Shown: one piece after another, positions 1 through 64,000 of the stretch
How positions within the stretch are numbered: position 1 is the first letter of the stretch
Layout: each line of letters starts with the position of its first letter
DNA from: Bacillota bacterium
GTDB taxonomy: Bacteria > Bacillota > Desulfotomaculia > Desulfotomaculales > Ammonificaceae
Reading direction: 5' to 3'
Assembly: GCA_040755195.1 (NCBI GenBank)
Contig: JBFMBL010000011.1
Location: 5,754 to 69,753, forward strand
Length of the DNA stretch: 64,000 bases
Made by a program: the position numbers and the translations under genes
Notes under the pieces: generated by a model
What the model saw: only the letters and a program-made list of their open reading frames with translations
Database searches by the model: none
What the model was told of the DNA's origin: nothing

Positions 1-621
1 ATGGCGGCCCTCACGACTTTCGGGGCCGGGGTTCCGGCGCGGGTTTATTCCCGGCTGCTGGCGCTGCCGCTCGGCTTCCTGGTGGTGGGCGTGCTGGCCC
101 TGGTCCTGGGCAGCGGTCCCGGGGTCACCTGGGGGCTATCTCTGGCCGGAACCCGGGTGGGGGTGACAGCGACGGGGCTGGCGCTGGCGCTGCGGGTGGG
201 GCTGCGCGCGCTGACGGCGGTGAGTTGCCTTTATTTCCTGGCTCTGACCACGCCTCTGCCCGCGGTGCTCGGCGTCCTGCGGCGGGCGGGGGTGCCGGCG
301 CTGGCGCTGGAGATCGCGGCGCTCACCTACCGCTACCTTTTTGTGCTGCAGCGGGTGGCCCGGGGGATTTATATATCCCAGGCGGCACGGGGCGGTTACG
401 GTTCGGCCCGGGGGGCGCTCCGCTCCCTCGGGCTGCTTACGGGCCAGCTTTTTCTGATCACGCACCAGCGGGCGCAGGCGCTTTATACGGCGCTTCTGGC
501 GCGGGGCTACCAGGATACGCTGCTGGTGCCGCCGCGGAACTACCGCTGGTCCGGCAGGGCGGCGCTGCGCTTCGCGGGGCTGGCCGCGCTGCTGGTGTTG
601 CTGCGGGTGTTCGGGGGGTGA
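1..621 (+). CDS. cbiQ: Cobalt ECF transporter transmembrane component CbiQ, probably 5'-truncated by the window edge
   Basis: ORF ending at 621. Polytopic hydrophobic protein with an EcfT/CbiQ-like loop (ISQAARGGYGS). Sits beside cbiO and cobalamin genes. Confidence 0.7.
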   Translation: MAALTTFGAGVPARVYSRLLALPLGFLVVGVLALVLGSGPGVTWGLSLAGTRVGVTATGLALALRVGLRALTAVSCLYFLALTTPLPAVLGVLRRAGVPALALEIAALTYRYLFVLQRVARGIYISQAARGGYGSARGALRSLGLLTGQLFLITHQRAQALYTALLARGYQDTLLVPPRNYRWSGRAALRFAGLAALLVLLRVFGG

Positions 622-644
622 GGCGGTTTTTGGGAGGCGAAGAG

Positions 645-3600
645 ATGGTGCGGGTGCTCTTTTATACAGCGGTGGAAGGGGATCTCGGGCCGCTTTCCCG
701 GGCGGCGCAGGCGGTGCGGGAGGAGTACGGCCCGGTGATAGAGGTTCTGGCCCGGGCGCGGCGGGACGTTACCGGTACGGCGGGAGAAGAGGCACTGCTG
801 GCTGCGGCAACGAAAAGCGACTTCATTTTCCTGCACCTGATGGGCGGCCCGGAGGCGCTGCCGGGCTTTGACGGCCTGGTGCGTCTGGCGCGGGAGAAGG
901 GGATCCGGCTGCACGTTCAGCCCACGGCGGAGGAGGAGGACGCGGGGCTGCGGGCGGTAAGCACGGTAAGCGGCGCGGACTACGACCTGGTGCGCCGGTA
1001 CATCAGTTTCGGCGGGACGGAAAACATAGAGGCACTGCTCCACTGGTGTTTGTGGCGTATGGGTAAGGCGGCGGAAGCGCCGCCGGAACCGGTGCCGCTG
1101 CCCTGGGAAGGGATTTACCACCCGGCACTTAGGAAGCTGAGCGGTGGGTTGCTGGTAGCGCCGGAGGATTTCTGGCGGGCGGTTGACCCGGCAAAGCCGG
1201 TGGTGGCCCTGCTTTTCTACCAGAACTGGTGGGTGGCGGAGAACCTGGACTTTATCGATCTGCTGGTGGCGGCCTTGGAGGAAAGGGGAGCGGCGGCTTT
1301 GCCAGTTTTCCTTTACGCCTCGGCCAACGCGGCCCTCGGAAGCCGGGGGACCGCCTGGGTGGTGGAAAACTTCCTCTACCGGGACGGAAAACCGGCAGTA
1401 GATGCGGTCATCTCCACGCTAATGTTCGCCCAGACGCAGTCCACGCCTACTTACACGCGGGCGGCGGCGGAAAACTTCTACGCGCGGCTCGGGGTGCCGG
1501 TGATCAAGGCGGTGGCGGCGGTGACTGGCCGGGAGAAATGGACGCGGAGCCTGCAGGGGCTCGAACCGCTCGACGTGATTATGAGCATGGCGCTTCCGGA
1601 GTTCGACGGCCAGTTGATTACCGTCCCGGTGTCCTTCCGGGAGGAAGTGGCGCGGGACACCTTCACCGGGGCGACGGTGGTGCGCTACCTGCCGGAGCCG
1701 GAACGGACGGCGAAGGTGGCGGCTTTAGCGGTGAACTGGGCGCGACTGAGGCGGCTGCCGCCCGGAGAGCGGCGGGTGGCGGTTATCCTGCACAACTACC
1801 CGCCGCGCACCGACCGGATCGGCTGCGCCTTCGGGCTGGACACGCCGGCGAGTCTGCACCGGCTCCTTCTGCGGCTGCGCGACGCCGGTTTCCGGGTGGA
1901 AGGGCTACCGGCGGACGGGGAAGCCCTTTTCCGGCTGCTCCTCGACGGGATGACCAATGACGGATGCTGGCTGCCGCCGGAAGAGATGGCACGGCGGGCG
2001 GCGGGGAAGGTTCCGGCGGAAAGGTACGGGGCGTGGTTTGGCAAGCTGCCGGCGACGGTACGGGAGCGGCTGCAGAAAGACTGGGGTCCGCCGCCGGGGG
2101 AGGTTTTGAGCTATAACGGCGAACTGCTGGTTCCCGGCAGGCGTTTCGGCAATGTTTTCGTAGGGATTCAGCCGCCGCGGGGGTTTGATGCCCAGGTCGA
2201 GGCGGCTTACCACAGTCCGGACCTTTCGCCGCCTCACCAGTATCTTGCTTTTTACCGGTGGCTAAAGGAGGAGATTGGTGCCCACGTGGTGCTGCACCTC
2301 GGGAAGCACGGGACACTCGAGTGGTTGCCCGGAAAGGGAGCGGGACTTGCCGCGGCCTGCTTTCCGGACGCGGTGCTCGGGAATTTCCCGAACGTTTACC
2401 CCTATATCGTGAATAATCCAGGGGAGGGAACGCAGGCGAAGCGGCGCTCCTGGGCCTGCATCGTGGACCACCTGGTGCCGGTAATGACCGCCGCCGGGAG
2501 GTATGGGGAACTCGAGACCATCGAGACGCTCTGCCGGGAATACCAGGAGGTGCGGCAACTCGATCCGGGGAAGGCACCGGTCCTGGAGGAGAAGATCTGG
2601 GAGCAGGCGGCCCGGGCTTCCCTCGACCGGGATTTAGAGGTAACGCGGGCGGAGGCTTTTAGCGATTTCTCGGCTTTTTTAGAGCGGCTGCACGGGTACC
2701 TTCACGAGGTGGGAGATACCCTCATTAGGGACGGACTGCACATCCTGGGGTCGCCGCCGGAGGGGGAACGGCTCACGGAAATGCTCCTCTCACTCTGCCG
2801 CCTGCCGCACGGGGAGGTGTTGGCTTTGCGGGAGGCGGTGGCGGCTGCTTTAGGGGTTGAGTTTGCGGCCCTGGCGGCGGCGCCGGGGCGGTGGCTCCCG
2901 GAGCATAAGGTTACGGCGGCGGCCCTGCTGGAGATGGTGGAAGAAAAGAGCCGGGTGCTTTTGGCACGTTTTGCAACCGCCGGTTTTGCGGTCGAGGCGG
3001 CACCGGCGGTGGTGGCGGAGGTTCTCGGCAGGACGGCGCCGATCGTTCAGCGGGTGCTGGAATTTGTGGCGGCGGAAGCCCGGCCCCGGCTCCTGGCCAC
3101 GACGGAGGAGCTTGCGGCTTGCAAAGACGCGCTTTCCGGGCGGTACGTCCTGCCCGGTCCTTCCGGGGCGCCGACCCGGGGGCGGCTCGACGTTTTACCG
3201 ACGGGACGGAACTTTTACTCCATCGACCCGCAGGCGCTGCCCACCCGCGCGGCCTGGGAGGTGGGAAAGAGCCTGGGGGACGTGCTTTTAGCCCGGCATC
3301 TCACGGAAAGGGGCGAGTACCCGGAAAGCGTAGGGATGATAATCTGGGCGACGGTTGAGATGCGTACCGGCGGAGAAAACGTGGCCGAGGCACTCTACCT
3401 CTTAGGGGTGCAACCGGTCTGGGAAGAGGCAACCGGCCGGGTGCGGGGATTAGACGTGATTCCCCGGAAGGAACTCGGGCGGCCGCGGGTGGACGTGACG
3501 CTCAGGGTTTCCGGGCTCTTCCGCGATACCTTTCTTAACGTTATCCACCTTTTGGATGACGCGGTGCGGCTGGTGGCGGAACGGGAGGAGCCGGAGAACT

Positions 3601-4493
3601 TCGTCCGGCGGCACTTCCTCGCCGCGGCGGCGGTGGGGCGGGAGGCCGGCAAGGACGAGGCGACGGCCCGGGAGGAGGCACTTTTCCGGGTTTTCTCCGA
3701 CCCGCCGGGGGCCTACGGCGCGGGGGTCAGCCATCTGGTTGACAACAAGAACTGGAAGGATGCGAGTGATCTGGCGGCGGTTTACCTCACTTGGGGTGGT
3801 TACGCCTACGGGCGGAAGGTATATGCCCGGGAAGCAAAGGAGGTCTTCGCTAAGCGCCTGGCCGGGTTAAACTGTACGGTGAAGAACGAGGACAGCCGTG
3901 AGGTGGATATCTTTGACGACGATTGCTTTTACGCCTACCACGGAGGGATGATCGCCGCGGCGCGGGTCTTCGGCGCCGATCCGCTGAGCTTCAGCGGGGA
4001 CTCGTCCGATCCGCGGCGGGTGAGGGTTCGGACGGTGGCCGAGGAGGCGCGCCACCTCTTCCGGGCACGGGTGCTCAACCCGAAGTACATCGCGGGGATG
4101 AAACGCCACGGCTTCAAGGGTGCCGGGGACCTCTCCCGGATGGTGGACTACATCTTCGGCTGGGACGCCACGGCAAAGGTAATCGAAGGCTGGATGTACC
4201 GGGGGCTGGCGGAAAAGTATCTCTTCGATCCGGAGATGCGGGAGTGGTTTGCGAAGGTGAACCCCTGGGCGCTCGGGAACATCGCGGCGCGGCTCTTAGA
4301 GGCGGCGGCGCGGGGATTGTGGGCCCCCGCCCCCGAGGTGCTGGAAGGGATCAAGGAGGTCTACTTAGAGACGGAGGGCTGGATCGAGGAGCGGCTGGGC
4401 GACGTTCAAGGCGGCGCTGGCGGCCTCACCGCTGAAGGGATCGCCGGCCGGGGCGCCGGGATGCGGGAAAGTAAGGATGAACGGGAGAGTTGA
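645..4493 (+). CDS. cobN: CobN / Mg-chelatase H-family large chelatase subunit (cobaltochelatase-like)
   Basis: In-frame ATG at 645 (MVRVLFYTAVEG) inside ORF 225..4493. About 1280 aa with CobN-type blocks (VLHLGKHGTLEWLPGK, NPKYIAGMKRHGFKGAGD). Confidence 0.85.
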   Translation: MVRVLFYTAVEGDLGPLSRAAQAVREEYGPVIEVLARARRDVTGTAGEEALLAAATKSDFIFLHLMGGPEALPGFDGLVRLAREKGIRLHVQPTAEEEDAGLRAVSTVSGADYDLVRRYISFGGTENIEALLHWCLWRMGKAAEAPPEPVPLPWEGIYHPALRKLSGGLLVAPEDFWRAVDPAKPVVALLFYQNWWVAENLDFIDLLVAALEERGAAALPVFLYASANAALGSRGTAWVVENFLYRDGKPAVDAVISTLMFAQTQSTPTYTRAAAENFYARLGVPVIKAVAAVTGREKWTRSLQGLEPLDVIMSMALPEFDGQLITVPVSFREEVARDTFTGATVVRYLPEPERTAKVAALAVNWARLRRLPPGERRVAVILHNYPPRTDRIGCAFGLDTPASLHRLLLRLRDAGFRVEGLPADGEALFRLLLDGMTNDGCWLPPEEMARRAAGKVPAERYGAWFGKLPATVRERLQKDWGPPPGEVLSYNGELLVPGRRFGNVFVGIQPPRGFDAQVEAAYHSPDLSPPHQYLAFYRWLKEEIGAHVVLHLGKHGTLEWLPGKGAGLAAACFPDAVLGNFPNVYPYIVNNPGEGTQAKRRSWACIVDHLVPVMTAAGRYGELETIETLCREYQEVRQLDPGKAPVLEEKIWEQAARASLDRDLEVTRAEAFSDFSAFLERLHGYLHEVGDTLIRDGLHILGSPPEGERLTEMLLSLCRLPHGEVLALREAVAAALGVEFAALAAAPGRWLPEHKVTAAALLEMVEEKSRVLLARFATAGFAVEAAPAVVAEVLGRTAPIVQRVLEFVAAEARPRLLATTEELAACKDALSGRYVLPGPSGAPTRGRLDVLPTGRNFYSIDPQALPTRAAWEVGKSLGDVLLARHLTERGEYPESVGMIIWATVEMRTGGENVAEALYLLGVQPVWEEATGRVRGLDVIPRKELGRPRVDVTLRVSGLFRDTFLNVIHLLDDAVRLVAEREEPENFVRRHFLAAAAVGREAGKDEATAREEALFRVFSDPPGAYGAGVSHLVDNKNWKDASDLAAVYLTWGGYAYGRKVYAREAKEVFAKRLAGLNCTVKNEDSREVDIFDDDCFYAYHGGMIAAARVFGADPLSFSGDSSDPRRVRVRTVAEEARHLFRARVLNPKYIAGMKRHGFKGAGDLSRMVDYIFGWDATAKVIEGWMYRGLAEKYLFDPEMREWFAKVNPWALGNIAARLLEAAARGLWAPAPEVLEGIKEVYLETEGWIEERLGDVQGGAGGLTAEGIAGRGAGMRESKDERES

Positions 4494-4515
4494 GTATTTT
4501 GCGGGAGGGTTCTTG

Positions 4516-5964
4516 ATGCAAAAGGTGAAGAAAGTGGCATGTTTTTGGCTGGTATTCGTTCTTACTTTGGCCTTTTCGGGGGTTCCGGGAAGCGTTCTTC
4601 CACCGGCGCAGGCGGCGGGGATCACGGTGCTGGTTGACGGCAAGAAACTTTCCTGCGATACGCCGCCGGTGATTGAAGGGGGCCGCACGCTGGTACCGCT
4701 GCGGGCGATCTTTGAGGCGCTCGGGGCCGAGGTGGACTGGGACGGGGAAACCCGGACCGTGACCGGGAGAAAGGGAAGTACCGCCATTAAGCTGGTCATC
4801 GGCCCAAAAACGGCCTACGTAAACGGCGAGCCCGTTACCCTCGATGTGCCGGGGAAGATCATGAGCGGCCGGACGCTGGTGCCGCTGCGCTTCATCGGTG
4901 AGTCGCTGGGGGCTAAGGTGGGCTGGGACGGCGCGAAGCACACGGTGATGGTTTCCGCTGCGGCCGCACTTGCTGATAGTGCTTCCAGGCGGATCACCGT
5001 AACCGAGTATTTTGTTACCGCCACCGGCGAAATCGAGAAGCACGCGGTGCGGGTGCCCTGTCCGCCGAAGCGGGTGGCGGCGCTGGGCGGTTACGTCAAC
5101 GAAATGTTGAAGGCCCTCGGCGTTGAGAAGACGGTGGTGGCGGTTGACGACTGGACCAAAGATAAGGAACAGTGGCCGGATTTTGTGAACAAACTCCCTT
5201 CGGTGGGGAAGTCGTCCACGCCGAGCGTGGAGAAGATCCTGGCGCTCAAACCCGATCTGGTGATCGAAGGCTTCCTTAAACCCGAGATTCGCAGCCAGTT
5301 GCAGCGCGCGGGCATTCCGTCTCTGAAGATTTACGGTTATAAGACCGAGCTTATTCCCCGGGAGATTCGGACGCTGGGGCTTGTTTTCAACTGCCAGAAG
5401 CGGGCGGGCGAGTACGCCGGTTTTGTGGAAAAGCACTGGCGTACGGTTCAGGAGCGAACCGGAAAACTGACTACCCGCCAGAAGCCGAAGGTTTACTGGG
5501 AGTCCGGTATTTCTCCCTGGATACTACCCGGTCCCGGCTCGGGAGCCGACCCGCTGATCAAGTGGGCCGGCGGGATCAACCTCGGCGCCGAGCAGAGGAT
5601 CTCCTACCCGAGGGTAAGCGCGGAATGGGTCACGGCGAAGAATCCGGACGTGATTATCAAATACGTCAGCGCTCCGGAGGCCGGGTGGGAAGGAGATGTG
5701 GCGAAGCTGGAAAAGATCAGGCAGGAGATCATGCGCCACCCGGCGCTGCGGGGCACCAATGCAGTGAAGAAAGGCCGGGTCTACCTGATTAGCGCCAAGA
5801 TCGCTTGCGCGCCGCGGGGGGCGGCCGGAGAATACTACGTCGCCAAGTGGCTGCACCCGGAACTCTTTAAAGATATAGACCCGGAGGCGGTGCATAAGGA
5901 GATGCTCAAGAAGTTCTACGGGGAGGAACTAAAGGGCGTATGGGTTTACCCGGCGCCGAAGTAG
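4516..5964 (+). CDS. Secreted substrate-binding protein: two copper-amine-oxidase-N-like stalk repeats plus a FecB/BtuF-type periplasmic binding domain
   Basis: ATG 4516 with signal peptide (MQKVKKVACFWLVFVLTLAF...AQA). Tandem repeats GRTLVPLRAIFEALGAEVDWDG and GRTLVPLRFIGESLGAKVGWDG. The C-terminal ~330 aa resemble a class III binding protein. Confidence 0.75.
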   Translation: MQKVKKVACFWLVFVLTLAFSGVPGSVLPPAQAAGITVLVDGKKLSCDTPPVIEGGRTLVPLRAIFEALGAEVDWDGETRTVTGRKGSTAIKLVIGPKTAYVNGEPVTLDVPGKIMSGRTLVPLRFIGESLGAKVGWDGAKHTVMVSAAAALADSASRRITVTEYFVTATGEIEKHAVRVPCPPKRVAALGGYVNEMLKALGVEKTVVAVDDWTKDKEQWPDFVNKLPSVGKSSTPSVEKILALKPDLVIEGFLKPEIRSQLQRAGIPSLKIYGYKTELIPREIRTLGLVFNCQKRAGEYAGFVEKHWRTVQERTGKLTTRQKPKVYWESGISPWILPGPGSGADPLIKWAGGINLGAEQRISYPRVSAEWVTAKNPDVIIKYVSAPEAGWEGDVAKLEKIRQEIMRHPALRGTNAVKKGRVYLISAKIACAPRGAAGEYYVAKWLHPELFKDIDPEAVHKEMLKKFYGEELKGVWVYPAPK

Positions 5965-5981
5965 GGGGCGTGGCCTCCGGT

Positions 5982-6827
5982 ATGGTTTTAGAAACGGTAG
6001 ACCTCCACTACGCTTACCCCGACGGCACCCTGGCCCTGGAGGATTTAAACGTCGCTATTCCTGCGGGGGGCCGGGTTGCGCTGCTCGGCCCGAACGGGGC
6101 GGGAAAAACCACGCTTTTTCTGCTTCTGATCGGGATCCTGCGGCCTGCGGCCGGCAGGGTCCGCTTCGACGGGGAGGATTTGGGCGGCGGCCGGCGGAGC
6201 CTGGCCGGGCTGCGGCAGCGGGTGGGGCTGGTCTTCCAGGACCCGGAAGCACAAATTTTCGCACCGACGGTTTGGGAAGAAGTGGCTTTCGGCCCGGCTA
6301 ACCAGGGGCTGAGACGGGCGGCGGTGACGGAGCGGGTGGAGGCGGCGCTTGCGGCCGCAGACCTCCTGGAGTTGCGGGATAAGGCCACCCACTTTCTGAG
6401 CTACGGGCAGAAGAAGCGGCTCTGCCTGGCGGGGGTACTGGCGATGGCGCCGGAGGTGCTGCTCCTCGACGAGCCCACGGCGGGGCTCGACCCGGAGCAG
6501 ACGCGCCGGGTGGTGGGCATCCTTGACCAGTTGAGCCGGGCGGGCCGGACGCTGGTGTTAGCGACGCACGACGTGGACCTGGCCTACGCCTGGGCGGATA
6601 CGGTCTATATTTTCGGCCGGGGCCGGGTGCTGGAGGGCGGCGCGCCGGAAACGGTTTTTGCGGATGCGGCGCTGATGGAAAAGGCGAGCCTCAGGCGGCC
6701 GCTGCTGCTGGAAATTTTTCTGGCGCTGCGGGAGCGGGGTTTGCTGCCGCCGGGGGCGGCTGTGCCGCGGGTAAAAGAGGAACTCTGGAGTCTGTTGCCG
6801 GGAAAGGAGGTGATTGGTTATGGATAA
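5982..6827 (+). CDS. cbiO: Cobalt ECF/ABC transporter ATPase CbiO
   Basis: ATG 5982 (MVLETVDLHYAYPDG). Walker A GPNGAGKTT, signature LSYGQKKR, Walker B LLLDEP. Confidence 0.8.
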   Translation: MVLETVDLHYAYPDGTLALEDLNVAIPAGGRVALLGPNGAGKTTLFLLLIGILRPAAGRVRFDGEDLGGGRRSLAGLRQRVGLVFQDPEAQIFAPTVWEEVAFGPANQGLRRAAVTERVEAALAAADLLELRDKATHFLSYGQKKRLCLAGVLAMAPEVLLLDEPTAGLDPEQTRRVVGILDQLSRAGRTLVLATHDVDLAYAWADTVYIFGRGRVLEGGAPETVFADAALMEKASLRRPLLLEIFLALRERGLLPPGAAVPRVKEELWSLLPGKEVIGYG

Positions 6828-6987
6828 GGAAAAAGCTAAAAGTGGGGATCGAAAAAACACTGACAGTAAGAGTTCAAAGGCAAAATCCGAGCCCGTCTCT
6901 TACCGTCTGAAGTGCGCCAAGACAGCCAACGGACTGTCCCACTTTATAATGTACGGTGATGTACCCAAGGAAAAATCGCCGCTATAA
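6820..6987 (+). CDS. Candidate 55-aa Lys-rich precursor peptide for the adjacent radical SAM/SPASM enzyme
   Basis: Below the 60-aa cutoff, so absent from the supplied track. ATG 6820 overlaps the cbiO stop (ATGGATAA), with AGGAGG 9 nt upstream. Product is MDKEKAKSGDRKNTDSKSSKAKSEPVSYRLKCAKTANGLSHFIMYGDVPKEKSPL. It lies directly 5' of the SPASM gene. Confidence 0.45.
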   Translation: MDKEKAKSGDRKNTDSKSSKAKSEPVSYRLKCAKTANGLSHFIMYGDVPKEKSPL

Positions 6988-7013
6988 GCTTTGCGGGATG
7001 CAGAATAAAGAAT

Positions 7014-7109
7014 CAGGGCGCGGGGCGCAAGGTGTTGTGACGCCTGGCGCCCTGGTTCAAGGTCCAGAAATAATGGGAGTTCTTCGTGGCGCTTCGGGCC
7101 GCCGCCACG
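7014..7109 (+). promoter_or_regulatory. Two GC-rich hairpins between the small ORF and the radical SAM gene (possible attenuator or mRNA-stabilising structure)
   Basis: CAGGGCGC(7014-7021)/GCGCCCTG(7047-7054) with inner GGCG/CGCC. CGTGGCG(7085-7091)/CGCCACG(7103-7109) is followed by a short T-rich run. Confidence 0.35.
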
Positions 7110-7134
7110 GAGGAAAAATAGTTTTCGGGAGAGT

Positions 7135-8502
7135 ATGCGAATGCTAAACGATGTTCGGGATAAAAAAGGCTTGCTGTTGCGTGACATTGGCGAGAATCGG
7201 TTATTGGCGATTGATCCCGATAATGTTTTCTGGGGGATTATACCCAAGAAGCAAAATGCTGGTTCTTTGCCGCCCCAAGAAATAACATCGCTGTATGAGA
7301 CGGTAAAAAGTAAGTTAGACGTGCAAATGGACGAGTTCAGATTTGGTTCTGATTTAACCGCTATATATATAAACCCCACGGACAGGTGTAATGCCAATTG
7401 TTCTTATTGTTATATCCCGGCGGAAATCAGAAAAAATGGCAACCAGATGAATGAGGAACAACTTGAATATGTATTGAGGAAAATTGCTACCTATTTCAAG
7501 AGGAAAAAGACAGATACAAAACCGGTAATTGTATTCCATGCCAGTGAACCACTGTTAGCTAAAGATATTATCTTCAAGGCAATAAATGATCTTGACCATC
7601 GGTTTCATTTTGGGATCCAGACGAATGCGCTTTTGCTTGAAAAGCCGGATGTGGAATTTCTCAAGAAGCATAGAGTAGGCGTTGGCATCTCCCTGGACGC
7701 AATTGATCCTCAGGTAAACAACAGGCAGAGACCGGGCAGGGAGAGTAACGGAAACTTTGATAAAGCAGTACAGGCAATTGACTGGTTTGCCGGTTATGGG
7801 GGATTAAATGTAATTACCACCGTTACTAAGCTTAATGTCAGCTGTCTTCCAGAAATAGTAGAATTCCTGCATTCCAAAAAGGTTGGCTGCATCCTTCTTA
7901 ATCCGGTCAGATTAACCACAAAAACCGCGCGTAATTTACAGCCGCCCCAGGAGCTTTTGACCGGGTACTTTATAAAGGCGGTAGAGAAGGCAATGGAGTT
8001 ATCAGAATCCTCCAACCACAGAATTATCATCGGTAACTTTGCCAACATCATCTTGGGTATAGTCGCCCCGACCGCTCGCCGGCTGATGTGCGATATCTCT
8101 CCTTGCGGGGGAGGACGTTGCTTCTTAACAATTACCGCTTCCGGCAATATGATCCCCTGTGGCGAATTTATCGGGTTGGATGGGTTTTCGGGCGGGAATA
8201 TCTTTGATACCACAATTTCAAGGGCTATGCGGTCCAAGCCGTTCAAGGAGATCAGATCGCGGATAGTAGAGAAGATTGGCGAATGCCAAGCCTGTGATTT
8301 TAGAAATATATGCGGCGCGCCTTGCCCGGCGGAACTTTATTCACTCGGCAATATGTATCAGCCTTCAGTCTATTGTGAGTTCTATAAAGAAATAATCAGC
8401 TACGCTTTCAAAGTGGTAGCCGAAGATAAGGTTAAATACCTTCTTCGGGAGGAATCTTTAAGGAATCTTGAGTACGAGTACAATCTAAGTATCTCTGGGT
8501 AG
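7135..8502 (+). CDS. Radical SAM enzyme with C-terminal SPASM domain (peptide-modifying type)
   Basis: CNANCSYC (CX3CX2C) near the N-terminus. C-terminal CGGGRC...PC and CQACDFRNICGAPC (CX2CX5CX3C). Start is 7135 or 7141. Markedly AT-richer than its flanks. Confidence 0.85.
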   Translation: MRMLNDVRDKKGLLLRDIGENRLLAIDPDNVFWGIIPKKQNAGSLPPQEITSLYETVKSKLDVQMDEFRFGSDLTAIYINPTDRCNANCSYCYIPAEIRKNGNQMNEEQLEYVLRKIATYFKRKKTDTKPVIVFHASEPLLAKDIIFKAINDLDHRFHFGIQTNALLLEKPDVEFLKKHRVGVGISLDAIDPQVNNRQRPGRESNGNFDKAVQAIDWFAGYGGLNVITTVTKLNVSCLPEIVEFLHSKKVGCILLNPVRLTTKTARNLQPPQELLTGYFIKAVEKAMELSESSNHRIIIGNFANIILGIVAPTARRLMCDISPCGGGRCFLTITASGNMIPCGEFIGLDGFSGGNIFDTTISRAMRSKPFKEIRSRIVEKIGECQACDFRNICGAPCPAELYSLGNMYQPSVYCEFYKEIISYAFKVVAEDKVKYLLREESLRNLEYEYNLSISG

Positions 8503-8628
8503 TTATTCACGGTAATGTCGCCTGACAGCAGAGGAAAGGTTTGTGCTTCATAGTACTCACCCCTGTCTGTTTTGGCACGGCAGACGGCTTTTGGGTTTTG
8601 CAAAAATCTGTTTCGGGAGGATGTCTCA

Positions 8629-10371
8629 TTGAAGCGGCTGCGGGAAGGTTACACCACCGGGATGTGCGCGGCGGCGGCGGCCAAAGCGGCGGCGCTGCTC
8701 CTTTTTCACGCGGAGGCCCCGGCAGCGGTGGTAGTGACCACGCCGCTCGGCCGGGAGCTTACGCTTCCGGTGGCCGAAGCAGAGACGGGCGAGGGCTGGG
8801 CGCGGTGCGGGGTGGTAAAGGATGCGGGCGATGACCTGGACGCGACCCACGGGCTCACGGTTTACGCCACGGTGCGCCAGGCGGTGGAAATCGTCTTGCG
8901 GGGCGGCGAAGGGGTCGGGGTGGTCACGCGGCCAGGCTTGGCGGCGCCGGTGGGGGAACCGGCGATAAACCCGGCGCCGCAGGCGGTGATTATCCGGGAA
9001 GTGGCGGCGGTGCTGCCCCCGGGACAAGGGGCGGAGATCACCATCAGCGTACCGGGCGGGGAGAAGGCGGCGGACAAGACCTTCAATCCGCGCCTGGGGA
9101 TCGTCGGGGGGATTTCGATCCTGGGAACGACAGGAATTGTAAAGCCGATGTCTGAGGAGGCTTACCGGGATTCGCTGGCCTGCGCGGTGGACGTGGCGGC
9201 GGCGGAGGGATACCTCCGGCTGGTAATGGCGCCGGGGCGCACGGGAGAAAAGCTGGCGGTTGAACGCTACGGTTTTCCGGCGGCGGCGGTGGCGCAGATA
9301 GGCAATTTTGTGGGGTTCATGCTCGAACGTACGGCGGCGGCTGGAATCAAGGAGGTTTTGCTCTGGGGGCACCACGGGAAGCTGGTGAAGGTAGCCGGCG
9401 GCATCTTCAATACCCACAGCCATGTGGCGGATGGACGGCTCGAAATCCTTGCGGCTCTGGCGGCGATGGAAGGAGCGGCGGCGGAGACGGTGGTGCAGCT
9501 GCTGGACTGCGCTACGGCCGAGGAGGCGGTGCCTGTGCTGGCGGCGGCCGGGCTTGCGCAGGTCTTCGCGGCGGCGGCGGCGCGGGCGAGCCGGCGGGCA
9601 GCGGCTTTCGTTAAAGGAAGGCTGCGGGTGGGTACGGTGCTGCTCGACCGAAGCGGCGCGGTTTTGGGTTTGGACCCGGCGGCGCGGGAGATTGCGGCGG
9701 CGCTCGGGGTAAGTCTTCCGGCGATAGAACGCGGGCTTGCGCCCGGCGTTTACGTGGTAGGGCTGGGGCCGGGAGCGCCGGAGTATATAACCCCGGCAGC
9801 ATGGCGGTTTATCCGGGGGGTAAAGGTGCTGGTCGGCGGGAAAAAGGCGCTAACCTTTGTCAATCCACCGTCGGGAACGGAAACTTATACCATCACGCGC
9901 GACTACCGTGCACTTTTGGAACTAATCGCCTCCCGAAGCCGGGAAGTGCCGGTGGCGATTTTGGTTTCAGGTGATCCAGGGTTCTACAGTTTTTTAGGTA
10001 CATTGCGGCGATATCGGCCGGATTTGCCGGTGACGGTGGTTCCGGGGATCAGCACGGCGGCAGCGGCTTTCGCTCGTTTGGGAATGGGATACGAGGATGC
10101 GGTATTTGTAAGCCTTCACGGGCGGGAAAGCGGAGCGGGAACCCTGCTCGCGGCGGTGAAAAACTCTGCCAAGGTCCTGGCTTTTACCGACCCCCGGCAC
10201 CCCCCGCAACTGGTGGGGCGTCTCCTTACAGATCAGGGAATGGGAGAGCGGAAAGTATACGTTTTCTCCAATCTTTCGCTGCCTGCAGAAAAGTTTTTTG
10301 CGGGGCGGGCGGCAGAGTTGGCGGCATTTAAGGAAGAATTTTCTAACGCGGTGGTGGTTCTGATTGATTGA
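8629..10371 (+). CDS. cbiD: Fusion of CbiD (cobalt-precorrin-5B C1-methyltransferase) and CbiE (cobalt-precorrin-7 C5-methyltransferase)
   Basis: TTG 8629 with GGGAGG 8 nt upstream. N-terminal part has LREGYTTGMCAAAAAKAA (CbiD). The C-terminal ~200 aa have VYVVGLGPGAPEYITP...SGDPGFYS (CbiE-type) in the same ORF. Confidence 0.8.
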   Translation: MKRLREGYTTGMCAAAAAKAAALLLFHAEAPAAVVVTTPLGRELTLPVAEAETGEGWARCGVVKDAGDDLDATHGLTVYATVRQAVEIVLRGGEGVGVVTRPGLAAPVGEPAINPAPQAVIIREVAAVLPPGQGAEITISVPGGEKAADKTFNPRLGIVGGISILGTTGIVKPMSEEAYRDSLACAVDVAAAEGYLRLVMAPGRTGEKLAVERYGFPAAAVAQIGNFVGFMLERTAAAGIKEVLLWGHHGKLVKVAGGIFNTHSHVADGRLEILAALAAMEGAAAETVVQLLDCATAEEAVPVLAAAGLAQVFAAAAARASRRAAAFVKGRLRVGTVLLDRSGAVLGLDPAAREIAAALGVSLPAIERGLAPGVYVVGLGPGAPEYITPAAWRFIRGVKVLVGGKKALTFVNPPSGTETYTITRDYRALLELIASRSREVPVAILVSGDPGFYSFLGTLRRYRPDLPVTVVPGISTAAAAFARLGMGYEDAVFVSLHGRESGAGTLLAAVKNSAKVLAFTDPRHPPQLVGRLLTDQGMGERKVYVFSNLSLPAEKFFAGRAAELAAFKEEFSNAVVVLID

Positions 10372-10957
10372 TTTCCCGTTCGTTACGCCCGGTATCCCGG
10401 ACGAGTTTTTTCTCCGGAACGGCACACCACTTACCAGGGAGGAAGTTCGGGCGGTGGCGCTGGCCAAGCTGAGACTTTCACGGCAAGGCGTTTTTTGGGA
10501 TGTAGGCGCGGGTACGGGGTCGGTGGCGGTGGAGGCGGCGCGGCTTATGCCGGAGGGAAAGGTTTTCGCGGTCGAGGCGCGACCGGAGCGGATGGAACTG
10601 ATTGCAGCCAACCGGGAGCGTTTCGGGGTGGAAAACCTGACGGTGGTACCGGGGGAGGCGCCGGCGGCGCTGGCGGGTTTGCCGCGGCCGGACCGGGTGT
10701 TCATCGGGGGAAGCGGCAGCCGGCTCCCGGAGATCCTTGCGTTTTTACGCGCGGTGCTTCCGGTGGGCGGACGGCTGGCGCTAAGCGCGGTGACGCTGGA
10801 AACGCTGCAGGAAGGGTTGGTGGCGCTTCAGTGGCCGGAGTGGCGCGGGGAGGTCGTTTCTTTAACGCTGGCGCGGGGAGAGAATCTTGGCCGACGAAGG
10901 CTGCTGCGGGGTGAGAACCCGGTTTTTTTGGTGACAGCGGAGAGAGAGGAGGACTAA
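10364..10957 (+). CDS. cbiT: Cobalt-precorrin-6B C15-methyltransferase (decarboxylating) CbiT
   Basis: GTPLTREEVRAVALAKLRL and WDVGAGTGSVAVEAA. The ATG overlaps the previous stop. Confidence 0.85.
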   Translation: MIDFPFVTPGIPDEFFLRNGTPLTREEVRAVALAKLRLSRQGVFWDVGAGTGSVAVEAARLMPEGKVFAVEARPERMELIAANRERFGVENLTVVPGEAPAALAGLPRPDRVFIGGSGSRLPEILAFLRAVLPVGGRLALSAVTLETLQEGLVALQWPEWRGEVVSLTLARGENLGRRRLLRGENPVFLVTAEREED

Positions 10958-10958
10958 G

Positions 10959-11654
10959 GTGGCGGTTCTTTACGGGGTGGGGATAGGCCCGGGCGATCCG
11001 GAATTGTTAACTTTAAAGGCTTTAAGGGTGCTCCAGCAGGTACCGGTGATCTGCGCGCCTCATACCCGGCAGGAAGGGGAGAGCATCGCCGGGGAGATTG
11101 TGGCGGCGGTTTTAGGCCCGGAGGCGATGCAGGCCAAGGAGTTCCTCACGCTTCACTTCCCGATGACCCGGTTGAAGGCAGTCCTGGAAAAGGCCTGGGA
11201 AGAAGCGGCGCGGCAGGTGGCAAGCCGCCTCCGGGAAGGGGCCGACGTCGCCTTTGTAACCCTCGGCGACCCCTCTTTTTACAGCACCTATCCTTACCTT
11301 GAGCGGGCGGTGAAGGTGCTTTATCCAGGAGCACGTACCGCGGTTATCCCTGGAGTCACTGCTCTTGCTGCTTGTATGGCAGCCGGGGGGCGGTCCGTGC
11401 AGGGAAACGAGCGCCTGGCGGTGGTGCCGGTGACGGGAACGGAGGACCTGGAAAGGGTGGTTGAGGATTTCGACTGCACCGTGCTTTTAAAGGTGGGCAG
11501 GCATCTGGATAGGGTACGGGAGATGCTGGGGAGGATGGGTTTGAAAGAAAGCGCCCGGCTTTACGAGCGGTGCGGTTTGGAAGGGGCGCGGCAGGGACCC
11601 CTGGAAGAGTTTCAAGGGGCCGATTACCTTTCCCTGGTGGTGGTAAAAAAGTGA
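10959..11654 (+). CDS. cbiL: Cobalt-factor II C20-methyltransferase CbiL
   Basis: GTG start. LYGVGIGPGDPELLTLKA tetrapyrrole methylase signature. Confidence 0.85.
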   Translation: MAVLYGVGIGPGDPELLTLKALRVLQQVPVICAPHTRQEGESIAGEIVAAVLGPEAMQAKEFLTLHFPMTRLKAVLEKAWEEAARQVASRLREGADVAFVTLGDPSFYSTYPYLERAVKVLYPGARTAVIPGVTALAACMAAGGRSVQGNERLAVVPVTGTEDLERVVEDFDCTVLLKVGRHLDRVREMLGRMGLKESARLYERCGLEGARQGPLEEFQGADYLSLVVVKK

Positions 11655-12412
11655 ATCCGGTTTACTTTGTGGGAGCGGGACCTGGTGACCCGGAACTCAT
11701 TACGGTGAAGGGGACGCGGCTGCTAAAGGAAGCGGACGTGGTTGTTTATGCCGGCTCGCTCATTCCTCACGCGGTTTTGCGCTATATCCGCCCCGAGGCG
11801 ACGGTTTACAACAGCGCCGGGCTTGACCGGGAGGAAATTGCCCGGATCCTGATAGAGGCGGCGCGGGCAGGGAAAAAGGTGGTGCGGCTTAGCTCCGGCG
11901 ACCCCAGCCTTTACGGAGCCATTACCGAACTGATGGTGCCGCTCAATGAGGCTGGTGTTCCTTTCGAGGTTGTGCCGGGGGTGAGTTCTTTTCTGGCTGC
12001 GGCCGCCCGGCTTAAAAAAGAGTACACATTGCCCGGCGTGAGTCAGACCTTGATTCTGACCCGCCTTGCCGGCCGGACGCCGGTGCCGGAGACCGAGGGG
12101 CTTGCGGCGCTTGCCCGGCACCGGGCGAGCCTCTGCCTCTTTTTGAGCGTTCAGCAGGTGGAAGAGGTGGCGGCGGCTCTTGCCGCGGGTTACCCGCCGG
12201 ACACCCCGGTGGCGGTGGTGCAGAAGGTTACCTGGCCGGAAGAGAGGGTTATCCGCTGCCTCCTCCGGGATCTGGTGACGGAGGTAAAGAGAACCGGGAT
12301 AGAGAAGACCGCGCTTATCCTGGTAGGAGAGTTTTTAACGGGGCAGGGTGAGCCCTCACGCCTTTATGATCCGGAGTTCAGTCACGGGCACAGGCCGAAG
12401 GATGAAGGATGA
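11651..12412 (+). CDS. cbiF: Cobalt-precorrin-4 C11-methyltransferase CbiF
   Basis: GTG 11651 overlaps the cbiL stop (GTGA). VYFVGAGPGDPELITVKG and SGDPSLYGA. Confidence 0.85.
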   Translation: MNPVYFVGAGPGDPELITVKGTRLLKEADVVVYAGSLIPHAVLRYIRPEATVYNSAGLDREEIARILIEAARAGKKVVRLSSGDPSLYGAITELMVPLNEAGVPFEVVPGVSSFLAAAARLKKEYTLPGVSQTLILTRLAGRTPVPETEGLAALARHRASLCLFLSVQQVEEVAAALAAGYPPDTPVAVVQKVTWPEERVIRCLLRDLVTEVKRTGIEKTALILVGEFLTGQGEPSRLYDPEFSHGHRPKDEG

Positions 12413-12485
12413 AGGGTGAGGGATGAAAGGTTAAAGGAAGATATAGCTTTAGCCTTGGACTTTGAACGTTTTCCAGGAGGAGGAA

Positions 12486-13550
12486 ATGGAACGGGAAGGG
12501 CTGGCGGTGGTAGTTTTAAGCGCCAGGGGGTTTTCCCTGGGGGAACGGCTCGGTGGCTTCTTAGGGGACTGGAAGGTGGAGGTTTTTGCGCCGGCCAGGC
12601 TCGGTAGCGGCCGGCCTTATCAGTCGCTCAGGGCCTTGGTGTCAATGCTTTTCCCGCGCGTGGAGGGGATTGTTTTCATTGCCGCGGTCGGGGTTGCGGT
12701 ACGGCTCATCGCGCCACACTTGAAGGATAAGTTTCGCGACCCGCCGGTGGTGGTGTTGGACGAGGCAGGGCGCTTTGCGGTGAGCCTTCTCGGGGGGCAC
12801 CACGGCGGGAACGCGCTTGCTGAAAAGGTGGCGGCGGCAGTCGGCGCCCGCCCGGTGGTGACTACGGCCAGCGACGTTTTGGGCCGTCCGGCGATCGATG
12901 TTTTTGCGGCGCGGTTCAACCTGGGCCTCGAACCGCGCAGTCACCTGTCCTCGGTGGCGCGGGCGCTGACCGAAGGAGAGCGGGTGGCGATCCTTTGGGA
13001 TGAGGAGTTCCCGCTGATTGATTACCGCTGGCCGCCCGAGGTAGCGGTTTTTCCCTGGCAGCCGGGAACCGACTTCCCCGGGGGATTTGCCGCCTGGATA
13101 GTGGTTACCGACAGGGTTGTAGCTCCTCCGGCAGAACCTTTTCTCTTTCTACGGCCCCGGCGGTATGTGGTGGGAATAGGATGCCGGCGCAACACCCCGG
13201 TGGTTAAAATCCTGTACGCACTTGAGCAGGTGGCGGCAGCGGAAGGCTTTTCCCTGCAAGGCATCCGGGAACTTGCTACCATAGACCTCAAAAGAGATGA
13301 AAAAGGGTTGCTGGCGGCGGCAGAAGAATTGGGGTTACCGGTCCGTTTTCTGGATGTGGGGGCGCTGAAAGTGATAAAGACGAGGCTCGATCCTGGGATG
13401 ATTCAAGAGAGTGCCTTTGTAAAAGAGAAAGTCGGGGTGGAAAATGTATGCGAACTGGCGGCCTTAGCGGCGGGGGGAGAAAGACTTGTGGCGCCGAAGA
13501 CCGTTTTCCCCGGAATCACGGTGGCGGTGGCGGCGGCTCCCTGGCCGTAG
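12486..13550 (+). CDS. cbiG: Cobalt-precorrin-5A hydrolase CbiG
   Basis: ATG 12486 follows AGGAGGAGGAA. CbiG-like sequence (VGIGCRRNTP) and operon position. Confidence 0.8.
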   Translation: MEREGLAVVVLSARGFSLGERLGGFLGDWKVEVFAPARLGSGRPYQSLRALVSMLFPRVEGIVFIAAVGVAVRLIAPHLKDKFRDPPVVVLDEAGRFAVSLLGGHHGGNALAEKVAAAVGARPVVTTASDVLGRPAIDVFAARFNLGLEPRSHLSSVARALTEGERVAILWDEEFPLIDYRWPPEVAVFPWQPGTDFPGGFAAWIVVTDRVVAPPAEPFLFLRPRRYVVGIGCRRNTPVVKILYALEQVAAAEGFSLQGIRELATIDLKRDEKGLLAAAEELGLPVRFLDVGALKVIKTRLDPGMIQESAFVKEKVGVENVCELAALAAGGERLVAPKTVFPGITVAVAAAPWP

Positions 13551-14257
13551 TGGGGATCGGGCCCGGCAGAACAGCGGAAATGACGCCGCGTGCCGTAGAG
13601 GCGCTAAAAGAGGCCGAAGTCGTGGTGGGATACCGTACTTACCTTGAGCTGATAGACCAAATCCTTACCGGGAAAGAGATCATTGAAAGCGGGATGCGGG
13701 AGGAGGTGGCGCGGGCGCGGGAAGCGGTAGCGCGCGCCGTGGCGGGAGCGCGAGTGGTGGTTGTTTCGAGCGGGGACCCCGGGGTTTACGGAATGGCCGC
13801 GCCGGTTCTGGAAGCCGCCGAGACGGCCGGGGTGGCGGTGACGGTTGTGCCGGGGGTGACGGCGGCAACGGCGGCGGCGGCGCTTTTAGGGGCGCCGCTC
13901 GGGCACGACTTCGCCGTGATTAGCTTGAGCGATCTTTTGACTCCCTGGTCAGTTATTGAAAAACGGCTGCGGGCGGCGGTAGACGCCGACTTTGTCCTGG
14001 TTCTTTACAACCCGGCAAGTTCCCGGCGGCAGGAAAAATGGCGCCAGGCCCTGGCCGTTATCCGGGAGGGACGCCCGCCGGAAACGCCGGCAGGAGTAGT
14101 CTGGGACGCCGGCCGGGAGGGCGAGCGGAAAGTCGTCTGCGATCTCGCTACAATAGCGGATTTCCCGGTGGATATGCGGGCCACGGTGATCGTGGGCAAT
14201 TCCCAAACTTACGTGGCCAACGGCGTGATGATAACACCCCGGGGGTATAAGTGGTGA
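13550..14257 (+). CDS. cbiH: Cobalt-factor III / precorrin-3B C17-methyltransferase CbiH
   Basis: VVGIGPGRTAEMTPRAVEAL, VVGYRTY, SSGDPGVYGM. Start is uncertain (GTG 13550, CTG 13541 or ATG 13448). Confidence 0.8.
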   Translation: MGIGPGRTAEMTPRAVEALKEAEVVVGYRTYLELIDQILTGKEIIESGMREEVARAREAVARAVAGARVVVVSSGDPGVYGMAAPVLEAAETAGVAVTVVPGVTAATAAAALLGAPLGHDFAVISLSDLLTPWSVIEKRLRAAVDADFVLVLYNPASSRRQEKWRQALAVIREGRPPETPAGVVWDAGREGERKVVCDLATIADFPVDMRATVIVGNSQTYVANGVMITPRGYKW

Positions 14258-14521
14258 GTAACTATTCAGGTGTTTCGTCGTCGGGCGCGGCGATAGGCAA
14301 CGCATTGCTGCGTCAGCCCGCACGGAGCCGAATCCTCACCCAGCACTCAGTTACGCCTTGTAAGATACTACTTCTGAGGAAACGCATATTTGTCCGCCCC
14401 GCGAAACTACGCCTTCATAGCAATCTGAGTGCTGGGCTCCGGTTCGTCTCCGCGGTCTTCCTTGCACTGCATCACTTCTCGCCGCGTTCCGTCAGCGAAA
14501 TGCTGACGGCTGAATAGGTAC
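14258..14521 (-). mobile_element. Family A miniature inverted-repeat element, copy 1 (carries a nested family C hairpin)
   Basis: Terminal inverted repeats GTAACTATTCAG (14258-14269) and CTGAATAGGTAC (14510-14521). Perfect 8-bp direct repeats AGTGGTGA at 14250-14257 and 14522-14529. Confidence 0.8.
14339..14436. repeat. Family C hairpin module (98 bp) nested in family A copy 1
   Basis: Arms CCCAGCACTCAG and CTGAGTGCTGGG. It occupies exactly the position of the apical CGTAC...GTACG hairpin seen in the other family A copies. Confidence 0.7.
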
Positions 14522-14522
14522 A

Positions 14523-15356
14523 GTGGTGATTCTTCTTCTGGGAGGCACTACGGAAGGGAGAGAAGCGGCGCGCGCGCTTGCTTCCCGCGGCTGGCCGGTG
14601 GTGGTAAGCGTGGCTACGCCCTACGGGGCGGAACTGGCGCGCTGCGGGTTCGACGGGGAAGTGCTGGTCGGACGGCGGGATAGCTCTGGTTTTGCCGCGC
14701 TCATCGGGGAGCGCGGGGTCGAGGTCGTGGTTGACGCCACCCATCCCTTCGCCGTTGAGGCCCGGCGGAATGCCCGGCGGGCGGCGGTACAGTGCCAGGT
14801 GCCGTACTTGCGCTTCACCCGTCCGCCGGAGCCCTTACCGGCGCACCCGCTCATCCGGCTGGCGCCGGATTTTGCTGCTGCGGCACGCCTGGCGGCGGCG
14901 CACGGGCCGGTTATCTTTTTAACCACGGGGAGCAAGACCCTTCCCTTTTTTCTCCCGGCGGCGCGGGCAGCCGGCCGCCGTGTGGTGGCGCGGGTGTTGC
15001 CGGAGCCGGAAGTGATTGCCGCGTGCCGGGAGCAGGGTCTTCTGCCGCGCGATATCGTGGCGCTTCAGGGGCCGGTCACCGAAGAACTCAACCGGGCGCT
15101 TTTCCGGGCATACGGCGCGACCGTGGTGGTCACTAAGGAAAGCGGCGGTTCCGGGGGACAGGCGGCGAAAATCAAAGCCGCGCTTGACTTGGGCATTCCA
15201 TTGGTGGTGGTGCGGCGGCCGCCGGAGGAACCGGGGAGTTTTTATGAGGCAGCAGAGCTTATAAAAAGAGTGGATAAGTTGATTGGAGGGGAAGGATTTG
15301 GAGGGAATAGTGGTCCTCGGCCACGGCAGCCGGGCGGCGGTGGACGAAGCGAATAG
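14523..15356 (+). CDS. cbiJ: Cobalt-precorrin-6A reductase CbiJ
   Basis: GTG 14523 (MVILLLGGTTEGREAA). CobK/CbiJ family. The 3' end overlaps cbiX by about 60-74 nt. Confidence 0.8.
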   Translation: MVILLLGGTTEGREAARALASRGWPVVVSVATPYGAELARCGFDGEVLVGRRDSSGFAALIGERGVEVVVDATHPFAVEARRNARRAAVQCQVPYLRFTRPPEPLPAHPLIRLAPDFAAAARLAAAHGPVIFLTTGSKTLPFFLPAARAAGRRVVARVLPEPEVIAACREQGLLPRDIVALQGPVTEELNRALFRAYGATVVVTKESGGSGGQAAKIKAALDLGIPLVVVRRPPEEPGSFYEAAELIKRVDKLIGGEGFGGNSGPRPRQPGGGGRSE

Positions 15357-15687
15357 TTTTCTGGAATTGGTGGCGGGGGAAATCAAAAAGGTATTCGGCG
15401 CCGCCCGGGTGGAGCCGGCCTGGATGAATCCAAAGTCCCAGCGGCAAAATCTTTCCCAGGCGGTAGCCAAACTGGTAGCTGAAGGAGTAAAGAGGGTTGT
15501 CGTGGCGCCGGTCTTCCTGACGGACGGGCTGCACATTCGGAAGGACATTCCGGAAGACATGGCGGCGCTCAAGGAGCAGTACCCGGAGGTGGAGTTCCGG
15601 CTTGCCCGGCACCTCGGCTTTGACTCCCGGGTGGTGGCGATTTTAGCGGAGCGGATCGGGGAGGTGCGTGATGGAGTTTCTTGCTGA
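15283..15687 (+). CDS. cbiX: Small sirohydrochlorin cobaltochelatase CbiX(S)
   Basis: IVVLGHGSR and VVVAPVFLTDGLH. Start is ATG 15283 or TTG 15298. Confidence 0.75.
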   Translation: MEGKDLEGIVVLGHGSRAAVDEANSFLELVAGEIKKVFGAARVEPAWMNPKSQRQNLSQAVAKLVAEGVKRVVVAPVFLTDGLHIRKDIPEDMAALKEQYPEVEFRLARHLGFDSRVVAILAERIGEVRDGVSC

Positions 15688-16303
15688 CCCGCAAGCCATT
15701 GAAGCCCGGAGCATGGCGGCTATCGAGGAACTCCTCCGGCCCTGGAAATCTTCTTTTACCCCGGAGGAGTTTCTGGCGGCGCAAAGGGTGGTGCACACCA
15801 CCGGTGACGTGACGTGCATACAGGATTTGGTCTTCCGGCACGCTCCTCTCGATGCCGGAATCAATGCCTTACGCCGGGGGGTAACGGTTATTTGCGACGT
15901 GAAAATGGTCGCCGCCGGGATCCGCGCCCGGCTGCCGGAAGGGATCGCAGTACGGGTGGCGGTTGAGGAGCCGGGCGTAGCCGAGGATGCTGCCCGGCAA
16001 AAGGTCACGCGGGCGCTGGCGGGTATGCGGCGGCTGAGGGAAGCGCTGCCGGGAAGCATTGTGGCGGTGGGTAACGCCCCAACGGCCCTTTTCGGGGTGC
16101 TGGAACTTTGCGCGGCGGGGGTGCGTCCGGCGCTGGTCATCGGTACGCCCGTGGGTTTCGTCGGCGCGGTCGAGGCCAAGGAGGCGCTGCTCGCCGCCGA
16201 TTTGCCGGCGGTGGTTCTCCGGGGTACTCGGGGCGGCAGCGCCGTTGCCGCGGCGGTGGTGAACGTACTGGCTGTTCTGGCACGGCGGAAGAACCTTTCT
16301 TAA
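15668..16303 (+). CDS. cbiC: Cobalt-precorrin-8 methylmutase CbiC
   Basis: CobH/CbiC family sequence with the VVHTTGD motif. Confidence 0.85.
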   Translation: MMEFLADPQAIEARSMAAIEELLRPWKSSFTPEEFLAAQRVVHTTGDVTCIQDLVFRHAPLDAGINALRRGVTVICDVKMVAAGIRARLPEGIAVRVAVEEPGVAEDAARQKVTRALAGMRRLREALPGSIVAVGNAPTALFGVLELCAAGVRPALVIGTPVGFVGAVEAKEALLAADLPAVVLRGTRGGSAVAAAVVNVLAVLARRKNLS

Positions 16304-16338
16304 GCGACATCATAACGATTAATCGCCGCCACCGGGAA

Positions 16339-16549
16339 TGAAAACATGGACCCTTAAGCTGGTGACTTAGAAGCACTAACGTGACAAAGGCGGAACGCGG
16401 CGAGAAGTGATGCAGTGCAAGGAAGACCGGTAGAGACGAGCCGGAGCGTACATAAGAGGTACGTGAGGACCCGGCTTTGCCGGGCTGACGCAGCAATGCG
16501 TTACTTCTCGCCGCGCCCACCGAAAGAAGCAGCATCTTCCGAGGGAGGG
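16339..16549 (+). repeat. Family A structured repeat, cob-type copy 2
   Basis: Core CGGAACGCGGCGAGAAGT...ACTTCTCGCCGCGCCC (16391-16518). Its flanks are shared with the copy at 19874-20088. It ends in GAGGGAGGG. Confidence 0.7.
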
Positions 16550-16572
16550 CGGGGATTCTGGCGCGGGCGCTA

Positions 16573-18075
16573 ATGATTCAGGGGACGGCTTCGCACGTGG
16601 GCAAGAGTATACTGGCGACGGCCTTCTGCAGGATCTTCAAGCAGGACGGTTACCGGGTGGCGCCGTTCAAGGCGCAGAATATGGCCTTGAATGCCTATGT
16701 CACCGGTGACGGTGGGGAGATCGGCCGGGCTCAGGGGGTGCAGGCGGAAGCGTCGGGGGTTGCGGCAACAGTGGACATGAACCCTGTACTCCTGAAACCC
16801 AAACGAGATACAGTGGCCCAGGTGATTGTGCATGGACGGCCGGTCGGAGATTTTTCGGCCCGGGATTACCGGGAGGACTACTTGGAGAAGGCATGGAAGG
16901 TCGTGACGGAAAGCTTTGCGCGCCTCGCGGCGGAATACGAAATCATTGTTATCGAAGGAGCCGGCAGCCCGGCCGAAGTCAACCTGCGGGATAGAGACAT
17001 CGCCAATATGCGGGCGGCGGCGCTTGCCGATGCCCCGGTTATCCTGGTGGCGGACATTGACCGGGGGGGCGTATTCGCCCAACTTGTGGGGACAATTCAA
17101 CTTCTCCCCCCGGATGAGGCGGCGCGCGTCAGTGGCTTCGTTATTAACAAGTTCCGCGGCGATTCAAGCATTCTGGAGCCGGGCTTGCGCTTCCTGGAGG
17201 AAAACACCGGGCGGCCGGTGCTCGGGGTGCTTCCGTACCTTCCGGATCTGGGGGTGGCGGCGGAAGATTCGGTAAGCTTAAATGACGGGGTCGTACGTCC
17301 CAGCACTCACGTCCGTGAGTGCTGGGCGCTGGATATCGCGGTTGTGCGGCTGCCGCGGATCGCTAATTTTGACGATTTTGACCCGCTGCTGCTGGAACCG
17401 GATGTTTCGCTGCGCTTTGTCACCCACCCGGCGCTCCTGGGCATTCCGGATTTAGTCATTCTCCCCGGAACCAAGAATACAGTGGCCGACCTTCACTGGC
17501 TCTATGCAACCGGTTGGGCGGATGTCATCTCGCAAAGGGCGGGTTGCGGAACGCCGGTCCTAGGCGTCTGCGGCGGGTATCAGATGTTGGGGAAAGAGAT
17601 CAGAGACCCGGAGGGAAGCGAAGATAAGGCCGGAACCTTTTCCGGACTCGGGCTTCTCGACGTGGCTACGGTTTTCCTTCCGGAGAAAGTAACGGCACGT
17701 GTCCGCGGCGCGGTAACGGGAGCAGGAATGCTGGCGGAATTGAAGGGCGAAGAAGTGAACGGGTACGAGATTCACGCCGGCAAAACTGTTCCGGGAGCAG
17801 AGGCGGAACCGGCTTTTGTTTTGAAGCGAAGTCACGGTGAAACAACCGAGGGATCGATCCAGGGGGCGGTCTGGGGGACGTACCTTCACGGCCTTTTTGA
17901 AGCGGACGGGTTTCGCCGGGGGTTTCTAAATCTTTTGCGAAAGCGGCGGGGCTTGGCCCCCGAAGATTTTGGGATATCTTTTATTCGGTGTAAGGAGGCA
18001 AGTTTCGACCGGGTGGCGGCGACGGTGCGGGAACATTTGCGCCTGGATGAGGTTTACAGTTGGCTGAATCTTTAG
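16573..18075 (+). CDS. cobQ: Cobyric acid synthase CobQ/CbiP
   Basis: MIQGTASHVGKS P-loop-like N-terminus and C-terminal glutamine amidotransferase (GVCGGYQMLG). The true start may lie upstream of the first ATG. Confidence 0.9.
   Translation: MIQGTASHVGKSILATAFCRIFKQDGYRVAPFKAQNMALNAYVTGDGGEIGRAQGVQAEASGVAATVDMNPVLLKPKRDTVAQVIVHGRPVGDFSARDYREDYLEKAWKVVTESFARLAAEYEIIVIEGAGSPAEVNLRDRDIANMRAAALADAPVILVADIDRGGVFAQLVGTIQLLPPDEAARVSGFVINKFRGDSSILEPGLRFLEENTGRPVLGVLPYLPDLGVAAEDSVSLNDGVVRPSTHVRECWALDIAVVRLPRIANFDDFDPLLLEPDVSLRFVTHPALLGIPDLVILPGTKNTVADLHWLYATGWADVISQRAGCGTPVLGVCGGYQMLGKEIRDPEGSEDKAGTFSGLGLLDVATVFLPEKVTARVRGAVTGAGMLAELKGEEVNGYEIHAGKTVPGAEAEPAFVLKRSHGETTEGSIQGAVWGTYLHGLFEADGFRRGFLNLLRKRRGLAPEDFGISFIRCKEASFDRVAATVREHLRLDEVYSWLNL
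17299..17326. repeat. Minimal family C palindrome inside the cobQ coding sequence
   Basis: CCCAGCACTCAC-GTCC-GTGAGTGCTGGG. It encodes PSTHVRECW in the inter-domain linker of CobQ. Confidence 0.7.
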
Positions 18076-18113
18076 AGTCTTTGACGTCAAGATCCACGCA
18101 AGATGGCAAGAAG

Positions 18114-18347
18114 AATTAACCACAGAGACACAGAGAACACGGAGAGGAAAAACGGAAATATGGGTATTTATTTTATTTCTAAATCATGAAATTTCTGTTC
18201 TCTGTGAACTCTATGCCTCTGTGGTGACCCAGCACTCAACTTGCTGATCTTAAGACGTGGCGTTCTAAGTTCGTATTATGTACGATGTTACAAAGTAGTT
18301 TTAACGTGTCGTTGAGTGCTGGGTGGTTCCGGCTTGTCCGGGTTAGG
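18114..18347 (+). repeat. Family B intercistronic inverted-repeat element, copy 1 (carries a nested family C module)
   Basis: AATTAACCACAGAGACACAGAGAACA ... TGTTCTCTGTGAACTCTATGCCTCTGTGGTGA ... GGTTCCGGCTTGTCCGGGTTAGG. Homologous to 38450-38727 and 40264-40408. Confidence 0.7.
18228..18323. repeat. Family C hairpin module (96 bp) nested in family B copy 1
   Basis: Arms CCCAGCACTCAAC and GTTGAGTGCTGGG. It replaces the AATATTTT segment present in the other two family B copies. Confidence 0.7.
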
Positions 18348-18401
18348 ATGTCCTTCGAGAGTGAAGGGTTTTAACATCTTGTTCTGAAACAGGGGATTTT
18401 T

Positions 18402-19790
18402 ATGCGGCGGGTGATAATTGCCGGGGCCTCAAGCGGCGCCGGAAAAACGACTGTGGCCGTGGGCCTGATGGCGTCGTTAGCGGCGCAGGGGTTCACGGTC
18501 CAGGGCTTTAAGGCGGGACCTGACTACATCGATCCTGGTTTTCACATGGCGGCCACCGGGCGGCTTTCCCGCAACCTGGATACCTGGATGCTTTCGCCCG
18601 ATGCGGTGCGGGAGGTTTTCCTGCGGGGGTGCCGCGGGGCGGACATGGCTGTGGTTGAGGGGGTGATGGGCCTTTACGACGGGCTGGGGTCGGATAACGA
18701 GTTGGGGAGCACGGCGTACCTGGCCAAGGTCCTCCGGACGCCGGTAATTCTGGTGTTGGACGTTCGGGGAATGGCGGCTTCGGCGGCGGCGGTAGTGCTC
18801 GGCTTTAAGGAATACGATCCGGAGGTTACGCTGGCGGGGATCATCCTCTCTTTTGCCGGGAGCGAATCCCACTGCTCCTTGGTGCGGGAGGCGATAGAGG
18901 AGAAGACGGGCGTACCGGTTTTGGGGTGTCTGGTGCGTGATTCAACGCTGGCGTTGCCCGAACGACACCTGGGCCTGGTTCCGGTACATGAAACGGCGGG
19001 GGTGCGGGAGCAAATCAGTCGGTTGGCGGCAGCGGTTACCGCCGCAGTGAACCTCGACGCGGTGCTGCGAGTGACTGAGACGGCTGAACAGATGCCTGCG
19101 CCGGCGCAGACTGTTTTTCCGGCAGATCCGCAACTTCCCCGGGTGCGGCTCGCGGTTGCCCGTGATGCAGCTTTTAGTTTTTACTATCCGGAGAACCTGG
19201 ATCTCCTGGAAACGTATGGCGCAGAACTTGCCTTTTTCAGCCCCCTGGCCGACGGCGCCCTGCCACCCGGTACAGCCGGACTTTACCTCGGCGGCGGGTT
19301 CCCGGAGGTCTATGCCGCAGAACTCGCGGCTAATGTGAATTTGCGCTGTGCGATAAAGGAAGCGGTAGAGGCGGGGATGCCGGTACTGGCCGAGTGCGGT
19401 GGGCTGATGTATCTGAGTAAGGCTATCACATGCGACGGCGGATCTTGGGCGATGGCAGGGGTGCTGCCGGCAGAGGTGACGCTCACGCGAAAGCTCCAGC
19501 GCCTGGGATACGTGACGGCTGAGGCCCTGACGGATACCTGTCTTTTGCGGCGGGGAGAAACACTGCGGGGGCACGTCTTTCACTACTCTGCTCTTGCCTG
19601 GCGGGAAACGCCGCTTCCCGCCGCATACCGTTTTCGCTTTCACCGGGGAAGGTTACAGGAAGACGGCGCGGTTTACAAAAACGTGGTGGCTTCGTACCTG
19701 CACACGCACTTCATGAACCGGCCCGGGGCAGCGGCACGTTTTGTTGATTTTTGTGATTCACGCGCGAAAGACACGGGCAAACGACTTTGA
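18402..19790 (+). CDS. cbiA: Cobyrinate a,c-diamide synthase CbiA
   Basis: MRRVIIAGASSGAGKTT and a C-terminal amidotransferase domain (ECGGLMYL). Confidence 0.9.
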   Translation: MRRVIIAGASSGAGKTTVAVGLMASLAAQGFTVQGFKAGPDYIDPGFHMAATGRLSRNLDTWMLSPDAVREVFLRGCRGADMAVVEGVMGLYDGLGSDNELGSTAYLAKVLRTPVILVLDVRGMAASAAAVVLGFKEYDPEVTLAGIILSFAGSESHCSLVREAIEEKTGVPVLGCLVRDSTLALPERHLGLVPVHETAGVREQISRLAAAVTAAVNLDAVLRVTETAEQMPAPAQTVFPADPQLPRVRLAVARDAAFSFYYPENLDLLETYGAELAFFSPLADGALPPGTAGLYLGGGFPEVYAAELAANVNLRCAIKEAVEAGMPVLAECGGLMYLSKAITCDGGSWAMAGVLPAEVTLTRKLQRLGYVTAEALTDTCLLRRGETLRGHVFHYSALAWRETPLPAAYRFRFHRGRLQEDGAVYKNVVASYLHTHFMNRPGAAARFVDFCDSRAKDTGKRL

Positions 19791-19873
19791 ATCAGGATAG
19801 TATCTCGCCAAAAAGTTGCTGATCGTTTACAGAGGAGTCCTCCATGCCGCTAATAGCGGCACCACGAAATCTT

Positions 19874-20088
19874 GAAAATGGGTCGACCCGTAAGCTTGTT
19901 ACTTAGAAGCAGTAATGTAACAAAGGCGGAACGCCGTGAGAAGTGACGCAGTGCAAGGCAGACCGTCGGAGGCGAACCGGAGCGTACTGGGAGGTACGTG
20001 AGGATTCGGCTCGGGCGGTCTAACGCAGCAATGCGTTGCTTATCGCGGCGCCCACCGAAAGAAGTACTATCTATTTTCGAGGGAGGGG
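19874..20088 (+). repeat. Family A structured repeat, cob-type copy 3
   Basis: Core CGGAACGCCGTGAGAAGT...GCTTATCGCGGCGCCC. Its 3' GAGGGAGGGG serves as the Shine-Dalgarno sequence for cobT. Confidence 0.7.
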
Positions 20089-20092
20089 TTTT

Positions 20093-21157
20093 ATGCTTTT
20101 AGCTCAAACTGTAGCCTGTATCGGCGAACTCGACCGGGAGGCAATGGCCCGGGCGCAAACGCGGATGGATAGCCTTTTGAAACCTCCCGGGAGCTTAGGG
20201 CGGTTGGAGGAAATAGCGGTGAAGCTTGCCGGGATTACCGGGAAGCCTTTTCCGGTAATTAAAAAAAAGAGCGTAATCGTAATGGCGGGTGATCACGGCG
20301 TTGTGGCGGAAGGGGTGAGTGCGGCGCCCCAGGAGATCACTTATCAGATACTCCCGCGATTCGTTGACGGCACCGGAGGAATCGGTGTTTTGGCGCGTCA
20401 CGCCGGAGCCCGGGTGGTGGTGGTGGATATCGGCGTGGCACGACCGGTGGACCGGCCGGGGGTAATAGTGCGGAAAATCCGCGCCGGTACAGGGAATATC
20501 GCCCGCGGGCCCGCAATGACCCGGGAAGAAGCAGCGCAGGCGGTCAGCGTAGGGATTGAACTGTCCCAGGCGGAAATTCAAGATGGAGTAGACCTTATCG
20601 CGACCGGGGATATGGGTATCGGCAATACTACGCCTTCAAGCGCGATCTTATGTGTTATAGCCGGTATTCCAGTGGATGAAGCGGTGGGCCGAGGAACAAT
20701 GGTGAACGATGAGGTGCTGGAGCGGAAGCGCCGGGTGGTGGCCCAAGCTATGAGCGTCAATCAGCCGGATCCAACCGATCCCCTCGATGTCCTGGCTAAG
20801 GTCGGGGGGCTGGAGATCGCCGGCCTTGCCGGGGTTATTCTGGGCGCGGCGGCGCAGCGGGTCCCTGTGCTGCTCGATGGATTCATCACCGGAGCGGCGG
20901 CGCTGATTGCCGCCGGTTTGTGCCCCCGGGCCAGGGAGTTCATGCTGGCCTCGCACCTTTCCGAAGAGCGGGCGCACAGGCACATGCTGACGGCGCTGGG
21001 ACTTAAGCCTTTGCTGGATTTCAATCTCCGGCTTGGGGAAGGCACGGGGGCGGCGCTGGCAATGCCGGTGGTGGAAGCATCGGTAAAGGTCCTCAAGGAG
21101 ATGGCTACTTTCGGTGAAGCCGAAGTGAGCGATATGGACAGGGAGAAGTTGCTGTAA
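20093..21157 (+). CDS. cobT: Nicotinate-nucleotide--dimethylbenzimidazole phosphoribosyltransferase CobT
   Basis: ATG 20093, 5 nt after GAGGGAGGGG. LLKPPGSLGRLEE and GEGTGAA motifs. Confidence 0.9.
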   Translation: MLLAQTVACIGELDREAMARAQTRMDSLLKPPGSLGRLEEIAVKLAGITGKPFPVIKKKSVIVMAGDHGVVAEGVSAAPQEITYQILPRFVDGTGGIGVLARHAGARVVVVDIGVARPVDRPGVIVRKIRAGTGNIARGPAMTREEAAQAVSVGIELSQAEIQDGVDLIATGDMGIGNTTPSSAILCVIAGIPVDEAVGRGTMVNDEVLERKRRVVAQAMSVNQPDPTDPLDVLAKVGGLEIAGLAGVILGAAAQRVPVLLDGFITGAAALIAAGLCPRAREFMLASHLSEERAHRHMLTALGLKPLLDFNLRLGEGTGAALAMPVVEASVKVLKEMATFGEAEVSDMDREKLL

Positions 21158-21207
21158 AAAAACCCGAAAGGTGGACGGAAAAGGAGCGGTGCGTTATGCG
21201 GTGTGTT

Positions 21208-22158
21208 ATGAAGAAGATACCGGTTCTGTTAGTGGCGCTTGTTTTGCTTGCCGGTGTTACCGGTTGTGGGCGGCAGTCGATCGGGGAAAAGATGCGGTCG
21301 AGCGGTGATCATCGGGAGAATACGGCTTTGGTCACCTTGACCGATAGCTTAAACCGTACGGTGACGATTAAAAAAAGACCGGAGCGCATCGTTTCCCTTG
21401 CGCCAAGTAACACTGAAATTCTGTTTGCCCTCGGTCTGGGCGATAAGGTTGTGGGGGTTACCAAGTATTGTGATTTTCCGGCGGAAGCCGGGAAAAAGCC
21501 GCAAATCGGTGGCTTTTCCGATCCGAACCTGGAGAAGATCCTGGCTTGCCGGCCGGATTTGGTTTTGGCTACCGAAAAGCACCAGGAAATGATAGCTGCC
21601 TTGGAGAAGCAGGGTATTGACGTCCTGGTGGTGTCGCCTAAGACAGTGGCAAGTGTTTTAGAAAACATCAAGATGGTGGGGAAGGCCACGGACGCGGGTG
21701 CGGCTGCCGATACTGTAGTGAGTGGTTTGCAGAAAAGGATCGATGCCGTTACCGCTAAAGTTCAACCTGTTCCGGCAAATAAGCGGCCCAAGGTTTTTTA
21801 CGAACTCTGGCATGAGCCTTTGATGACCGCGGGACCGGGAACATTTATTGACGATCTCATTAAACTGGCCGGTGGAGTCAATGCGGCAGCCGATGCCGGT
21901 AAAGGGTACCCGGAATACAGCCTGGAAATGCTGCTGGCCAAAAACCCCGATGTCCTGATTAACTCTTACGGGCACGGGAAGGGAAATCCGACAAAAGAAG
22001 ATATAAAGGCGCGTAAGGGATGGGGTGCCCTCAACTGTGTTAAGAACGACCGGATTTACACTGTTAACGCCGACCTGGTAAATCGCTCCGGGCCGCGTAT
22101 TGTTGAAGGCCTTGAGGCTTTTGCCGGGGCGATTCACCCGGAACTTTTCAATCAGTAG
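21208..22158 (+). CDS. Lipoprotein substrate-binding protein of a BtuF/FecB-type (corrinoid or iron-chelate) ABC importer
   Basis: ATG 21208, lipobox LLAGVTGC, class III binding-protein sequence (IVSLAPSNTEILFALGL). Confidence 0.8.
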   Translation: MKKIPVLLVALVLLAGVTGCGRQSIGEKMRSSGDHRENTALVTLTDSLNRTVTIKKRPERIVSLAPSNTEILFALGLGDKVVGVTKYCDFPAEAGKKPQIGGFSDPNLEKILACRPDLVLATEKHQEMIAALEKQGIDVLVVSPKTVASVLENIKMVGKATDAGAAADTVVSGLQKRIDAVTAKVQPVPANKRPKVFYELWHEPLMTAGPGTFIDDLIKLAGGVNAAADAGKGYPEYSLEMLLAKNPDVLINSYGHGKGNPTKEDIKARKGWGALNCVKNDRIYTVNADLVNRSGPRIVEGLEAFAGAIHPELFNQ

Positions 22159-22168
22159 GAAGCGAACG

Positions 22169-23203
22169 GTGGAACAGATAAACCGGAAGATACCGGTGGT
22201 ACTTCTGGCAGTAATCCTGGCCATAACGATTGTTGCAGCTACCGGCGCCGGGGCGGTGGCCATTCCGGCGAAGGAGATCATTACCGTCTTGGTAAGAAAG
22301 CTTCCCCTGGTTGGTAACCATGTAGATCCCTCCGCCCCACCGGTGCATGAGACCATCATTATGGTGGTCAGGCTCCCCCGCGTGGTGTTGGCGGCGTTCG
22401 TCGGGGCGGCGTTATCCGCCGCCGGGGTAGTACTCCAGGCGCTTTTTCGCAATCCGCTTGCCGATCCATACCTAATCGGAGCGTCTTCAGGAGCGGCGTT
22501 GGGAGGCTGTCTGTCTATATTGATCTACCCTGGCTTTCTTACGGGGGATTTTGGGGCCCTGCCTGTTTTGGCCTTCGGCGGAGCGCTTGGCGCTATGGCA
22601 ATTGTTTTCGGCCTGGCCCGGATCGGGAACAGGGTAGCCATTGGCGCGCTGATCCTCGCCGGGATTGCAGTAGGTTCTTTTCTGAGCGCCGTCGTCTCAT
22701 TGCTCATTTTCACCAGCGGTGACCGGCTTCATCCGTTGGTTTACTGGCTGATGGGAAGTTTCTCCGCTCGCAATTGGGGCCACGTGACGATGGCCCTACC
22801 TTACATTACCGTTGCGCTTGTCGTGCTGCTCCTGTTTACCCGAGAACTGAACGCCCTGTTGCTGGGTGAAGAAAGCGCCCGGTACCTTGGCGTTGAGGTC
22901 GAAACGGTAAAAAAGCTGCTGCTGGCCGCCGCCACGCTCTTAACGGCTGCATCTGTGGCTGCCGCGGGGCCCATTGGTTTTGTGGGGCTCGTCGTCCCAC
23001 ACATAATGCGGCTGTTCCTTGGACCGGACCACCGATTGCTCCTGCCGGGCGCTGTTTTGGCCGGGGCAGCCTTCCTGGTCGGTGCGGATCTTCTGGCGCG
23101 GCTGGTTATGGCTCCCGGCGAGATACCGGTGGGTATTGTTACGGCAGTTTGCGGCGGCCCGTTTTTCGCTTACCTTTTATGGCGTAGACGGATCGAAATC
23201 TAG
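22169..23203 (+). CDS. FecCD/BtuC-family ABC permease
   Basis: GTG 22169. Polytopic FecCD-like sequence, directly downstream of the binding protein. Confidence 0.8.
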   Translation: MEQINRKIPVVLLAVILAITIVAATGAGAVAIPAKEIITVLVRKLPLVGNHVDPSAPPVHETIIMVVRLPRVVLAAFVGAALSAAGVVLQALFRNPLADPYLIGASSGAALGGCLSILIYPGFLTGDFGALPVLAFGGALGAMAIVFGLARIGNRVAIGALILAGIAVGSFLSAVVSLLIFTSGDRLHPLVYWLMGSFSARNWGHVTMALPYITVALVVLLLFTRELNALLLGEESARYLGVEVETVKKLLLAAATLLTAASVAAAGPIGFVGLVVPHIMRLFLGPDHRLLLPGAVLAGAAFLVGADLLARLVMAPGEIPVGIVTAVCGGPFFAYLLWRRRIEI

Positions 23204-23214
23204 GGGGAAGGCAC

Positions 23215-23988
23215 TTGGCTTCTTTGGTGCTGGAAAACATCAGCTTCGGTTACCATGCGAAAGACATTATTACAGACATCAGCATCGAGATCCCCGCAGG
23301 CACACTTCTGGGCTTGATCGGACCGAACGGTGCAGGAAAGACCACTTTGCTGAAGATCATCGCCCGGTTGCTGCGTCCCGGAACCGGCCGGGTGATTCTG
23401 GACGGCTGCAACATCCATAAACTGAAACAAATTGAAGTGGCCCGCCGCGTGGCTGTTGTACCTCAGGATAACCAACTGGATTTTGCCTTTACCGTCGAGC
23501 AAGTGGTGTTAATGGGTCGTTACCCGCATCTCAACCGTTTGCAGCAGGAAGGGAAAGTGGACCTCGCTATTGCACACCGGGCGATGCAAGCCACGGCAAC
23601 CGACCATCTTGCCAAGCGGCCGGTGACGACTTTGAGCGGTGGTGAACGCCAACGGGTGGCCATTGCCCGTGCTTTGGTTCAGGAGCCGGAAATACTGCTG
23701 CTCGACGAACCTACGGCGCACCTCGATATCGCCCACCAGGCACAGACTATCGAGCTGGCTTACCGCCTCAACCGCGAACAAGGCCTTACCGTTATTGCTG
23801 CCCTGCACGACCTGAACCTTGCGGCGGCTTATCTGGACCGGTTGCTTCTCCTCGAGAACGGGCGCATCGCCGCTTTTGGCTCACCGGCTGCGGTGCTCAC
23901 CCCCGAAAAGATATGCGCCGCTTACGGCATTAACGTCCTTGTAACCCGGCACCCCCGGCGAAACTGTCCCCAGGTAATGCTGTTTTGA
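23215..23988 (+). CDS. BtuD/FepC-type ABC ATPase
   Basis: GPNGAGKTTLLK, LSGGERQR, LLLDEPT. Confidence 0.8.
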   Translation: MASLVLENISFGYHAKDIITDISIEIPAGTLLGLIGPNGAGKTTLLKIIARLLRPGTGRVILDGCNIHKLKQIEVARRVAVVPQDNQLDFAFTVEQVVLMGRYPHLNRLQQEGKVDLAIAHRAMQATATDHLAKRPVTTLSGGERQRVAIARALVQEPEILLLDEPTAHLDIAHQAQTIELAYRLNREQGLTVIAALHDLNLAAAYLDRLLLLENGRIAAFGSPAAVLTPEKICAAYGINVLVTRHPRRNCPQVMLF

Positions 23989-24040
23989 GGGGCGTTACGG
24001 GGAAAATTTGTTTAAATCAACGAAGTTTTGCAGCGGTCTC

Positions 24041-24577
24041 CTAAGGCTTTATGCGGAGGGGGATACCGCAAACCAAAAGGTAGACCATGTCCGCCGCGGC
24101 GGCAACCTGCTGATTCACACGACCCAAGATATCCCGGTAAAGCCTCCCTAAAGGATAAGCCGGTACGACGCCCATCCCCACTTCATTGGTTACCGCCACG
24201 CATGGTCCTTGCCGCTTGCTGATTTCGGTCAGGAAACCTTCCACGCGACCGTCAACCTCCGCCGGAGTAAGACCACCCGCAAGAAGATTGGCCACCCATA
24301 CCCCGATGCAGTCAACCAGTAATACCGCCTCTCGGGGCACCGTCAGGATCGCCCGTGACAGATCAAGGGGTTCTTCCACCGTCTCCCAACCTGCCGGACG
24401 CCGCGCCCGGTGTTCGGCTATACGCGCCCTCATCTCTTCGTCGGTCGCAACAGCCGTGGCCACGTAAACCACCCGGGGAGCTTTGCTGATCAACGACTCC
24501 GCAAAAGTACTCTTGCCGCTGCGGACACCCCCGGTTACCATGAAGATTTTCCCGTGATCGGCATCCCGAGCCTCCAT
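24041..24577 (-). CDS. cobU: Adenosylcobinamide kinase / adenosylcobinamide-phosphate guanylyltransferase CobU
   Basis: P-loop VTGGVRSGKSTFAE. Size and context fit. Confidence 0.85.
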   Translation of the reverse strand: MEARDADHGKIFMVTGGVRSGKSTFAESLISKAPRVVYVATAVATDEEMRARIAEHRARRPAGWETVEEPLDLSRAILTVPREAVLLVDCIGVWVANLLAGGLTPAEVDGRVEGFLTEISKRQGPCVAVTNEVGMGVVPAYPLGRLYRDILGRVNQQVAAAADMVYLLVCGIPLRIKP

Positions 24578-24669
24578 CCTGTACCCAACCTTTCTTCAAC
24601 AATTTCCGCCACGAAGGTAAACAGTATAAGGTACAAACCTTCGTTCGCTAAGAATCCATCACTTTTTTA

Positions 24670-25785
24670 TCAATAACCTTGTGCCAATACCGCACGTAAA
24701 CCTTCAACCAAACAACGGTTTTCCGCACGAAGGCGTACCGCTATTCGGATGTACCAATCCTCTAAACCGGCGAAATTACTTACATCACGAACCAAAATCC
24801 GCTTCTCCGCCAACCGGCGAGTTATCGCGCCCGTTCTCAGTCCTGTGCTATGGATATCGACAAGCAGAAAATTGGCTGTTCCGGGTATTACACGGACACC
24901 GGGCAAATCATTGAGCGCCTTTTTTAAAAACTCCCGCTCCGCAGCGACGACCCGTCTCGACTTATCAATGTATTCCCCGTCAGCGACGGCCGCTGCGCCC
25001 GCAACCTGCGCCAGTGTGTTAACATTCCAAGGCGGAACCACGGCCTTGATCTTCGCCAGGACTGCCGGGGCCGCCACCAACACGCCGAGGCGCAACCCGG
25101 CTAACCCGAAAAACTTGGTCAGGGAGTACAAAATCATTACATGATGATACCGGTGAAGAAAACCGATCGCCGTCAACGCTTCCCTCTCCGGCAGAAAATC
25201 CAGGAAGGCTTCGTCAACCACCAAAAACGCGCCGGCCCGCGCCGATTCCCTAACCAGTGCAGCCAATTCTTCATGCGGAACCACGTGTCCGGTGGGATTA
25301 TTAGGATGGCACAGAAACAGCGCATTCGCTCCTGGAAGAATCGCCGTCAGTCTCGGAAGACTAATCCTAAAGTCTTCCCCCGGTAGTAAAGGCGTAGTGT
25401 ACACCTTTCCTCCCCAGGCCGTCACACTACCCGCGTACTCTGAAAAGGTGGGTACCGGAATTACCGCCCGTTTAATTCCAAGCGCCGCCACCAACAGGTT
25501 AATCAGTTCCGCCGTGCCGTTTCCAGGCAAAAGCCACTCCGCCGGCGCCCCAAGATAATCCGCCAGCGCCCCCTTGAGCGCCCGGCAATCAGGGTCAGGG
25601 TACCGCCAGAGCCGGTCGAGCGCCGCTTTTACGGCTTCCAAAGCGCACGCCGAAGGACCCAGCGGATTGATGTTGCTGCTGAAATCCAGATATTCTTCCG
25701 GTTTTCCGCCAAATTCCCGGCATGCCTGCCAGACGTTTCCTCCATGAAGCGGTTTAGGGTATGAACAATTTTCTCCCGGAAACAT
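24670..25785 (-). CDS. cobD: L-threonine-O-3-phosphate decarboxylase CobD (aminotransferase class I/II fold)
   Basis: HGGN...SSNINPLGP N-terminus. Located between cobU and cobS. Confidence 0.8.
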   Translation of the reverse strand: MFPGENCSYPKPLHGGNVWQACREFGGKPEEYLDFSSNINPLGPSACALEAVKAALDRLWRYPDPDCRALKGALADYLGAPAEWLLPGNGTAELINLLVAALGIKRAVIPVPTFSEYAGSVTAWGGKVYTTPLLPGEDFRISLPRLTAILPGANALFLCHPNNPTGHVVPHEELAALVRESARAGAFLVVDEAFLDFLPEREALTAIGFLHRYHHVMILYSLTKFFGLAGLRLGVLVAAPAVLAKIKAVVPPWNVNTLAQVAGAAAVADGEYIDKSRRVVAAEREFLKKALNDLPGVRVIPGTANFLLVDIHSTGLRTGAITRRLAEKRILVRDVSNFAGLEDWYIRIAVRLRAENRCLVEGLRAVLAQGY

Positions 25786-25822
25786 AATAACCTCTTTTAT
25801 GTAGTATTGAAAAAAACATTCC

Positions 25823-26566
25823 CTACCTTAAGAGAACCAACCCCCCGGCAAGCGCTGCAACTTCGAGGATTTCATTGACGGCGCCGTAAGTATCGCCGGT
25901 AAGACCCCCGAGCCGGCGACTAAAAAAAAGTCCCAATAACGTAGCGATGGCAAAGGAGGCGGCAGATATGAAGCAACCGGCAAACCCGCCGATACCAAAA
26001 CCTATGGCCAGCGTCAGCGCCGTCGCCGTAACAACCTCCCGCCATCCGGTATACTTCTTGTAGAACATCCCCTGACCCTTCGGCCGGACGTACGGGAAAA
26101 GGTCGATCGCCCAGACCACACCACAACGGCTCACGACCGGCGCCAGCAAAATCAACCGCCAGGCCGATCCTGAAAGGGACTGAAACAGAGCAAACCGCAG
26201 GAAAAGAAGGGATATCGCCCCCATCACCCCAAAGGCCCCTACCCGGCTGTCCCGCATAATCTCCAGGCGGCGCTCGGCATTCCCGCCCCCGAAGCCGTCC
26301 AACGTGTCCATAAAACCGTCCAGGTGCATCCCGCCGGTTACGACAAGCCCCCCGGCAACCATCAGGGCTGCCGTCACCGGTGACGACCATATCAAACTAC
26401 CGCCGTAATAAATACCTGTTAAAATGGCTCCTACCAGCAAACCCACCAACGGGAAAAAAGCCGTCCCGCGTCCGAAGACCTCCGCATCGAAGGAAACGTT
26501 TCCTACCGGCAGGCGGGTTAGGTTCTGTACCGCCAAGAGAAAACCCCGCCAAAGCCTGATTTTCAT
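25823..26566 (-). CDS. cobS: Adenosylcobinamide-GDP ribazoletransferase (cobalamin synthase) CobS
   Basis: Polytopic protein, MKIRLWRGFLLAVQNLTRLPV N-terminus typical of CobS. Confidence 0.85.
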   Translation of the reverse strand: MKIRLWRGFLLAVQNLTRLPVGNVSFDAEVFGRGTAFFPLVGLLVGAILTGIYYGGSLIWSSPVTAALMVAGGLVVTGGMHLDGFMDTLDGFGGGNAERRLEIMRDSRVGAFGVMGAISLLFLRFALFQSLSGSAWRLILLAPVVSRCGVVWAIDLFPYVRPKGQGMFYKKYTGWREVVTATALTLAIGFGIGGFAGCFISAASFAIATLLGLFFSRRLGGLTGDTYGAVNEILEVAALAGGLVLLR

Positions 26567-26575
26567 CCTTCCGCC

Positions 26576-27541
26576 TCACCCCGCCCAATACCAGAAAACC
26601 ACCCGGATTCCAAACCCCAAAACCAGCGCCAAAAAAGTCACCACGTAAAGCACCCGCACCGCAGCCGCGATATGTTCCGGACTGAGCGGCGCCAGTGGTT
26701 CGCCGAGGTAAGGGCGGAAAGATATAACGCCCCGGTAGCTGCTCGGCCCGCCGAACTGCACCCCCAAAAACCCGGCCATCGCCGCCTCCGGAATCCCGCT
26801 GTTTGGGCTCGGGTGCTTGCGCCCGTCCCGGCGCATCACCCGCCAAACCCGCCGCCAATCGCCTCGCCTAAGAAAAGCGGCCAAAGTAATAAGCAAACCT
26901 GTCAGCCGCGCGGGAACAAAGTTTAAAAGGTCGTCGAGACGCGCCGATGCCCAGCCAAGATGGCGGTAATGCTGATCCCGATAGCCTACCATGGAATCAA
27001 GGGTGTTAACCGCACGGTAGGCAAGCGCCAGCGGCGCCCCACCGGCAAAAGCGTAGAAAAGCGGCGCCACCACGGCGTCTACGGTGTTTTCAGCTACGCT
27101 TTCGACCGCCGCTCTTACAACCCCTTCAGCATCCAGTTGCGCCGTATCTCGTCCCACAATTGCAGCGACTTGCTCCCGCGATATCGCAAGGTTGCCGGCA
27201 ACAAGCGGTCGCCGGACCGCTTCGGCAGCCGCGGACAGGCCTTTGACCGCCATGGACATCGCTACCAGATAGACTTCAGCTAGAAATCCCGCTTCCCGGT
27301 GCCACTGGTATAAAAGCGTCAAACCTTTAGCTGCAACCATATAGGCCCCGACAGGCACAATAACCGCCAAAAAGACCCCGCCAACCCATAAGCCGGCCGG
27401 CCCACCCGCCAACCGGCGGATTAACCGCTCAAAGAACCAAATCACCCGGCCTAAAAGCCGCACCGGGTGGGGTAGCCAGGGCGGATCGCCGACCAAAAGA
27501 TCAAAGACAAAGGCGCTTAAGACAACAAAGATGTTTTGCAT
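26576..27541 (-). CDS. cbiB: Adenosylcobinamide-phosphate synthase CbiB
   Basis: FDLLVGDPPWLPHPVRLLG signature of CbiB/CobD membrane proteins. Confidence 0.85.
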   Translation of the reverse strand: MQNIFVVLSAFVFDLLVGDPPWLPHPVRLLGRVIWFFERLIRRLAGGPAGLWVGGVFLAVIVPVGAYMVAAKGLTLLYQWHREAGFLAEVYLVAMSMAVKGLSAAAEAVRRPLVAGNLAISREQVAAIVGRDTAQLDAEGVVRAAVESVAENTVDAVVAPLFYAFAGGAPLALAYRAVNTLDSMVGYRDQHYRHLGWASARLDDLLNFVPARLTGLLITLAAFLRRGDWRRVWRVMRRDGRKHPSPNSGIPEAAMAGFLGVQFGGPSSYRGVISFRPYLGEPLAPLSPEHIAAAVRVLYVVTFLALVLGFGIRVVFWYWAG

Positions 27542-27663
27542 CTTAACTTTCGCATTTGATATTACTTTTGAAGATAAAGAAAGTCATTTTGCTTGCCATC
27601 GATTATAATAGACATTCTTAAGACAATCCAGGTTCGGTCACGTCTTAGATTACGCCAAGCTTA

Positions 27664-29487
<1,824 letters not shown>

Positions 29488-29542
29488 GTTTTAGTCCTCC
29501 TTGAGCACGGTGATATACTTCGACCGCGCTAATTTTTGTCAC

Positions 29543-29580
29543 CTAAAAAAAGAAAGCGCCGGGCATTAAAGCACGGCGCT
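29543..29580 (-). terminator. Terminator-like hairpin plus U-run between the glmS ribozyme and the glmS start
   Basis: Minus strand reads AGCGCCG-tgctttaatgcc-CGGCGCT followed by TTCTTTTTTT. It lies about 55 nt upstream of the glmS ATG. Confidence 0.4.
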
Positions 29581-29599
29581 GTTTTTGCAAAACAAAAGA

Positions 29600-29790
29600 T
29601 GCGTATGCGCGTGAAAAGCCATACTCTGCCGAATCGCCACCTGGTGCTTTTGTCCCGGCGGTTACCCGCCGGTTTTGTGACACCGCTTACGGCCGTGGCC
29701 GGCCGGGAGGCACCCGCCGAATAGACCTCGATAAGCCTCCCCCTCGTCAACTGTCTTTGGTGCGATGATGAACTTCACCTGGCTGTTTCA
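29600..29790 (-). ncRNA. glmS ribozyme (GlcN6P-dependent), boundaries approximate
   Basis: Minus strand reads GACGAGGGGGAGGCTTATCGAGGTCTATTCGGCGGGTGCCTCCCGGCC...GCCGTAAGC...GGGACAAAAGCACC. This matches the conserved ribozyme core as I remember it from Bacillus and Thermoanaerobacter, and it lies directly 5' of glmS. Confidence 0.8.
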
Positions 29791-29892
29791 GAAGTCAGAA
29801 GCCAGAAGTCGGAAGTCCGAAAATTTAGGGGAAATTCGCATAGCGAATTTCTACAAAGATTCTGACCTCTGACATCCTGCATCCGACATCCG
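29789..29892. repeat. Heptad-periodic imperfect inverted repeat around a central hairpin
   Basis: CAGAAGT CAGAAGC CAGAAGT CGGAAGT ... GAAATTCGC-ata-GCGAATTTC ... TCTGACC TCTGACA TCCTGCA TCCGACA. Confidence 0.6.
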
Positions 29893-29990
29893 TTTCTGCC
29901 ATGCTCGTTCCTGATCGCACCCGAAGGTTTAACTTTCAACCTCCACAAACAGTTCTGGCGCTTGCAAATTGTCAGTTAAGAAACCTCATT

Positions 29991-31346
29991 TTAAACCGAT
30001 ATTTCACCTCCTTCAAGCGTGTGGACCACTCCCACCAGTTCATCTACAACCTGAAGGGTCAATTCTGCGTCGCGCGCCTCCACCATAACCCTGATCAGCG
30101 ATTCCGTGCCCGAAGCCCGAACCAGCACCCGGCCTTCGCCGCCGAGACGCGCTTCCTGCTGCTTTATCGCCTCGTTTAACACCGGACTGTTGAGTATCCG
30201 TTCCTTCTCGTTCACCCGCACGTTCTTCAACAGCTGTGGGTAACGCTCGAATTCGGCTGCGAGTTCCCCGAGCGACTTCCCGGTTTCCCGCATCACCTTT
30301 AAAAGGTTCAGCGCGGTAATAAGCCCGTCGCCGGTGGTATTCTGGCCCAGGAAAATGATGTGCCCGGATTGCTCCCCGCCCAGACAGGCGCCGGTTCGCA
30401 GCATTTCCTCCAAAACATAACGGTCGCCGACCCTGGTCACCGAAGCGTTAATCCCGGAAGAGGCAAGTGCCCGGAGCAGCCCGAGATTGGACATCACGGT
30501 CACCACAACCGTGTTTAAGGGCAGTTCACCTTTCTCGTTCAGATAACGCGCACAGGCCAGGATGATGGCGTCACCGTCGACTATGTTTCCTTTTTCGTCC
30601 ACGGCGATCAACCGGTCCGCATCACCGTCAAAAGCCAGGCCCAGGGCGGCACCTGAAGAAAAGACCAGTTCCTGAAGCGTCTGCGGTTTGGTAGAGCCAC
30701 AGCCGTTGTTGATGTTAAGCCCGTCCGGCCTGGTTCCCGCAGCGACGACTTCCGCCCCCAGAGCCTTCAACACCCGCGGCGCGATGTCGTACGCCGCTCC
30801 ATGGGCGCAATCCACCGCGATCCGGAGCCCTCTGAGTTCCTTCGGCCCGGTTTCGAGGGCGTGGTTTACATAACGTTGAACAGCATCGTGCATCGTTAAA
30901 GCCCGGCCGATATTGCCTCCGACCGGTGAAGGAATCCCGTTCATGTTTCTTAAAATGAGTCCTTCAATTTCTTCTTCGGCTGCGTCCGGCAGTTTATAAC
31001 CGTCGGGGCCGAAGAACTTTATCCCGTTGTCCGGTGCAGGGTTATGCGAGGCAGAAATCATTATTCCGCCCGCCGCTTTGAGATCCCGGGTAAGATAAGC
31101 CACCGCCGGCGTGGGCACGACTCCCAGAAGAAGCGCGTCGGCGCCCGCGGAAAGTATCCCCGCGACTAGCGCCGCTTCCAGCATTTCTCCTGAGGCGCGG
31201 GTATCACGCCCCACAACTATTCCTTTGGTCCCGGTTTCCCGGGTAAGGATATACGCGCCGGCCCGACCGAGTTGAAACGCCAGCAATGGGCCAAGCTCCT
31301 TGTTGGCAACGCCCCGGACACCATCAGTGCCAAAAAGAATACCCAC
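29991..31346 (-). CDS. glmM: Phosphoglucosamine mutase GlmM
   Basis: GTG 31346 gives (M)GILFGTDGVRGVAN, with a GAAGGGGG ribosome-binding site. Active-site loop SASHNP. Confidence 0.9.
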   Translation of the reverse strand: MGILFGTDGVRGVANKELGPLLAFQLGRAGAYILTRETGTKGIVVGRDTRASGEMLEAALVAGILSAGADALLLGVVPTPAVAYLTRDLKAAGGIMISASHNPAPDNGIKFFGPDGYKLPDAAEEEIEGLILRNMNGIPSPVGGNIGRALTMHDAVQRYVNHALETGPKELRGLRIAVDCAHGAAYDIAPRVLKALGAEVVAAGTRPDGLNINNGCGSTKPQTLQELVFSSGAALGLAFDGDADRLIAVDEKGNIVDGDAIILACARYLNEKGELPLNTVVVTVMSNLGLLRALASSGINASVTRVGDRYVLEEMLRTGACLGGEQSGHIIFLGQNTTGDGLITALNLLKVMRETGKSLGELAAEFERYPQLLKNVRVNEKERILNSPVLNEAIKQQEARLGGEGRVLVRASGTESLIRVMVEARDAELTLQVVDELVGVVHTLEGGEISV

Positions 31347-31468
31347 GTGCGCAAAAGCCCCCTTCGGCCAAACTTTATAACGACAAAGTTCCGGTGTCAA
31401 CGATAATTTATTCTATGCGGCAAGAAAATAGTTGGTTAGTCTGGAGGACGGCTGTAATAAGCTGTGGG

Positions 31469-33046
31469 TTACAGGTTCTCCTCACCTTCTGCCTTCAGGA
31501 GACCGTAGGCAAAGCTGTCCGCAAGCGCCTGCCAGCTCGCTTCGATGATATTCGGAGAAACTCCTACCGTAACCCAGGACCGGTGCCCGTCGGCCGTTTC
31601 GATAAGCACCCGGACCAGAGCGCCCGTCCCGGCGGTTTCATTTAAGACCCGCACCTTGTAGTCGGTAAGCCGCATGTTTTTTATATCGGGGTAAAACTGC
31701 TCAAGGGCTTTGCGGAGTGCGTTGTCGAGAGCGTTGACGGGGCCGTTGCCTTCGGCGGCTGTGTGAACCATCTTATCTCCTACCCGGAGCTTGATCGTGG
31801 CTTCGGAATGAACGGTCCCGCCTTCCTTCAGCTCATTGAGAATACGGAGGCTTTCCAGCAGGAAGGGTTTCTGATAGCCGTTTGAGGCCTTCATAAGCAG
31901 CAGTTCGAAGGAACCCTCGGCGCTTTCAAACTGGAACCCCTGGTGTTCGAGTTCTTTCAACTGTGCCAGGACCTGGCGGGCTGATTCCCCTTGTGTAGGC
32001 AGGTCAAGGTTCAGCTCGCGGATCTTGTGAATCATGTTTGAAAGTCCGGACAACTCTGAAACCAGCACCCGGCGGCGGTTGCCGACCGCTTCCGGGTTTA
32101 TATGCTCGTAAGTTAGCGGGTCTTTCATCAGCGCGCTGACGTGCAGACCGGCTTTACTGGCGAAGGCGCTCATCCCGACGTAAGGCTGCTGCGGGTTCGG
32201 GTGAACGTTGGCAACCTCGCTGACATAGCGGGAAAGCTCCACCAGACGCTGTATTCTTTCCGCCGGAATGGTAGAAATATCGCATTTCAACGAAAGATTG
32301 GGCACCACCACACAAAGGTCCGCATTCCCGCAGCGCTCGCCGTATCCGTTTACCGTTCCCTGTACATGGCTCGCGCCGGCCTGAACGGCCGCCAGGGTAT
32401 TCGCCACCGCCATCCCGGTGTCGTTGTGCGCGTGAACACCTACCGGGAGGTTGAATTTCCCGCACACCAACTCCACCACCGGGCCGATCTCCCACGAAAG
32501 CATGCCGCCGTTGGTGTCGCAGAGGACCAGGGCGGTTGCGCCGCCGGCGGCAGCCGCTTCAAGCGTGGCCAGGGCATACCCGGGGTTGGCTTTATAACCG
32601 TCGAAGAAATGTTCGGCGTCGTAGATCACAGCGAGTCCCTGCTCCCGCAGATAAGCGATCGATTCCCGGATCATCGCCAGGTTTTCTTCAAGGGTGGTAC
32701 CGAGCGCCCGGGTCACGTGAAAGTCCCAGCTCTTCCCGACAAGTGTAGCTGTTTTGGCGCCTGATTGCAGAATTACCGCCAGGTTCTCGTCATCGGCCGG
32801 ACGGACGTTCTTCTTCCTGGTGGCGCCGAACGCCGCAACCTGCGCGTTTTCAAGCCTGAGTTCGCGAACACGGGCAAAATACTCCATGTCCTTGGGGTTG
32901 GAGCCGGGGTAGCCCCCTTCGACGTAATGAAAGCCCATCCGGTCGAGCTTTTGCGTGATTTTCAATTTATCTTCAACGGAAAAGGAGATCCCTTCCGTCT
33001 GCGCTCCATCACGTAGCGTGGTATCATAAATCTCTACTGCACGCAT
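31469..33046 (-). CDS. cimA: LeuA-family synthase, citramalate synthase (CimA) type
   Basis: MRAVEIYDTTLRDGAQTEGISFS, 525 aa with a LeuA-dimer-like C-terminus. Could instead be a second isopropylmalate synthase. Confidence 0.7.
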   Translation of the reverse strand: MRAVEIYDTTLRDGAQTEGISFSVEDKLKITQKLDRMGFHYVEGGYPGSNPKDMEYFARVRELRLENAQVAAFGATRKKNVRPADDENLAVILQSGAKTATLVGKSWDFHVTRALGTTLEENLAMIRESIAYLREQGLAVIYDAEHFFDGYKANPGYALATLEAAAAGGATALVLCDTNGGMLSWEIGPVVELVCGKFNLPVGVHAHNDTGMAVANTLAAVQAGASHVQGTVNGYGERCGNADLCVVVPNLSLKCDISTIPAERIQRLVELSRYVSEVANVHPNPQQPYVGMSAFASKAGLHVSALMKDPLTYEHINPEAVGNRRRVLVSELSGLSNMIHKIRELNLDLPTQGESARQVLAQLKELEHQGFQFESAEGSFELLLMKASNGYQKPFLLESLRILNELKEGGTVHSEATIKLRVGDKMVHTAAEGNGPVNALDNALRKALEQFYPDIKNMRLTDYKVRVLNETAGTGALVRVLIETADGHRSWVTVGVSPNIIEASWQALADSFAYGLLKAEGEENL

Positions 33047-33066
33047 TTATCCCTTATACCTCCGAT

Positions 33067-33244
33067 GCAACCATTCAAGTGCTTCCGTGGGGCGCGGCGA
33101 TAAGCGGCGCATAACTTCGTCAGGCCCTACCGGCCAGGTCCTCACGTATTCCCGTATACGCTCCGGCCTGTCCGGTTGTGCCTTCCTTGTTCTACTTGCT
33201 TCTGGCCGCGTTCCGTAAGTGTTAGGCGACAGATGAATAGTTAC
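33067..33244 (-). mobile_element. Family A miniature inverted-repeat element, copy 4
   Basis: Termini GCAACCATTCAAG and ATGAATAGTTAC. Perfect 8-bp direct repeats CCTCCGAT at 33059-33066 and 33245-33252. Confidence 0.8.
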
Positions 33245-33371
33245 CCTCCGATAACGGTCGTCTGTCGCCAGTTGTCGGTGGTTAATTTCTCATTTCTTTT
33301 TGCACCGACCAGCTAACTCAGCAAAAACACTGCATTCTGCCTTCTATATTCTGAATTCTGACTTCTGTATT

Positions 33372-33860
33372 CTACTTCTTAAGCCTTGCTGCTACGTAGG
33401 GTATGAGCCCCCCCGCCGCTATAATAGCCTGCATGAACGGGGGAATCGGCCGGGCCTGGTACTCCTGTCCGGTACCGGCCACGCTGATCCTGCCTGTGTC
33501 GAGTTCGATACGCACCCGGCTTCCCGGCGGGATTGACTCCGCTTCCGAACATTCGAGAATGGGAAGCCCGATGTTGAACGCGTTGCGGTAAAATATCCGG
33601 GCGAAGCTTCCGGCCACCACGCAGGCCACACCGGCGGCCTTTATGGCCACAGGCGCGTGCTCCCGCGAGGAACCACACCCGAAGTTGGCTCCGGCCACTA
33701 TCACGTCGCCGGGTTGAACGCGTCCGGCGAATGTGGGATCGGCGTCCTCCATGCAGTGCAGCGCCAGCTCCGCCGGGTCGCTGGTGTTAAGGTAACGGGC
33801 CGGGATGATGAGGTCCGTATCGACGTTATCGCCGAATTTAAAGACGTTTCCTTCGTTCAT
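33372..33860 (-). CDS. leuD: 3-isopropylmalate dehydratase small subunit LeuD
   Basis: [16 protein letters not shown] and [13 protein letters not shown] motifs. Confidence 0.85.
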
Positions 33861-35138
33861 CTAGCTCACCTCTTCCGGGCTTGCAATCCGCCCCATAATC
33901 GCAGATGCCGCAGCCACCGCGGGATTGGCGAGATAGACCTCGCTTTCCGGATGCCCCATACGCCCCACGAAATTGCGGTTGGTCGTCGAGACGGCGCGCT
34001 CGCCTTTGGCCAGGATCCCCATGTGCCCGCCTAAACACGGCCCGCACGTAGGCGTGGAAAAGACGGCGCCGGCGGCGACAAAGGTTTCAATAAGTCCTTC
34101 CTTCAGCGCCTGGCGATAGATCTCCTGGGTTCCCGGAATTACTATCATCCGCACGCTCCTGTGGACCTTTCTGCCGCTTAAGACCAGGGCCGCCAGGCGC
34201 AGGTCGTCCATCCGCCCGTTGGTACACGACCCGACTACGACCTGGTCGATTTCAATATTCCCCGCCTTGCTTACCGGTCTGACGTTGTCCGGTAAATGCG
34301 GGAAGGCCACGCAGGGCTCAAGATTGCTCACGTCAAATTCATAAACCTTTTTGTAATTAGCGTCGGGGTCACTCGCAAACACGCGGTACGGACGCCGGGC
34401 ACGGTCCCGGGCGTACGATTCGGTTTTGTCGTCGGCGGCGATGATCCCGTTTTTCGCGCCGGCCTCAACCGCCATGTTGCACATGGTGAACCGCCCGTCC
34501 ATGGAAAGCTTTTCTATTACCGGCCCGCAGAACTCCATTGCGCAGTAAAGCGCCCCTTCCACCCCGATTTTCCCTATGGTGTGGAGAATGAGGTCCTTAC
34601 CCCCGACCCAGGGCCCCGGTTCGCCGGTGTAAACGAACTTCAGGGACTCCGGTACCTTGAACCAGGTTTCGCCCAGTGCCATCGCCGCGGCCAGGTCGGT
34701 GGACCCCACACCGGTGGCGAAAGCGCCGAGCGCCCCGTAAGTGCAGGTATGGGAATCGGCCCCGATGATCACATCGCCGGGTCCCACCAGCCCCTGTTCG
34801 GGCAGGAGGCAGTGTTCTATGCCCATCCGTCCGACCTCGAAGTAGTTCGGCAGGTCGTGACGCCGGGCGAACTCCCGCATGACCTTCGCCTGCTCCGCCG
34901 ACTTGATGTCCTTGTTGGGCGTAAAATGATCGGGGACCATAACCACCGCCGCCGGGTCAAATATCGGCACGCCGACCCGCTCGAACTCCCGGATCGCCAA
35001 GGGCGCGGTGATGTCGTTGCCCAGAAGCACGTCGACTTTGGCGCTGATCAGTTCACCCGGTTCAACGTATTCCTTGCCGGCATGCGCCGCAAGAATCTTC
35101 TCCGTAACCGTCTGTGGAACCCGCTGCAACAGTTTCAC
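33861..35138 (-). CDS. leuC: 3-isopropylmalate dehydratase large subunit LeuC
   Basis: Aconitase-family sequence ([22 protein letters not shown]). GTG start. Confidence 0.85.
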
Positions 35139-35175
35139 CTCGATTTTTTCTTATCCTGATGGACCTTTGGAGGTC

Positions 35176-35226
35176 CGTTCAACGTTCAACGTTCAAGGTT
35201 CAACGTTTCTGTATTCTGTATTCTGA
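35176..35226. repeat. Tandem heptads (CGTTCAA x4 variant, then TCTGTAT x2) in the leuA-leuC spacer
   Basis: CGTTCAA CGTTCAA CGTTCAA GGTTCAA CGTTTCTGTATTCTGTATTCTGA. Confidence 0.6.
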
Positions 35227-36762
35227 TTAAACCTCAGGCCGAATCCTAGGCCCGTTCGTATCCGCCACCATTTTGTTTAAGGCGTCGATATAAGCCCGCG
35301 CGCTCGCCTCGAGAACGTCGGTGCTGATGCCCCGTCCCAGAAACGTCTGGCCCTTTTCGCTTTTAATGCGTACCATCACGCTTCCCACGGCGTCCTTACC
35401 TCCGGTTACCGCATCGATGCCGTAGGCCTCGAGGGTGCACTTAAATCCGGTTATCTTGTCGATGGCCTTGTAAATCGCGTCCACCGGCCCGTTCCCACAG
35501 GCGGCCTCCTCGACAGCATTGCCGCTGATCAGCAACCCGAGGGTGGCTGTCGGAACCACGGTAGTCCCGCTCGAGATGTGGAGGTAGTTGAGCTCGAAGG
35601 TCGGCGGTATCTTGCGGATCTCCTCCTCCATCAGCACCTGCAGATCGTCGTCGGTAATGGTCTTTTTACGGTCGCAGAGTTCCTTAAACCGGGCGAAGGC
35701 CTCATTTAATTCGTCTTCCGTAAGGGTATAACCCAACTCCGCCAGCCGCGTCTTGAAGGCATGTCGTCCGGACAGCTTCCCGAGTACGATCCGTGACTGT
35801 GGAATGCCGATGACTTTCGGGTCAATTATTTCATAGGTCGTCGGTTCCTTTAACACCCCGTCCTGATGGATCCCTGATTCATGGGCAAAGGCATTCTTCC
35901 CGACAACGGCTTTATTCGGCTGGACAGCCATTCCGGTCAAAGCGGTCACGAGCTTGGACGTGCGGAAGATTTCCTCCGTCCTGATTCCGGTCTCCATCTG
36001 ATACAGCGAGCGCCTGGCGTAAAGACCCATCACCAGTTCTTCAAGGGCCGCATTCCCGGCTCTTTCACCGATACCGTTTACCGCTACCTCTGCCTGTCTT
36101 GCGCCGTTTCGTATCGCCGCCAGCGTATTTGCAACCGCCAGGCCCAGGTCGTTGTGACAGTGTACGCTTATAATCGCTTTTTCAATCCCGGGCGTCCTTT
36201 CCCGGATGGTCCGGATGAATTCCCCGAACTCCTCGGGAACCGCGTAGCCGACGGTATCGGGGATGTTTAAAACCGTGGCCCCGGCTTCGATCGCCGCCGC
36301 CAGCACCTGACACAAGTAATCGATGTCGGAACGCGAGGCGTCCATCGCCGAAAACTCCACATCGGAAGTGTACCCCTTCGCCCGCTTCACCGATTCCCGC
36401 GCGGCTTCCAACACCTGCTCCCGGCTCATCTTCAGCTGGTGCTTCAAATGAATGTCCGAGGTGGAGATGAAGGTGTGGATCCGTGGCTGTTCCGCCCCTT
36501 GCAAGGCCTCCCACGCCCGGTCGATATCCGCAAACCTCGCCCGAGCCAGGGCGGCAATCGTTGAACCCTTAACGTTCCGGGCGATTTCTGTAACAGCGGC
36601 AAAGTCGCCGGGCGAGGCTATCGGGAAACCGGCCTCGATTATGTCAACCCCGAGGCGCACCAACTGCCTGGCTATCTGCACCTTTTCCTTTACGTTCAGG
36701 TTTACCCCGGGCGATTGTTCACCATCCCGGAGGGTAGTGTCGAAGATGTAAATACGTTCCAT
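35227..36762 (-). CDS. leuA: 2-isopropylmalate synthase LeuA
   Basis: [35 protein letters not shown]. Confidence 0.9.
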
Positions 36763-36780
36763 TCCTGTGTCCCTCCAGAT

Positions 36781-38439
36781 TTAATCTATAGCCTCATCAA
36801 GACCGCTGCCTGCCAGAACCATGGGATAAACGTTTTCTTCCGGCTCAATCAGGCAGTTTACAAGCGCCGGACCATCCTTCGCCAGGACTTCTTCCACTAT
36901 CCCATCAAAAGCCGCGGCGCTGTCCACCGTATAGCCGGCCAGGCCGTAAACCCCGGCGAGGGCGGCAAAATCGGGGACAAAGCTGAAATCCACCCCGGAG
37001 TAACGCTTATCGCAGTAAAACTCCTGCAACTGCCGGACCATTCCGAGCCGCTTGTTGTTCAGGATAAAAATCTTCACGGTAAGGCCTTGCTCGGCCAGCG
37101 TGCCGAGTTCGGTCATCATCATCTGGAAACTTCCGTCCCCGCTCACCAGGATCACCTGTTTGTCGGGGCAGCCGAATTTCGCCCCGACGGAAGCCGGAAG
37201 GCCGTATCCCATGCATCCCAGACCGCCCGAGGTAACAAGCGTGCGGGGATGTTTGAAGCAAAAATACTGCGCCACCCACATCTGGTGCTGCCCGACATCG
37301 GTTACCACGACACAGTCCCCCCGGGTCAGGAAACTGAGCCGCTCAATGACATACTGGGGCTTAAAGCCCGATTCCCGTCCGTAGTCCAGAGGATAATCGC
37401 GCTTGTACCTTGCGACGGTCTCCAGCCAGTCTCCGCTTTCGCGCGGCGACAAGAGCGGGAGCAGCGCCGATAATACCTGTTTCACGTCGCCGACGATCGG
37501 CAGGTTCGGGCGGACATTCTTACCGATTTCCGCCGGGTCGACGTCCACGTGAATCACACGGGCGTTTGGAGCAAACTTTTCCACCGTTCCGGTAACCCTG
37601 TCCGCAAACCGTACCCCCAGCCCGATCAAGAGATCGGAGTTGGTTATTGCCAGATTCGCGTAACGGGTGCCGTGAAGACCCGCCATACCAAGGAACAGCC
37701 TGTGATCACCCGGAAAACCGCCGAGCCCCATCAGGGTTGACGCCACCGGCGCCGAAATTGTTTCCGCAAGCCTTATCAACTCCGGCGCGGCGCCGCTGCT
37801 TACAACCCCGCCACCCGCAAGAATCACGGGTTTGCTGGATTCGAAAATCATCTTTGCCGCCTGGGCTACCTGCGCCGGGTGCCCCTTGTACGTAGGTTTA
37901 TAACCCTTGAGTTGGACCTTTTCCGGGTATTCAAACTCAGTTGTGGCCCCGGTCACATCCCGCGGGAGGTCGATCAGCACCGGTCCCGGCCGGCCGGTCC
38001 GGGCAAGGTGAAAGGCCTTTTTAATCACGGAAGGAACCGCCGACGGGTCTTTTACCAGGAAGTTATGCTTGGTGATAGGCATTGTAATGCCTGTGATATC
38101 CACTTCTTGAAACGCGTCGGTGCCTACCTGAACCGTTGGAACCTGTCCGGTAAATAGTACTATCGGGATTGAATCCATATACGCGGTGGCAATCCCGGTG
38201 ACCAGGTTCGTGGCCCCTGGGCCGGAGGTGGCAAAACATACCCCGACCCGGCCGGTCACCCGGGCGTATCCGTTGGCGGCATGTACGGCGCCCTGCTCGT
38301 TGCGCACCAGGACATGTTTGATCTTGGCGCCGTAAAGCGCGTCATAAACCGGAAGCACCGCCCCGCCGGGGTAGCCGAAAACCAGCTCTACCCCTTCCTT
38401 CTCAAGACACCGGATGACCGCTTCACCGACGGTAATCAT
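36781..38439 (-). CDS. Acetolactate synthase large (catalytic) subunit, second copy without an adjacent small subunit
   Basis: ATG 38439 follows AGGAGG. TPP-enzyme sequence GYPGGAVLPVYDAL...GGLGCMGYGLPA. Confidence 0.85.
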   Translation of the reverse strand: MITVGEAVIRCLEKEGVELVFGYPGGAVLPVYDALYGAKIKHVLVRNEQGAVHAANGYARVTGRVGVCFATSGPGATNLVTGIATAYMDSIPIVLFTGQVPTVQVGTDAFQEVDITGITMPITKHNFLVKDPSAVPSVIKKAFHLARTGRPGPVLIDLPRDVTGATTEFEYPEKVQLKGYKPTYKGHPAQVAQAAKMIFESSKPVILAGGGVVSSGAAPELIRLAETISAPVASTLMGLGGFPGDHRLFLGMAGLHGTRYANLAITNSDLLIGLGVRFADRVTGTVEKFAPNARVIHVDVDPAEIGKNVRPNLPIVGDVKQVLSALLPLLSPRESGDWLETVARYKRDYPLDYGRESGFKPQYVIERLSFLTRGDCVVVTDVGQHQMWVAQYFCFKHPRTLVTSGGLGCMGYGLPASVGAKFGCPDKQVILVSGDGSFQMMMTELGTLAEQGLTVKIFILNNKRLGMVRQLQEFYCDKRYSGVDFSFVPDFAALAGVYGLAGYTVDSAAAFDGIVEEVLAKDGPALVNCLIEPEENVYPMVLAGSGLDEAID

Positions 38440-38449
38440 CGTTTCGCCT

Positions 38450-38727
38450 CCTAAACCCGGACAAGCCGGAACCAAAATATTTCACCACAGAGGCACAGAG
38501 TTCACAGAGAACAGAAATATAAAAATGGCATCCATTCGGGACTAAAATCCAATAGCCAGAAGCCAGAATATATGGAAAAACCATGAATTACTTGCTTTCC
38601 ATTAAAATTCTCAGCTTCGTGTCCTTCGTACTCTTCGTGGTTAAAAACCGTCTATTTTGATTTTCATGATGGTAACCAAATCTCCGTCTTTTCCCTCTCT
38701 GTGTTCTCTGTGTCTCTGTGGTTAATT
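38450..38727 (-). repeat. Family B intercistronic inverted-repeat element, copy 2 (long form)
   Basis: CCTAAACCCGGACAAGCCGGAACCAAAATATTTCACCACAGAGGCACAGAGTTCACAGAGAAC ... CTCTCTGTGTTCTCTGTGTCTCTGTGGTTAATT. Confidence 0.7.
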
Positions 38728-38747
38728 CCTCTTCTTATTCTTCACCG

Positions 38748-39740
38748 TTATTTTTTCAGCCAGGACATCATCTGGCGCAGTTCCTTGCCGATCTCTTCTA
38801 TCTGGTGAGCGCGCTCCCGCCGGCGGACGGCCTGGAGCACCGGCTGGTTGGCCTGGTTCTCCAGCACCCACTCACGGGCGAATTCACCGTTCTGGATCTC
38901 GTCCAGGATGCACCGCATTTCCTCCCGCACCCCTTCATCAATAACCCGGGGGCCGCTTCTGTAGTCCCCGTACTCCGCCGTGTTGCTCACCCTGCGGCGC
39001 ATCTCGGTAAGACCGCCTTCATAAATCAGGTCGACAATTAGCTTCAACTCGTGCAAACACTCAAAGTAGGCGATTTCCGGGGCGTAGCCCGCTTCCACCA
39101 GTGTTTCGAAGCCGGCCTTGATCAACTCCGATACACCGCCGCAAAGCACGCACTGTTCGCCGAAAAGGTCGGTTTCCGTCTCTTCGCGGAAGGTGGTCTC
39201 GAAAACACCCGCCCGCGTCAAACCTATCGCTTTCGCGTAGGCCAGCGCAAGATCCCGCGCCCTGCCGGAATAATCCTGGTGCACGGCGATCAAGCCGGGA
39301 ACCCCGGCGCCCTCTGTGTAGAGCCGCCGGAGCATCGGACCCGGGCTCTTGGGCGCCACCATGAAGACGTCGACATCCTTCGGCGGCTGTATCTGGCCGA
39401 AGTGTATATTAAATCCGTGTGAAAACATAAGGGCTTTCCCGGTGGTGAGATGAGGCGCTATTTCTTCCCGGTAAACCCTCGCCTGCTGCTCATCCGGTAT
39501 AAGCATCTGGATTACTTGAGCCTGGCGGGCGGCATCCGCAACAGTCGCCAAAGCCAGACCATCCGCCTGCACCCTTTCTGCGGAAGAGCTTGAGACCCTG
39601 AGTCCGACAACGACATTTATTCCGCTGTCCTTCAGGTTCAGAGCCTGGGCCCTCCCCTGGCTCCCGTAACCCATTACGGCAACCACTTTGTCTGCTAAAA
39701 CATCCAAACCCGCATCCCGGTCATAATAAACACGAATCAT
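38748..39740 (-). CDS. ilvC: Ketol-acid reductoisomerase IlvC
   Basis: [21 protein letters not shown] and the typical class I KARI sequence. Confidence 0.95.
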
Positions 39741-40252
39741 TCTACTGCCTCCTTGCCATTCATTGTAATATCCTTGGTGCCCCGGAGCATGGCCACCTTC
39801 CCGGTCCGTACCAGCTCCTTGACCCCGAAAGGCTTGAGCGCGTTTTCCAACGCGTTTACCTTCCCCTCATCCCCCGTGACCTCAACGATCATCGTCTTCC
39901 GCCCTATATCCACGATGTGCGCCCGGAAGATTTCCACTATCTGAATAACCTCCGCCCGCCTCGACGGGTCCGCGCTTACCTTGAGCAACGCCAGTTCCCG
40001 GTCGACGTGCTCTTCCTTGGTCACATCCTGCACCTTCAATACCTCGACCAGCTTGCGGAGCTGCTTGATGACCTGCTCGAGCACCCGGTCGTCCCCTTCC
40101 ACCACGATGGTCATCCGGGAAACCGCGGGGTTTTCCGTCCGGCCCACCGCAAGGCTGTCGATATTGAACCCGCGGCGGCTGAAAAGTCCCGCCACCCGGG
40201 CCAGAACCCCGGGGTTGTTTTCTACAAGAACGGCTAAGGTATGGCGCATCAC
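39737..40252 (-). CDS. ilvN: Acetolactate synthase small (regulatory) subunit IlvN
   Basis: [34 protein letters not shown] domain. Confidence 0.9.
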
Positions 40253-40263
40253 AAATATACCTC

Positions 40264-40408
40264 CCTAACCCGGACAAGCCGGAACCAAAATACTCCACCA
40301 CAGAGTCACAGAGTTCACAGAGAATATTAATATCAAGATAAACAACAAAAATGAATACCCATATTTCCGTTTTTCCCCTCCGTGTGCTCTGTGCCTCTGT
40401 GGTTAATT
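40264..40408 (-). repeat. Family B intercistronic inverted-repeat element, copy 3 (short form)
   Basis: CCTAACCCGGACAAGCCGGAACCAAAATACTCCACCACAGAGTCACAGAGTTCACAGAGAA ... CGTGTGCTCTGTGCCTCTGTGGTTAATT. Confidence 0.7.
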
Positions 40409-40421
40409 TTTGCTGCCATTT

Positions 40422-42095
40422 TTAACCTAACATCTTTTCCAAAGATTCGCCGGGCGGAACCATCGGCACCACGTTTTCTTCACGTTCGATTACGAAGTCA
40501 AGGAACACCGGTTTTGAAGAAGCGATAGCCTGTTCGAGCGCCGGTCCCACTTCCGCCGGTTTGGTCACCCGGATTCCCTCCGCGCCATAGGCCTCGGCCA
40601 CCTTGACAAAGTCCGGACCGTAGATCTCGGTATGCGAATAGCGGCGCTTGTAGAAAAGCTCCTGCCACTGTCGCACCATACCCAGGAACCCGTTGTCCAT
40701 AATGGCCACGTTAACCGGCAGGTCGTTGCTGACGACCGTCGCCAGCTCTTGAATGTTCATCTGAATCGAACCGTCGCCGGCGATGTCAAAAACCGTTTCT
40801 TCCGGGCAGGCCACCTGTACCCCTATCGCGGCGGGGAACCCGAAGCCCATCGTCCCCAGTCCGCCAGAAGAAATAAAGGAGCGAGGCCGCGTATAGGTAT
40901 AAAACTGGGCCGCCCACATCTGATTTTGTCCAACTTCGGTGGTTATTCGGGCTTTCCCCCCGGTTATCCGGTCGAGTTCCTTAATGATGTACTGCGGTTT
41001 CAACCCGTTTTCCTCAAACTGAAGCGGATATTCCTTTTTCCAGATGTTTATTTTGTCTATCCAGGCCGGGTGCGACGCGCCCTTGAGCGCTTCAAGCAGC
41101 TTCCGGAGCACCACCCGGACGTCTCCCGTTACCGGCACGTCCACGCGGACGTTCTTGGAAACCTCCGCTTCATCGATATCGATATGGACTATTTTCGCCT
41201 CGGGCGCAAAGGTCTCCACCTTACCTGTCACCCGGTCGTCAAACCGCGCCCCCACCGCGATCAGAACATCGCACTCACAGATGGCGTAATTCGCGTAACG
41301 CGTCCCGTGCATCCCCAGCATTCCGAGTGAAAGCGGGTGATTACCGGGAAAACCGCCGATGCCCATAAGCGTCGTGGTCACCGGCGCCATAATCAACTCG
41401 GCAAGCTGCCGCAACTCCTCGGCGGCGCCCGAAATGATCACACCGCCCCCGGCGTAAATCACCGGACGCTGGGCGGAAGCGATCAGACCGGCGGCCGCGA
41501 GCACCGCAGCGGGGTCCGGGTCGAGCACCGGTTTGTATCCAGGCAGGTCCACCGGACCCGGGTCCACATACACAGCCTTACCAGCCGAAACATCTTTGGG
41601 CACGTCGATCAGGACGGGACCGGGACGGCCGGTGGTTGCGATATGAAACGCTTCCTTTACGGTCCGCGCAAGGTCTTTAACATCCTTAACCAAAAAATTG
41701 TGTTTCGTCACCGGAAGCGTAATGCCGGTAATATCCGCTTCCTGAAATGAATCCCTGCCGATCAGGTCGGTTGACACCTGCCCGGTAAACGCCACGAGGG
41801 GGCTCGAGTCCATGAAAGCCGTTGCAATTCCCGTGACCAGGTTTGTGGCCCCCGGTCCGGAAGTGGCCATGCATACCCCGGGCCGGCCGGTCGCGCGGGC
41901 GTAGCCGTCGGCGGCATGTGCCGCGGCCTGCTCGTGACGCATCAGGATGTGCCGGATGTCCGCATCGTACAGCGCGTCATAAATCGGCAACACCGACCCG
42001 CCCGGATAACCGAAGATGACCTCGGCTCCTTCCCTCTTCAGACTCTTAATCAGGATGTCTCCACCGGATATTTTTTTCAAGAACCCCACCCCCAT
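40422..42095 (-). CDS. ilvB: Acetolactate synthase large subunit IlvB
   Basis: TPP enzyme ([27 protein letters not shown]) immediately upstream of ilvN. Exact start uncertain. Confidence 0.9.
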
Positions 42096-42107
42096 CTCAG
42101 TTAGTGC

Positions 42108-43778
42108 TTATCCACCGCGTGAAGAAAAGACCGCACCTTTGCTGGCCGAAGAGACCATACCGGCATAGCGGCCCAGGTAACCATGCGAAATCTTGGACTC
42201 CCAGGACGGTAAGGACGCAAGCCGGGCATCAATCTCGGCCTCATCCAGCAGCACCTCAAGCCGCCGCCCGGGGATGTCTATCTCGATCTCATCACCGTTG
42301 CGCAGCGCCGCAATCGGCCCTCTCGCCGCCGCCTCGGGAGAAATGTGCCCGATGGCCGCCCCGCGGGAAGCACCCGAAAAACGCCCGTCGGTGAGCAGCG
42401 CCACGTCCTTGTCCCGGCCGAGCCCCGCCAGCGTTGCGGTCGCGGTAAGCATCTCCCTCATTCCCGGGCCGCCGCGCGGCCCCTCGTAACGGACTACAAG
42501 GACGTCCCCCTGCTCGAATGCGCCGTTCATAATCGCCTCAACCGCGTCTTCCTCGCTGTCGAAAACACGCGCGGGCCCTTTGTGCTGCAGCATCTCCGGC
42601 GCTACCGCCGCCTGCTTGACCACCGCGCCCTCGGGCGCCAGGTTACCGAAAAGGACCGCCAGTCCGCCTGTGGGACTGTAAGCTTCCGAAATCGACCTGA
42701 TTACCTCCGGACGGCGTACCGCCCGCCCGTTTATATTATCTTTCACCGCCCGCCCCGTAACCGTAAGCGCTTCCGTATCCATCAGCCCGGCGCCGGTTAG
42801 TACGTTCATAACGGCGGGGATTCCCCCGGCCTCATCCAGATCCTGAAGGTGGAAAGGCCCCGCCGGGTCCAAACGGCACAGGTTCGGTGTTTTCGCGCTG
42901 AGCTCGTTTATCTCCCGGAGGTCGATTTCCACGCCGGCTTCATGGGCGATCGCCGTCAGGTGAAGGATGGTGTTGGTCGAGCAGCCGAGCGCCATGTCGA
43001 CCGTAAAGGCGTTTCTAACCGCTGCCGGCGTAAAGATCCGCGAGGGAGTGAGGTTTTCCTTGACCATCTCCACCGCCCGCATCCCCGAAATCTTCGCCAG
43101 GCGGCGCCGCGCCGCGCTCACCGCAGGGATCGTCCCGTTGCCGGGCAGCGCCATACCGAGGGCCTCGGTAAGACAGTTCATCGAATTCGCCGTAAACATT
43201 CCGGCGCACGAGCCGCAGCCGGGGCAGGCGACCTCTTCCAGCTCCGCAAGCTCCTCCGTGGTCATGGAACCCGCCTTCACCTTACCCACGGCCTCGAACA
43301 CGCTGTTCAAGGAAACGTTCCGTCCGTGAAAACGCCCCGCAAGCATCGGGCCGCCGCTTACCATGATCGCCGGAATGTTAAGCCTCGCCGCGGCTATCAT
43401 CATCCCGGGAACGATCTTGTCGCACGCCGTCACAAAAACAAGCCCGTCAAAGGCGTGGGCCTCCACCATCACCTCCACGCTGTCGGCGATAAGCTCGCGG
43501 GAGGCCAGGGAGTATTTCATACCGCGGTGGTTCATGGCGATCCCGTCACAAACCCCGATGGTTGGAAATTCGACCGGCACGCCCCCGGCCATGCGCACTC
43601 CGGCCTTCACCGCTTCGGTAATATCCCTGAGGTGAATATGCCCGGGAATTATTTCGTTAAAGGAGTTGACCACCCCGATGATCGGACGGTCGAACTCCGC
43701 GTCCGTAAAACCCAGCGCCTTAAAAAGCGAGCGGTGCGGCGCTTTTTCAAGCCCTTTCTTTACCGTGTCACTCCGCAA
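42108..43778 (-). CDS. ilvD: Dihydroxy-acid dehydratase IlvD
   Basis: [31 protein letters not shown], typical IlvD sequence. Confidence 0.95.
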
Positions 43779-43795
43779 AATCTAACCCCCTTTTT

Positions 43796-44128
43796 GAGAT
43801 GTGAGAGGTGTGAGGTTGGAGGTGAGAATTCCTGTGGATTCTCACTTCTCACTTCCCGATCTCAGGATCAAGTACTTCCATCCGAAACTTTCAACGGAAG
43901 GTTCGCAACTGTTTATTGAATCGTAACCCGTAACTCCCTTTTCCGGCTCTTCAATCCGGAACTCCGGACTTTTGACTTATGACTCGGGACTCGCAACTCA
44001 GGGCTCGCATTGATATTTCCAATTCCTCACCCCGGACTGAGGATTTTCGAATTTCGACTCAGGATTTGATTCGCGACCTTCCCTGCCTGGATTCCGGACT
44101 TAGGACTGAGGACTTTCGACTTAGGACT
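43796..44128. repeat. Low-complexity ilvE-ilvD spacer made of short-period imperfect inverted and tandem motifs
   Basis: GTGAGAGGTGTGAGGTTGGAGGTGAGAAT/ATTCTCACTTCTCACTTCC palindrome, then GGACT(C/T/G)(G/A)GG-type units (GACTCGGGACTCGCAACTCAGGG, GGACTTAGGACTGAGGACTTTCGACTTAGGAC). Confidence 0.55.
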
Positions 44129-45007
44129 TTATTTAAAGATTTCCGGCCCGTCAACCTTCGTCAACTCGCGAAACGCCCGGATCAACTCCCAGGTGATCGG
44201 ACCCGGGCGACCGTCGCCGATGGGCCGTGCGTCCACCTTGACCACGGGGATCACCTCTGCGCCGGTACCCGTCAGGAAGCACTCGTCGGCGATGAAGATA
44301 TCGTGCCTGGTGAAAACCTTTTCCGCGACGGGGATTCCCTTTTCGCGCGCCAGGTCTATTACCGTGTTTCTGGTTATGCCCTCAAGAGCGCCCAAAAACA
44401 ACGGCGGCGTAATCAGCGTGCCGTTTTTTATGATGAAGATATTGTCCGCCGAAGCCTCGGCAACATACCCGTCAGCGGTAAGCATAATCGCCTCCTGGGC
44501 AGCGCTGAGGTGCGATTCGATCTTCGCCATTATATTGTTCAAGTAGTTAAGCGATTTAATCCGCGGGTTCAGCGCCTCCGGGATGTTGCGCCGGGTGGAA
44601 ACCGTAACGACATCCAGACCTTTCTCATATAATTCCTTCGGATAAAGCTGGATTGTAGCCGCGATGCAAAAAACCGTAGGTTTTGAACATTTATTCGGGT
44701 CAAGCCCCAGATCGCCCTTCCCGCGCGTCACCACAAGCCTGATGTACCCGTCCCGGATGTTGTTCCGGCGGCACGACTCCAAAACGACCTCCTGCATCTG
44801 CTCTTTATCAAGCGGGATCTCGAGAAGAATTGATTTAGCCGACTCGTAGAGCCGGTTAAGGTGCGCCTGGAGCTTGAAGACCCGGCCGTGATAAGCCCTG
44901 ATCCCCTCGAAAACACCGTCACCGTACAACAGCCCGTGGTCGAAAACGGAGACCGCAGCCTTTTCCTCGGGAACGAATTCGCCATCCATGTAGATTAAGA
45001 GCCCCAT
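44129..45007 (-). CDS. ilvE: Branched-chain amino-acid aminotransferase IlvE
   Basis: ATG 45007 follows AAGGAGGAAG. VFDHGLLYGDGVFEGIRAY, class IV aminotransferase. Confidence 0.9.
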   Translation of the reverse strand: MGLLIYMDGEFVPEEKAAVSVFDHGLLYGDGVFEGIRAYHGRVFKLQAHLNRLYESAKSILLEIPLDKEQMQEVVLESCRRNNIRDGYIRLVVTRGKGDLGLDPNKCSKPTVFCIAATIQLYPKELYEKGLDVVTVSTRRNIPEALNPRIKSLNYLNNIMAKIESHLSAAQEAIMLTADGYVAEASADNIFIIKNGTLITPPLFLGALEGITRNTVIDLAREKGIPVAEKVFTRHDIFIADECFLTGTGAEVIPVVKVDARPIGDGRPGPITWELIRAFRELTKVDGPEIFK

Positions 45008-45047
45008 ACGTTTCTTCCTCCTTGGCTTGATAAAACTATAAACTAAA

Positions 45048-45537
45048 GCCTCCCGCCCGGTCCGCACTTAGTGCTTGACCAGGGACGAGAGGCTAAAACC
45101 TCCGCGGTACCACCCCGGTTGCCGCTACCTCACGGTAAAACGGCCTCTTTGGTGTGTCGTGTTCAACACACGGCTTTGGTAACGGGATACCATCCCGGAA
45201 CAGGCTACTGGGAACGTAAACATTCAGGTGCTCCCGAGGGGCGCGGCAATAAGCGGCGCATAACTTCGTCAGGCTTGCCGGCCAGGTCCTCACGTATTTC
45301 CGTATACGCTCCGGCCTGTCCGGCTGCGCCTTCCTCGTTCTACTTGCTTCTTGCCGCGTTCCGCAAACGTTAGGTGACGACTGAATAGTTACTACTCGGG
45401 ACCTAACATCCTTTTCGCCCTTCGACTCGGGGGTGATTAAGAAACGCGCTCCAGCACCGGCTCGCACCAAACCCGGCTCGCTTTGCAGCAAGACAGCGAT
45501 CCTTCGTCCCCGTCTTCGTCTTTAACGGCTATGATTT
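45048..45537 (-). promoter_or_regulatory. T-box leader (candidate Leu specifier CUU), interrupted by family A copy 5
   Basis: Minus strand has a Stem I distal AGCGAGCCGGGTTTGGTGCGAGCCGG, the T-box sequence AACCGGGGTGGTACCGCGG (45102-45120), and an F-box-like CCGTTA. Terminator hairpin GCCTCTCGTCCCTGGTC...GACCGGGCGGGAGGC (45048-45093) is followed by TTTAGTTTATAGTTTTAT. Confidence 0.75.
45216..45392 (-). mobile_element. Family A miniature inverted-repeat element, copy 5, inside the T-box leader
   Basis: Termini GTAAACATTCAG (45216-45227) and CTGAATAGTTAC (45381-45392). Flanked by a decayed direct repeat, TACTGGGA (45206-45213) versus TACTCGGGA (45393-45401). Confidence 0.7.
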
Positions 45538-45543
45538 CTCCCA

Positions 45544-45573
45544 AGTATACAAAAAACATCCGCCACATGTCAA
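45544..45573 (-). promoter_or_regulatory. Sigma-70-like promoter for the T-box/ilv operon
   Basis: Minus strand TTGACA (45573-45568), 18 nt spacer, TATACT (45549-45544). Confidence 0.5.
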
Positions 45574-45616
45574 GTATAATTGTGCCAACTTCTGTTTTAT
45601 GAGCTAATTAAATTTA

Positions 45617-46348
45617 TTAACCCGGCCGGGCATTCCTAATGCCTTCGGCCCCCGTCTCTGTGACCGGCTCCAGTAAAGCCAGAACCGGCAGGTGGTCCGA
45701 AGCCTCGCTGTCGATCCTTTTTACCTCACGTACCACCCAGTGCGGCGACACGAAAACAAAATCGATCCTCTCTTCGGGTTTACCCGCCGGAAAGGTGGCA
45801 AAGGTTCGGTCTATTTCCAACGCCGCATCTCTGACCCGTGCGTAGAGAGGCGCAAGCTCGTCGGCGTCCTGCAGGCAGTTGAAATCCCCGGTCAGGATAA
45901 ACGGGTGGGTTATCTCATTTAAAACCTCGATTATTCTTCCAACCTGCATACTGCGTGCTTCTATGCTGAGACCAAGGTGTGTGGTTAAAAAACTCCATTT
46001 TGCGCCGGAATCAACCACCGTGACCTCGATCAGGCCTCTTTGCTCCCCTTTCCCCGGTAAAACCCAGCGTTTGAACCCGCGCACCGGCAACCCGGTCAGG
46101 ACCGCATTCCCGAAAAGCGGCAACCCGGCGGCTTTTAATGTTGCGCCGAAAAAAGGCCTCATCTTGAGACGCCGCCCGAGGGTAACCGCCTGGCAGCGGA
46201 AACCGCTGCGTGGTGAATAGCCGTCGACCTCCTGGAGCGCCACAATGTCTGCGCCGGAAGCCGCAATAACCGCAGCCACCCGGCCGAGAGAAACCTTATC
46301 GTCAAGCCCCTTTCCGTGCCGTATGTTGTAAGTCAACACCTTGAGCAT
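45617..46348 (-). CDS. Endonuclease/exonuclease/phosphatase (EEP) family protein
   Basis: MLKVLTYNIRHGKG...IVALQEVD...SDHLPV motifs. Start is ATG 46348 or 46363. Confidence 0.75.
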   Translation of the reverse strand: MLKVLTYNIRHGKGLDDKVSLGRVAAVIAASGADIVALQEVDGYSPRSGFRCQAVTLGRRLKMRPFFGATLKAAGLPLFGNAVLTGLPVRGFKRWVLPGKGEQRGLIEVTVVDSGAKWSFLTTHLGLSIEARSMQVGRIIEVLNEITHPFILTGDFNCLQDADELAPLYARVRDAALEIDRTFATFPAGKPEERIDFVFVSPHWVVREVKRIDSEASDHLPVLALLEPVTETGAEGIRNARPG

Positions 46349-46436
46349 GTTGGCATTCCCCACTGACTCTTACCGGTAACCTCGCCTGTTAATGATAGGT
46401 TATGTAAACTTAATCCGCCGGGTGTGCCTTATGTTT

Positions 46437-46466
46437 AACGTTCAAGGTTCAACGTTCAACGTTCGG
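46437..46466. repeat. Second CGTTCAA heptad array
   Basis: AACGTTCAAGGTTCAACGTTCAACGTTCGG, the same unit and variant (GGTTCAA) as at 35176. Confidence 0.6.
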
Positions 46467-46528
46467 CGTATAGGCAACAAGAAGAAAAAGACCGTAACCC
46501 TGTTGGTAGTCAGGTGCCGTTTGATTAC

Positions 46529-47128
46529 TCAAGGTTTGGAAACAAACTTGCTTCCTTTTATAACATACCGCCAAAGGTAGTGCTTGGCCTCACCCGCATA
46601 ATCGATGTTGATCCGCGGCGTCGCCTCTACAGCGGCGTCCTCAACGTCCTCCCCGGTCGTTAAATACAGTTCGTCGCCGCACAGATCTGCTCCGTAATGC
46701 CTGGCCGTGATGCCCATGGCCGTGCAAAGCTTACCCGGCCCGTTGCACAGGTTTATCGTCTTGTCCGTCCTGCGGCGTTTCTTCATCAAATCGATGCCGT
46801 CGACGGGCTCCAGAGCCCGGACTAATACCACCTCGGGCCTGTCCTGAACACTGGTGACGATATTAAAACAGTAGTACATCCCGTAAATCAGAAAAATATA
46901 AGCGTATCCCCCGGGCCCGTATTGAATCCTCGTTCGCGATGAGCGTATGCCCTTGTAAGAGTGCGCGGCGGCATCGCCGGGACCCATATACGCTTCCACC
47001 TCGACTATCTTGCCCGTGGTTTTTCCCTCATCCGAATCGTGTACCAGATGCTTCCCGAGTAATTCCCTGGTCACGGTCAGGGTATCGCGGCAGTAAAACG
47101 CGCGGGGCAGTTTCATCCCATCATGCAC
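46529..47128 (-). CDS. DNA-3-methyladenine glycosylase (Mpg/AAG family)
   Basis: GKIVEVEAYMGPGDAAAHSYKG and GGYAYIFLIYGMYYCFNIV. Confidence 0.85.
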   Translation of the reverse strand: MHDGMKLPRAFYCRDTLTVTRELLGKHLVHDSDEGKTTGKIVEVEAYMGPGDAAAHSYKGIRSSRTRIQYGPGGYAYIFLIYGMYYCFNIVTSVQDRPEVVLVRALEPVDGIDLMKKRRRTDKTINLCNGPGKLCTAMGITARHYGADLCGDELYLTTGEDVEDAAVEATPRINIDYAGEAKHYLWRYVIKGSKFVSKP

Positions 47129-47195
47129 CTTTAACGATAGATTTCAAGAGTCCCGCTTCCCGCCCTCAAAAGACCGGCGGCTTCGAAACTTCAGG

Positions 47196-47540
47196 TTATT
47201 CCTCAACCCCGGCCAGGCGGGCTACGGCATGGTAATCGCACTCTTCCGGGGCAGCCGGGTCGTTGAAGAAGGATTCGAATTCATCCTCAAAAGTAAAATC
47301 GGGGAAACCATCAGGGCCGTGTACGACCGCCATCTGTCCAAAGCCCAGCCACATTTCACGCAATTCCTCGTCGCCGTGCTTCCGCCGGATGTCTTCGATG
47401 CTGTGCCTGATAAATCTCCTGGCGTATTCCACCGCCGATCCGCTGTCCCGAAAGCCCGAAACCTTGTAGCTCTCCTCCCCCTCGTAGGTGTGGAAATTGT
47501 CGATAACAACCACCACCCAGACACCTCCGGAATCACTCAT
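47196..47540 (-). CDS. Hypothetical acidic protein
   Basis: 114-aa ORF with no family recognised. Confidence 0.5.
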   Translation of the reverse strand: MSDSGGVWVVVVIDNFHTYEGEESYKVSGFRDSGSAVEYARRFIRHSIEDIRRKHGDEELREMWLGFGQMAVVHGPDGFPDFTFEDEFESFFNDPAAPEECDYHAVARLAGVEE

Positions 47541-47647
47541 ACAATCACCAAAACCTCCTTAGCGAGAGACAAGACTCACCAGTTTTAAAACGTCAACTTT
47601 AATGGATTTCCAATCGGCGGCCTTCTTCCTCCAGCCGCAGATTGGAC

Positions 47648-48154
47648 TTATTCAAATTGTAGCACCGGATATTCCATTATTACGAGAGTCCGTTTATTAC
47701 CAGCTTTTTCCGTCAACCTGACCGCCGCCGATGAACCGCCGGCGCTTGTCACCGTAACCGTCTGTGTATCGCCGTCCCAGCTCACATCGGCGCCCAGCGC
47801 CTCAGACACGAAGCGAAAGGGCGCCAGAGTACGACCGTTTACGATCTTCGGGGGAACGTCGAGGTATACGGGGGCGCCGCCGGCATAAGCCGTTGTCACA
47901 CCTATGGTCACCACCGCCGTCTTTTCCGCTTTAGTTATTGTAACGGTCCGCGTAGTTCCGTCCCACACCGTTTCCCCACCGAGGGCCGCGGCGACGGCTC
48001 TCAAGGGCACCAGAACCCGGCCCCGCTCGATTATCGGCGGCTGATCCAAAGACAGCGGGGCGCCGTCCACAACCACTCCCGGCGCGGCGCAGGCCGTCCC
48101 CGCCGCCGCAAGCATCACCATTAGTACCGCAAAAATCACGGTTGTTTTTCGCAT
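47648..48154 (-). CDS. Secreted copper-amine-oxidase-N-like (stalk) domain protein
   Basis: Signal peptide MRKTTVIFAVLMVMLAAAGTACA. Repeats GRVLVPLRAVAAALGGETVWDG and GRTLAPFRFVSEALGADVSWDG. Confidence 0.7.
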   Translation of the reverse strand: MRKTTVIFAVLMVMLAAAGTACAAPGVVVDGAPLSLDQPPIIERGRVLVPLRAVAAALGGETVWDGTTRTVTITKAEKTAVVTIGVTTAYAGGAPVYLDVPPKIVNGRTLAPFRFVSEALGADVSWDGDTQTVTVTSAGGSSAAVRLTEKAGNKRTLVIMEYPVLQFE

Positions 48155-48394
48155 TATATCCCTCCCGGCAATCCAGCCTGCAGTCTTCGAAAGTCGCCCA
48201 ACCCTCCTTATCCGATTAAAATTCCCGAGCGGGGTCCACCGGCGTTGCGCCTTCTCTGCCCCGCGAACATTACATTTTTATAACACCGCCCGCCGTTAAA
48301 AAATAACACCCTTGGCAAAAGATTTTCAGGCATTCTTTTCGGCCCGCGCCTGCAAACGCTGCCGCACTGATTTCTTCCTTTACCAAATAAAAAC

Positions 48395-48437
48395 ACCCCG
48401 GTGCTGTCAGGCTGTGGAATCCGACAGACAACGGGGT
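48395..48437. terminator. Bidirectional terminator-like hairpin
   Basis: ACCCCG..CTGTC...GACAG..CGGGGT, flanked by a T-run on the plus strand (ATTCTTTT) and on the minus strand (GTTTTTATTT). It lies downstream of the minus-strand ABC ATPase. Confidence 0.5.
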
Positions 48438-48540
48438 ATTCTTTTCGACACTCGGTGGAATTGATAATAAAGCGACAGGAAGCGTGGCCGAGTCAGGCTT
48501 CGTTTAAGGATAACCGCCGGGATTCGTCCCGGCGGAATTT

Positions 48541-49248
48541 TCAAACAGCATTCGAATAAGCTGATTCCGAATCAGAAACCTTTTTCAGACTTCCATCTTC
48601 AAACCGGTAAACCACATCTGCCTCTTCCGCCACCTCATGCGAATGGCTCACAACAACTACACACTTGTTATATACATGAGCCAGTTCCTTGAATATTTCT
48701 ACTATTTCCCTTGCCGTACGCATGTCAAGATTTCCGGTGGGTTCATCCGCAAGTATTACCTCCGTATTACCGGCCAACGCCCGCGCTATCGCAACCCTTT
48801 GCTGCTGCCCGCCGGAGAGCTGCATGACATTTCGTTTTGCCTCATTCTCCTTGAGCCCAAGATCGTTTAACAACTTCAAAGCCCGTTGTTTACGTTCACC
48901 CTTATATGAACCCGAAAGCTCCATCGCCATGATAACATTTTCCAGCGCCGTCATGTAATTTATGAGATTATAGTTTTGAAAAATCAAAGAAACATTTTCC
49001 CTGCGGTATCTTGTAAGGCCTATCTTCTTAATATCCTGACCACCAAAAAGAACCCTGCCTTTCTGTGGGACGTCCAGGGCTCCGGCGAGAGCCAAAGACG
49101 TAGTTTTTCCGGAACCGGAAGGCCCGACTATTGTATAAAAGACACCTTTTTCGAAAGAAACACTGGCGTTTTTTAGAACATCCACCCGTTGCCCGCCGTT
49201 TGAATAGCCGAACGTAACATCATCAAATTCAAGCACCGCTTCCATCAT
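48541..49248 (-). CDS. MacB/LolD-type ABC ATPase (apparently orphaned)
   Basis: GPSGSGKTT, LSGGQQQRVAIARAL, ILADEPTGNLD. Confidence 0.8.
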   Translation of the reverse strand: MMEAVLEFDDVTFGYSNGGQRVDVLKNASVSFEKGVFYTIVGPSGSGKTTSLALAGALDVPQKGRVLFGGQDIKKIGLTRYRRENVSLIFQNYNLINYMTALENVIMAMELSGSYKGERKQRALKLLNDLGLKENEAKRNVMQLSGGQQQRVAIARALAGNTEVILADEPTGNLDMRTAREIVEIFKELAHVYNKCVVVVSHSHEVAEEADVVYRFEDGSLKKVSDSESAYSNAV

Positions 49249-49258
49249 ATCAGCCCCC

Positions 49259-49684
49259 TCATAGCGCCTTTGTCAAAATAGCATTCGGTTTGTAACGCAT
49301 TACTGTACCGGCCGGCAGTATTGTACCGGCAATTAATATAAGTAAACCCGCGGCTGACATTTGTTCCACCTCTGCGCCGGTGACTTGAATACTAAGAGAG
49401 TCGATAGGCTGGTAGTTTCGCTCGAACAGCCTTCCGAAGCGGCCCCCTTGCATCTGGGAAAAGCCTCTGCCGGCGCCTGCCGCAATATTACTGTCTCCTT
49501 GATCCTGTACCACCTGAATCTCACGTTCCAGTAACATATCACCCACACCCTGAGCTATGAATTTTCCGCTGAACACCGACAAGCCGAAAGCCACTACAGC
49601 AACCACCAGTACTTCCGCCAGATACTGGGTAATAATTTTCACCTTTCCTTCGCCCATTGACAAAAGCACGCCTGTTTCATACAT
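49259..49684 (-). pseudogene. C-terminal fragment of an FtsX-type ABC permease
   Basis: Only the last ~140 aa are present (GVLLSMGEGKVKIITQYLAEVLVV...VMRYKPNAILTKAL). There is an in-frame stop 12 codons upstream. The N-terminal ~2/3 is replaced by the neighbouring gene. Confidence 0.5.
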
Positions 49685-49709
49685 TCTCCTGTAACAGTCA
49701 CATCGGGTA

Positions 49710-50213
49710 TTACAAAATCACCGCCTGAATAACTACAGGAGTACCAACGGAAACATAGTCATAAATTTCATTTACATCTGCATTAGCCAGCCCCACGCAC
49801 CCCCAGGTCCAATCGCCGGGTCCGTTGGTATCATTGCCTCCATGAATTCCGATCCCACCTCCAAGAGGAGTATACTGAGGCGGAATTTGCCCGCTGTTTG
49901 TGGCACCGACTATGTAATCATAAGTCGCCTGGTCTATCAAACCCGAATTCAAACCCCGCCGGGCGTCATCAATGTTTGGGTAACTGAGCCGCATCCACCT
50001 GGTACCGAGATATTGGTCCGGCGGCGAAAATACCGATTTTTCAGCGATATAGAAAGATCCCTCCGGCGTTTTATGATCCCCCGCCACCTGTTTATCCTCC
50101 AGTCCGCTGTCTCCGATTTCCACCTGGTATGACTTGAGCGGGGTCGCACCCGAATACAGGGTCAATAGGCGGCCGGTTTTGTTTACGACTATCTTCAGAT
50201 TGGGAACCGGCAC
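49710..50213 (-). CDS. L,D-transpeptidase (YkuD) catalytic domain, separated from its LysM part by an in-frame stop
   Basis: GIHGGN...WGCVGL active-site region. The upstream same-frame ORF ends ...YPGQTLQIPG...GQY-TAA (50276-50274). No signal peptide is left. Confidence 0.6.
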   Translation of the reverse strand: MPVPNLKIVVNKTGRLLTLYSGATPLKSYQVEIGDSGLEDKQVAGDHKTPEGSFYIAEKSVFSPPDQYLGTRWMRLSYPNIDDARRGLNSGLIDQATYDYIVGATNSGQIPPQYTPLGGGIGIHGGNDTNGPGDWTWGCVGLANADVNEIYDYVSVGTPVVIQAVIL

Positions 50214-50273
50214 GGAAATCCCCTTTTCCTGCAGAATTGATGCCAGCGGCTGACCGGAGGTTTCATCCTTGTT

Positions 50274-50560
50274 TTAGTACTGACCTTCATTATTCGAACC
50301 TGCCGGTTCCGGTTTCACGCCGGGAATCTGCAGGGTTTGCCCGGGATAAACAACATCAATTTCCAACCCGTCAAAAGACTTAACACCTCTATTGCCTTCA
50401 ACACGCCTCAACAAGGCCTGAACCCTGGCAGCCAGTATTTTAAAGACTGAACGGTTTTGCAATATACTCGTCCGCGCCGAGGTCAAAGCCGAAAAGCTCA
50501 CGGATTCTTCTCCTCTTGCAGTCAGAATGATAATGGGAATTCCATCTCCAAAGCAATGGC
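50274..50560 (-). pseudogene. Chimeric remnant: OmpR-type response-regulator fragment (double frameshift) fused to the C-terminal end of a LysM domain
   Basis: IPIIILTARGEE and ILAARVQALLRR lie in one frame, while GFDLGADEYIAKPFS lies in another. The winged-helix start KSFDGLEIDVV runs directly into YPGQTLQIPG. Confidence 0.5.
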
Positions 50561-51032
50561 AATTGCCGGAACAGATACAAGCAGTATTACCCGCTTCTTT
50601 AGTGTATACAATAACCGGCTTTTAAAAAGCCGGCGGAATCCCTCATTTGAGACTGAAGAAAAGTGACTCCTTGTGGTAAAATTGTTGCATAGTAAGCGAC
50701 GAATGGAAGTTCAACATCAAGGTTGAAGAAGTACTGCTATCCGATGCTCCGCCGTTTAGACCGGCGATCACTGCCAGCCGTGGCGCGGCACCGGAACAGT
50801 ACCCGGATTTCTGGGAAGAAGAGGAAGACAACGGTTTTGAATATACCTTAAACGGCGAACCGCCCAATAACCGCAAACCCTTGATACACTAATGGTTGTA
50901 CGGCGGCCTTTAGCCGGAGAAACCGGCGGGGGTTAAAAGCCCCGACCGTAAATGCTCAGTAAACCCCACAGGTATTTTTTGACGGAATGCGGTTAGAAGT
51001 ATGCATGTCACGAATTGAAAGATATGGGATAT

Positions 51033-51060
51033 TTGTTAACCACGTGCTCCGTTGTATACT
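51033..51060 (+). promoter_or_regulatory. Sigma-70-like promoter
   Basis: TTGTTA (51033-51038), 16 nt spacer, TATACT (51055-51060) followed by ATAAT. Confidence 0.45.
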
Positions 51061-51092
51061 ATAATCATAAAGAAGAGAGTAGGAGAAGCCGA

Positions 51093-51308
51093 ATGAAAAT
51101 TATCGGTAGGAGAGACCCTGAGAAGCCCGTGCCCTTTGTGGAATACTGGAACACTTTTGTTGAGTTTTCTTTGGCGCTTCACGGTGGGGGATTTCCCATA
51201 CCGCGGGGCGTTTGGCGTTTCAGGAATTTTGAGGAGGCAAAAGAATGGGAGGACCGGATGCTCCTGGGGGAGAAACCCGCAGCAGGCCCCCCGCTAAAGA
51301 GGATCTGA
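51093..51308 (+). CDS. Hypothetical 71-aa protein
   Basis: ATG 51093 follows GTAGGAGAAG (MKIIGRRDPEKPVPFVEYW...). Overlaps the next gene by 64 nt. Confidence 0.4.
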   Translation: MKIIGRRDPEKPVPFVEYWNTFVEFSLALHGGGFPIPRGVWRFRNFEEAKEWEDRMLLGEKPAAGPPLKRI

Positions 51309-51745
51309 AAAACATCTGTAAAAGGTTCAGGGAGTTAGGCGTAAAGTACATCCTCGTCGGAGGAGTAGCCGTCAACCTTTACGGCAGGCCCAGGATGACA
51401 CATGACATTGATTTCCTGGTCGATCCTTCGCCGGAAAATATTAAGAAAGCAAAAGAGGCTTTAATGGTACTTGAAGACGGAGCAGCGCGCGACTTGCGGC
51501 CGGATGACCTGGAAAAATACGGAGTAGTTAGAATCGCGGACGAGGTTGTAGTGGATTTGATTGGCAAAATCGGTGACGTCAACACGGATAACGCGGGAAC
51601 TGTTTACTTTGACCTGGAGGGTGAGCGGATAGTTGTCGCCGATCTTGACACCTTGATTGAAACAAAAAAGGGTTTGAGGGAACGGGACAAAGAGGACCTT
51701 TTTTTCTTATTACTGAAAAGGCAAAAAATCACCCCAAATACCTAA
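51245..51745 (+). CDS. Nucleotidyltransferase-fold protein
   Basis: ATG 51245 lies 7 nt after GAGGAGG. Motif LVGGVAVNLYGRPRMTHDIDFLV (GG..A...R.T.D.D). Confidence 0.55.
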   Translation: MGGPDAPGGETRSRPPAKEDLKNICKRFRELGVKYILVGGVAVNLYGRPRMTHDIDFLVDPSPENIKKAKEALMVLEDGAARDLRPDDLEKYGVVRIADEVVVDLIGKIGDVNTDNAGTVYFDLEGERIVVADLDTLIETKKGLRERDKEDLFFLLLKRQKITPNT

Positions 51746-52129
51746 TTTTAAGGTTCATTCAGGATGGTATAAAAAGATATAAATCAAATCCTTGAACCAT
51801 ACGGAAATAATTCAGCGCTTAGAAATCTGAAACATCAAGGCTACCCGCCGGAAACGCTGCGCTTATTCCCGCCCAACTTTGCTCGATCCTCAGATTTGTT
51901 CAGTATAAGGTAACTCCGCTGCAACTCCTTTCAAAGCCGCAGAAATAAAGGCCGAACCGCGGGTTATAGCGCGATTCGGCGCGGGTGAGCAAACCTGTAA
52001 GCCGAGTTCTCCGGAAGAAACACCCAAGGGTCTCTTAGCGCACGTCTTCAAGGAGTTACAAGGGTTTAAGGGTCCGCATGCCGTGCGGGCCCGCAAAAAT
52101 CTACATTCACCAAACCTTGGAGGTGTGTT

Positions 52130-52249
52130 ATGTCGCAGTTACCTGAAATTATCCGCGAGTTCCTGCGTTACCTGCGGGTGGAGAAAAACGCCTCCCCCCT
52201 CACCCTGGCGGCCTACCGTTCGGACATCAAGCCCCTCGATGATCCATAG
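52130..52249 (+). pseudogene. N-terminal 39-codon remnant of a XerC/XerD-type tyrosine recombinase
   Basis: MSQLPEIIREFLRYLRVEKNASPLTLAAYRSDIKPLDDP-stop. This is the SAM-like core-binding motif only; no catalytic domain follows. Confidence 0.55.
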
Positions 52250-52401
52250 CCTAAGCGCAAGGATTGGCGGCGTCAGTTAGAACATCACTGATAACCACGG
52301 TCGCCGTGCTTCATCCGGAGAAAAGGGTTACAGGATCATCGGACAGCGACCTGAAGAAACCCTTTTGCTCCATGATAACGTAGCCAACACTGCCGGATAG
52401 A

Positions 52402-52429
52402 TTGACTTTGAAATTGACAATGTTATAAT
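52402..52429 (+). promoter_or_regulatory. Sigma-70-like promoter of the mntA-hepT operon
   Basis: TTGACT (52402-52407), 16 nt spacer, TATAAT (52424-52429). TTGAC repeats nearby could be operators. Confidence 0.55.
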
Positions 52430-52467
52430 AGTAAATAGTTGGTAGTTGACTTTTTGAGGGGTTAGCT

Positions 52468-52761
52468 ATGGGCGGTATTAACGAACAACTAACAATTAAA
52501 CGCGAAGAAGTTCTGCGTATAGCTGCGCGGCATGGCGCTTATAATGTTCGTATTTTCGGCTCAACGGCGCGAGGTGAAGCCGGGCCGGGTAGCGACGTGG
52601 ACTTTGTGGTAGATCTGGAGCCCGATCGAAGCCTCTTTGATCTCGGCGGCTTGTTGATGGATCTGCAGGCTCTATTGGGATGTAAGGTTGACGTGGTAAC
52701 GGAGCAGGGATTGCACTGGTACATTCGCGATCAAATCTTGGCGGAGGCTAAGCAGTTATGA
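52468..52761 (+). CDS. mntA: MNT-type nucleotidyltransferase antitoxin MntA (type VII TA)
   Basis: [23 protein letters not shown] minimal NTase motif. Confidence 0.85.
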
Positions 52762-53084
52762 AGGACGATAAACTTTATCTGGTCCATATTAGCGAATGTA
52801 TTGGGCGCATTGAGAAATATGTTGTGGACGGCAAAGAGGTATTTATGACCTCGACGCTCATTCAGGATGCGGTGCTACGCAACCTGCAAACCTTAGCAGA
52901 ATCAACACAGCGTCTTTCCGGTGCTTCAAAAGCGGCCCATCCGGAAGTTGATTGGTATAAAATCTCGGGTTTTCGGAATGTACTGGTTCATGATTATTTA
53001 GGTGTGGATTTGGAGAGAGTTTGGAAAGTGATTGAGCGTGATTTGCCAGGTTTAAAACGTTCAATTATTTCTATGCTGAAGTAG
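52758..53084 (+). CDS. hepT: HEPN (DUF86) toxin HepT
   Basis: ATGA overlap with mntA. R-x4-H-x-Y motif (FRNVLVHDY). Confidence 0.85.
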
Positions 53085-53243
53085 CGAACCCGCAGGTCCC
53101 TTTGCTGCACAGGTAAAGTGGCAAAATGAACGACGCACAAGAATATGGAGTGTTTTTAAAAATCCGGTCTGTCGACTCTTTTGGGGTCTCTGCCGGTGAA
53201 CCTTTCGGCGTGCCCGTAGTCCATAAACTACCGGCACACGGGT

Positions 53244-54431
53244 TTACCGAAGAAACGTGTAAGGATCCTTTATATCTACTTTCTTCCCTTCGGGCTCGGC
53301 ATGTCTTCTTCTACCCAACACCGGATCATTCCTGGCCACTATAGGATCAAACCAATCTGCCTTGTCCCTGGCCCAGGCAAGCCATTCAATCATCCGTAAC
53401 CGTTTTTCCTCGTCCGCTTCGTTGTGAAGTCCCGCTTCTATAGCTGCAATATACTCCCGGATAATACAGGCTGTATGCCAATCCGTGGCTGCATTCTCTA
53501 AGGCTGCAACTCTTTCGAACTCTTCTTGCTGGCGTAAAGCGCGTTGATACCTGCGTTCTGCTTCCTCTTGCCGGCGCCGTTCTTCCCGTTCACGATCCTC
53601 GCGGGCCACACGGATCCTCTCCGATGTCTCAAACAACTCAACAATGGCATCGCCTAACAGTGAATCCAGAGTCCTAGTTTTAGTGTCTCGGAAGTTTCTG
53701 CGCTTGGCATATCGGTCGTCCAAAAAAAGCGTGAGTCCGTCGGACTCCTTCATGATGATCCGTATCTTTTCGCTTCGGACAAGGGCGTAAGTATTGCCGT
53801 CACGTCCGTCTACAACGACCGTACAATCCAGTGATTCCAGCGTTCGTACGAATGCATCCATCAAACGGTATGCCCGATGCATGGAGTCGCCTGACACACG
53901 TAGCTCGAGTACGTGCTTATCGGGTTCTTGCTTGTTTCTGTGACTTAAATAAGAAAGCCCGCTTCCATAGAAATCATACCTTTTCCTTTCACGTTCCCGC
54001 TTTTTTCTAAGCGCCATTTCATCACGGTGTTCGACAATCAGAGAGTGGGGTCGCCGTAACTGTTCGCTAATCTCGATGCTCGCACAGACATCCAATATTT
54101 TCTGGCGTTCAGCTTCATCAAAGAAAGTAAGTATCGCTTTCCCACCATCTGCTGTTTTCTCTGTACCGATTATTGACACCTCGGAGCGGTTACCGTAGAT
54201 AATTTTGGGGCCTTTATGGGGTGGGAGAGGAGTTTTTTTCATCTTCCCACCGGCACGAAGCTTCGCCCAGTAACCACGAGGAGGTACAGGGATGTTCATT
54301 CGTTTACACACCTTGCGCAACGCGACATTTGATACACCATAGCGTTTGGACACAATGGTCACAGGCTCAGCCCAGACTTCTTTATAGAGTTTTTCGCGTT
54401 CATACACATTTTCAGCCAATTCTTGCACCAC
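53244..54431 (-). CDS. Conserved hypothetical protein with N-terminal HTH-like motif and Arg/Glu-rich coiled-coil region
   Basis: YGVSNVALRKVCKRMNIPVPPRGYWAKL N-terminal motif, REDREREERRRQEEAERRYQRALRQQEE segment. Confidence 0.65.
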   Translation of the reverse strand: MVQELAENVYEREKLYKEVWAEPVTIVSKRYGVSNVALRKVCKRMNIPVPPRGYWAKLRAGGKMKKTPLPPHKGPKIIYGNRSEVSIIGTEKTADGGKAILTFFDEAERQKILDVCASIEISEQLRRPHSLIVEHRDEMALRKKRERERKRYDFYGSGLSYLSHRNKQEPDKHVLELRVSGDSMHRAYRLMDAFVRTLESLDCTVVVDGRDGNTYALVRSEKIRIIMKESDGLTLFLDDRYAKRRNFRDTKTRTLDSLLGDAIVELFETSERIRVAREDREREERRRQEEAERRYQRALRQQEEFERVAALENAATDWHTACIIREYIAAIEAGLHNEADEEKRLRMIEWLAWARDKADWFDPIVARNDPVLGRRRHAEPEGKKVDIKDPYTFLR

Positions 54432-54594
54432 CTTCTTTAACTAGGCGATATACTCAGCTACACTCCGCTTTCTCTTACGTCGATTTCCTACAATTGTAGC
54501 AAAGTAAGGGGGCTTGAAAAAGCCGAAAAAGATCCTTTATGCTTTAAGGTAATTGTGTTCCAGGTTTTTCCATGACATCTTCCATCGGTTTCGG

Positions 54595-55977
54595 TTAAAA
54601 AGAAACAGTTCGCGTCTCCTGGTCCCAGTTCGGCTTCAGGCCCAAGTTCTCGGAGACAAAGCGCAGGGGTATGAATGTCCTCCCGTTCCGCACCTCCGGG
54701 GCCACCTGCAGGGGGACCACCTGCCCGTCCACCACAGCCTCTTTCCCGCCGCTGCGCAGGACCACCTCACGCCCGTTCAACAGGACCGTAGCCTTTCGCT
54801 CCCGCTGGTCCCAGAATACGGTTGCACCGAGGTGCTCAAGAACGCCGCGCACCGGCACCATCGTCGTCCCCGGCCTCGAGAGATAACCGTTCACCGGCAG
54901 GAGTGTACCGCCAACGCGGATGCGAACGCTATCCTCCCCGTCAACCGTGACGACAATACAGTTTGAGAGCTTACGACCCGGGCGCACCTTGTACTCCCCG
55001 CTGTAATAGAGCCCGCACGAAGCGTTGCCGTCCAACCCGATCGCGTCCCTGAGCCCGAGCTTCTGCACCGTCCGGGCCATCTCGGCCATGGTCACGCCGG
55101 AAACCGTGCCCATCGTAAGCGTGCCGTCAGGTTTGACGCCGATGAAGCTCCAGGAAGCCTTCGTGAAGAACTTGGGCTCTTTCATCTGGTCGGCGGCCAG
55201 GTCGAGAACGTCTTTGCCGTCGCGCACCAGGAGCGGGCCCGCCTGGACGATGTGCCGGACGTCATCCCAGTCCAGCCGGTTCCCTTTTTCGTCGGCGAAA
55301 GTGTACCGCAGCTGCACCGAATCCCCTACGGCGAACCGGGAGGCTATCTCCCCCGCGCCCCGGCCGAACCCGATAACGTAGCCGTCGGATGGGATCTGCA
55401 CGGGGCCCGCCTGTATCGCAGCCACCCTGCCCTGCCGTATGGTGACAGTCGTGCCGGCAGGCGCCTGTATCGCCTGACCGAAGCTGGGTGTGAAGATAAC
55501 CACGGCCTGCGGGTCTTCGACGTTCCGGTTGACGTCCCAGGCGTACCAGTTATTCGGCCACGTTTCGATGCCGTTGATACCGCCTTCTATCCTCACGCGC
55601 AGCCGCGCCACCTTCACCCTGCCGTCCGCCGTGATGCCGACAGCCCCGCCGGCGTTCCCCGCCCGGTACAGCACCCCGTCAGCCATAATAGTGCCCCACG
55701 AGGTCATGTCGCTGTATGCGTTGAAGAAGGTGCCGTTCACCGCCGCTAAGGCGCCTGAGGCCTTCGCCATCGACGCAAGGTCGGCGGTCTGCCCTGTCCT
55801 GCCGTTCGCCAGCATAGGCCGTATCTGAACCCCGGGACTGGAGAGGTCGACGTTTACCATGCTGATCGGATGGCCGTCAACTTCGACGGCATAAAAAGAA
55901 GCCGGCACACCGGCCGATGCGGGTGTGCCGGGGAAAAACATGAATAGAGCTATAACGATTGAAAGCAACTGTCTCAA
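54595..55977 (-). CDS. Secreted phosphodiester glycosidase (DUF2233/NAGPA-like) with C-terminal stalk domain
   Basis: Signal peptide. AAVNGTFFNAY, IVQAGPLLVRDGK, AIGLDGNASCGLYY. C-terminal TTMVPVRGVLEHLGATVFWDQ repeats. Confidence 0.75.
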   Translation of the reverse strand: MRQLLSIVIALFMFFPGTPASAGVPASFYAVEVDGHPISMVNVDLSSPGVQIRPMLANGRTGQTADLASMAKASGALAAVNGTFFNAYSDMTSWGTIMADGVLYRAGNAGGAVGITADGRVKVARLRVRIEGGINGIETWPNNWYAWDVNRNVEDPQAVVIFTPSFGQAIQAPAGTTVTIRQGRVAAIQAGPVQIPSDGYVIGFGRGAGEIASRFAVGDSVQLRYTFADEKGNRLDWDDVRHIVQAGPLLVRDGKDVLDLAADQMKEPKFFTKASWSFIGVKPDGTLTMGTVSGVTMAEMARTVQKLGLRDAIGLDGNASCGLYYSGEYKVRPGRKLSNCIVVTVDGEDSVRIRVGGTLLPVNGYLSRPGTTMVPVRGVLEHLGATVFWDQRERKATVLLNGREVVLRSGGKEAVVDGQVVPLQVAPEVRNGRTFIPLRFVSENLGLKPNWDQETRTVSF

Positions 55978-56032
55978 GATACTCCCCCTCTCAATCCTTT
56001 TTGCTGCTGCCTGACGTCCACAACTTTACCTT

Positions 56033-56404
56033 TCATACGCCGCGGGACTCGCAGCTATCTCCGCCGTTTTCGGCTAATGGGGCATCAACCTGATAACCGA
56101 AATGGGATTCTTTTTTGTGTATTTTTTTCCAGAAATCATGCACGTCGCACATCTCCAAAACCCACAGCAAGGCACGGATCACCAGGAAGATCATCCCTCC
56201 CACTATTGCACAGAGAAGTATAACTCCACCCAGGAGACCCATTACCGGACTGACCACCGCGGCCTCGCACCCGTTAGCCGGGACTTCCCACGGTTCGACC
56301 TGCTCTCCGGTGTACGGGTCTTCGCCGTAATTTTCTATCCAATTTTCTCTGAACGCCCTGCCGCTGATAACGTTTCTCGCGTATTCGTCCGCCGTCCAAC
56401 TCAT
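56033..56404 (-). CDS. Small membrane protein (hypothetical)
   Basis: AAAGGGG ribosome-binding site. TM segment VVSPVMGLLGGVILLCAIVGGMIFLVIRALLWVL. 83 nt downstream of the RNase H-like gene. Confidence 0.5.
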   Translation of the reverse strand: MSWTADEYARNVISGRAFRENWIENYGEDPYTGEQVEPWEVPANGCEAAVVSPVMGLLGGVILLCAIVGGMIFLVIRALLWVLEMCDVHDFWKKIHKKESHFGYQVDAPLAENGGDSCESRGV

Positions 56405-56487
56405 TATATTTCAGCCCCTTTCTTAGCTACTCCACCCTACTCTGTTATATCAGCTATCTCGAAGAATCCCGTCTCAGATAATACACG

Positions 56488-56898
56488 CTATACCGCGGTG
56501 TCTATAGCAACTATTTGGCGACACAAGGCGTCGGCCTGCTTGTTCAGATACCGCGGCAGCCATACAAACTCAATATTAAGTTGACATCCTACAAGGATCG
56601 CCAGTATACCCCGGATAGCTCTCTTGTAGTTGGGATTGCGGCACTTCCCACCGTTTAAATACAGTACGGCCGCCAGACTATCAGAATATAGAATGACGTC
56701 CGAAATGCCACGTTTAGCTGCATATGCAACTGCCAATTTGATCGCCTCTAACTCGCCCTGAAGCGAATCAATAACCGAGATTCGCCACGCCTTCGCACTG
56801 AGTACAGCTCCGTTGCCGGCCTGGACAACAAACCCGACATAGCAAGGGCTCCCTGCCCGTAAAGGGCGAAAACAACAATCACAATATATACGAATCAA
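56488..56898 (-). CDS. RNase HI-like (RVT_3-type) domain protein
   Basis: DEDD-type positions: IYCDCC, GELEAIKLA, LYSDSL, LPRYLNKQADALC. TTG start. Confidence 0.7.
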   Translation of the reverse strand: MIRIYCDCCFRPLRAGSPCYVGFVVQAGNGAVLSAKAWRISVIDSLQGELEAIKLAVAYAAKRGISDVILYSDSLAAVLYLNGGKCRNPNYKRAIRGILAILVGCQLNIEFVWLPRYLNKQADALCRQIVAIDTAV

Positions 56899-57145
56899 CG
56901 GGGCACCTCCTTATATTCAGGTCTTGGTAGAAAAAGCTTTCCTGCGTTCTTCTGAAATCTGCACGGCAGAGAGGTACGTAGTGAATCCGCTAACTGAATA
57001 GACTATAACCTCTTGCCGGAAGAACAGCGCTTGCCGCTGTTTATATCGGGTTATAAAGCTAAATTTATTTGGTTTCTTCCTCCTTCCCGAGACTTCAAAG
57101 GAGCGCGTAAATATCTAGGTACTAAGTGAAAATCCCTCTTATTTT

Positions 57146-57173
57146 ATTATATCCTATTATAGAATATAGTCAA
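57146..57173 (-). promoter_or_regulatory. Strong sigma-70-like promoter driving the RNase H-like gene through a ~240-nt leader
   Basis: Minus strand TTGACT (57173-57168), 16 nt spacer, TATAAT (57151-57146). Confidence 0.55.
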
Positions 57174-57220
57174 TAAATATTTAACTATTATTATGTAAAA
57201 AATAATCTTTACCGTCTTGT

Positions 57221-57248
57221 TTGACGCCAAAGATTCTGTTATTATACT
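57221..57248 (+). promoter_or_regulatory. Divergent sigma-70-like promoter for the XRE regulator
   Basis: TTGACG (57221-57226), 16 nt spacer, TATACT (57243-57248). Confidence 0.5.
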
Positions 57249-57294
57249 CAATAAAGCGTTAATTATATTTTTACTTTTGCTAGGGGTTGATAAG

Positions 57295-57711
57295 GTGGGC
57301 CGGCCAACCGGGAAAGAACTATCCGCATACCTCTTCGGTAAACGGCTTAGGCTCTTGCGGGAGTCAATGGGGGGTATTAACCAATCCGAATTAGGCGCTA
57401 TGCTGGGTTTGAAGCCGTACCTCGTTCACAGGTACGAGCACGGCAACAACGGCAACCTGCCAAGGCCGAAAACGCTTAAGAAGATCGCGGACTTCTTCGG
57501 CGTCTCGCTTGAATGGCTGCTCTCGCTGGCAGATAACCTTAACGAACCTTTACCTGTAGCTCCGGATCATCTGGCTGAGCTAAAATCACGGTACTATCTG
57601 ACTCTCGCGCTCCGCTGCAGATCTGTTCCTGAAACAAAAATGCCGGAAGCGGTGGAGGAATTAGAGAGGTTTACAAAACTACTGGTTGCTTGGGCCAAGG
57701 GTAAAGATTAA
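57295..57711 (+). CDS. XRE-family helix-turn-helix transcriptional regulator
   Basis: GTG 57295 follows AGGGG. LFGKRLRLLRESMGGINQSELGAMLGLKPYLVHRYEHG. The track start at 57217 lies inside the promoter. Confidence 0.75.
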   Translation: MGRPTGKELSAYLFGKRLRLLRESMGGINQSELGAMLGLKPYLVHRYEHGNNGNLPRPKTLKKIADFFGVSLEWLLSLADNLNEPLPVAPDHLAELKSRYYLTLALRCRSVPETKMPEAVEELERFTKLLVAWAKGKD

Positions 57712-57773
57712 ATGTAGGGTTCAAGCGGAGATCATTTTGGAAGTGCTACGTTGCGAGTAATATCCTGCGGCGG

Positions 57774-58109
57774 CTATTCTTCTGATTTCCTTAAAACCAC
57801 CTCTGCTTGCGCTTCAAAGAAGAGTTCCGCGTCTTTGCGGTTGATTTCCTCATAGACGGCATATCCTTCTTCAAGATCCTTTTCATATACGGCATCCTCC
57901 TCGTTGTCCCAGTCCGAGAAGGTTGGTTCGGCCAGTTTCAAAAAGCTGTTAAGCTCGATATGATCGGTGATGCGCCCAAACAGTTCCCTAAGTTCCTCAG
58001 GTGTAAGTTCATTAATCGCCTCAAGAATCTTTTCCTCTTTCCTTGACACAACGATCACCCCACACAATGACAACATATTTGTATATTCCGGCCCAAATCG
58101 TCCACCCAT
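57774..58109 (-). CDS. Small acidic hypothetical protein (start uncertain, possibly GTG near 58040)
   Basis: ORF with EKILEAINELTPEELRELFGRI and a very acidic C-terminal half. Confidence 0.45.
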   Translation of the reverse strand: MGGRFGPEYTNMLSLCGVIVVSRKEEKILEAINELTPEELRELFGRITDHIELNSFLKLAEPTFSDWDNEEDAVYEKDLEEGYAVYEEINRKDAELFFEAQAEVVLRKSEE

Positions 58110-58364
58110 TCCGATTTAAGTTCTGTCGGCTCATTCTGGAGAAAAACGCCCATTCCCTTCCTCACTCCGCCAAGCCGTCACTGGCATACCTTCCTCGTGC
58201 GCCCCGGTCCGTCTAACCATATACCCTACCATGTCTCCCCCGGCTTAACGTCCGAGGAAATCACGGCCGACTGTCCAGCCCTTTTACCGCCGCCAAACGG
58301 CGAACACAACCGCGAACCGCCCTCTCTTCCCCATCCTCACTGGGCTTAGCGTTGTTCAACGCTC

Positions 58365-58907
58365 CTAAAACCCGCGGGGAGGGAACTTGGCGAGTTGTTG
58401 CTGCAGACTTTCTACCCATGCCTCAAGTTCATTGGGAGTGCATTCTAGATCCACGTAAAGATCTTCTTCCACTTCATGGCTAGGCGCCCACGACGGTCGG
58501 TTTTCTAATTCGAAGAACACTTGCAACACTATAGATCCATTATTTCTTCCTTTAAATTTAAAAGATAGATTCGGCTCAACAAAATTGATTTCGGTTTCAG
58601 CCTCATTACCGCTTTTGATAGCGCTGATCCAACTAATAAGCGATATAATCTCCACAGTTGAAAGACACGGATCTATGGTCTGCCAACTTCTTCCCCTGAT
58701 TGCCGCAAACGTTGAAATCATCAGCCAGTTTGAATCATCTTTGTCATGAGCAATTTCGGGAAACTGATAGTTTACAATCTTAATACTGAACTGGTTGCCA
58801 TTTGGTCCGTGTAGAATAACCTCTGATGGGAAATTGTTTGGATTATCTCGTTTCTTTACCATGACCTCGGGTTTACCCGTACCCTTATCTATTATTGGAA
58901 TTAACAT
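58365..58907 (-). CDS. Hypothetical protein, possibly a WapI-like immunity protein
   Basis: Pattern FSIKIVNYQFPE...DDSNWLMIS...W...L...E...L..WI resembles my memory of the WapI/YxxG immunity family. Not verified. Confidence 0.4.
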   Translation of the reverse strand: MLIPIIDKGTGKPEVMVKKRDNPNNFPSEVILHGPNGNQFSIKIVNYQFPEIAHDKDDSNWLMISTFAAIRGRSWQTIDPCLSTVEIISLISWISAIKSGNEAETEINFVEPNLSFKFKGRNNGSIVLQVFFELENRPSWAPSHEVEEDLYVDLECTPNELEAWVESLQQQLAKFPPRGF

Positions 58908-59010
58908 TCACTGTTCTGTAAAAAATATCGTTTACCCTGCAAAACCGCCAGTTGTTCACCTTCACTGCCACGTTCCAAGAGCCCTTCTGCCCAAGGAAAT
59001 CTCCCCCCGC

Positions 59011-59784
59011 TTATCTCGTACAATATGTTCTCATGAACTGGTCGGTAATGCGTCCCATGCGTTCATCAAGAATGCTATACACCCTCTGCTTTATATTTTC
59101 CGGCACTCCGCCGTAAAAGGCCTGCGCTATTCCCCCGGTTATACACGCCAGCGTATCTGTATCACCACCCAGGGAAACCGCAGTTCTAATTGCGTCTTCA
59201 AAATCGACAGAGTCAATAAAGGCTCGTATCGCCTGCGGCACGGTTCCTTGAGACGATTCGTCGAAGTAATACGACGGGCGGATCTCATCGACGTGTTTAC
59301 TGAGGTCGTAGCCAAAGGTCGTCTCGGTGTACACCTTAATGTCCTCTTTACTGCTTCCGGTGCGCGCAAGGAAAATGGCAACCGCGGCTGCCCGACCACC
59401 CTTGATCCCTTCCGGGTGGTTGTGCGTGATCTCTGTGAATTCCTTTGCCTTTTTAAGCACTGACTCGAGCGTATCGAACGCGAACCCGACCGGGCTGATA
59501 CGCATTGCCGCACCGTTTCCCCAACTGTTGTACGGTTCCGTTTGACTGCTCATTGCCCAGGCGGAAAAACGGCCGCCATATCCGCAGTTCGGGTACCAAC
59601 GGAAGAACTTCTTCAGATTCGCCTCGTACGGTTCACCGGTGAGGATGGAATCCGCAAGGGCAACGGTTAGCACAGTATCATCGGTAAAGAAGCAATGCCT
59701 CGAAAAAAGGGGGAAGTCCTTCGTCTTAATATTGTTCCACTCGTATACCGACCCGATAATATCGCCGGCAATCGCACCCATCAT
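59011..59784 (-). CDS. ADP-ribosylglycohydrolase family protein
   Basis: ATG 59784 follows GGGGAG. MMGAIAGDIIGSVYE, FFTDDTVLTVALA, GGDTDTLACITGGIAQAFYG. Confidence 0.8.
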   Translation of the reverse strand: MMGAIAGDIIGSVYEWNNIKTKDFPLFSRHCFFTDDTVLTVALADSILTGEPYEANLKKFFRWYPNCGYGGRFSAWAMSSQTEPYNSWGNGAAMRISPVGFAFDTLESVLKKAKEFTEITHNHPEGIKGGRAAAVAIFLARTGSSKEDIKVYTETTFGYDLSKHVDEIRPSYYFDESSQGTVPQAIRAFIDSVDFEDAIRTAVSLGGDTDTLACITGGIAQAFYGGVPENIKQRVYSILDERMGRITDQFMRTYCTR

Positions 59785-59943
59785 CGCTACGTCTCCCCAA
59801 CTTAACCCATAAAACATGCTACTGAATTGTTTCTATAATGAAGATAATGCTTGTCAATTTACCCATATTATTTATAACATTCTTTATAATGTTAGACAAA
59901 ACCTGTATCTACTTTTAATTACTCAAAAAACGGAGGGAAAACA

Positions 59944-61149
59944 GTGGCATCGTCGTTTGGCTGGGTAGATTATTCGGAAACGGAACGCCGGCGGATGATA
60001 GAGCTGATAAGTCGCTTTGGTGAGCAGGATACGCGGGACGAGCTGGGAATCGGCACAGTCCGTGACGCTTTTGCAGACCTAATGTTTCCGGGTACCAGCA
60101 CCATCCAAACCAGGGCCAGGTACATGCTCTTCATACCATGGATCTATATCGCGCACGAAAGACGCAGGACCCCGACGGGCGAAGTCAGAGGTAAGGCCCG
60201 GCAGGATGAGGTGTCCCTTATATACGCCCTCCTCAAGACCGCAGACACCGACGGGGTGATCGGCAAGGAGGCCAAGGCTGGCCTTCAGCGCCTTCCCAGC
60301 ACGATATACTGGTCTGGTCTCGGGGTATGGGGGATCAGACGTTTCGAAGGCTCGCAGGAACAGTATCACCGTTCCTTGTCTCGCTGGTACATCCGGAAAG
60401 CGAACCTGCGGAAAGAGGACGGGGAGTTCCTCGACGGCATCCTCAGAGAAAACTGGGATCCGGCTATTCCGCCCCAGCCCGAAGGATTTCCACATTCCGC
60501 CTCATTGGAACTGACCAAGGAAGAAGCCGTCTACCTTTACGACCGGATAGTCAAAAACTGTAATAACAGCGTTCTGGCACACCTTGTAGACAAAACGCGG
60601 CCCGCGGAAGTTAAATTCCCATGGATGCATCCCGAGTTGGCTTCATTCCCGCCCAACCTTCGCGAGCAGATTGAACACGCACGCAACTTTTCCGAGGCAA
60701 TGCACGGCGCCGCCCTGCTGTACAACCTCATGCTGGCGGAGCAAAAAAGAGATAACGAGCTTATCATTGAATACGAAGCCGCACTAACCGAATGGTCCGG
60801 AAGACTCGCCAGACGCCCGGAACTCCGCGCGTGGGACCGCCGGCGCTTCTGGGAAACCGTCGAACAACAAAACGCCGCTATCCCCTATTCCACCCGGCGC
60901 TTTGTCGACAGATGGCTGGACAGCGCCCTGCTTCGCTTCGGATCGGAAATGGTCGGGGATAAAAGCGCCCGCGACCTGATAGCGGAGCGGGAATACACAT
61001 TAAAACGGAGCCGGGCGCGACTGCAAAACCGGCGCGCCCTCGACAATTGGAACGGAGCGGCGGGGACCGCACAACTCAATTACCGCTGGCGGGTCGTAAA
61101 CAGCATTGTCAATGACATTCTGCGCGGATTGGAGGGCAACAATGCTTAA
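59944..61149 (+). CDS. DUF6361-like protein, first gene of a three-gene putative defence operon
   Basis: GTG 59944 follows GGAGGG. N-terminus GWVDYSETERRRMIELI...DELGIGTVRDAFADLMFPGTSTIQTRARYMLFIPWIY matches my recollection of DUF6361. Confidence 0.6.
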   Translation: MASSFGWVDYSETERRRMIELISRFGEQDTRDELGIGTVRDAFADLMFPGTSTIQTRARYMLFIPWIYIAHERRRTPTGEVRGKARQDEVSLIYALLKTADTDGVIGKEAKAGLQRLPSTIYWSGLGVWGIRRFEGSQEQYHRSLSRWYIRKANLRKEDGEFLDGILRENWDPAIPPQPEGFPHSASLELTKEEAVYLYDRIVKNCNNSVLAHLVDKTRPAEVKFPWMHPELASFPPNLREQIEHARNFSEAMHGAALLYNLMLAEQKRDNELIIEYEAALTEWSGRLARRPELRAWDRRRFWETVEQQNAAIPYSTRRFVDRWLDSALLRFGSEMVGDKSARDLIAEREYTLKRSRARLQNRRALDNWNGAAGTAQLNYRWRVVNSIVNDILRGLEGNNA

Positions 61150-62977
61150 CCCCGATTCTCGTATTATGTATGCGGAGGCTCTCCGCCCGCCTGAAGGTTA
61201 TACTCTGGACAAAGCCGTTGCCACAACGTTTTCCCTTGACCTGACCACTGTCCTTATTGTCCCCCTGTCTTTAGCGGCCTTCGAATGCAGCAGTTTCGAG
61301 AACCCGGACCCGCTGATAATTATCGAAGCACTGCGCAGGACCGCGCAAAAGGTTACCGTCTTTTGTCAAGAAGGACAGATAAAGGTCCCTGCATCCGATA
61401 CTCCCCTCTATTCACAACTGGAATCAACCGTCGTGGAAGTCAACTCTCCTAACGCCGGAGGAGTTTTTCACCCAAAGACGTGGCTGCTGCGGTTTGTTTC
61501 AGAAGGACAACCGGTACTCTACCGGTTCCTCTGCCTTTCGCGCAACCTGACGTTCGACCGCTCATGGGACACCATTCTTACCCTTGACGGGTATGTGGGT
61601 AACAGGCGTTTCGCCCGCAACCGCCCGCTGGCCGATTTTCTGAAAGCGCTGCCGTCCCTGGCGAAACGCCCTTCGGAGGAACTTGCCGCCGGCATAAGCA
61701 ATCTTGCGGATGAGCTGATGAGGGTTAACTTCGAGCCGCCCGACGGGTTTAACGACTTCAGCTTTCGCCCCATAGGAATACCGGGGTACCGGCGTTTTTC
61801 AATTCCATCCCCCTACAACCGTCTTCTGGTCGTGTCTCCGTTTTTGAAGAGCGGCGTGCTTGAAAGACTTCTGGCCGAATGCAGCGGCCGGGTTATCCTT
61901 ATTTCGCGGCAGGAGAGCCTGGACGAGCTGCCGGAAAAGCTCAAAGAAAGGTTTTCGGCGGTATACATTCTGGACGACGCAGCCGATATTAAAACCATCG
62001 CCGGTGACGTTGACGCCGCAAAGGACAGCGACTCCGACCCACCGTTGTCGGGACTCCATGCCAAGCTTTTCGTCGCCGAAACCGGTTTGGAAGCAAGGGT
62101 CTGGACCGGCTCGGCCAATGCCACCAACAGCGCGTTTAATAACCGGAATGTCGAGTTTATGGTTCAGCTTAACGGAAAGCGGAAGGATGCCGGCATAGAC
62201 CGCTTCCTTGGATCAGAAGAAGACAAGGAATGTTTTAGAAACATGCTCCTGCCGTACCGGAATGGAAGCGTCAGTGACCCCAACGCCGAGTTGATTAGTA
62301 AAATGGAAGCCCTGCTCGATGCCGCCAAAGAGGAACTCTCCGGCCTGGACCTTACCCTGGAAGCCTTCCCGGCGGGAGAGCAGGTATACGACCTGTGTTT
62401 ATCCGCCGGAAGACCCTTTACGAAGGACAGCGTCAGCATCCGGTGCCGGCCGGTAACGTTAAAGCCCGCCCAGGCGCTGACAATCGACGCCCTGGGACCC
62501 GGCAGCAAGCTTGTGTTTCACCGGCTCTCGCCGGTATCCCTTACCGGCTTTATGGCTTTTGAGCTGAGCACCGCATCAGGCGGACTGACAAGGTCGACGC
62601 GTTTTGTCTTCAACCTTCCGTTTACCGGAGGACCGGCTGACCGGGCGGAACTGGTGCTGCATCACGTCATTTCCGACACAGACCGGTTTATCCGCTATAT
62701 CCTTCTACTCCTGTATGACGGGGAAACATCTTCGACCGATATAGCCTCTCTGACTCGAAGTCATAGCAACGGTGAAAGCCGCTTCGTTCAGAGCCCCTGG
62801 CAGCAGCCCGTCCTTGAAGAGATGGTCAGGGCGTACAGCAGAAACCCCGAAAAGCTGAAGAGGATTCACAAACTGGTTGACGATCTAAGGCGGCCGGGCG
62901 GGCGCAATGTGATTCCCGACGAGTTCGACGACATCTGGAACGCCTTTATGGAGGGTTTAAAAAATGAACAACGATAA
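61142..62977 (+). CDS. Phospholipase D-superfamily (two HKD-like motifs) putative nuclease
   Basis: ATG 61142 overlaps the upstream stop (ATGCTTAA), with a GGAGGG ribosome-binding site. Motif 1 FHPKTWLL...SRNLT (HPK at 61469-61477). Motif 2 GLHAKLFV...GSANATN (62057-62128). Confidence 0.8.
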   Translation: MLNPDSRIMYAEALRPPEGYTLDKAVATTFSLDLTTVLIVPLSLAAFECSSFENPDPLIIIEALRRTAQKVTVFCQEGQIKVPASDTPLYSQLESTVVEVNSPNAGGVFHPKTWLLRFVSEGQPVLYRFLCLSRNLTFDRSWDTILTLDGYVGNRRFARNRPLADFLKALPSLAKRPSEELAAGISNLADELMRVNFEPPDGFNDFSFRPIGIPGYRRFSIPSPYNRLLVVSPFLKSGVLERLLAECSGRVILISRQESLDELPEKLKERFSAVYILDDAADIKTIAGDVDAAKDSDSDPPLSGLHAKLFVAETGLEARVWTGSANATNSAFNNRNVEFMVQLNGKRKDAGIDRFLGSEEDKECFRNMLLPYRNGSVSDPNAELISKMEALLDAAKEELSGLDLTLEAFPAGEQVYDLCLSAGRPFTKDSVSIRCRPVTLKPAQALTIDALGPGSKLVFHRLSPVSLTGFMAFELSTASGGLTRSTRFVFNLPFTGGPADRAELVLHHVISDTDRFIRYILLLLYDGETSSTDIASLTRSHSNGESRFVQSPWQQPVLEEMVRAYSRNPEKLKRIHKLVDDLRRPGGRNVIPDEFDDIWNAFMEGLKNEQR

Positions 62978-64000
62978 CTGCCGGCGTCCCGACGTCGCAG
63001 CGATCATGGCAGGTCTTAAGGATTTCCAGCGGCGTTCGGCCGAATATGTTTTCAGACGTTTTTATCTGGACGAAAACCCTGCCGGCCGCTTCCTTGTCGC
63101 CGATGAAGTCGGCCTGGGGAAAACCCTCGTCGCCCGCGGGATCATTGCCAGGACCGTTGATTTTTTGTGGGACAGGGTTCCGCGCATCGACATCATCTAT
63201 CTCTGCGCAAACAGCGAGATCGCGCGCCAGAACATCAACCGGCTGAACATTTTGGAGGACCAGGAGTTTGCGCTTTCCTCCCGGATCACACTTCTCCCGC
63301 TCAAAGTCGGACACCTGAACCATAATCATGTTAACTTCGTCTCTTTTACGCCAGGTACGTCCCTCGACTTAAAATACAGCACAGGCACTATGGATGAGAG
63401 GGCGCTCCTTTACCGCCTGTTGGAAGAAGAATGGGGTTTCGGCCGGCGCACAGGCCCGATCAACCTGCTTCAATGCAGCGCCGGTAAAGATAACTGGCGA
63501 AGATATCTAAAAAGTTTTACCGGCTCTATCGACCAGGAGCTTAAATCCGGATTTATCGAGGCAATCCGCAGCCGGAGCGATATCCGGGAACGATTCCTGG
63601 GTCTCGCAGAAAGGTTTCAATATTTTCGCAAACACCTTCCCGGAGACGACCAGAAAGATCGAAACATGCTGATCGGTGAACTGCGGGGCATTCTGGCTCA
63701 ATGCAGCATCAGCGCACTTGAACCGGACCTTATCATCCTGGACGAGTTCCAGAAATTCAAACACATACTGGACGGAGAGGACCAGGTCAGCACCCTGGCG
63801 CGGCAGTTGTTCAACTACTGCGACCGGAACAACAAGGCCAGGGTTTTGCTGCTGTCCGCCACGCCGTACAAAATGTACACCATGGATCACGAAGCCGGCG
63901 AAGAGGACCACTACGCAGACTTTATCCGTACCGTGGGGTTCCTTCTCGACTCGCCCGCGGAAACCGAGGAATTCCGCAAAGAACTCAGGAACTACCGCAA
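62964..64000 (+). CDS. SF2 helicase-like ATPase (5' part only, runs off the window)
   Basis: Not in the track because no stop lies inside the window; I translated it by hand with no stops to 64000. ATG 62964 overlaps the PLD gene by 14 nt. Motif I ADEVGLGKT (63111-63125), motif II ILDEFQ (63741-63752), motif III LLSATP. Confidence 0.8.
   Translation, partial: MNNDNCRRPDVAAIMAGLKDFQRRSAEYVFRRFYLDENPAGRFLVADEVGLGKTLVARGIIARTVDFLWDRVPRIDIIYLCANSEIARQNINRLNILEDQEFALSSRITLLPLKVGHLNHNHVNFVSFTPGTSLDLKYSTGTMDERALLYRLLEEEWGFGRRTGPINLLQCSAGKDNWRRYLKSFTGSIDQELKSGFIEAIRSRSDIRERFLGLAERFQYFRKHLPGDDQKDRNMLIGELRGILAQCSISALEPDLIILDEFQKFKHILDGEDQVSTLARQLFNYCDRNNKARVLLLSATPYKMYTMDHEAGEEDHYADFIRTVGFLLDSPAETEEFRKELRNYR

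Follow-up and report, generated by a model that had tools for sequence, protein, structure and literature searches.

A two-gene cassette, cbpA-cbpB, was located between cbiO and a cbiD-cbiE fusion in the window, the whole 64,000-nucleotide stretch of DNA that was analysed. The features delineated in and around this cassette are as follows:

5940-6827, plus strand: cbiO, ECF/cobalt-type ABC ATPase (TIGR01166, 239 bits against a cutoff of 212; GC3 0.78)
6800-8600, no strand assigned: low-G+C block, read as a horizontally acquired cbpA-cbpB cassette including spacers
6806-6812, plus strand: Shine-Dalgarno sequence GGAGGTG of cbpA, 7 nt before the ATG (sequence reading)
6820-6987, plus strand: cbpA, 55-residue precursor-like peptide (ORF list; homologous ORFs 5' of cbpB in 78 loci)
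7010-7058, plus strand: intercistronic hairpin 1 (fold; G+C-rich, with no U-run behind it)
7080-7114, plus strand: intercistronic hairpin 2 (fold; partly conserved in loci L001 and L084)
7127-7133, plus strand: Shine-Dalgarno-like GGGAGAG of cbpB, 7 nt before the ATG at 7141 (sequence reading)
7141-8502, plus strand: cbpB, radical SAM/SPASM enzyme of 453 residues (TIGR04163; Pfam Radical_SAM and SPASM)
8563-8597, plus strand: terminator-like hairpin with T-rich tail in the cbpB-cbiD spacer (consensus match only)
8629-10371, plus strand: cbiD-cbiE fusion (TIGR00312 CbiD, 425 bits; TIGR02467 CbiE, 156 bits)

The ATG of cbpA at 6820 overlaps the stop codon of cbiO (TAA, 6825-6827), and the encoded peptide contains 11 lysines and one cysteine (C32); reading of the sequence thus bore out the length, Shine-Dalgarno coupling, cbiO overlap and Lys and Cys counts given for this ORF in the first-pass annotation. 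Gene callers used for public collections do call cbpA (P0121), and its relatives, where they are named at all, are listed as "hypothetical protein". Residues 1-26 of CbpA are variable and Lys-rich and are followed by the conserved core S27-YRLKCAKTANGLSHFIMYGDVPKEKSPL, the conserved part being a whole region of 30 residues and not a short C-terminal motif alone. CbpA belongs to a large family sharing the near-invariant core SYRLKCAKTANGLSHFVMYGD. Of 80 informative loci, drawn from several phyla, 78 have this core 5' of cbpB and the remaining 2 have no recognisable cbpA. The precursor-plus-maturase layout proposed earlier is real and conserved, as is the small ORF upstream of the radical SAM orthologues. 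Across 120 peptide clusters, K31, C32, T35, N37, G38, L39, H41, F42, M44, Y45, G46 and D47 were 100% conserved, and no conserved signal peptide or leader-cleavage motif was found among the same clusters; the peptide of locus L048 carries Gly in place of the otherwise invariant Cys. Over the 16-codon core of the 78 loci, mean pairwise differences were 0.154, 0.091 and 0.593 at codon positions 1, 2 and 3, third positions varying approximately 4-6 times more than first and second, and by this codon-position pattern cbpA is a real coding gene. The AF2 model of CbpA is a β-hairpin with strands at residues 28-34 and 40-46 and a pLDDT of 88 over residues 31-40.

Scans of CbpA against NCBIfam and Pfam at E ≤ 0.01 gave no match, and only at E ≤ 10 did the curated peptide model TIGR04164 (CbpA, cobo_pep) appear, at 12.2 bits (E = 0.09) against a cutoff of 35. 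This weak match, the sole one in NCBIfam, aligned residues 27-43 (VSYRLKCAKTANGLSHF) with model positions 3-19 of 25, and the same register was recovered in sub-cutoff alignments for 8 of 10 relatives tested; these eight scored 11.9-27 bits, the other two had no match and none reached 35. A profile search with the peptide alignment returned 728 matches, of which the best 120 were all unnamed or "hypothetical". Searched against PDB sequences, the CbpA profile matched only an antibody heavy chain, which was dismissed as a chance match.

The cbpB gene lies on the same strand, 153 nt 3' of cbpA, and its start at 7141 agrees with the public gene call of 453 residues (P0001), an alternative ATG being present at 7135. 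CbpB scored 506.8 bits (E = 4.3e-152) against TIGR04163 (rSAM_cobopep), above the curated equivalog cutoff of 375, with residues 17-435 aligned to model positions 5-426 of 428, and Pfam identified Radical_SAM (69 bits) and SPASM (30.6 bits against a cutoff of 21.5). The radical SAM motif C83-x3-C87-x2-C90 and the eight SPASM cysteines (317, 322, 340, 382, 385, 391, 395 and 412) are invariant in 120 homologues, in agreement with the initial identification of a radical SAM enzyme whose SPASM domain is complete. Judged from its sequence, CbpB is clearly a TIGR04163 member, combining a score above the HMM cutoff with the CxxxCxxC motif, the SPASM Cys set, an adjacent peptide gene and a cobalamin context. 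The AF2 model of CbpB (pLDDT 87.5) contains an N-terminal domain at residues 12-68 composed of three strands and a long helix, which differs from a canonical RRE (three strands, three helices), and a PqqD-like RRE gave no Pfam match in CbpB. The closest solved structures by sequence were CteB (E = 1.9e-24), ChlB and anSME, and those closest by fold were anSME (TM 0.82, normalised to the target), CteB, SuiB, ChlB and TigE; all of the closest solved relatives act on Cys, Ser or peptide substrates. Among peptide- or protein-modifying SPASM families, CbpB scored 118.7 bits against PapB, 118 against DynA and 102.6 against anSME, compared with 59.5 bits (cutoff 500) for AhbD TIGR04545, 58.5 (500) for NirJ2 TIGR04055 and 57.7 (650) for AhbC TIGR04546 among the tetrapyrrole models. 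A grouping with non-peptide SPASM enzymes, which would have told against the earlier reading, was therefore not observed, the scores being about twofold higher against the peptide- and protein-modifying families.

The pair is a member of the already catalogued CbpA/CbpB family, which is known from genomic context only. The rSAM_cobopep/CbpA-CbpB assignment made at first is the right one; in the HMM check the enzyme passed its cutoff, while the peptide scored below that of the partner model, TIGR04164. Full-text literature searches returned no paper, experimental or other, on CbpA/CbpB, in line with the earlier remark that no experimentally determined function is known. The present pair resembles the curated family in having an enzyme above the equivalog cutoff, a small peptide gene directly 5' and a cobalamin-operon context; it departs from the curated family in its peptide, which is part of a large branch that scores below the threshold of TIGR04164, goes unrecognised by that model and has the core ...NGLSHF-VMYGD-VPKxK.

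The two G+C-rich hairpins reported downstream of the peptide ORF were recovered and are stable relative to shuffled sequence: the MFE of the cbpA-cbpB spacer is -68.4 kcal/mol (z = -3.98), a value reached by 0 of the 200 mononucleotide shuffles that served as hairpin controls. L001 and L084 retain hairpin 1, and in two of its pairs both partners have changed. Across loci, cbpA-cbpB spacers had a median z of -5.6 with 74% below -4, as against a median of -2.6 with 33% below -4 for control spacers of the same loci, which are thus structured too. Classical intrinsic termination is unsupported for these hairpins, there being no U-run here and a T-rich tail in only 11 of 72 loci, and their being copies of a dispersed repeat was rejected, as no second copy occurs within the window. 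Four terminator-like sites were found in the region where 2.9 ± 1.6 are expected, and the site at 8563-8597 is not significant by itself.

Between cbiO and cbiD, positions 6820-8502 of the window have 45% G+C (cassette mean 0.454) and a GC3 of 0.49, against 64% (mean 0.637) and a GC3 of 0.7-0.8 in the flanks. In 200-nt windows, G+C was 0.355-0.515 at approximately 6800-8600 and 0.62-0.73 in the adjoining cbi genes; GC3 was 0.50 in cbpA and 0.49 in cbpB, compared with 0.67-0.80 in the adjacent genes. Both flanking genes have host-like G+C, namely cbiO on the 5' side and, on the 3' side, cbiD-cbiE, which starts at TTG 8629 behind GGGAGGA (8615-8621) and at 580 residues is the same length as its L001 orthologue. 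The low-G+C block noticed at first is thus genuine, whereas the "70%" given for its surroundings is a value of the cbi operon and not a genome baseline, because outside the operon the G+C of the window is only about 0.55-0.58, with further stretches of 0.45-0.50. An AT-richness intrinsic to the gene family was rejected: over 77 other loci the cassette mostly has the G+C of its flanks (median difference -0.001), and the cbpB genes of GC-rich hosts are themselves GC-rich, with a GC3 of 0.73 in L019. The low G+C of the cassette is therefore a mark of horizontal acquisition in this high-G+C Clostridia lineage. Relative to L001, dN/dS was 0.22 for cbpB and 0.37 for cbpA, with 0.15-0.29 for the neighbouring cbi genes, ratios which indicate that the imported cassette is kept under purifying selection in the present lineage. 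In the sister lineage L084/L085, cbpB is pseudogenised, so that the module is dispensable at least there. Selection on the imported cassette here and its decay in the sister lineage together amount to a natural experiment.

At least 593 species-level genomes carry the pair within their B12 clusters. A census of neighbours was carried out on 81 non-redundant loci, comprising those of the genome scan and L001, and every neighbour family present in at least 10 of the 81 was either a cobamide synthesis, salvage or uptake gene or common in such clusters. The recurrent neighbours, all on the cbpB strand, include CbiO, CbiX-CbiC, CbiQ, CbiM, CobT, CobS, CbiA, a CobD-type aminotransferase, CbiB, CobU, CobQ, CobC, BtuF (near the pair in 15 loci), CobA and a TonB-dependent receptor (14 loci); no conserved protease, peptidase or exporter was present among the neighbour families of the 81 loci or in the operon of the window. 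The pair also occurs in salvage and nucleotide-loop clusters, between cobU and cobT and beside btuFCD, cobC and cobS, and in L087 and the Omnitrophota loci such clusters have no ring-synthesis genes nearby; in L086 it lies among non-B12 genes. This varying place within clusters argues against mere hitch-hiking. Of the earlier description of a peptide in a cobalt-uptake/B12 operon, the B12 link was upheld, but the tie is to cobamide clusters generally and not to cobalt uptake. A B12 riboswitch directly precedes cbpA in two phyla, an AdoCbl riboswitch lying 74 nt 5' of cbpA in L004 and a cobalamin riboswitch 190 nt 5' in L035, whose operon begins with cbpA, and operon-level riboswitches were found in L026, L087, L014, L029, L024 and the syntenic sister locus L084. 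No cobalamin riboswitch at gathering score was found within the window; that of L084 precedes cbiM, and the corresponding position would fall beyond the left edge of the window.

As in the ranthipeptide and sactipeptide systems (SCIFF/CteA-CteB, PapB/freyrasin, NxxcB, QhpD), a radical SAM/SPASM enzyme adjoins a short Cys-containing peptide, and CteB is the top PDB sequence match of CbpB and PapB its top non-self NCBIfam match. The thioethers formed in these systems join Cys to Thr, Asn or Asp (PMC8326336); among the invariant residues of CbpA are Cys32, Thr35, Asn37 and Asp47. Unlike these maturases, with which its identity is just 17-21%, CbpB misses the relevant cutoffs widely (PapB NF047865, 118.7 against 340 bits; SCIFF maturase TIGR03974, 77.1 against 425 bits). 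CbpA has a single Cys where ranthipeptide and sactipeptide precursors have several, no canonical RRE was detected, and the context is B12 metabolism. CteB has an open iron site for the substrate Cys (PMC8326336). CbpB has all eight SPASM cysteines and so may have no such open site, unlike CteB. In this auxiliary Cys pattern it matches anSME, its top structural match, which oxidises Cys or Ser of a protein substrate, but CbpB carries an additional N-terminal domain and scores only 102.6 bits against the TIGR03942 cutoff of 349. The sulfatase motif targeted by anSME is C/S-x-P/A-x-R; CbpA reads K-C-A-K-T-A-N, with no Pro or Arg at +2 or +4, and no sulfatase gene was found near cbpB. The PqqA/PqqE and MftA/MftC pairs likewise combine a very small, strongly conserved peptide with a radical SAM/SPASM enzyme in a physiological and not an antibiotic role, and operons of these types are described as having a stem-loop behind the precursor gene; they differ in that no PqqD/RRE partner or peptidase is linked here and no family match was obtained. 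AhbC, AhbD and NirJ are SPASM radical SAM enzymes from tetrapyrrole pathway operons, but CbpB matches them weakly (about 58-60 bits against cutoffs of 500-650) and they have no partner peptide.

We consider the case about evenly balanced that the two genes cbpA and cbpB form a module whose ribosomally made peptide is modified after translation and serves cobamide (B12) metabolism, its chemistry and role being predicted. In the window, cbpA is translationally coupled to cbiO; stable stem-loops come after it, and then an intact radical SAM/SPASM gene. Counting against this reading are the sub-cutoff score of the peptide, the lack of a canonical RRE match, the complete SPASM Cys set, the Gly of L048, the two loci with no recognisable cbpA, the non-B12 setting in L086, the broken cbpB of the sister lineage and the structured control spacers. 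The spacer stem-loops might stabilise or partly terminate the cbpA transcript and so supply CbpA in excess over CbpB. CbpB would bind CbpA, cleave SAM reductively and take a hydrogen atom from the invariant core (residues 27-47), a predicted β-hairpin, and would then install an intramolecular cross-link, of which the likeliest form is a thioether from the single conserved Cys32 to cross-strand His41, Phe42 or Ile43 or to the turn residue Thr35 or Asn37. As no exporter or protease is linked, the product probably stays cytoplasmic, and modified CbpA could serve as an accessory factor under B12 scarcity, one possible task being to handle intermediates of cobalt or corrinoid. The action of CbpB on CbpA is itself predicted; the likeliest product would be a β-hairpin peptide with a Cys cross-link, acting inside the cell in cobamide metabolism.

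Several other explanations were weighed against this reading. The peptide may be consumed as a small-molecule precursor, as in PqqA/PqqE and MftA/MftC, CbpB cross-linking or oxidising core residues and the excised product feeding the cobamide pathway, where it might for instance be an unusual lower ligand, a linker, or a cofactor for redox reactions or cobalt handling. In favour of this, the core hardly varies between phyla, a pattern typical of cofactor precursors but untypical of antibiotic RiPPs; cobT (lower-ligand activation) directly follows or overlaps cbpB in at least 9 loci; and riboswitch control would switch expression on at low B12. However, no conserved peptidase or other tailoring enzyme stands beside the pair in the 81 loci, the clusters already have canonical CobT, CobS, CobU, CobC and CobD, and conservation extends over the full 30-residue region, which makes this explanation unlikely. 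It is quite unlikely that CbpB modifies a tetrapyrrole or corrinoid in the manner of AhbC, AhbD and NirJ, with the small protein as partner or scaffold and not as substrate. The pair is tightly embedded in corrin-ring biosynthesis operons and SPASM enzymes of this kind exist, CbpB matching them at E ~1e-16, but these scores are half of those against the peptide- and protein-modifying families (103-119 bits), the closest solved structures are peptide or protein modifiers, clusters such as L087 and the Omnitrophota loci have the pair away from ring-synthesis genes, and cbpB co-occurs with the peptide in 97% of cases.

The RiPP-like layout, together with BtuF and TonB-dependent receptors near the pair and the potential metal ligands Cys, His, Met and Asp in the core, could also suit a secreted RiPP that is re-imported via BtuFCD or TonB-dependent receptors, be it an antimicrobial, a signal or a metallophore scavenging cobalt or corrinoids. 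Of the two roles suggested at first, metallophore or chaperone, either would be a guess. We regard secretion as very unlikely: the lack of any conserved exporter or protease in the neighbourhood tells against a secreted metallophore, an ABC exporter, peptidase, signal peptide or leader-cleavage motif being equally absent as conserved features, while the invariant core speaks against an arms-race molecule and the hosts belong to Gram-positive and Gram-negative lineages alike. Most improbable of all is that the cassette of the present genome is a decaying passenger, now functionless, for which its foreign origin and the broken cbpB of L084/L085 might be cited; both genes are intact here with every family-invariant residue, their dN/dS ratios are comparable to those of the adjoining cbi genes, and the start signals are still in place, as is the coupling to cbiO.

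Returning to the modified peptide acting inside the cell, a broader interpretation is possible, if doubtful, in which modified CbpA is an unrecognised part of anaerobic cobamide metabolism, on at low B12 through riboswitch control and used by at least 590 species in several mostly uncultivated phyla. It could carry cobalt or corrinoids, or give rise to a new ligand or cofactor, and its chemistry, for example a single cross-strand Cys cross-link within a β-hairpin, would be unlike that of characterised ranthipeptides and sactipeptides. Cobamide biosynthesis is regarded as among the best-mapped long pathways; if the peptide does handle cobalt or corrinoid or supplies a ligand, the textbook anaerobic pathway would be incomplete for Nitrospirota, Omnitrophota, Planctomycetota and some Clostridia. 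As TIGR04164 misses a large branch of the peptides, the substrate gene goes unnamed or uncalled even beside a named CbpB.

The block at 6820-8502 sits inside a long cobamide operon of the order cbiQ (partial), cobN, periplasmic binding protein gene, cbiO, block, cbiD-cbiE fusion, cbiT, cbiL, cbiF, cbiG, cbiH, cbiJ, cbiC, cobQ, cbiA, cobT and btuFCD. It consists of a peptide gene, cbpA, a radical-SAM/SPASM gene, cbpB, and their spacers, and is placed among the following features:

112-546 (+), cbiQ, partial (tblastn match; the window starts within the gene)
~645-4493 (+), CobN-type chelatase subunit gene
4477-5964 (+), periplasmic binding protein gene encoding Cu_amine_oxidN1 and Peripla_BP_2 domains, between cobN and cbiO
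5940-6827, cbiO, upstream flank of the block
6820-6987 (+), cbpA
7010-7058 and 7080-7114, hairpins of the cbpA-cbpB spacer
7141-8502 (+), cbpB
8563-8597 (+), terminator-like hairpin followed by a T-rich tail, located between cbpB and cbiD inside the AT-rich block
8629-10371, cbiD-cbiE fusion, downstream flank of the block

The CobN-type gene separates cbiQ from cbiO in an operon otherwise of the anaerobic type (CbiD/G/T), an order also present in L084, the syntenic locus of Thermodesulfitimonas sp. (GCA_052743955.1) from a sister lineage. As L084 runs cobN straight into cbiO, the periplasmic binding protein gene looks like a lineage-specific insertion.

The 55-aa ORF with a Shine-Dalgarno sequence proposed in the first-pass annotation was borne out, its ATG at 6820 overlapping the cbiO stop with GGAGGTG 7 nt upstream, and the peptide contains the 11 Lys and one Cys counted there. 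No family match for CbpA was obtained at normal thresholds, and at E ≤ 10 the only match was to NCBIfam TIGR04164 (cobo_pep, 'modified peptide precursor CbpA'; 12.2 bits, cutoff 35), with CbpA residues 27-43 on model positions 3-19. Eight of ten CbpA relatives matched this model in the same register at 11.9-27 bits and two gave no match; since CbpA and all ten stay below the cutoff or unmatched, TIGR04164 is too narrow for this branch. Using tblastn, cbpA was located ahead of cbpB at 78 of the 83 loci; three of the other five have too little upstream sequence, and L013 and L043 truly lack cbpA within ~700 nt. A profile search with the CbpA alignment retrieved 728 clusters, with no name but 'hypothetical protein' among the best 120. 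Across 120 database clusters K31, C32, T35, N37, G38, L39, H41, F42, M44, Y45, G46 and D47 are 100% conserved, following a variable N-terminus of ~22 residues with 27% Lys. Within the 16-codon core of the 78 loci, pairwise differences averaged 0.154 at first, 0.091 at second and 0.593 at third codon positions, a pattern indicating selection on the protein, and cbpA is judged to be a real, widespread gene. Because a shorter variant without 'MYGD' exists (…NGLSHYVPAEKKALV), the minimal conserved unit is approximately S27-V43. Modelled alone using AlphaFold, CbpA has a disordered N-terminus and a predicted β-hairpin of strands 28-34 and 40-46 with the turn T-A-N-G-L (pLDDT 88 over residues 31-40; pTM only 0.31). 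The sole homologue with Gly (…YRLKGAKTSNGLSHF…) replacing the otherwise invariant Cys is encoded at L048, a related cbpB-carrying locus (4495-4626), and has two Cys 7-8 residues upstream of the Gly position; either an error in sequencing or true variation may explain this, the latter bearing on the modification site.

The cbpB start codon is most likely that at 7141, giving a product of 453 aa in which both the radical-SAM CxxxCxxC motif and the full set of eight SPASM Cys are present. CbpB scored 506.8 bits against TIGR04163 (rSAM_cobopep, 'peptide-modifying radical SAM enzyme CbpB'; cutoff 375), and the next NCBIfam families, PapB (119 bits), DynA (118), YhhB (106) and anSME (103), were all far under their own cutoffs. 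An AlphaFold model built from an alignment of 120 homologues was confident (pLDDT 87.5, pTM 0.90) and displays an additional N-terminal domain (residues 12-68) before the radical-SAM barrel, in which three β-strands are combined with one long helix. The nearest solved structures by fold were anSME (TM 0.82 normalised to target) and CteB, then SuiB, ChlB and TigE; by sequence they were, in order, CteB, ChlB and anSME.

The wider genomic context was assessed by a scan for CbpB relatives using one genome per species, which yielded at least 593 loci, the best 80 of them from Nitrospirota, Omnitrophota, Planctomycetota, Nitrospinota, Firestonebacteria and others. In 81 non-redundant loci (the species scan plus L001, of the same lineage as the window), every ORF up to 6 kb to either side was clustered. 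The neighbour families found at the most loci were CbiO-type ATPases (45 loci), CbiX-CbiC (43), CbiQ (33), CobT, CobS and CbiM (29 each), CbiA (28), CobD-type aminotransferase (25), corrin methylases and CbiB (24 each), CobU and CobQ (21 each), CobC (19), BtuF and CobA (15 each) and TonB-dependent receptor (14), all of them encoded on the cbpB strand. The place of cbpAB within the clusters varies by lineage. In Nitrospirota it is flanked by cbiO on one side and by cbiD or cobA on the other; in Omnitrophota and others it is flanked by cbiB and cbiA, or by cobU and cobT. The cluster that contains it at L087 is entirely of the salvage and nucleotide-loop kind. cbpAB is tied to cobamide metabolism in general rather than to cobalt uptake specifically. 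Independent, regulatory evidence for the link with B12 is provided by riboswitches identified with Rfam. In L004 (Nitrospirota), cbpA begins 74 nt downstream of the end of an AdoCbl riboswitch. In L035 (Firestonebacteria), the corresponding distance from a cobalamin riboswitch is 190 nt, and the preceding gene is on the opposite strand; others lie at operon level ahead of cbpAB in L026, L087, L014, L029, L024 and L084.

The two hairpins between cbpA and cbpB in the window fold with an MFE of -68.4 kcal/mol (z = -3.98). Z-scores from mononucleotide shuffles had a median of -5.6 over 70 non-redundant cbpA-cbpB spacers (74% below -4), against -2.6 over 60 control spacers of the same loci (33% below -4), and stable structure at this position is a family trait. 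A T-rich tail follows the hairpin in only 11 of 72 cases and neither of the window's two spacer hairpins. Both L001 and L084 keep hairpin 1, with both partners of two pairs substituted; the comparison covers just three sequences. By analogy with RiPP and PQQ operons, the hairpins may set a high precursor-to-enzyme ratio, via transcript stabilisation or partial termination. The hairpins were also considered as a dispersed repeat, which was rejected because the window contains no second copy.

A rival explanation for an enzyme encoded in a cobamide operon is that its substrate is a tetrapyrrole. The tetrapyrrole-modifying AhbD, NirJ2 and AhbC gave only 58-60 bits with CbpB, and family scores together with the closest structures and sequences place it among SPASM enzymes acting on peptides or proteins. 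Established here are the gene pair itself, its conservation, its setting and regulation in B12 metabolism and the selection acting on it in the window lineage; the chemistry is a proposal. With CbpA as the substrate, CbpB would cleave SAM, abstract a hydrogen atom within the invariant predicted hairpin core and then cross-link the peptide intramolecularly, most probably through Cys32. Characterised relatives form Cys-Thr (CteB), Cys-Asn (NxxcB) and Cys-Asp/Glu (freyrasin, QhpD) thioethers, and anSME oxidises Cys or Ser (PMC8326336). In CbpA, the candidate partners within the turn are Thr35 and Asn37, and those on the facing strand are His41, Phe42 and Ile43. The product may serve as a carrier of cobalt or corrinoids, as a ligand or cofactor precursor, or in some other way; the cofactor-precursor reading counts among the rivals. 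Another rival is a secreted metallophore, for which TonB-dependent receptors are among the neighbours; no peptidase or exporter family occurs among the shared neighbours (±6 kb, 81 loci), and as no exporter, peptidase or signal sequence linked to cbpAB was found, modified CbpA probably acts in the cytoplasm.

A further rival is that the cassette is a decaying passenger. At ~6800-8600 G+C falls to 0.36-0.52 from 0.62-0.73 on both sides (200-nt windows), with means of 0.454 for the cassette and 0.637 for the flanks, and GC3 is 0.49-0.50 in the cassette genes versus 0.67-0.80 in their neighbours; as the remainder of the window has ~0.55-0.58 G+C, the flank value is the operon's, not the genome's. 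Cassette minus flank G+C had a median of -0.001 over 77 other loci, strong deviation being confined to the window lineage (L001, -0.19) and L037 (-0.12). The closest relatives outside the window lineage (68-75% amino-acid identity, Nitrospirota-type genomes) have a cbpB GC3 of 0.34-0.43, the same as adjoining genes, and GC-rich hosts carry GC-rich cbpB (e.g. GC3 0.73 in L019). Because cbpB elsewhere matches its host's composition, the low G+C points to import of the cassette from a low-G+C donor, the GC3 of 0.49 plausibly being a partly ameliorated value. The window has 91% (cassette) and 90% (flanks) nucleotide identity to L001, and 76-79% identity to Thermodesulfitimonas sp. (Clostridia) for cassette and flanks alike; the cassette dates back to the common ancestors shared with each. 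Estimates of dN/dS versus L001 were 0.22 for cbpB, 0.37 for cbpA and 0.15-0.29 for neighbouring cbi genes, indicating purifying selection on both cassette genes in the window lineage. Decay is seen in the Thermodesulfitimonas sister lineage, where cbpA is intact (65% identity) and cbpB is split and has lost its N-terminal domain, the counterpart of window 7150-7382 being absent from both L084 and L085 (a Logan contig). The fragments as called are 163 + 121 aa in L084 and 163 + 100 aa in L085, the latter ending at the contig end. The broken cbpB regions, syntenic with window 5984-8441, are:

L084 8001-9412
L085 6684-8095

The cbpB-cbiD spacer is far shorter in L001 (54 nt versus 126 nt in the window), and the two do not align. 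Further low-G+C stretches of the window lie at 48000-54000 and 56000-60000 (0.45-0.50 versus ~0.57 elsewhere). A glmS ribozyme (90 bits) at 29631-29973 (-) is upstream of a 607-aa ORF at 27664-29487 (-), presumably glmS, a commonplace arrangement.

The CbpA/CbpB system is already catalogued: the rSAM_cobopep pair named in the first-pass annotation is the correct family and CbpB is named by NCBI's pipeline. No experimental characterisation was found in the searchable literature. New here are the large CbpA branch below the TIGR04164 cutoff, the riboswitches immediately ahead of cbpA, conservation of the cbpA-cbpB intercistronic structure, the predicted CbpA hairpin core and the transfer and decay history of the cassette in the window's Clostridia lineage.

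On a short contig (5.1 kb), L086 carries cbpA-cbpB at 977-2585 (CbpB 77% identical to the window's); the flanking genes are not B12 genes but encode a CDP-alcohol phosphatidyltransferase and a homocitrate/isopropylmalate-synthase-like protein. A PF01902 (Diphthami_syn_2, ATP-pyrophosphatase-like) gene with no obvious part in B12 metabolism recurs in cbpAB-carrying cobamide clusters, at eight further loci and at:

L033 4207-4872, directly after cbpB
L065 9874-10566
L087 11334-12059, after cobS

A second small radical-SAM protein (~237 aa, Radical_SAM and Fer4_12) is encoded directly 3' of cbpB in three Nitrospirota loci, including:

L009 7352-8065
L011 7352-8071

Follow-up and report, generated by a model that had tools for sequence, protein, structure and literature searches.

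Short, non-coding, hairpin-forming repeats such as Correia/NEMIS elements of Neisseria, ERIC, RUP, and BOX occur in multiple copies, carry terminal inverted repeats and target duplications, and insert between co-transcribed genes, where they are themselves co-transcribed. The element described here, which separates cbiH from cbiJ in a cobalamin operon, resembles them in form and position but has a different parent transposase and a different duplication; the Correia target duplication, for instance, is TA. To our knowledge, none of these repeats has been reported to rebuild an overlapping stop/start pair. BIMEs and nested MITEs are also comparable, as mosaics of modules in which one core has differing ends and palindromic modules sit at hairpin tips. 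BIMEs, however, consist of REP units and lack target duplications, whereas the outer unit here behaves as a DDE-type MITE.

The ends of the element point to the IS66 family of insertion sequences, and within it to the ISBst12 group, an example of which is ISBst12 from Geobacillus stearothermophilus. In the literature, GTAAGCG and GTAACCG are given as IS66 ends. IS66 ends begin with GTAA, and 8-bp repeats are made (PMC11946415). ISDge4 from Deinococcus geothermalis, a member of the ISBst12 group, has the ends GTGACTACTCAGCA/GTAACTGCTCAGCA, a 449-aa transposase, and an 8-bp direct repeat (PMC12898284). No IS66-derived MITE was found in the literature searched.

The locus lies in a 64-kb window, meaning the whole stretch of 64,000 nucleotides that was analysed. 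Its features are as follows.

13550-14257, forward strand: cbiH, cobalt-precorrin-3B C17-methyltransferase (NCBIfam TIGR01466, 314.8 bits)
14250-14257, forward strand: left target-site duplication AGTGGTGA, with the cbiH stop and the former cbiJ starts GTG 14251 and GTG 14254
14258-14269, forward strand: left terminal inverted repeat GTAACTATTCAG, an IS66/ISBst12-type end also found on other MITE copies and on metagenomic IS66-family insertion sequences
14283-14339, forward strand: left arm of a conserved core hairpin (GGGCGCGGCGATAGGC...CCTCAC), common to copies B-E (below) and 22 genome matches, with covariation
14340-14436, forward strand: nested palindromic N element with ends CCCAGCACTCA / TGAGTGCTGGG, delimited against the relatives L003 and L004
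14437-14491, forward strand: right arm of the core hairpin (CTCCGG...CTTCTCGCCGCGTTCCG), from family comparison and covariation
14510-14521, forward strand: right terminal inverted repeat CTGAATAGGTAC, holding the TAG (14515-14517) that closes a frame through the element
14522-14529, forward strand: right target-site duplication AGTGGTGA, supplying the cbiJ start at GTG 14523 and/or 14526
14526-15356, forward strand: cbiJ, cobalt-precorrin-6A reductase / precorrin-6A reductase, intact (NCBIfam TIGR00715, 190.7 bits)

An initial annotation had described a 264-bp element with 12-bp inverted repeats matching at 11/12 positions, flanked by perfect direct repeats. Direct reading agrees: the element occupies 14258-14521, the reverse complement of its right end, GTACCTATTCAG, matches the left end at 11/12 positions, and a perfect copy of the octamer lies on either flank; both the direct and the inverted pair were recovered independently by a repeat search of the window. 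The probability of a perfect 8-bp match exactly at the ends of the inverted repeats is ~1.5e-5, and the terminal 12-mer, allowing up to two mismatches, occurs eight times in the window against 2.0 expected. The insertion signature is not attributed to chance above all because the same ends with 8-bp duplications recur in at least nine other copies.

Both flanking genes are intact, as had been claimed, with scores well above the family cut-offs (246 bits for TIGR01466, where the CbiH match spans the full profile, 1-239 of 239, and 129.85 bits for TIGR00715). By homology with the gene calls in L003 and another relative, L005, cbiH starts at GTG 13550, which overlaps the cbiG stop by 1 nt, and not at 13448. 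Its last codons, TGG TGA (14252-14257), lie within the left duplication, so the annotation was right that the left repeat carries the stop. That the right repeat supplies the cbiJ start also stands, since both candidate GTG codons fall inside the duplicated octamer; compared with the codon that had been named, 14523, the second GTG, 14526, is more likely the conserved start because 276-aa gene calls in other samples begin there and the relative L007 has that GTG only. The identical 276-aa CbiJ product is called in two other samples.

Comparison of the junction in relatives, one of the checks that had been proposed, uncovered both empty and filled sites. Three relatives with CbiJ identities of 75-80% (L005, L009, and L007) have a single target octamer at the junction, and in each of them the cbiH TGA overlaps the cbiJ GTG in a 4-nt GTGA overlap. 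The L005 junction reads ...TATAAGTGGTGATCC..., with AGTGGTGA present once; the single octamers of L009 and L007 differ slightly from it. These empty sites uphold the proposal that a MITE sits in a GTGGTGA overlap with the duplication regenerating both codons. Two closer relatives (L003 and L004; 89-94%) have the site filled by this insertion, with orientation and duplication unchanged, in the form of a 183-bp copy. The L004 copy has degraded ends (TCAAC...), and the flanking DNA of the two relatives differs from the window by about 4-8%. The insertion had been called recent, which holds only in a relative sense because L003 and L004 share it. In two other samples the contigs end within the element, the behaviour expected of a multi-copy repeat.

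A recent event in the window would be conceivable if the window and L003/L004 had acquired their insertions independently at a hot spot or by lateral transfer of the region. The arms of the element differ at just 2/167 positions between the window and L003, below the regional average divergence of ~8%, and copies with these ends are frequently located on stop codons or in tight junctions, a possible sign of site preference. Nevertheless, the insertions agree in position, orientation, and duplication, the duplicated octamers have no visible consensus, and the local divergence of cbiH (96.5% identical between the window and L003, 3.4% at four-fold sites) is not significantly unlike that of the element (Fisher p=0.26). 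A single ancestral event suffices, and independent arrival is very improbable. The same test led to rejection of the idea that the element is conserved more strongly than neutral sequence between the window and L003.

The window contains three copies with these ends, the cbiH/cbiJ element (copy A) included, and two more that share the same core.

33067-33244, forward strand: copy C, 178 bp, with the duplication CCTCCGAT at 33059-33066 and 33245-33252
45216-45392, forward strand: copy B, 177 bp, 89% identical to C, with the ends present and no clear duplication
16365-16549, reverse strand: copy D, type II (non-IS66 ends), with the core hairpin and arms 85-93% identical to A
19901-20087, reverse strand: copy E, type II, immediately before the ribosome-binding site of the next gene, whose start is ATG 20093

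The duplication of copy C holds the Shine-Dalgarno sequence of a downstream citramalate/isopropylmalate synthase gene (31469-33046, minus strand), and copy D immediately precedes the ribosome-binding site of cobQ. The open frames of copies B and C, when inspected, proved uninformative. All 22 genome matches to the core motif fall in six related MAGs from a single Bacillota clade. The annotation had proposed a search for further copies, and other copies do have the same terminal repeats with 8-bp duplications, both in the window and in related MAG loci: such duplications, perfect or 7/8, flank eight further copies with GTAACTATTCAG-type ends (window copy C, L012, L013, L014, L016, L017, L020, and L022). 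In all, at least ten family copies have 8-bp duplications. The terminal-repeat consensus across copies is GTAACTATTCAGG. The core hairpin has wholly different ends in copies D and E and in most MAG copies, and for this reason the interior is regarded as a module common to several repeat families and not simply as a deleted insertion sequence.

The ends themselves can be traced to transposase-encoding elements. The 17-nt terminus GTAACTATTCAGGTGCT heads other metagenomic MITE families with 8-bp duplications, and the identical terminus lies beside a long ORF in six metagenomic loci (L037, L046, L073, L081, L100, and L054). Full-length metagenomic elements with this terminus measure 1.5-1.8 kb and have one ORF of 456-504 aa; both ends were located in L037, L046, L073, and L081, giving lengths of 1529-1776 bp. 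Pfam searches, run on the L046, L073, and L100 ORFs, returned DDE_Tnp_IS66 (PF03050) at E values of 1e-40 to 1e-42 together with zf-IS66 and DUF6444 (PF13005 and PF20042). Full-length elements with the same ends thus encode a single-ORF IS66-type transposase, and the 17-nt terminus is unchanged among transposases that are just 25-48% identical. Many metagenomic matches to the 17-mer were discarded as a marine coding gene or chance, and a 1.2-kb element in L114 was set aside because, despite the right ends and a duplication, it had only transposase fragments. Autonomous elements with this terminus, in line with the annotation's proposal to look for a partner with the same ends, exist in metagenomes, whereas neither the window nor ~260 kb of clade loci contained an IS66-family transposase or remnant, or a multi-copy ORF. 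The GTAACTATTCAG end begins with GTAA and the flanking repeat is 8 bp, as in IS66; ISDge4 shares both the 8-bp target duplication and repeats of the form GTAACT..TCAG (GTAACTGCTCAGCA / GTGACTACTCAGCA against GTAACTATTCAGGTG / GTACCTATTCAGCCG here). Compared with ISBst12-group insertion sequences, the window element is only 264 bp long, lacks a transposase, and has an interior unrelated to theirs.

The spacer combines terminal repeats, a duplication of fixed length, small size without a transposase gene, multiple copies, and an orthologous empty site. It is very probably a MITE with the ends of an ISBst12-group IS66-family insertion sequence, inserted in the cbiH/cbiJ stop/start overlap. Neither the kind of event nor the kind of element is new; this is a clean and well-supported case of both.

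Riboswitches are common in B12 operons, and the spacer could in principle belong to the cobalamin operon itself as a structured regulatory RNA, riboswitch-like or a processing element, and not be mobile at all. Its location would suit this reading, as would its fold: the core forms a five-helix hairpin in which, across 13 copies, 96.4% of cells are paired and compensatory changes occur at 11/32 pairs. The fold is only modestly better than that of shuffled sequences, however (z of -2.4 and -1.8), and Rfam gave no match over the element at gathering thresholds and just noise at E<=5. The same element is found in leu/ilv regions and many unrelated contexts, a target duplication flanks it, and orthologous junctions of intact operons lack it. 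The empty sites largely refute a regulatory RNA native to the operon, and its probability is close to nil. The covarying core hairpin may still be a domesticated intergenic structure rather than junk. A G-U strand asymmetry in the core was left out of consideration, as it rests mostly on two invariant positions.

Where the L003/L004 copies have the 16-nt tip GTACGCACCCAGTACG on the hairpin, the window copy has a 97-nt N repeat and is thereby 81 nt, or 27 codons, longer. From this comparison, the 264-bp element is a composite in which a different, nested repeat later took the place of the hairpin tip of a 183-bp MITE. About 26 N copies were found in clade loci, each at the centre of a larger inverted repeat, and the nested N element has no target duplication. 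Such modularity, with a core that also bears type II ends and palindromic modules nested in hairpin tips, recalls BIME mosaics and could indicate a palindromic element of the REP/BIME or IS200/IS605 kind, mobilised by a tyrosine (HUH) transposase or spread through recombination. REP/BIME elements and IS200/IS605 derivatives, however, have neither target duplications nor terminal inverted repeats of this sort, carrying sub-terminal hairpins in their place, whereas the element here has true terminal repeats and an 8-bp duplication, ten copies with such duplications are present, and elements that encode IS66-family DDE transposases have exactly this terminus. A palindromic element of that type is accordingly extremely unlikely.

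Elsewhere in the window, a 28-nt palindrome with nested-repeat ends (17299-17326) adds six in-frame residues to CobQ. This in-frame palindrome, and a MITE crossed by an open frame, recall Rickettsia palindromic elements, although the cbiH/cbiJ element lies between genes and not within one, and the sequence families are unrelated. Palindromic modules of the clade may home to hairpin tips, with the apex of another MITE, small stem-loops, the P1 loop of the glmS ribozyme, and even a coding region as their candidate targets.

A history of the junction can be proposed on the reading of the spacer as an IS66-type MITE. A transposase, presumably supplied in trans, would have cut the ancestral junction, ...AAGTGGTGATT..., with an 8-bp stagger, and repair would have duplicated AGTGGTGA, so that the left copy ends cbiH (TGG TGA) and the right copy begins cbiJ (GTG). 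Both codons survive, and therefore cbiH still ends at the left copy and cbiJ still starts at the right. The insertion would postdate the split from the L005/L007/L009 lineages (~75-80% identity) and predate that from L003/L004, whose flanks are ~92-96% identical. Later, and in the window lineage only, the 16-nt hairpin tip of the MITE would have been replaced by the 97-nt palindromic repeat of the second family (ends CCCAGCACTCA). A promoter and terminator scan found no match inside the element, and the operon is probably still read through because the element is without a recognisable promoter or terminator.

The consequences for translation hinge on one further feature.

14251-14517, forward strand: through-element ORF, 88 codons from GTG 14251 or 87 from GTG 14254, a proposed translational relay

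This ORF begins where cbiJ began before the insertion, shares nucleotides with the cbiH TGA, and terminates at the TAG in the right terminal repeat, 5 nt before GTG 14523 (8 nt before 14526). The 88-codon product has no family match in NCBIfam. The same frame is open in L004 and in L003, where its 61 codons were called as a gene. A relay is possible because the duplicated octamer includes the start codon as well as the stop: ribosomes that formerly started cbiJ would now start at the duplicated GTG of the left copy, translate 87/88 codons while melting the hairpin, stop at the TAG 5-8 nt before the cbiJ start, and could re-initiate there. On this arrangement of codons, translational coupling may be relayed rather than broken.

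Alternatively, in line with the annotation, the insertion abolished cbiH-cbiJ coupling, and cbiJ is either translated independently from a weak AGGT motif or under-expressed. The cbiH stop and the cbiJ start are now 266 nt apart, and the sole Shine-Dalgarno-like motif before cbiJ is that AGGT (14516-14519), placed within the terminal-repeat stem. Openness of the through-frame is not statistically compelling either: shuffling leaves the frame open by chance in 51% of cases with the 183-bp form and in 12% with the 264-bp form, and the chance that the nested part keeps the frame and stays open is ~0.05, making selection on the frame statistically marginal. Against loss of coupling, the ancestral start context, with its GGGGGT ribosome-binding motif and a GTG overlapping the TGA, is fully kept at the left copy; the frame from that copy meets no stop until 5-8 nt before cbiJ in 3/3 insertion-bearing lineages; the 81-nt nested replacement left it open; and the insertion, in a gene that B12 synthesis requires, has been retained across lineages whose flanking DNA is ~4-8% apart. 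Broken coupling is a serious possibility, if short of probable. The full joint reading, in which a relay ORF, held open by selection even through the nested replacement, is translated across the whole MITE, while modules of the clade home to hairpin tips and the core hairpin is domesticated, is unlikely to hold in its entirety.

The cbiH/cbiJ junction offers a natural example of a compact, translationally coupled operon absorbing a transposon, in which both genes survived because the 8 bp spanned by the staggered cut contain both the stop and the start codon. It also connects a family of MITEs to the single-ORF (ISBst12) branch of IS66, which has received little study. The relay ORF, if true, would yield a rule, both simple and general, for the operon junctions at which MITEs are tolerated, and the hairpin-tip-seeking nested repeats around the element represent the more unusual lead.

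The 264-bp element between cbiH and cbiJ of the B12 operon (copy A, 14258-14521) comprises the following features, each read in the sequence:

14250-14257 and 14522-14529, target-site duplication AGTGGTGA
14258-14269, left terminal inverted repeat GTAACTATTCAG
14510-14521, right terminal inverted repeat CTGAATAGGTAC, complementary to the left at 11 of 12 positions

The direct and inverted pairs were also recovered independently by a repeat search, and the repeats, duplications, and length reported in the initial annotation were all found in place. Its gene names were likewise borne out by profile matches: the upstream ORF covers the whole CbiH profile TIGR01466 (314.8 bits) and the downstream ORF matches the CbiJ profile TIGR00715 (190.7 bits), with CbiG encoded upstream and CbiC and CobQ downstream. 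The cbiH start was corrected to GTG at 13550, giving a 1-base overlap with the cbiG stop. For cbiJ, the second GTG, at 14526, is the most likely conserved start, because gene calls from two other samples give an identical 276-aa product and a relative's contig, L007, has only this GTG. Both GTGs lie within the duplicated octamer, so the earlier point that cbiJ starts inside the right repeat is unaffected.

Relatives were gathered by a CbiJ homology search and look-up of their contigs, and the empty site that had been predicted was found in three of them. In L005, an NCBI MAG with 80% CbiJ identity and ∼78% DNA identity, the junction reads ...GGGTATAAGTGGTGATCCTC..., with a single AGTGGTGA and the cbiH TGA overlapping the cbiJ GTG. 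L009 and L007 (CbiJ 79% and 75%) have a 4-nt cbiH/cbiJ overlap and the octamers TATAGGTGGTGATCC and TACAGGCGGTGATTC, respectively. L003 and L004, from other samples (CbiJ 94% and 89%), share the window's insertion, with its orientation and with AGTGGTGA on both sides; their flanking DNA has ∼92% identity to the window overall and 96.5% within cbiH. It follows that these lineages split after the insertion, whose description as recent holds relative to the 75-80% relatives, but not relative to L003 and L004. Comparison of the element arms in the window with those in L003 shows 2 differences over 167 positions, which is no greater conservation than at four-fold sites of cbiH (3.4%; Fisher p=0.26), and thus there is no sign of selection on the element sequence. 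In two samples whose cbiJ is 100% identical, the contigs start within the right arm of the element; assembly breaking inside a repeat is the usual mark of a multi-copy repeat. L005 and L007, in which the cbiH/cbiJ site is empty, contain gaps of 360-420 bp at other cbi-operon junctions (L005:6407-6768, L007:7851-8229, and L007:10778-11193), where genes overlap in the window or in the other relative; these gaps matched none of the repeat families of this analysis.

The element has a composite build. In L003 and L004 it is 183 bp long with the hairpin tip GTACGCACCCAGTACG; in the window, this 16-nt tip is exchanged for 97 nt (14340-14436) with ends CCCAGCACTCA...TGAGTGCTGGG, making the element 81 nt longer. 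This insert is a member of a second repeat family, N, whose ∼26 copies across the window and clade loci have five or more distinct interiors. Every copy of N sits at the center of a larger inverted repeat, and no target duplication is visible at N copies in the window and clade loci.

The initial annotation held that the insertion kept both ORFs, as it did, and that it broke translational coupling, which need not follow, as an open frame across the element may relay it. The left duplication keeps the whole ancestral cbiJ initiation context, including a GGGGGT motif and the GTG overlapping TGA. From this GTG, a frame crosses the entire element to a TAG at 14515-14517, inside the right terminal repeat, leaving 5 nt to GTG 14523 or 8 nt to GTG 14526. 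Ribosomes would start at the left-copy GTG, cross the element, stop at the TAG, and re-initiate at cbiJ. It is well established that bacterial translation can terminate and re-initiate at such short range, and the cbiH-cbiJ coupling may therefore be relayed, not broken. The through-frame is also open in L003 (61 codons, annotated there as a gene) and L004, and the N replacement adds exactly 27 stop-free codons. The frame is open in 51% of shuffles of the 183-bp form and 12% of the 264-bp form, and the chance of the nested part remaining in frame and open is ∼0.05; as these statistics are weak, the relay is a plausible mechanism, not a demonstrated one. Scans of the element gave no match to a sigma-70-like promoter, an intrinsic terminator, or an Rfam family. 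Its RNA folds into a long imperfect hairpin with the two terminal repeats paired (minimum free energy −109 kcal/mol, only moderately better than shuffles, z −2.4).

The element has every MITE-defining feature, and further copies with the same terminal repeats, a check proposed in the initial annotation, occur in the window and in clade loci:

33067-33244, copy C, same ends as A, duplication CCTCCGAT
45216-45392, copy B, same ends as A, duplication not clear

In two further copies, D and E, the ends differ and the shared core hairpin is 85-93% identical. A degenerate core motif was scanned against one genome per species; its 22 matches all fall within six MAGs of one uncultured Bacillota clade, and these loci were then searched for the terminal repeat. 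Perfect 8-bp duplications flank copies in L012 (TCCTTACA), L013 (GAAAAAAC), L017 (AAATTGGA), L020 (GATTAAAA), and L022 (AGGGTAAT), with 7 of 8 positions matching in L014 and L016. Interiors vary, often with multiple nesting, and what stays conserved alongside the duplication is the terminus GTAACTATTCAGG. A stop codon lies 0-2 nt away from several copies, or they occupy the junction of tightly packed genes (L014:2921-3098, L016:6236-6480, L020:5449-5591, and L022:4988-5237). Such positions suggest that insertion favors certain sites or that copies survive only if the duplication mends the junction. The L020 duplication includes the TAA of the upstream gene, much like the cbiH/cbiJ case. In L014, a 500-codon frame stops within the terminal repeat, the GTAA end providing TAA.

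Ends beginning GTAA, combined with 8-bp repeats, characterize IS66 (PMC11946415). In the single-ORF ISBst12 group, ISDge4 encodes a transposase of 449 aa, its ends are GTGACTACTCAGCA/GTAACTGCTCAGCA, and its repeat is 8 bp (PMC12898284). This link was tested by a metagenome scan with the 17-mer GTAACTATTCAGGTGCT. Among the matches listed, the 17-mer forms the terminus of several unrelated MITE families that have perfect 8-bp duplications, of 144-201 bp (L063, L080, L088, L107, L111, and L146) and 1.2 kb (L114), and also of full-length elements, 1529-1776 bp long, in which a single ORF encodes 456-504 aa (L037, L046, L054, L073, L081, and L100). The three ORFs scanned (L046, L073, and L100) contain DDE_Tnp_IS66 (E 1e-40 to 1e-42), zf-IS66, and DUF6444. 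These transposases are only 25-48% identical, with the terminus unchanged. On this evidence, the cbiH/cbiJ element is an IS66/ISBst12-type MITE. Three of four features of such a derivation are present, the fourth being a partner in the same genome; no IS66-type transposase or remnant was found in the window or ∼260 kb of clade loci. Hosts of the full-length elements differ widely in G+C, and L073 is flanked by an extended inverted repeat (ctccggtcagcc / ggctgaccggag), not a direct duplication. Riboswitch, REP/BIME, and IS200/IS605-type identities were rejected, the element failing the respective tests.

Thirteen un-nested copies align to a five-helix core hairpin with 96.4% of cells paired and compensatory changes at 11 of 32 pairs. 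None of 500 shuffles reached the observed covariation and slid controls were 34-48% paired, although the copies are related by descent, so these figures overstate independence. The palindrome is nevertheless clearly maintained across sub-families, whether by a requirement at the DNA level, by a role of the RNA, or by repair within palindromes.

A more abundant class, type II, shares the core hairpin and lacks IS66-type ends (16365-16549 and 19901-20087, both − strand, and L010-L031). Copies read ..CTCCyTTGAAAATAGTACTTCTTTCG at the left end and ..GTTACA..GCATCTAAGTAACAAGCTTACGGGTC.ACATTTTCA at the right, the latter often next to a small GC hairpin; no target duplication was found at type II copies. 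By eye, most of ∼20 copies lie antisense, a few nucleotides from the Shine-Dalgarno sequence and start codon of a gene; the genes concerned include cobQ, the one at 20093, and many in the MAGs. The glmS ribozyme (29631-29973, − strand, 90.1 bits) has a P1 loop of 183 nt versus 6 in the Rfam model. The insert (∼29759-29942) is a third palindromic family, with GTCAGA/GTCGGA runs around the center GAAATTCGCTATGCGAATTTC, also nested in hairpins at L011:1808 and L012:1142, with variants in L012 and L013 MITEs.

The cobQ gene (16573-18075, + strand) holds a perfect 28-nt palindrome at 17299-17326, CCCAGCACTCA-CGTCCG-TGAGTGCTGGG, whose ends are those of the repeat nested in the MITE and which recurs at L003:12833-12860. 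It adds six residues in frame (..RPSTHVRECWALDI.. versus ..RPEAQ------LEI.. in L005/L007) and looks like a minimal copy or footprint of N tolerated in a coding region; a similar 27-nt mini-copy lies at L005:1055-1083. The cobQ frame is conserved upstream of ATG 16573 (16555-16575, ..ATT CTG GCG CGG GCG CTA ATG..), the position of CTG 16558 is TTG in L005 and ATG in L007, and a GGGAGGG ribosome-binding motif lies just before, so cobQ in the window and L003 may start at a non-canonical CTG (or ATT). The cobQ-cbiA spacer (18076-18401), 326 bp versus 46 bp in L005, contains a stand-alone N element (18228-18323) and an AT-rich stretch. Because a near-identical copy in a different MAG (L030:2238-2330) has similar flanks, the mobile unit may be larger than the N element alone.

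MITEs within operons are well known, and no IS66-derived MITE was reported in the literature searched; to our knowledge, no MITE is known to rebuild an overlapping stop/start pair. More unusual than the MITE itself are the mosaic core common to repeat classes, the palindromic modules in hairpin tips, including the glmS P1 loop, and the six-residue in-frame palindrome in CobQ.

Follow-up and report, generated by a model that had tools for sequence, protein, structure and literature searches.

Related repeats and insertion sequences

ERIC/IRU elements are imperfect palindromes of ~127 bp that form one long hairpin and occur in many copies in intergenic, mostly transcribed DNA of Enterobacteriaceae and Vibrionaceae. 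They have short terminal inverted repeats (TIRs) flanked by TA, and internal insertions give rise to size variants. The Correia/NEMIS elements of Neisseria are MITEs with 24-bp TIRs and a TA duplication that lie between genes in operons, form long RNA hairpins when co-transcribed and alter mRNA processing, with RNase III cleavage established. ISGka4 from Geobacillus kaustophilus, ~1.6 kb in length, lies on pHTA426 between inverted repeats GTAACTATTCAGCCC / GTATCTATTCAGCCC with the 8-bp duplication AACTCGTC. It has been placed in the ISLre2 family, and experiments in the same study gave 9-bp repeats (PMC8024623); the NCBI annotation reads 'IS66-like element ISGka4 family'. In the related ISDge4 (IS66 family, ISBst12 group), the ends are GTAACTGCTCAGCA and the repeat is 8 bp long (PMC12898284).

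The window analysed here, a contiguous stretch of 64 kb, contains five copies of a hairpin repeat, family A. It is likely that these are copies of a MITE with ISGka4-type ends and an ERIC-like folded core, residing in an uncultured Bacillota lineage. Their position between genes of operons resembles that of Correia/NEMIS; however, there is no sequence relation to the Neisseria elements.

Five copies and two architectures

An earlier note had described five copies, and both direct reading and a scan of the window with a covariance model (CM) built from related copies returned exactly these, at the coordinates and on the strands given there. With the full heads of c2 and c3 counted in, they are c1 (14258..14521, minus strand, 96.9 bits), c2 (16303..16549, plus strand, 123 bits), c3 (19823..20088, plus strand, 123.3 bits), c4 (33067..33244, minus strand, 132.4 bits) and c5 (45216..45392, minus strand, 141.7 bits). 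The sole additional match in the window, at 29758-29923, is weak and probably due to chance. The view that the copies form one family is supported. CGGAAC, the basal stem, GGAGC, TGAGGA and GCGCCC are common to all five; the short apical hairpin, which had been listed with them, is present in only four, and c1 carries a ~100-nt hairpin (CCAGCACTCAG...CTGAGTGCTGG) in place of the apical stem-loop. Identity is about 85% between c2 and c3 and about 90% between c4 and c5, excluding simple recent duplicates. For the hairpin, Rfam 15 gave no family at or above its gathering threshold, in agreement with the earlier failure to match it to a known RNA. The copies fall into two architectures, form 1 (c1, c4 and c5) and form 2 (c2 and c3). 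Neither this division nor the ERIC likeness of the core had been noticed earlier.

Form 1 consists of a ~125-nt imperfect hairpin core flanked by 12-20-bp TIRs, GTAACTATTCAG / CTGAATAGTTAC, which are found on c1, c4, c5 and many copies in related loci. Copy c1, with TIRs GTAACTATTCAG at 14258-14269 and CTGAATAGGTAC at 14510-14521, is antisense to the cob operon and sits exactly between cbiH and cbiJ. It is flanked by a perfect 8-bp target-site duplication, AGTGGTGA, whose left copy (14250..14257, plus strand) contains the cbiH TGA stop and whose right copy (14522..14529, plus strand) contains the cbiJ GTG start. The cbiH ORF ends at 14257; the cbiJ ORF runs from 14523, and its alignment to family models begins at residue 1-3. 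The overlap of the cbiH stop and the cbiJ start is the c1 insertion site, and both codons were regenerated. Copy c4 is sense-oriented within the ribosome-binding site of cimA, encoding citramalate synthase, between perfect 8-bp copies of ATCGGAGG, upstream at 33245..33252 and downstream at 33059..33066 (both minus strand). The insertion thereby duplicated the cimA ribosome-binding site, and the downstream copy, 12 nt ahead of the cimA ATG, is the one that now acts as Shine-Dalgarno sequence. Copy c5, also sense-oriented, lies in the predicted 5' UTR of ilvE, with a promoter-like site at 45573-45544 on the minus strand. Its flanks are an imperfect 10-bp direct repeat, GTCCCGAGTA / GTTCCCAGTA, matching at 8/10 positions.

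Form 2 comprises a 5' "head" of ~80-110 nt, the core, and a 3' tail providing the next gene with its ribosome-binding site. Copy c2 is sense-oriented between cbiC and cobQ; on the plus strand, its head (16303-16362; HMM match, E=1.6e-10) is followed by a linker, the core hairpin (16391-16518) and a tail (16519-16549) with a small hairpin and a Shine-Dalgarno sequence. The head of c3 (19823-19898, plus strand; E=3.7e-14) precedes a core at 19927-20053 and a tail at 20054-20088 that terminates with GAGGGAGGGG; the cobT ATG (20093) follows after 4 nt. The ends of c2 and c3 are degenerate, and neither a TIR nor a target duplication could be recognised at them. All form 2 copies checked are in sense, and most immediately precede a start codon; those upstream of nurA and of the phosphoglycerate-mutase gene lie 165-231 nt from the start. 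Genes next to form 2 include cpsB, glmU, atpD, flhA, a BadF/BcrA-type ATPase, cbiQ, cobQ and cobT, and across genomes the downstream genes are functionally unrelated.

Copies in related genomes

Approximately 45 more copies were found in related Bacillota MAGs and metagenomes, making about 50 distinct copies overall, with all of the close ones in Bacillota MAGs. They occupy differing sites in both orientations. Perfect target duplications flank form 1 copies in L033 (GGCTGAGCA, 9 bp), L051 (TTTTCCAG, 8 bp), L006 (TAATCCTT, 8 bp) and L025 (CTCCCCGA, 8 bp). Three internally deleted copies have kept the family ends and a perfect 8-bp duplication: L026 3411-3484 (GTTCAGAG), L022 6812-6898 (TGTCTGTT) and one in L051 (CATAAAGT). 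A nested copy of 418 nt lies at L007 5109-5526 with the duplication GAAAAAAC. By ORF and GC3 calls, about eight form 1 copies are sense and four antisense to genes. All three form 1 copies of MAG002 run antisense to the adjacent genes. This genome has a copy in the cimA-glmM spacer, oppositely oriented; in the window that spacer is empty and c4 is upstream of cimA, so the insertion site differs.

A divergent GC-rich clade retains the core, mostly antisense to its neighbours, with no shared ends or duplications; L048 has an unrelated 23-bp TIR and the other GC-rich copies have none. Antisense placement in this clade is not predicted by a simple explanation as co-transcribed RNA. From Bacillota to E. 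coli, an apical motif of ~30 nt, CCGGAGCGUA...UACGUGAGGA, stays almost unchanged, a conservation that exceeds the needs of a selfish repeat.

Copies c1, c4 and c5 thus have the features of MITEs. They carry TIRs, are small (74-418 nt across the family), lack a transposase gene, are multicopy (five copies of the family per 64 kb) and have deleted and nested derivatives. The target duplication is a perfect 8 bp at c1, c4 and further loci, with one of 9 bp at L033, and is imperfect at c5; MAG002 and the window are polymorphic for insertion around cimA.

Ends resembling ISGka4

The family A TIR is identical to that of ISGka4 over 14-15 nt (GTAACTATTCAGCCC) and similar over ~20 nt, and the 8-bp target duplication on pHTA426 is as in form 1. 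The ends and 8-bp repeat of ISDge4 are likewise akin to form 1, and there is some similarity of subterminal boxes between these insertion sequences and family A (TTACGAGAGCC versus TTACGGAACGCC). In contrast to ISGka4, which lacks the hairpin core, family A is short, at 100-420 nt, and without a transposase gene. The earlier note had suggested searching for a transposase gene with the same termini; tblastn of the window and of ~600 kb from related loci returned no ISGka4-like transposase, and we found neither a full-length parent element with the family A core nor a plasmid match.

That a mobile-element origin deserved consideration is borne out by the TIRs and target duplications. Single-stranded DNA transposition, one of the proposals made earlier, is not, since classical TIRs with 8-bp duplications are marks of a DDE transposase. 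IS200/IS605-type elements and REP/REPIN were rejected on the same features and because no Y1 transposase gene was seen near the copies.

Folding and covariation

Single-sequence RNA folds of the copies have z-scores of -3.5 to -8.6. Reading c2-c5 directly, we confirmed the basal-stem changes reported earlier: G:C in c2 and C:G in c3 at position 3; G:C in c2 and A:T in c5 at position 6; and at position 12, T:A in c2, C:G in c4 and c5, and a T.G wobble in c3. Covariation was evaluated on 19 copies aligned with MAFFT independently of the structure, with shuffled (n=500) and slid-partner controls. Paired cells amount to 96.1% relative to 88.2% in shuffles (0/500), and both sides change in 14 of 34 pairs (1/500 shuffles). 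The covariation score is 0.331, compared with 0.179 in shuffles (0/500) and 0.04-0.09 with slid partners. The hairpin therefore covaries beyond chance, as had been claimed. Over 50 copies, the model pairs contain 102 G:U cells and 12 A:C cells, and 48 of these 50 have G:U as the closing pair. With the invariant G:U pair left out, the ratio of G:U to A:C is 11:4 in form 1, 29:2 in form 2 and 14:5 in the GC-rich clade. An excess of G:U pairs over A:C mismatches, together with one invariant G:U pair, indicates that one strand is constrained, probably as RNA. The earlier conclusion that the structure is under selection holds in a weaker form: this strand-specific signal speaks for it, but part of the covariation between the arms can, in a transposon, also come from subfamily history.

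Interpretation of the repeats

Given the ends and duplications of form 1, we infer a transposase of the ISGka4 type, supplied in trans from outside the window, that would cut at the terminal repeats and open the target with a stagger of 8 bp on insertion. The 8-bp duplication lets insertions survive in very tight places, such as the cbiH/cbiJ overlap and the cimA ribosome-binding site. In form 2, the same core is set between a separate leader-like head repeat and a tail supplying a Shine-Dalgarno sequence. The hairpin would be kept foldable as RNA on one strand because most copies are presumably co-transcribed with their neighbours, and such foldability would account for the excess of G:U as well as for the compensatory base changes. 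If ERIC is a guide, the probable effect of the hairpin is on the processing or stability of mRNA or on the start of translation, and not the sensing of a ligand.

Covariation could also arise without folding if the arms were inverted copies of a transposase-binding site, switching with the transposase specificity of each subfamily. The element is indeed a transposon with inverted ends, and many compensatory changes are subfamily haplotypes (GAA/TTC, GGG/CCC, AGG/CCT). The arms are, however, asymmetrical, as CGGAAC, CAAGGAAG, GGAGC, GTGAGGA, CTGACG and GCGCCC have no mirror partner, and ISGka4 itself is without the core. Recognition of a duplex does not predict an excess of G:T over A:C of about 4-15 to 1 or an invariant G:T pair, and we find this explanation improbable. 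Still harder to credit are riboswitch- or attenuator-type cis-regulatory leaders through which a common signal controls the downstream gene. Copies c2, c3, c4 and c5 do precede genes closely and in sense, form 2 closes with a small hairpin beside a Shine-Dalgarno sequence and has the strongest G:U excess, and subfamilies in the window loosely track function (c2/c3 in the cob operon, c4/c5 at branched-chain amino-acid genes). Yet the unrelated downstream genes and the occurrence of the TIR-bounded form in both orientations, including the antisense c1 and MAG002 copies, argue against a dedicated RNA gene or riboswitch; the earlier note had left room for an RNA function. Together with the insertion events evident from perfect duplications and deleted derivatives, the different sites in related genomes and the lack of an Rfam match, they largely refute control by such leaders.

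We give somewhat more weight to the possibility, although we think it unlikely, that the core hairpin is itself the functional module, either a structured RNA or an ssDNA site for a widespread host factor, and that different transposon ends captured it repeatedly, so that in Bacillota the MITE would merely carry it. Little or nothing in the apical motif differs between Bacillota copies, the metagenomic GC-rich clade, the ffh-rpsP intergenic region of E. coli (where 2150 of 5426 genomes have it) and other enterobacteria, and the closing G:U pair is kept throughout nearly all copies. The unpaired GGA/GA loop is asymmetric and so does not consist of a single duplex binding site present twice. Ends vary by lineage, from the GTAAC type with 8 bp to TA for ERIC, the 23-bp TIR of L048, or none, and the enterobacterial copies match the expressed sX9 RNA, sub-threshold and on the opposite strand. 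Nevertheless, the core has no known protein partner or phenotype, the number of copies and the presence of nested and decayed ones suggest a selfish element, and both orientations to genes occur. The wide distribution could also be due to a single transposon superfamily spreading horizontally. A MITE with a folded core remains our preferred reading.

Relation of the core to ERIC and Rfam families

The family A core, at 123-128 nt, shares with ERIC the single long hairpin, the high copy number, the intergenic and presumably mostly transcribed setting, and size variants from internal insertions. Minimum-energy folds of both have a helix, then a tandem G.A loop, then an apical helix of 6 bp (GCUUAC/GUAAGU in ERIC, GCGUAC/GUACGU in family A) that a G.U pair closes, and the sequence blocks AGGAAGGCG, GGAGC, GTGA and GACGCAGCA.ATGC are common to them. 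Family A differs in its Bacillota hosts, in the GTAACTATTCAG GTAAC-type ends and 8-bp duplication of form 1, and in having an extra long form with head and tail modules. With the family CM, an ERIC copy reaches 10.7 bits (E=0.64, not significant), and nhmmer gave no link between family A and ERIC; the relation rests on pairwise scores and shared architecture. Against dinucleotide shuffles, pairwise alignment to ERIC reaches z=9.8 for a metagenomic member, L027 7351-7476, which scores 57.7 bits with the family CM, and z of 4.0-4.7 for c2 (4.3), L013, L038, L030 and the E. coli ffh-rpsP element. Reverse complements score at background, so the weak similarity is in one orientation only. ERIC is probably a distant relative of the family A core. 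Window copies gave no match to sX9 (RF02228, a Xanthomonas sRNA) or V_AS5 (RF02818, Vibrio RNA AS5) at E<=10. The apical motif of enterobacterial relatives aligns to sX9 at 29-32 bits and ERIC to V_AS5 at 46.9 bits, each below the gathering score, and both Rfam families appear to have been made from repeats that belong to the same hairpin superfamily.

Copies of the hairpin and its covariation

The five copies of a hairpin repeat (family A) that an earlier note had described from the sequence were all found where it placed them. Three, c1 (14258-14521, minus strand), c4 (33067-33244, minus strand) and c5 (45216-45392, minus strand), are bounded by terminal inverted repeats and are called the short form here. 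The other two, c2 (16303-16549, plus strand) and c3 (19823-20088, plus strand), are a long form with a head and a tail around the core. All five can be aligned across the core of about 125 nt, from CGGAAC to GCGCCC, and a repeat finder pairs c2 with c3 (~85% identity) and c4 with c5 (~90%). In c1, the short apical stem-loop is swapped for a hairpin of about 100 nt. A covariance model built from related copies returned exactly c1 to c5 from the window, plus a weak hit at 29758-29923 that is probably due to chance.

Pattern scanning of one genome per species gave 16 true copies in five uncultured Bacillota MAGs (MAG002, MAG088, MAG044, DeMMO5_7 and a Thermoanaerobacteraceae MAG), with two more hits that are chance matches inside coding DNA. 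A looser pattern added 30 loci from metagenomes, and the covariance model brought the total to about 50 distinct copies. Among them is a divergent clade in GC-rich contigs, in which the apical motif at the top of the core (CCGGAGCGUAC-loop-GUACGUGAGGA) persists, as do two blocks, CAGAUGCAAGGCG and CAACGCCGCAGAUGG. This clade has no common terminal repeats or target duplications, and most of its copies are antisense to both neighbour genes. Rfam 15 scans of the window copies, the related loci and the GC-rich clade returned no family at the gathering score or at E<=10, in line with the earlier note, whose reader could match the hairpin to no familiar RNA family.

Every copy folds into a single hairpin, long and imperfect (z-scores from -3.5 to -8.6), and the compensatory changes previously listed for the basal stem proved correct when read base by base. 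For 19 Bacillota copies aligned with MAFFT, RNAalifold predicted 34 pairs. Both sides have changed in 14 of these, a count of double changes reached by only 1 of 500 shuffles. Counted on this alignment, 96.1% of cells were paired, compared with 88.2% in shuffles (0 of 500 as high), and the covariation score was 0.331, compared with 0.179 in shuffles (0 of 500 as high) and 0.04-0.09 for slid partners. Over 50 copies, the model pairs comprise 1511 Watson-Crick, 102 G:U and 12 A:C cells, and 48 of the G:U cells come from a single invariant pair that closes the apical helix. Without that pair, the ratio of G:U to A:C is 11:4 in the short form, 29:2 in the long form and 14:5 in the GC-rich clade. 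Because G:T on one strand is A:C on the opposite strand, the excess of G:U points to one strand as the constrained one; the counts are taken over related sequences and not over independent events, so this asymmetry is suggestive and not a formal test.

The short form and its insertion sites

The ends of c1, c4 and c5 read GTAACTATTCAG ... CTGAATAGTTAC. Direct repeats adjoin these ends: AGTGGTGA lies on both sides of c1 (14250-14257 and 14522-14529), c4 is flanked by ATCGGAGG in minus-strand reading (33245-33252 and 33059-33066), and the flanks of c5 hold an imperfect 10-mer repeat (8/10). Flanks read directly at other loci carry perfect repeats of 8-9 bp with unrelated sequences (GGCTGAGCA, TTTTCCAG, TAATCCTT, CTCCCCGA). 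Ends of the same type are found on internally deleted elements of 74-103 nt and on a 418-nt copy with nested insertions, and where the duplication is preserved in such derivatives it is a perfect 8 bp (GTTCAGAG, TGTCTGTT, CATAAAGT, GAAAAAAC). MITEs are defined by terminal inverted repeats, a target duplication of fixed length, a lack of coding capacity, multiple copies and the presence of decay products. The short form has inverted termini, 8-bp duplications, no coding capacity, the copy number and the decay products, and is therefore a MITE. Family A is thus no new class of RNA gene but a family of ERIC-like MITEs, with ends of the ISGka4 type and a second form that carries a ribosome-binding site, from an uncultured lineage of Bacillota; its elements should be masked as repeats in annotation rather than entered as novel RNA genes.

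Judged by ORFs with coding-like GC3, about eight short-form copies are in sense orientation and four (c1 and three MAG002 copies) are antisense. MAG002 has an element in the cimA-glmM spacer, in opposite orientation; in the window this spacer is empty and c4 sits upstream of cimA instead.

Two of the window copies, c1 and c4, are clean natural cases in which the 8-bp duplication spares a stop/start overlap or a ribosome-binding site. The cbiH ORF ends at 14257 and the cbiJ ORF starts at 14523; the left copy of AGTGGTGA holds the TGA of cbiH and the right copy holds the GTG of cbiJ. Because the duplicated sequence supplies both codons, the original site was a GTGA-type stop/start overlap, and the 264-nt c1, lying antisense, now parts two formerly translationally coupled genes. 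The c4 element lies inside the ribosome-binding site of the citramalate synthase gene (cimA), with its downstream copy of ATCGGAGG 12 nt upstream of the ATG. The third, c5, falls within the predicted ilvE 5' UTR; about 150 nt upstream of it is a promoter-like site at 45544-45573 on the minus strand (TTGACA-18-TATACT, near-consensus sigma-70-type, 11/12). The position of this site implies an ilvE leader of about 470 nt, for which Rfam gave no match.

The long form

The two long copies c2 and c3, and most copies in the other MAGs, share an extra 110 nt or so on the 5' side and about 30 nt on the 3' side. The 3' tail holds a small hairpin followed by a Shine-Dalgarno sequence, usually with a start codon within about 10 nt, and the orientation is sense in every copy checked. 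No element ends or target duplication could be recognised in the long form. The head is present beside every long-form core, and a profile search with it also returned core-less heads directly upstream of a Shine-Dalgarno sequence, for example before a ku-like ORF at locus L028. At core-less sites, GAAAA and UUUUC are opposed and separated by a short loop; in long-form copies, the core occupies the place between the two. The window has a stand-alone head at 7071-7140 (plus strand), with an SD-like GGGAG, a hairpin GTGGCG...CGCCAC and GGAGGAAAAATAG, directly followed by TTTTCGGGAGAG and an ATG. It scores only E=0.011 with the head HMM, and resembles an unoccupied version of the site where c2 and c3 carry the core. 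In our reading, the long form is a separate leader-like repeat into which the core has been fused or inserted.

At one related locus (L016, 4382-4700), what comes after a long-form copy is not a gene but a 13-codon ORF with a strong hairpin of intrinsic-terminator type (GGCGGGGCGGCAAGGAAGCCGCCC + TTTTTCTT). This copy could be transcribed as a short RNA of its own.

A candidate transposase

ISDge4 of Deinococcus (IS66 family, ISBst12 group) has the ends GTGACTACTCAGCA and GTAACTGCTCAGCA and an 8-bp repeat (PMC12898284), and these ends pointed us to plasmid pHTA426 of Geobacillus kaustophilus. There, GTAACTATTCAGCCC and GTATCTATTCAGCCC enclose a gene annotated as 'IS66-like element ISGka4 family transposase', and an 8-bp repeat, AACTCGTC, lies on either side. 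One study assigns ISGka4 to the ISLre2 family and observed repeats of 9 bp in its experiments (PMC8024623). Its ends and those of family A are identical over the first 14-15 nt and similar over about 20 nt. The hairpin core of family A is absent from ISGka4, which is therefore not the parent; it does indicate what kind of enzyme should recognise family A ends. An ISGka4-type transposase supplied in trans would move the short form, and an ISGka4/ISLre2-like enzyme is the candidate for mobilising it (ends GTAACTATTCAGCC). No such transposase was found by tblastn in the window or the collected related loci, and plasmid records held no match to the family A element. ERIC has so far been regarded as peculiar to enteric bacteria and vibrios, and no transposase is named for it in the literature consulted here. 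An ERIC-like hairpin with ends of a defined insertion-sequence type thus provides a candidate, open to testing, for the mover of elements of this kind.

A probable distant relation to ERIC

Scanning viral contigs for the apical motif led to enterobacterial sequences (L053-L077). In E. coli, their counterpart is an unannotated element in the ffh-rpsP spacer, present once per genome in 2150 of the 5426 complete genomes. It is a hairpin of about 110 nt (L078, 2485-2605) with an identical apical motif, CCGGAGCGTACACGCAGTACGTGAGGA, and occurs in other enterobacteria as well. The enterobacterial sequences also gave sub-threshold hits, on the opposite strand, to the Xanthomonas sRNA sX9 (RF02228). 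RU-3 of E. coli was rejected as an identity for the ffh-rpsP element, since RU-3 is an unrelated REP-type sequence.

For ERIC itself, we used a true copy, that of ybhJ-ybhI in E. coli, located through the classical ERIC primer sequences. Its alignment with family A has the common blocks AGGAAGGCG, GGAGC, GTGA and GACGCAGCA.ATGC. When local alignment scores were compared with dinucleotide shuffles, ERIC reached z 9.8 with a metagenomic family member (L027, 7351-7476, 57.7 bits with the family covariance model), 4.7, 4.5 and 4.4 with three further loci (L038, L013 and L030), 4.3 with c2 and 4.0 with the ffh-rpsP element; reverse complements gave background scores. In minimum-energy folds, ERIC and family A are built alike at the apex: a helix leads through a tandem G.A loop to a 6-bp helix that a G.U pair closes. 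Because the family covariance model gives the ERIC copy only 10.7 bits (E=0.64) and an nhmmer profile search for the link found nothing, we regard the relation of the core to ERIC as probable and distant, not proven. ERIC itself matches Rfam V_AS5 below threshold.

Possible reasons for keeping the fold

Most copies of family A would be transcribed together with their neighbour genes. The hairpin may be kept foldable as RNA since misfolded or unfolded insertions at operon junctions would be more harmful. Alternatively, the fold may be kept for a role in processing like the one it has in ERIC and Correia elements. According to reviews, ERIC is a MITE of Enterobacteriaceae and Vibrionaceae whose terminal inverted repeats are short and whose two termini carry TA; it is transcribed along with its neighbours and, depending on its orientation, affects mRNA decay via RNase E. 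A further reading, which we think unlikely, is that the hairpin of about 125 nt is an ancient cross-phylum module, kept for binding a universal host factor and captured as cargo by different transposases. The factor could, with similarly low probability, be a ribonuclease or a ribosome-associated protein, for example. Its versions would be ERIC, the E. coli ffh-rpsP element, the Xanthomonas sX9 locus, the Bacillota MITEs described here and elements of GC-rich bacteria from soil and sediment, an assignment that we hold to be just as doubtful. Its marks are the near-invariant apical motif CCGGAGCGUA-loop-UACGUGAGGA, the tandem G.A loop and the fixed G.U pair. What keeps this reading alive is that the apical motif hardly varies between Bacillota and E. 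coli and that the core occurs between different kinds of ends. If the cross-phylum conservation does reflect function, it would mean an unrecognised RNA-protein interaction common to very distant bacteria.

Several known identities were rejected. The genes downstream of the long form (cpsB, glmU, atpD, flhA, a BadF/BcrA-type ATPase, nurA, phosphoglycerate mutase, a LapA-domain protein, cbiQ, cobQ and cobT) are unrelated, which rules out a metabolite-specific riboswitch; T-box, cobalamin and ppGpp riboswitches fell on the same ground and on the Rfam results. A leader peptide in the long-form head is contradicted by the absence of an ATG in several copies and by a frame that is not conserved. 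CsrA-type GGA motifs were dismissed because the divergent clade does not conserve the GGA of the CAAGG loop, and an integron attC because the R'/R'' consensus is absent. For a K-turn or group II intron domain V, the loop geometry was unfit on direct reading and Rfam gave no intron hit. A mimic of the sarcin-ricin loop (UACGUGAGGA vs UACGAGAGGA) is contradicted by the equivalent of the bulged G, which covaries with the 5' strand instead (63:71 C:G vs U:A).

Other repeats in the region

The hairpin inside c1 (14351-14451), in place of the apical-stem loop, is closed by CCCAGCACTCAG/CTGAGTGCTGGG. Hairpins with the same closing sequences and unrelated interiors replace the head-hairpin loop at locus L007 (~1650-1760 and 5109-5526), which suggests another small module landing in hairpin loops. 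A glmS ribozyme at 29631-29973 (minus strand, 90.1 bits) has a 183-nt insertion in its P1 loop, made of inverted heptamer arrays (GGATGTC/GGAAGTC type) around the palindrome GTAGAAATTCGCTATGCGAATTTCC. This same module is also nested in a family A MITE (L007, 5109-5526), and a related heptamer array lies upstream of c4 at 33335-33390.

A second repeat family, built on CCACAGAGGCACAGAGTTCACAGAGAAC, occurs at 18100-18226, 38447-38526, 38689-38746 and 40260-40427, in both orientations and between genes of the cob and ilv regions; against Rfam it gave meaningless miRNA-type hits only. Tandem GTTCAAC heptamer arrays are present at 35176-35206 and 46432-46476, and the same arrays, with GGACC-N-GGTCC hairpins alongside, fill the DNA between genes in the related MAGs and in metagenome contigs. 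Between c4 and c5 are three ORFs of about 560 aa (36781-38475, 40422-42095 and 42108-43778, minus strand), perhaps acetolactate-synthase-like paralogues, two of which share a 300-nt stretch with 74% identity (38048-38347 vs 41683-41982). Repeats of family B are situated between these three ORFs (36781-43778).
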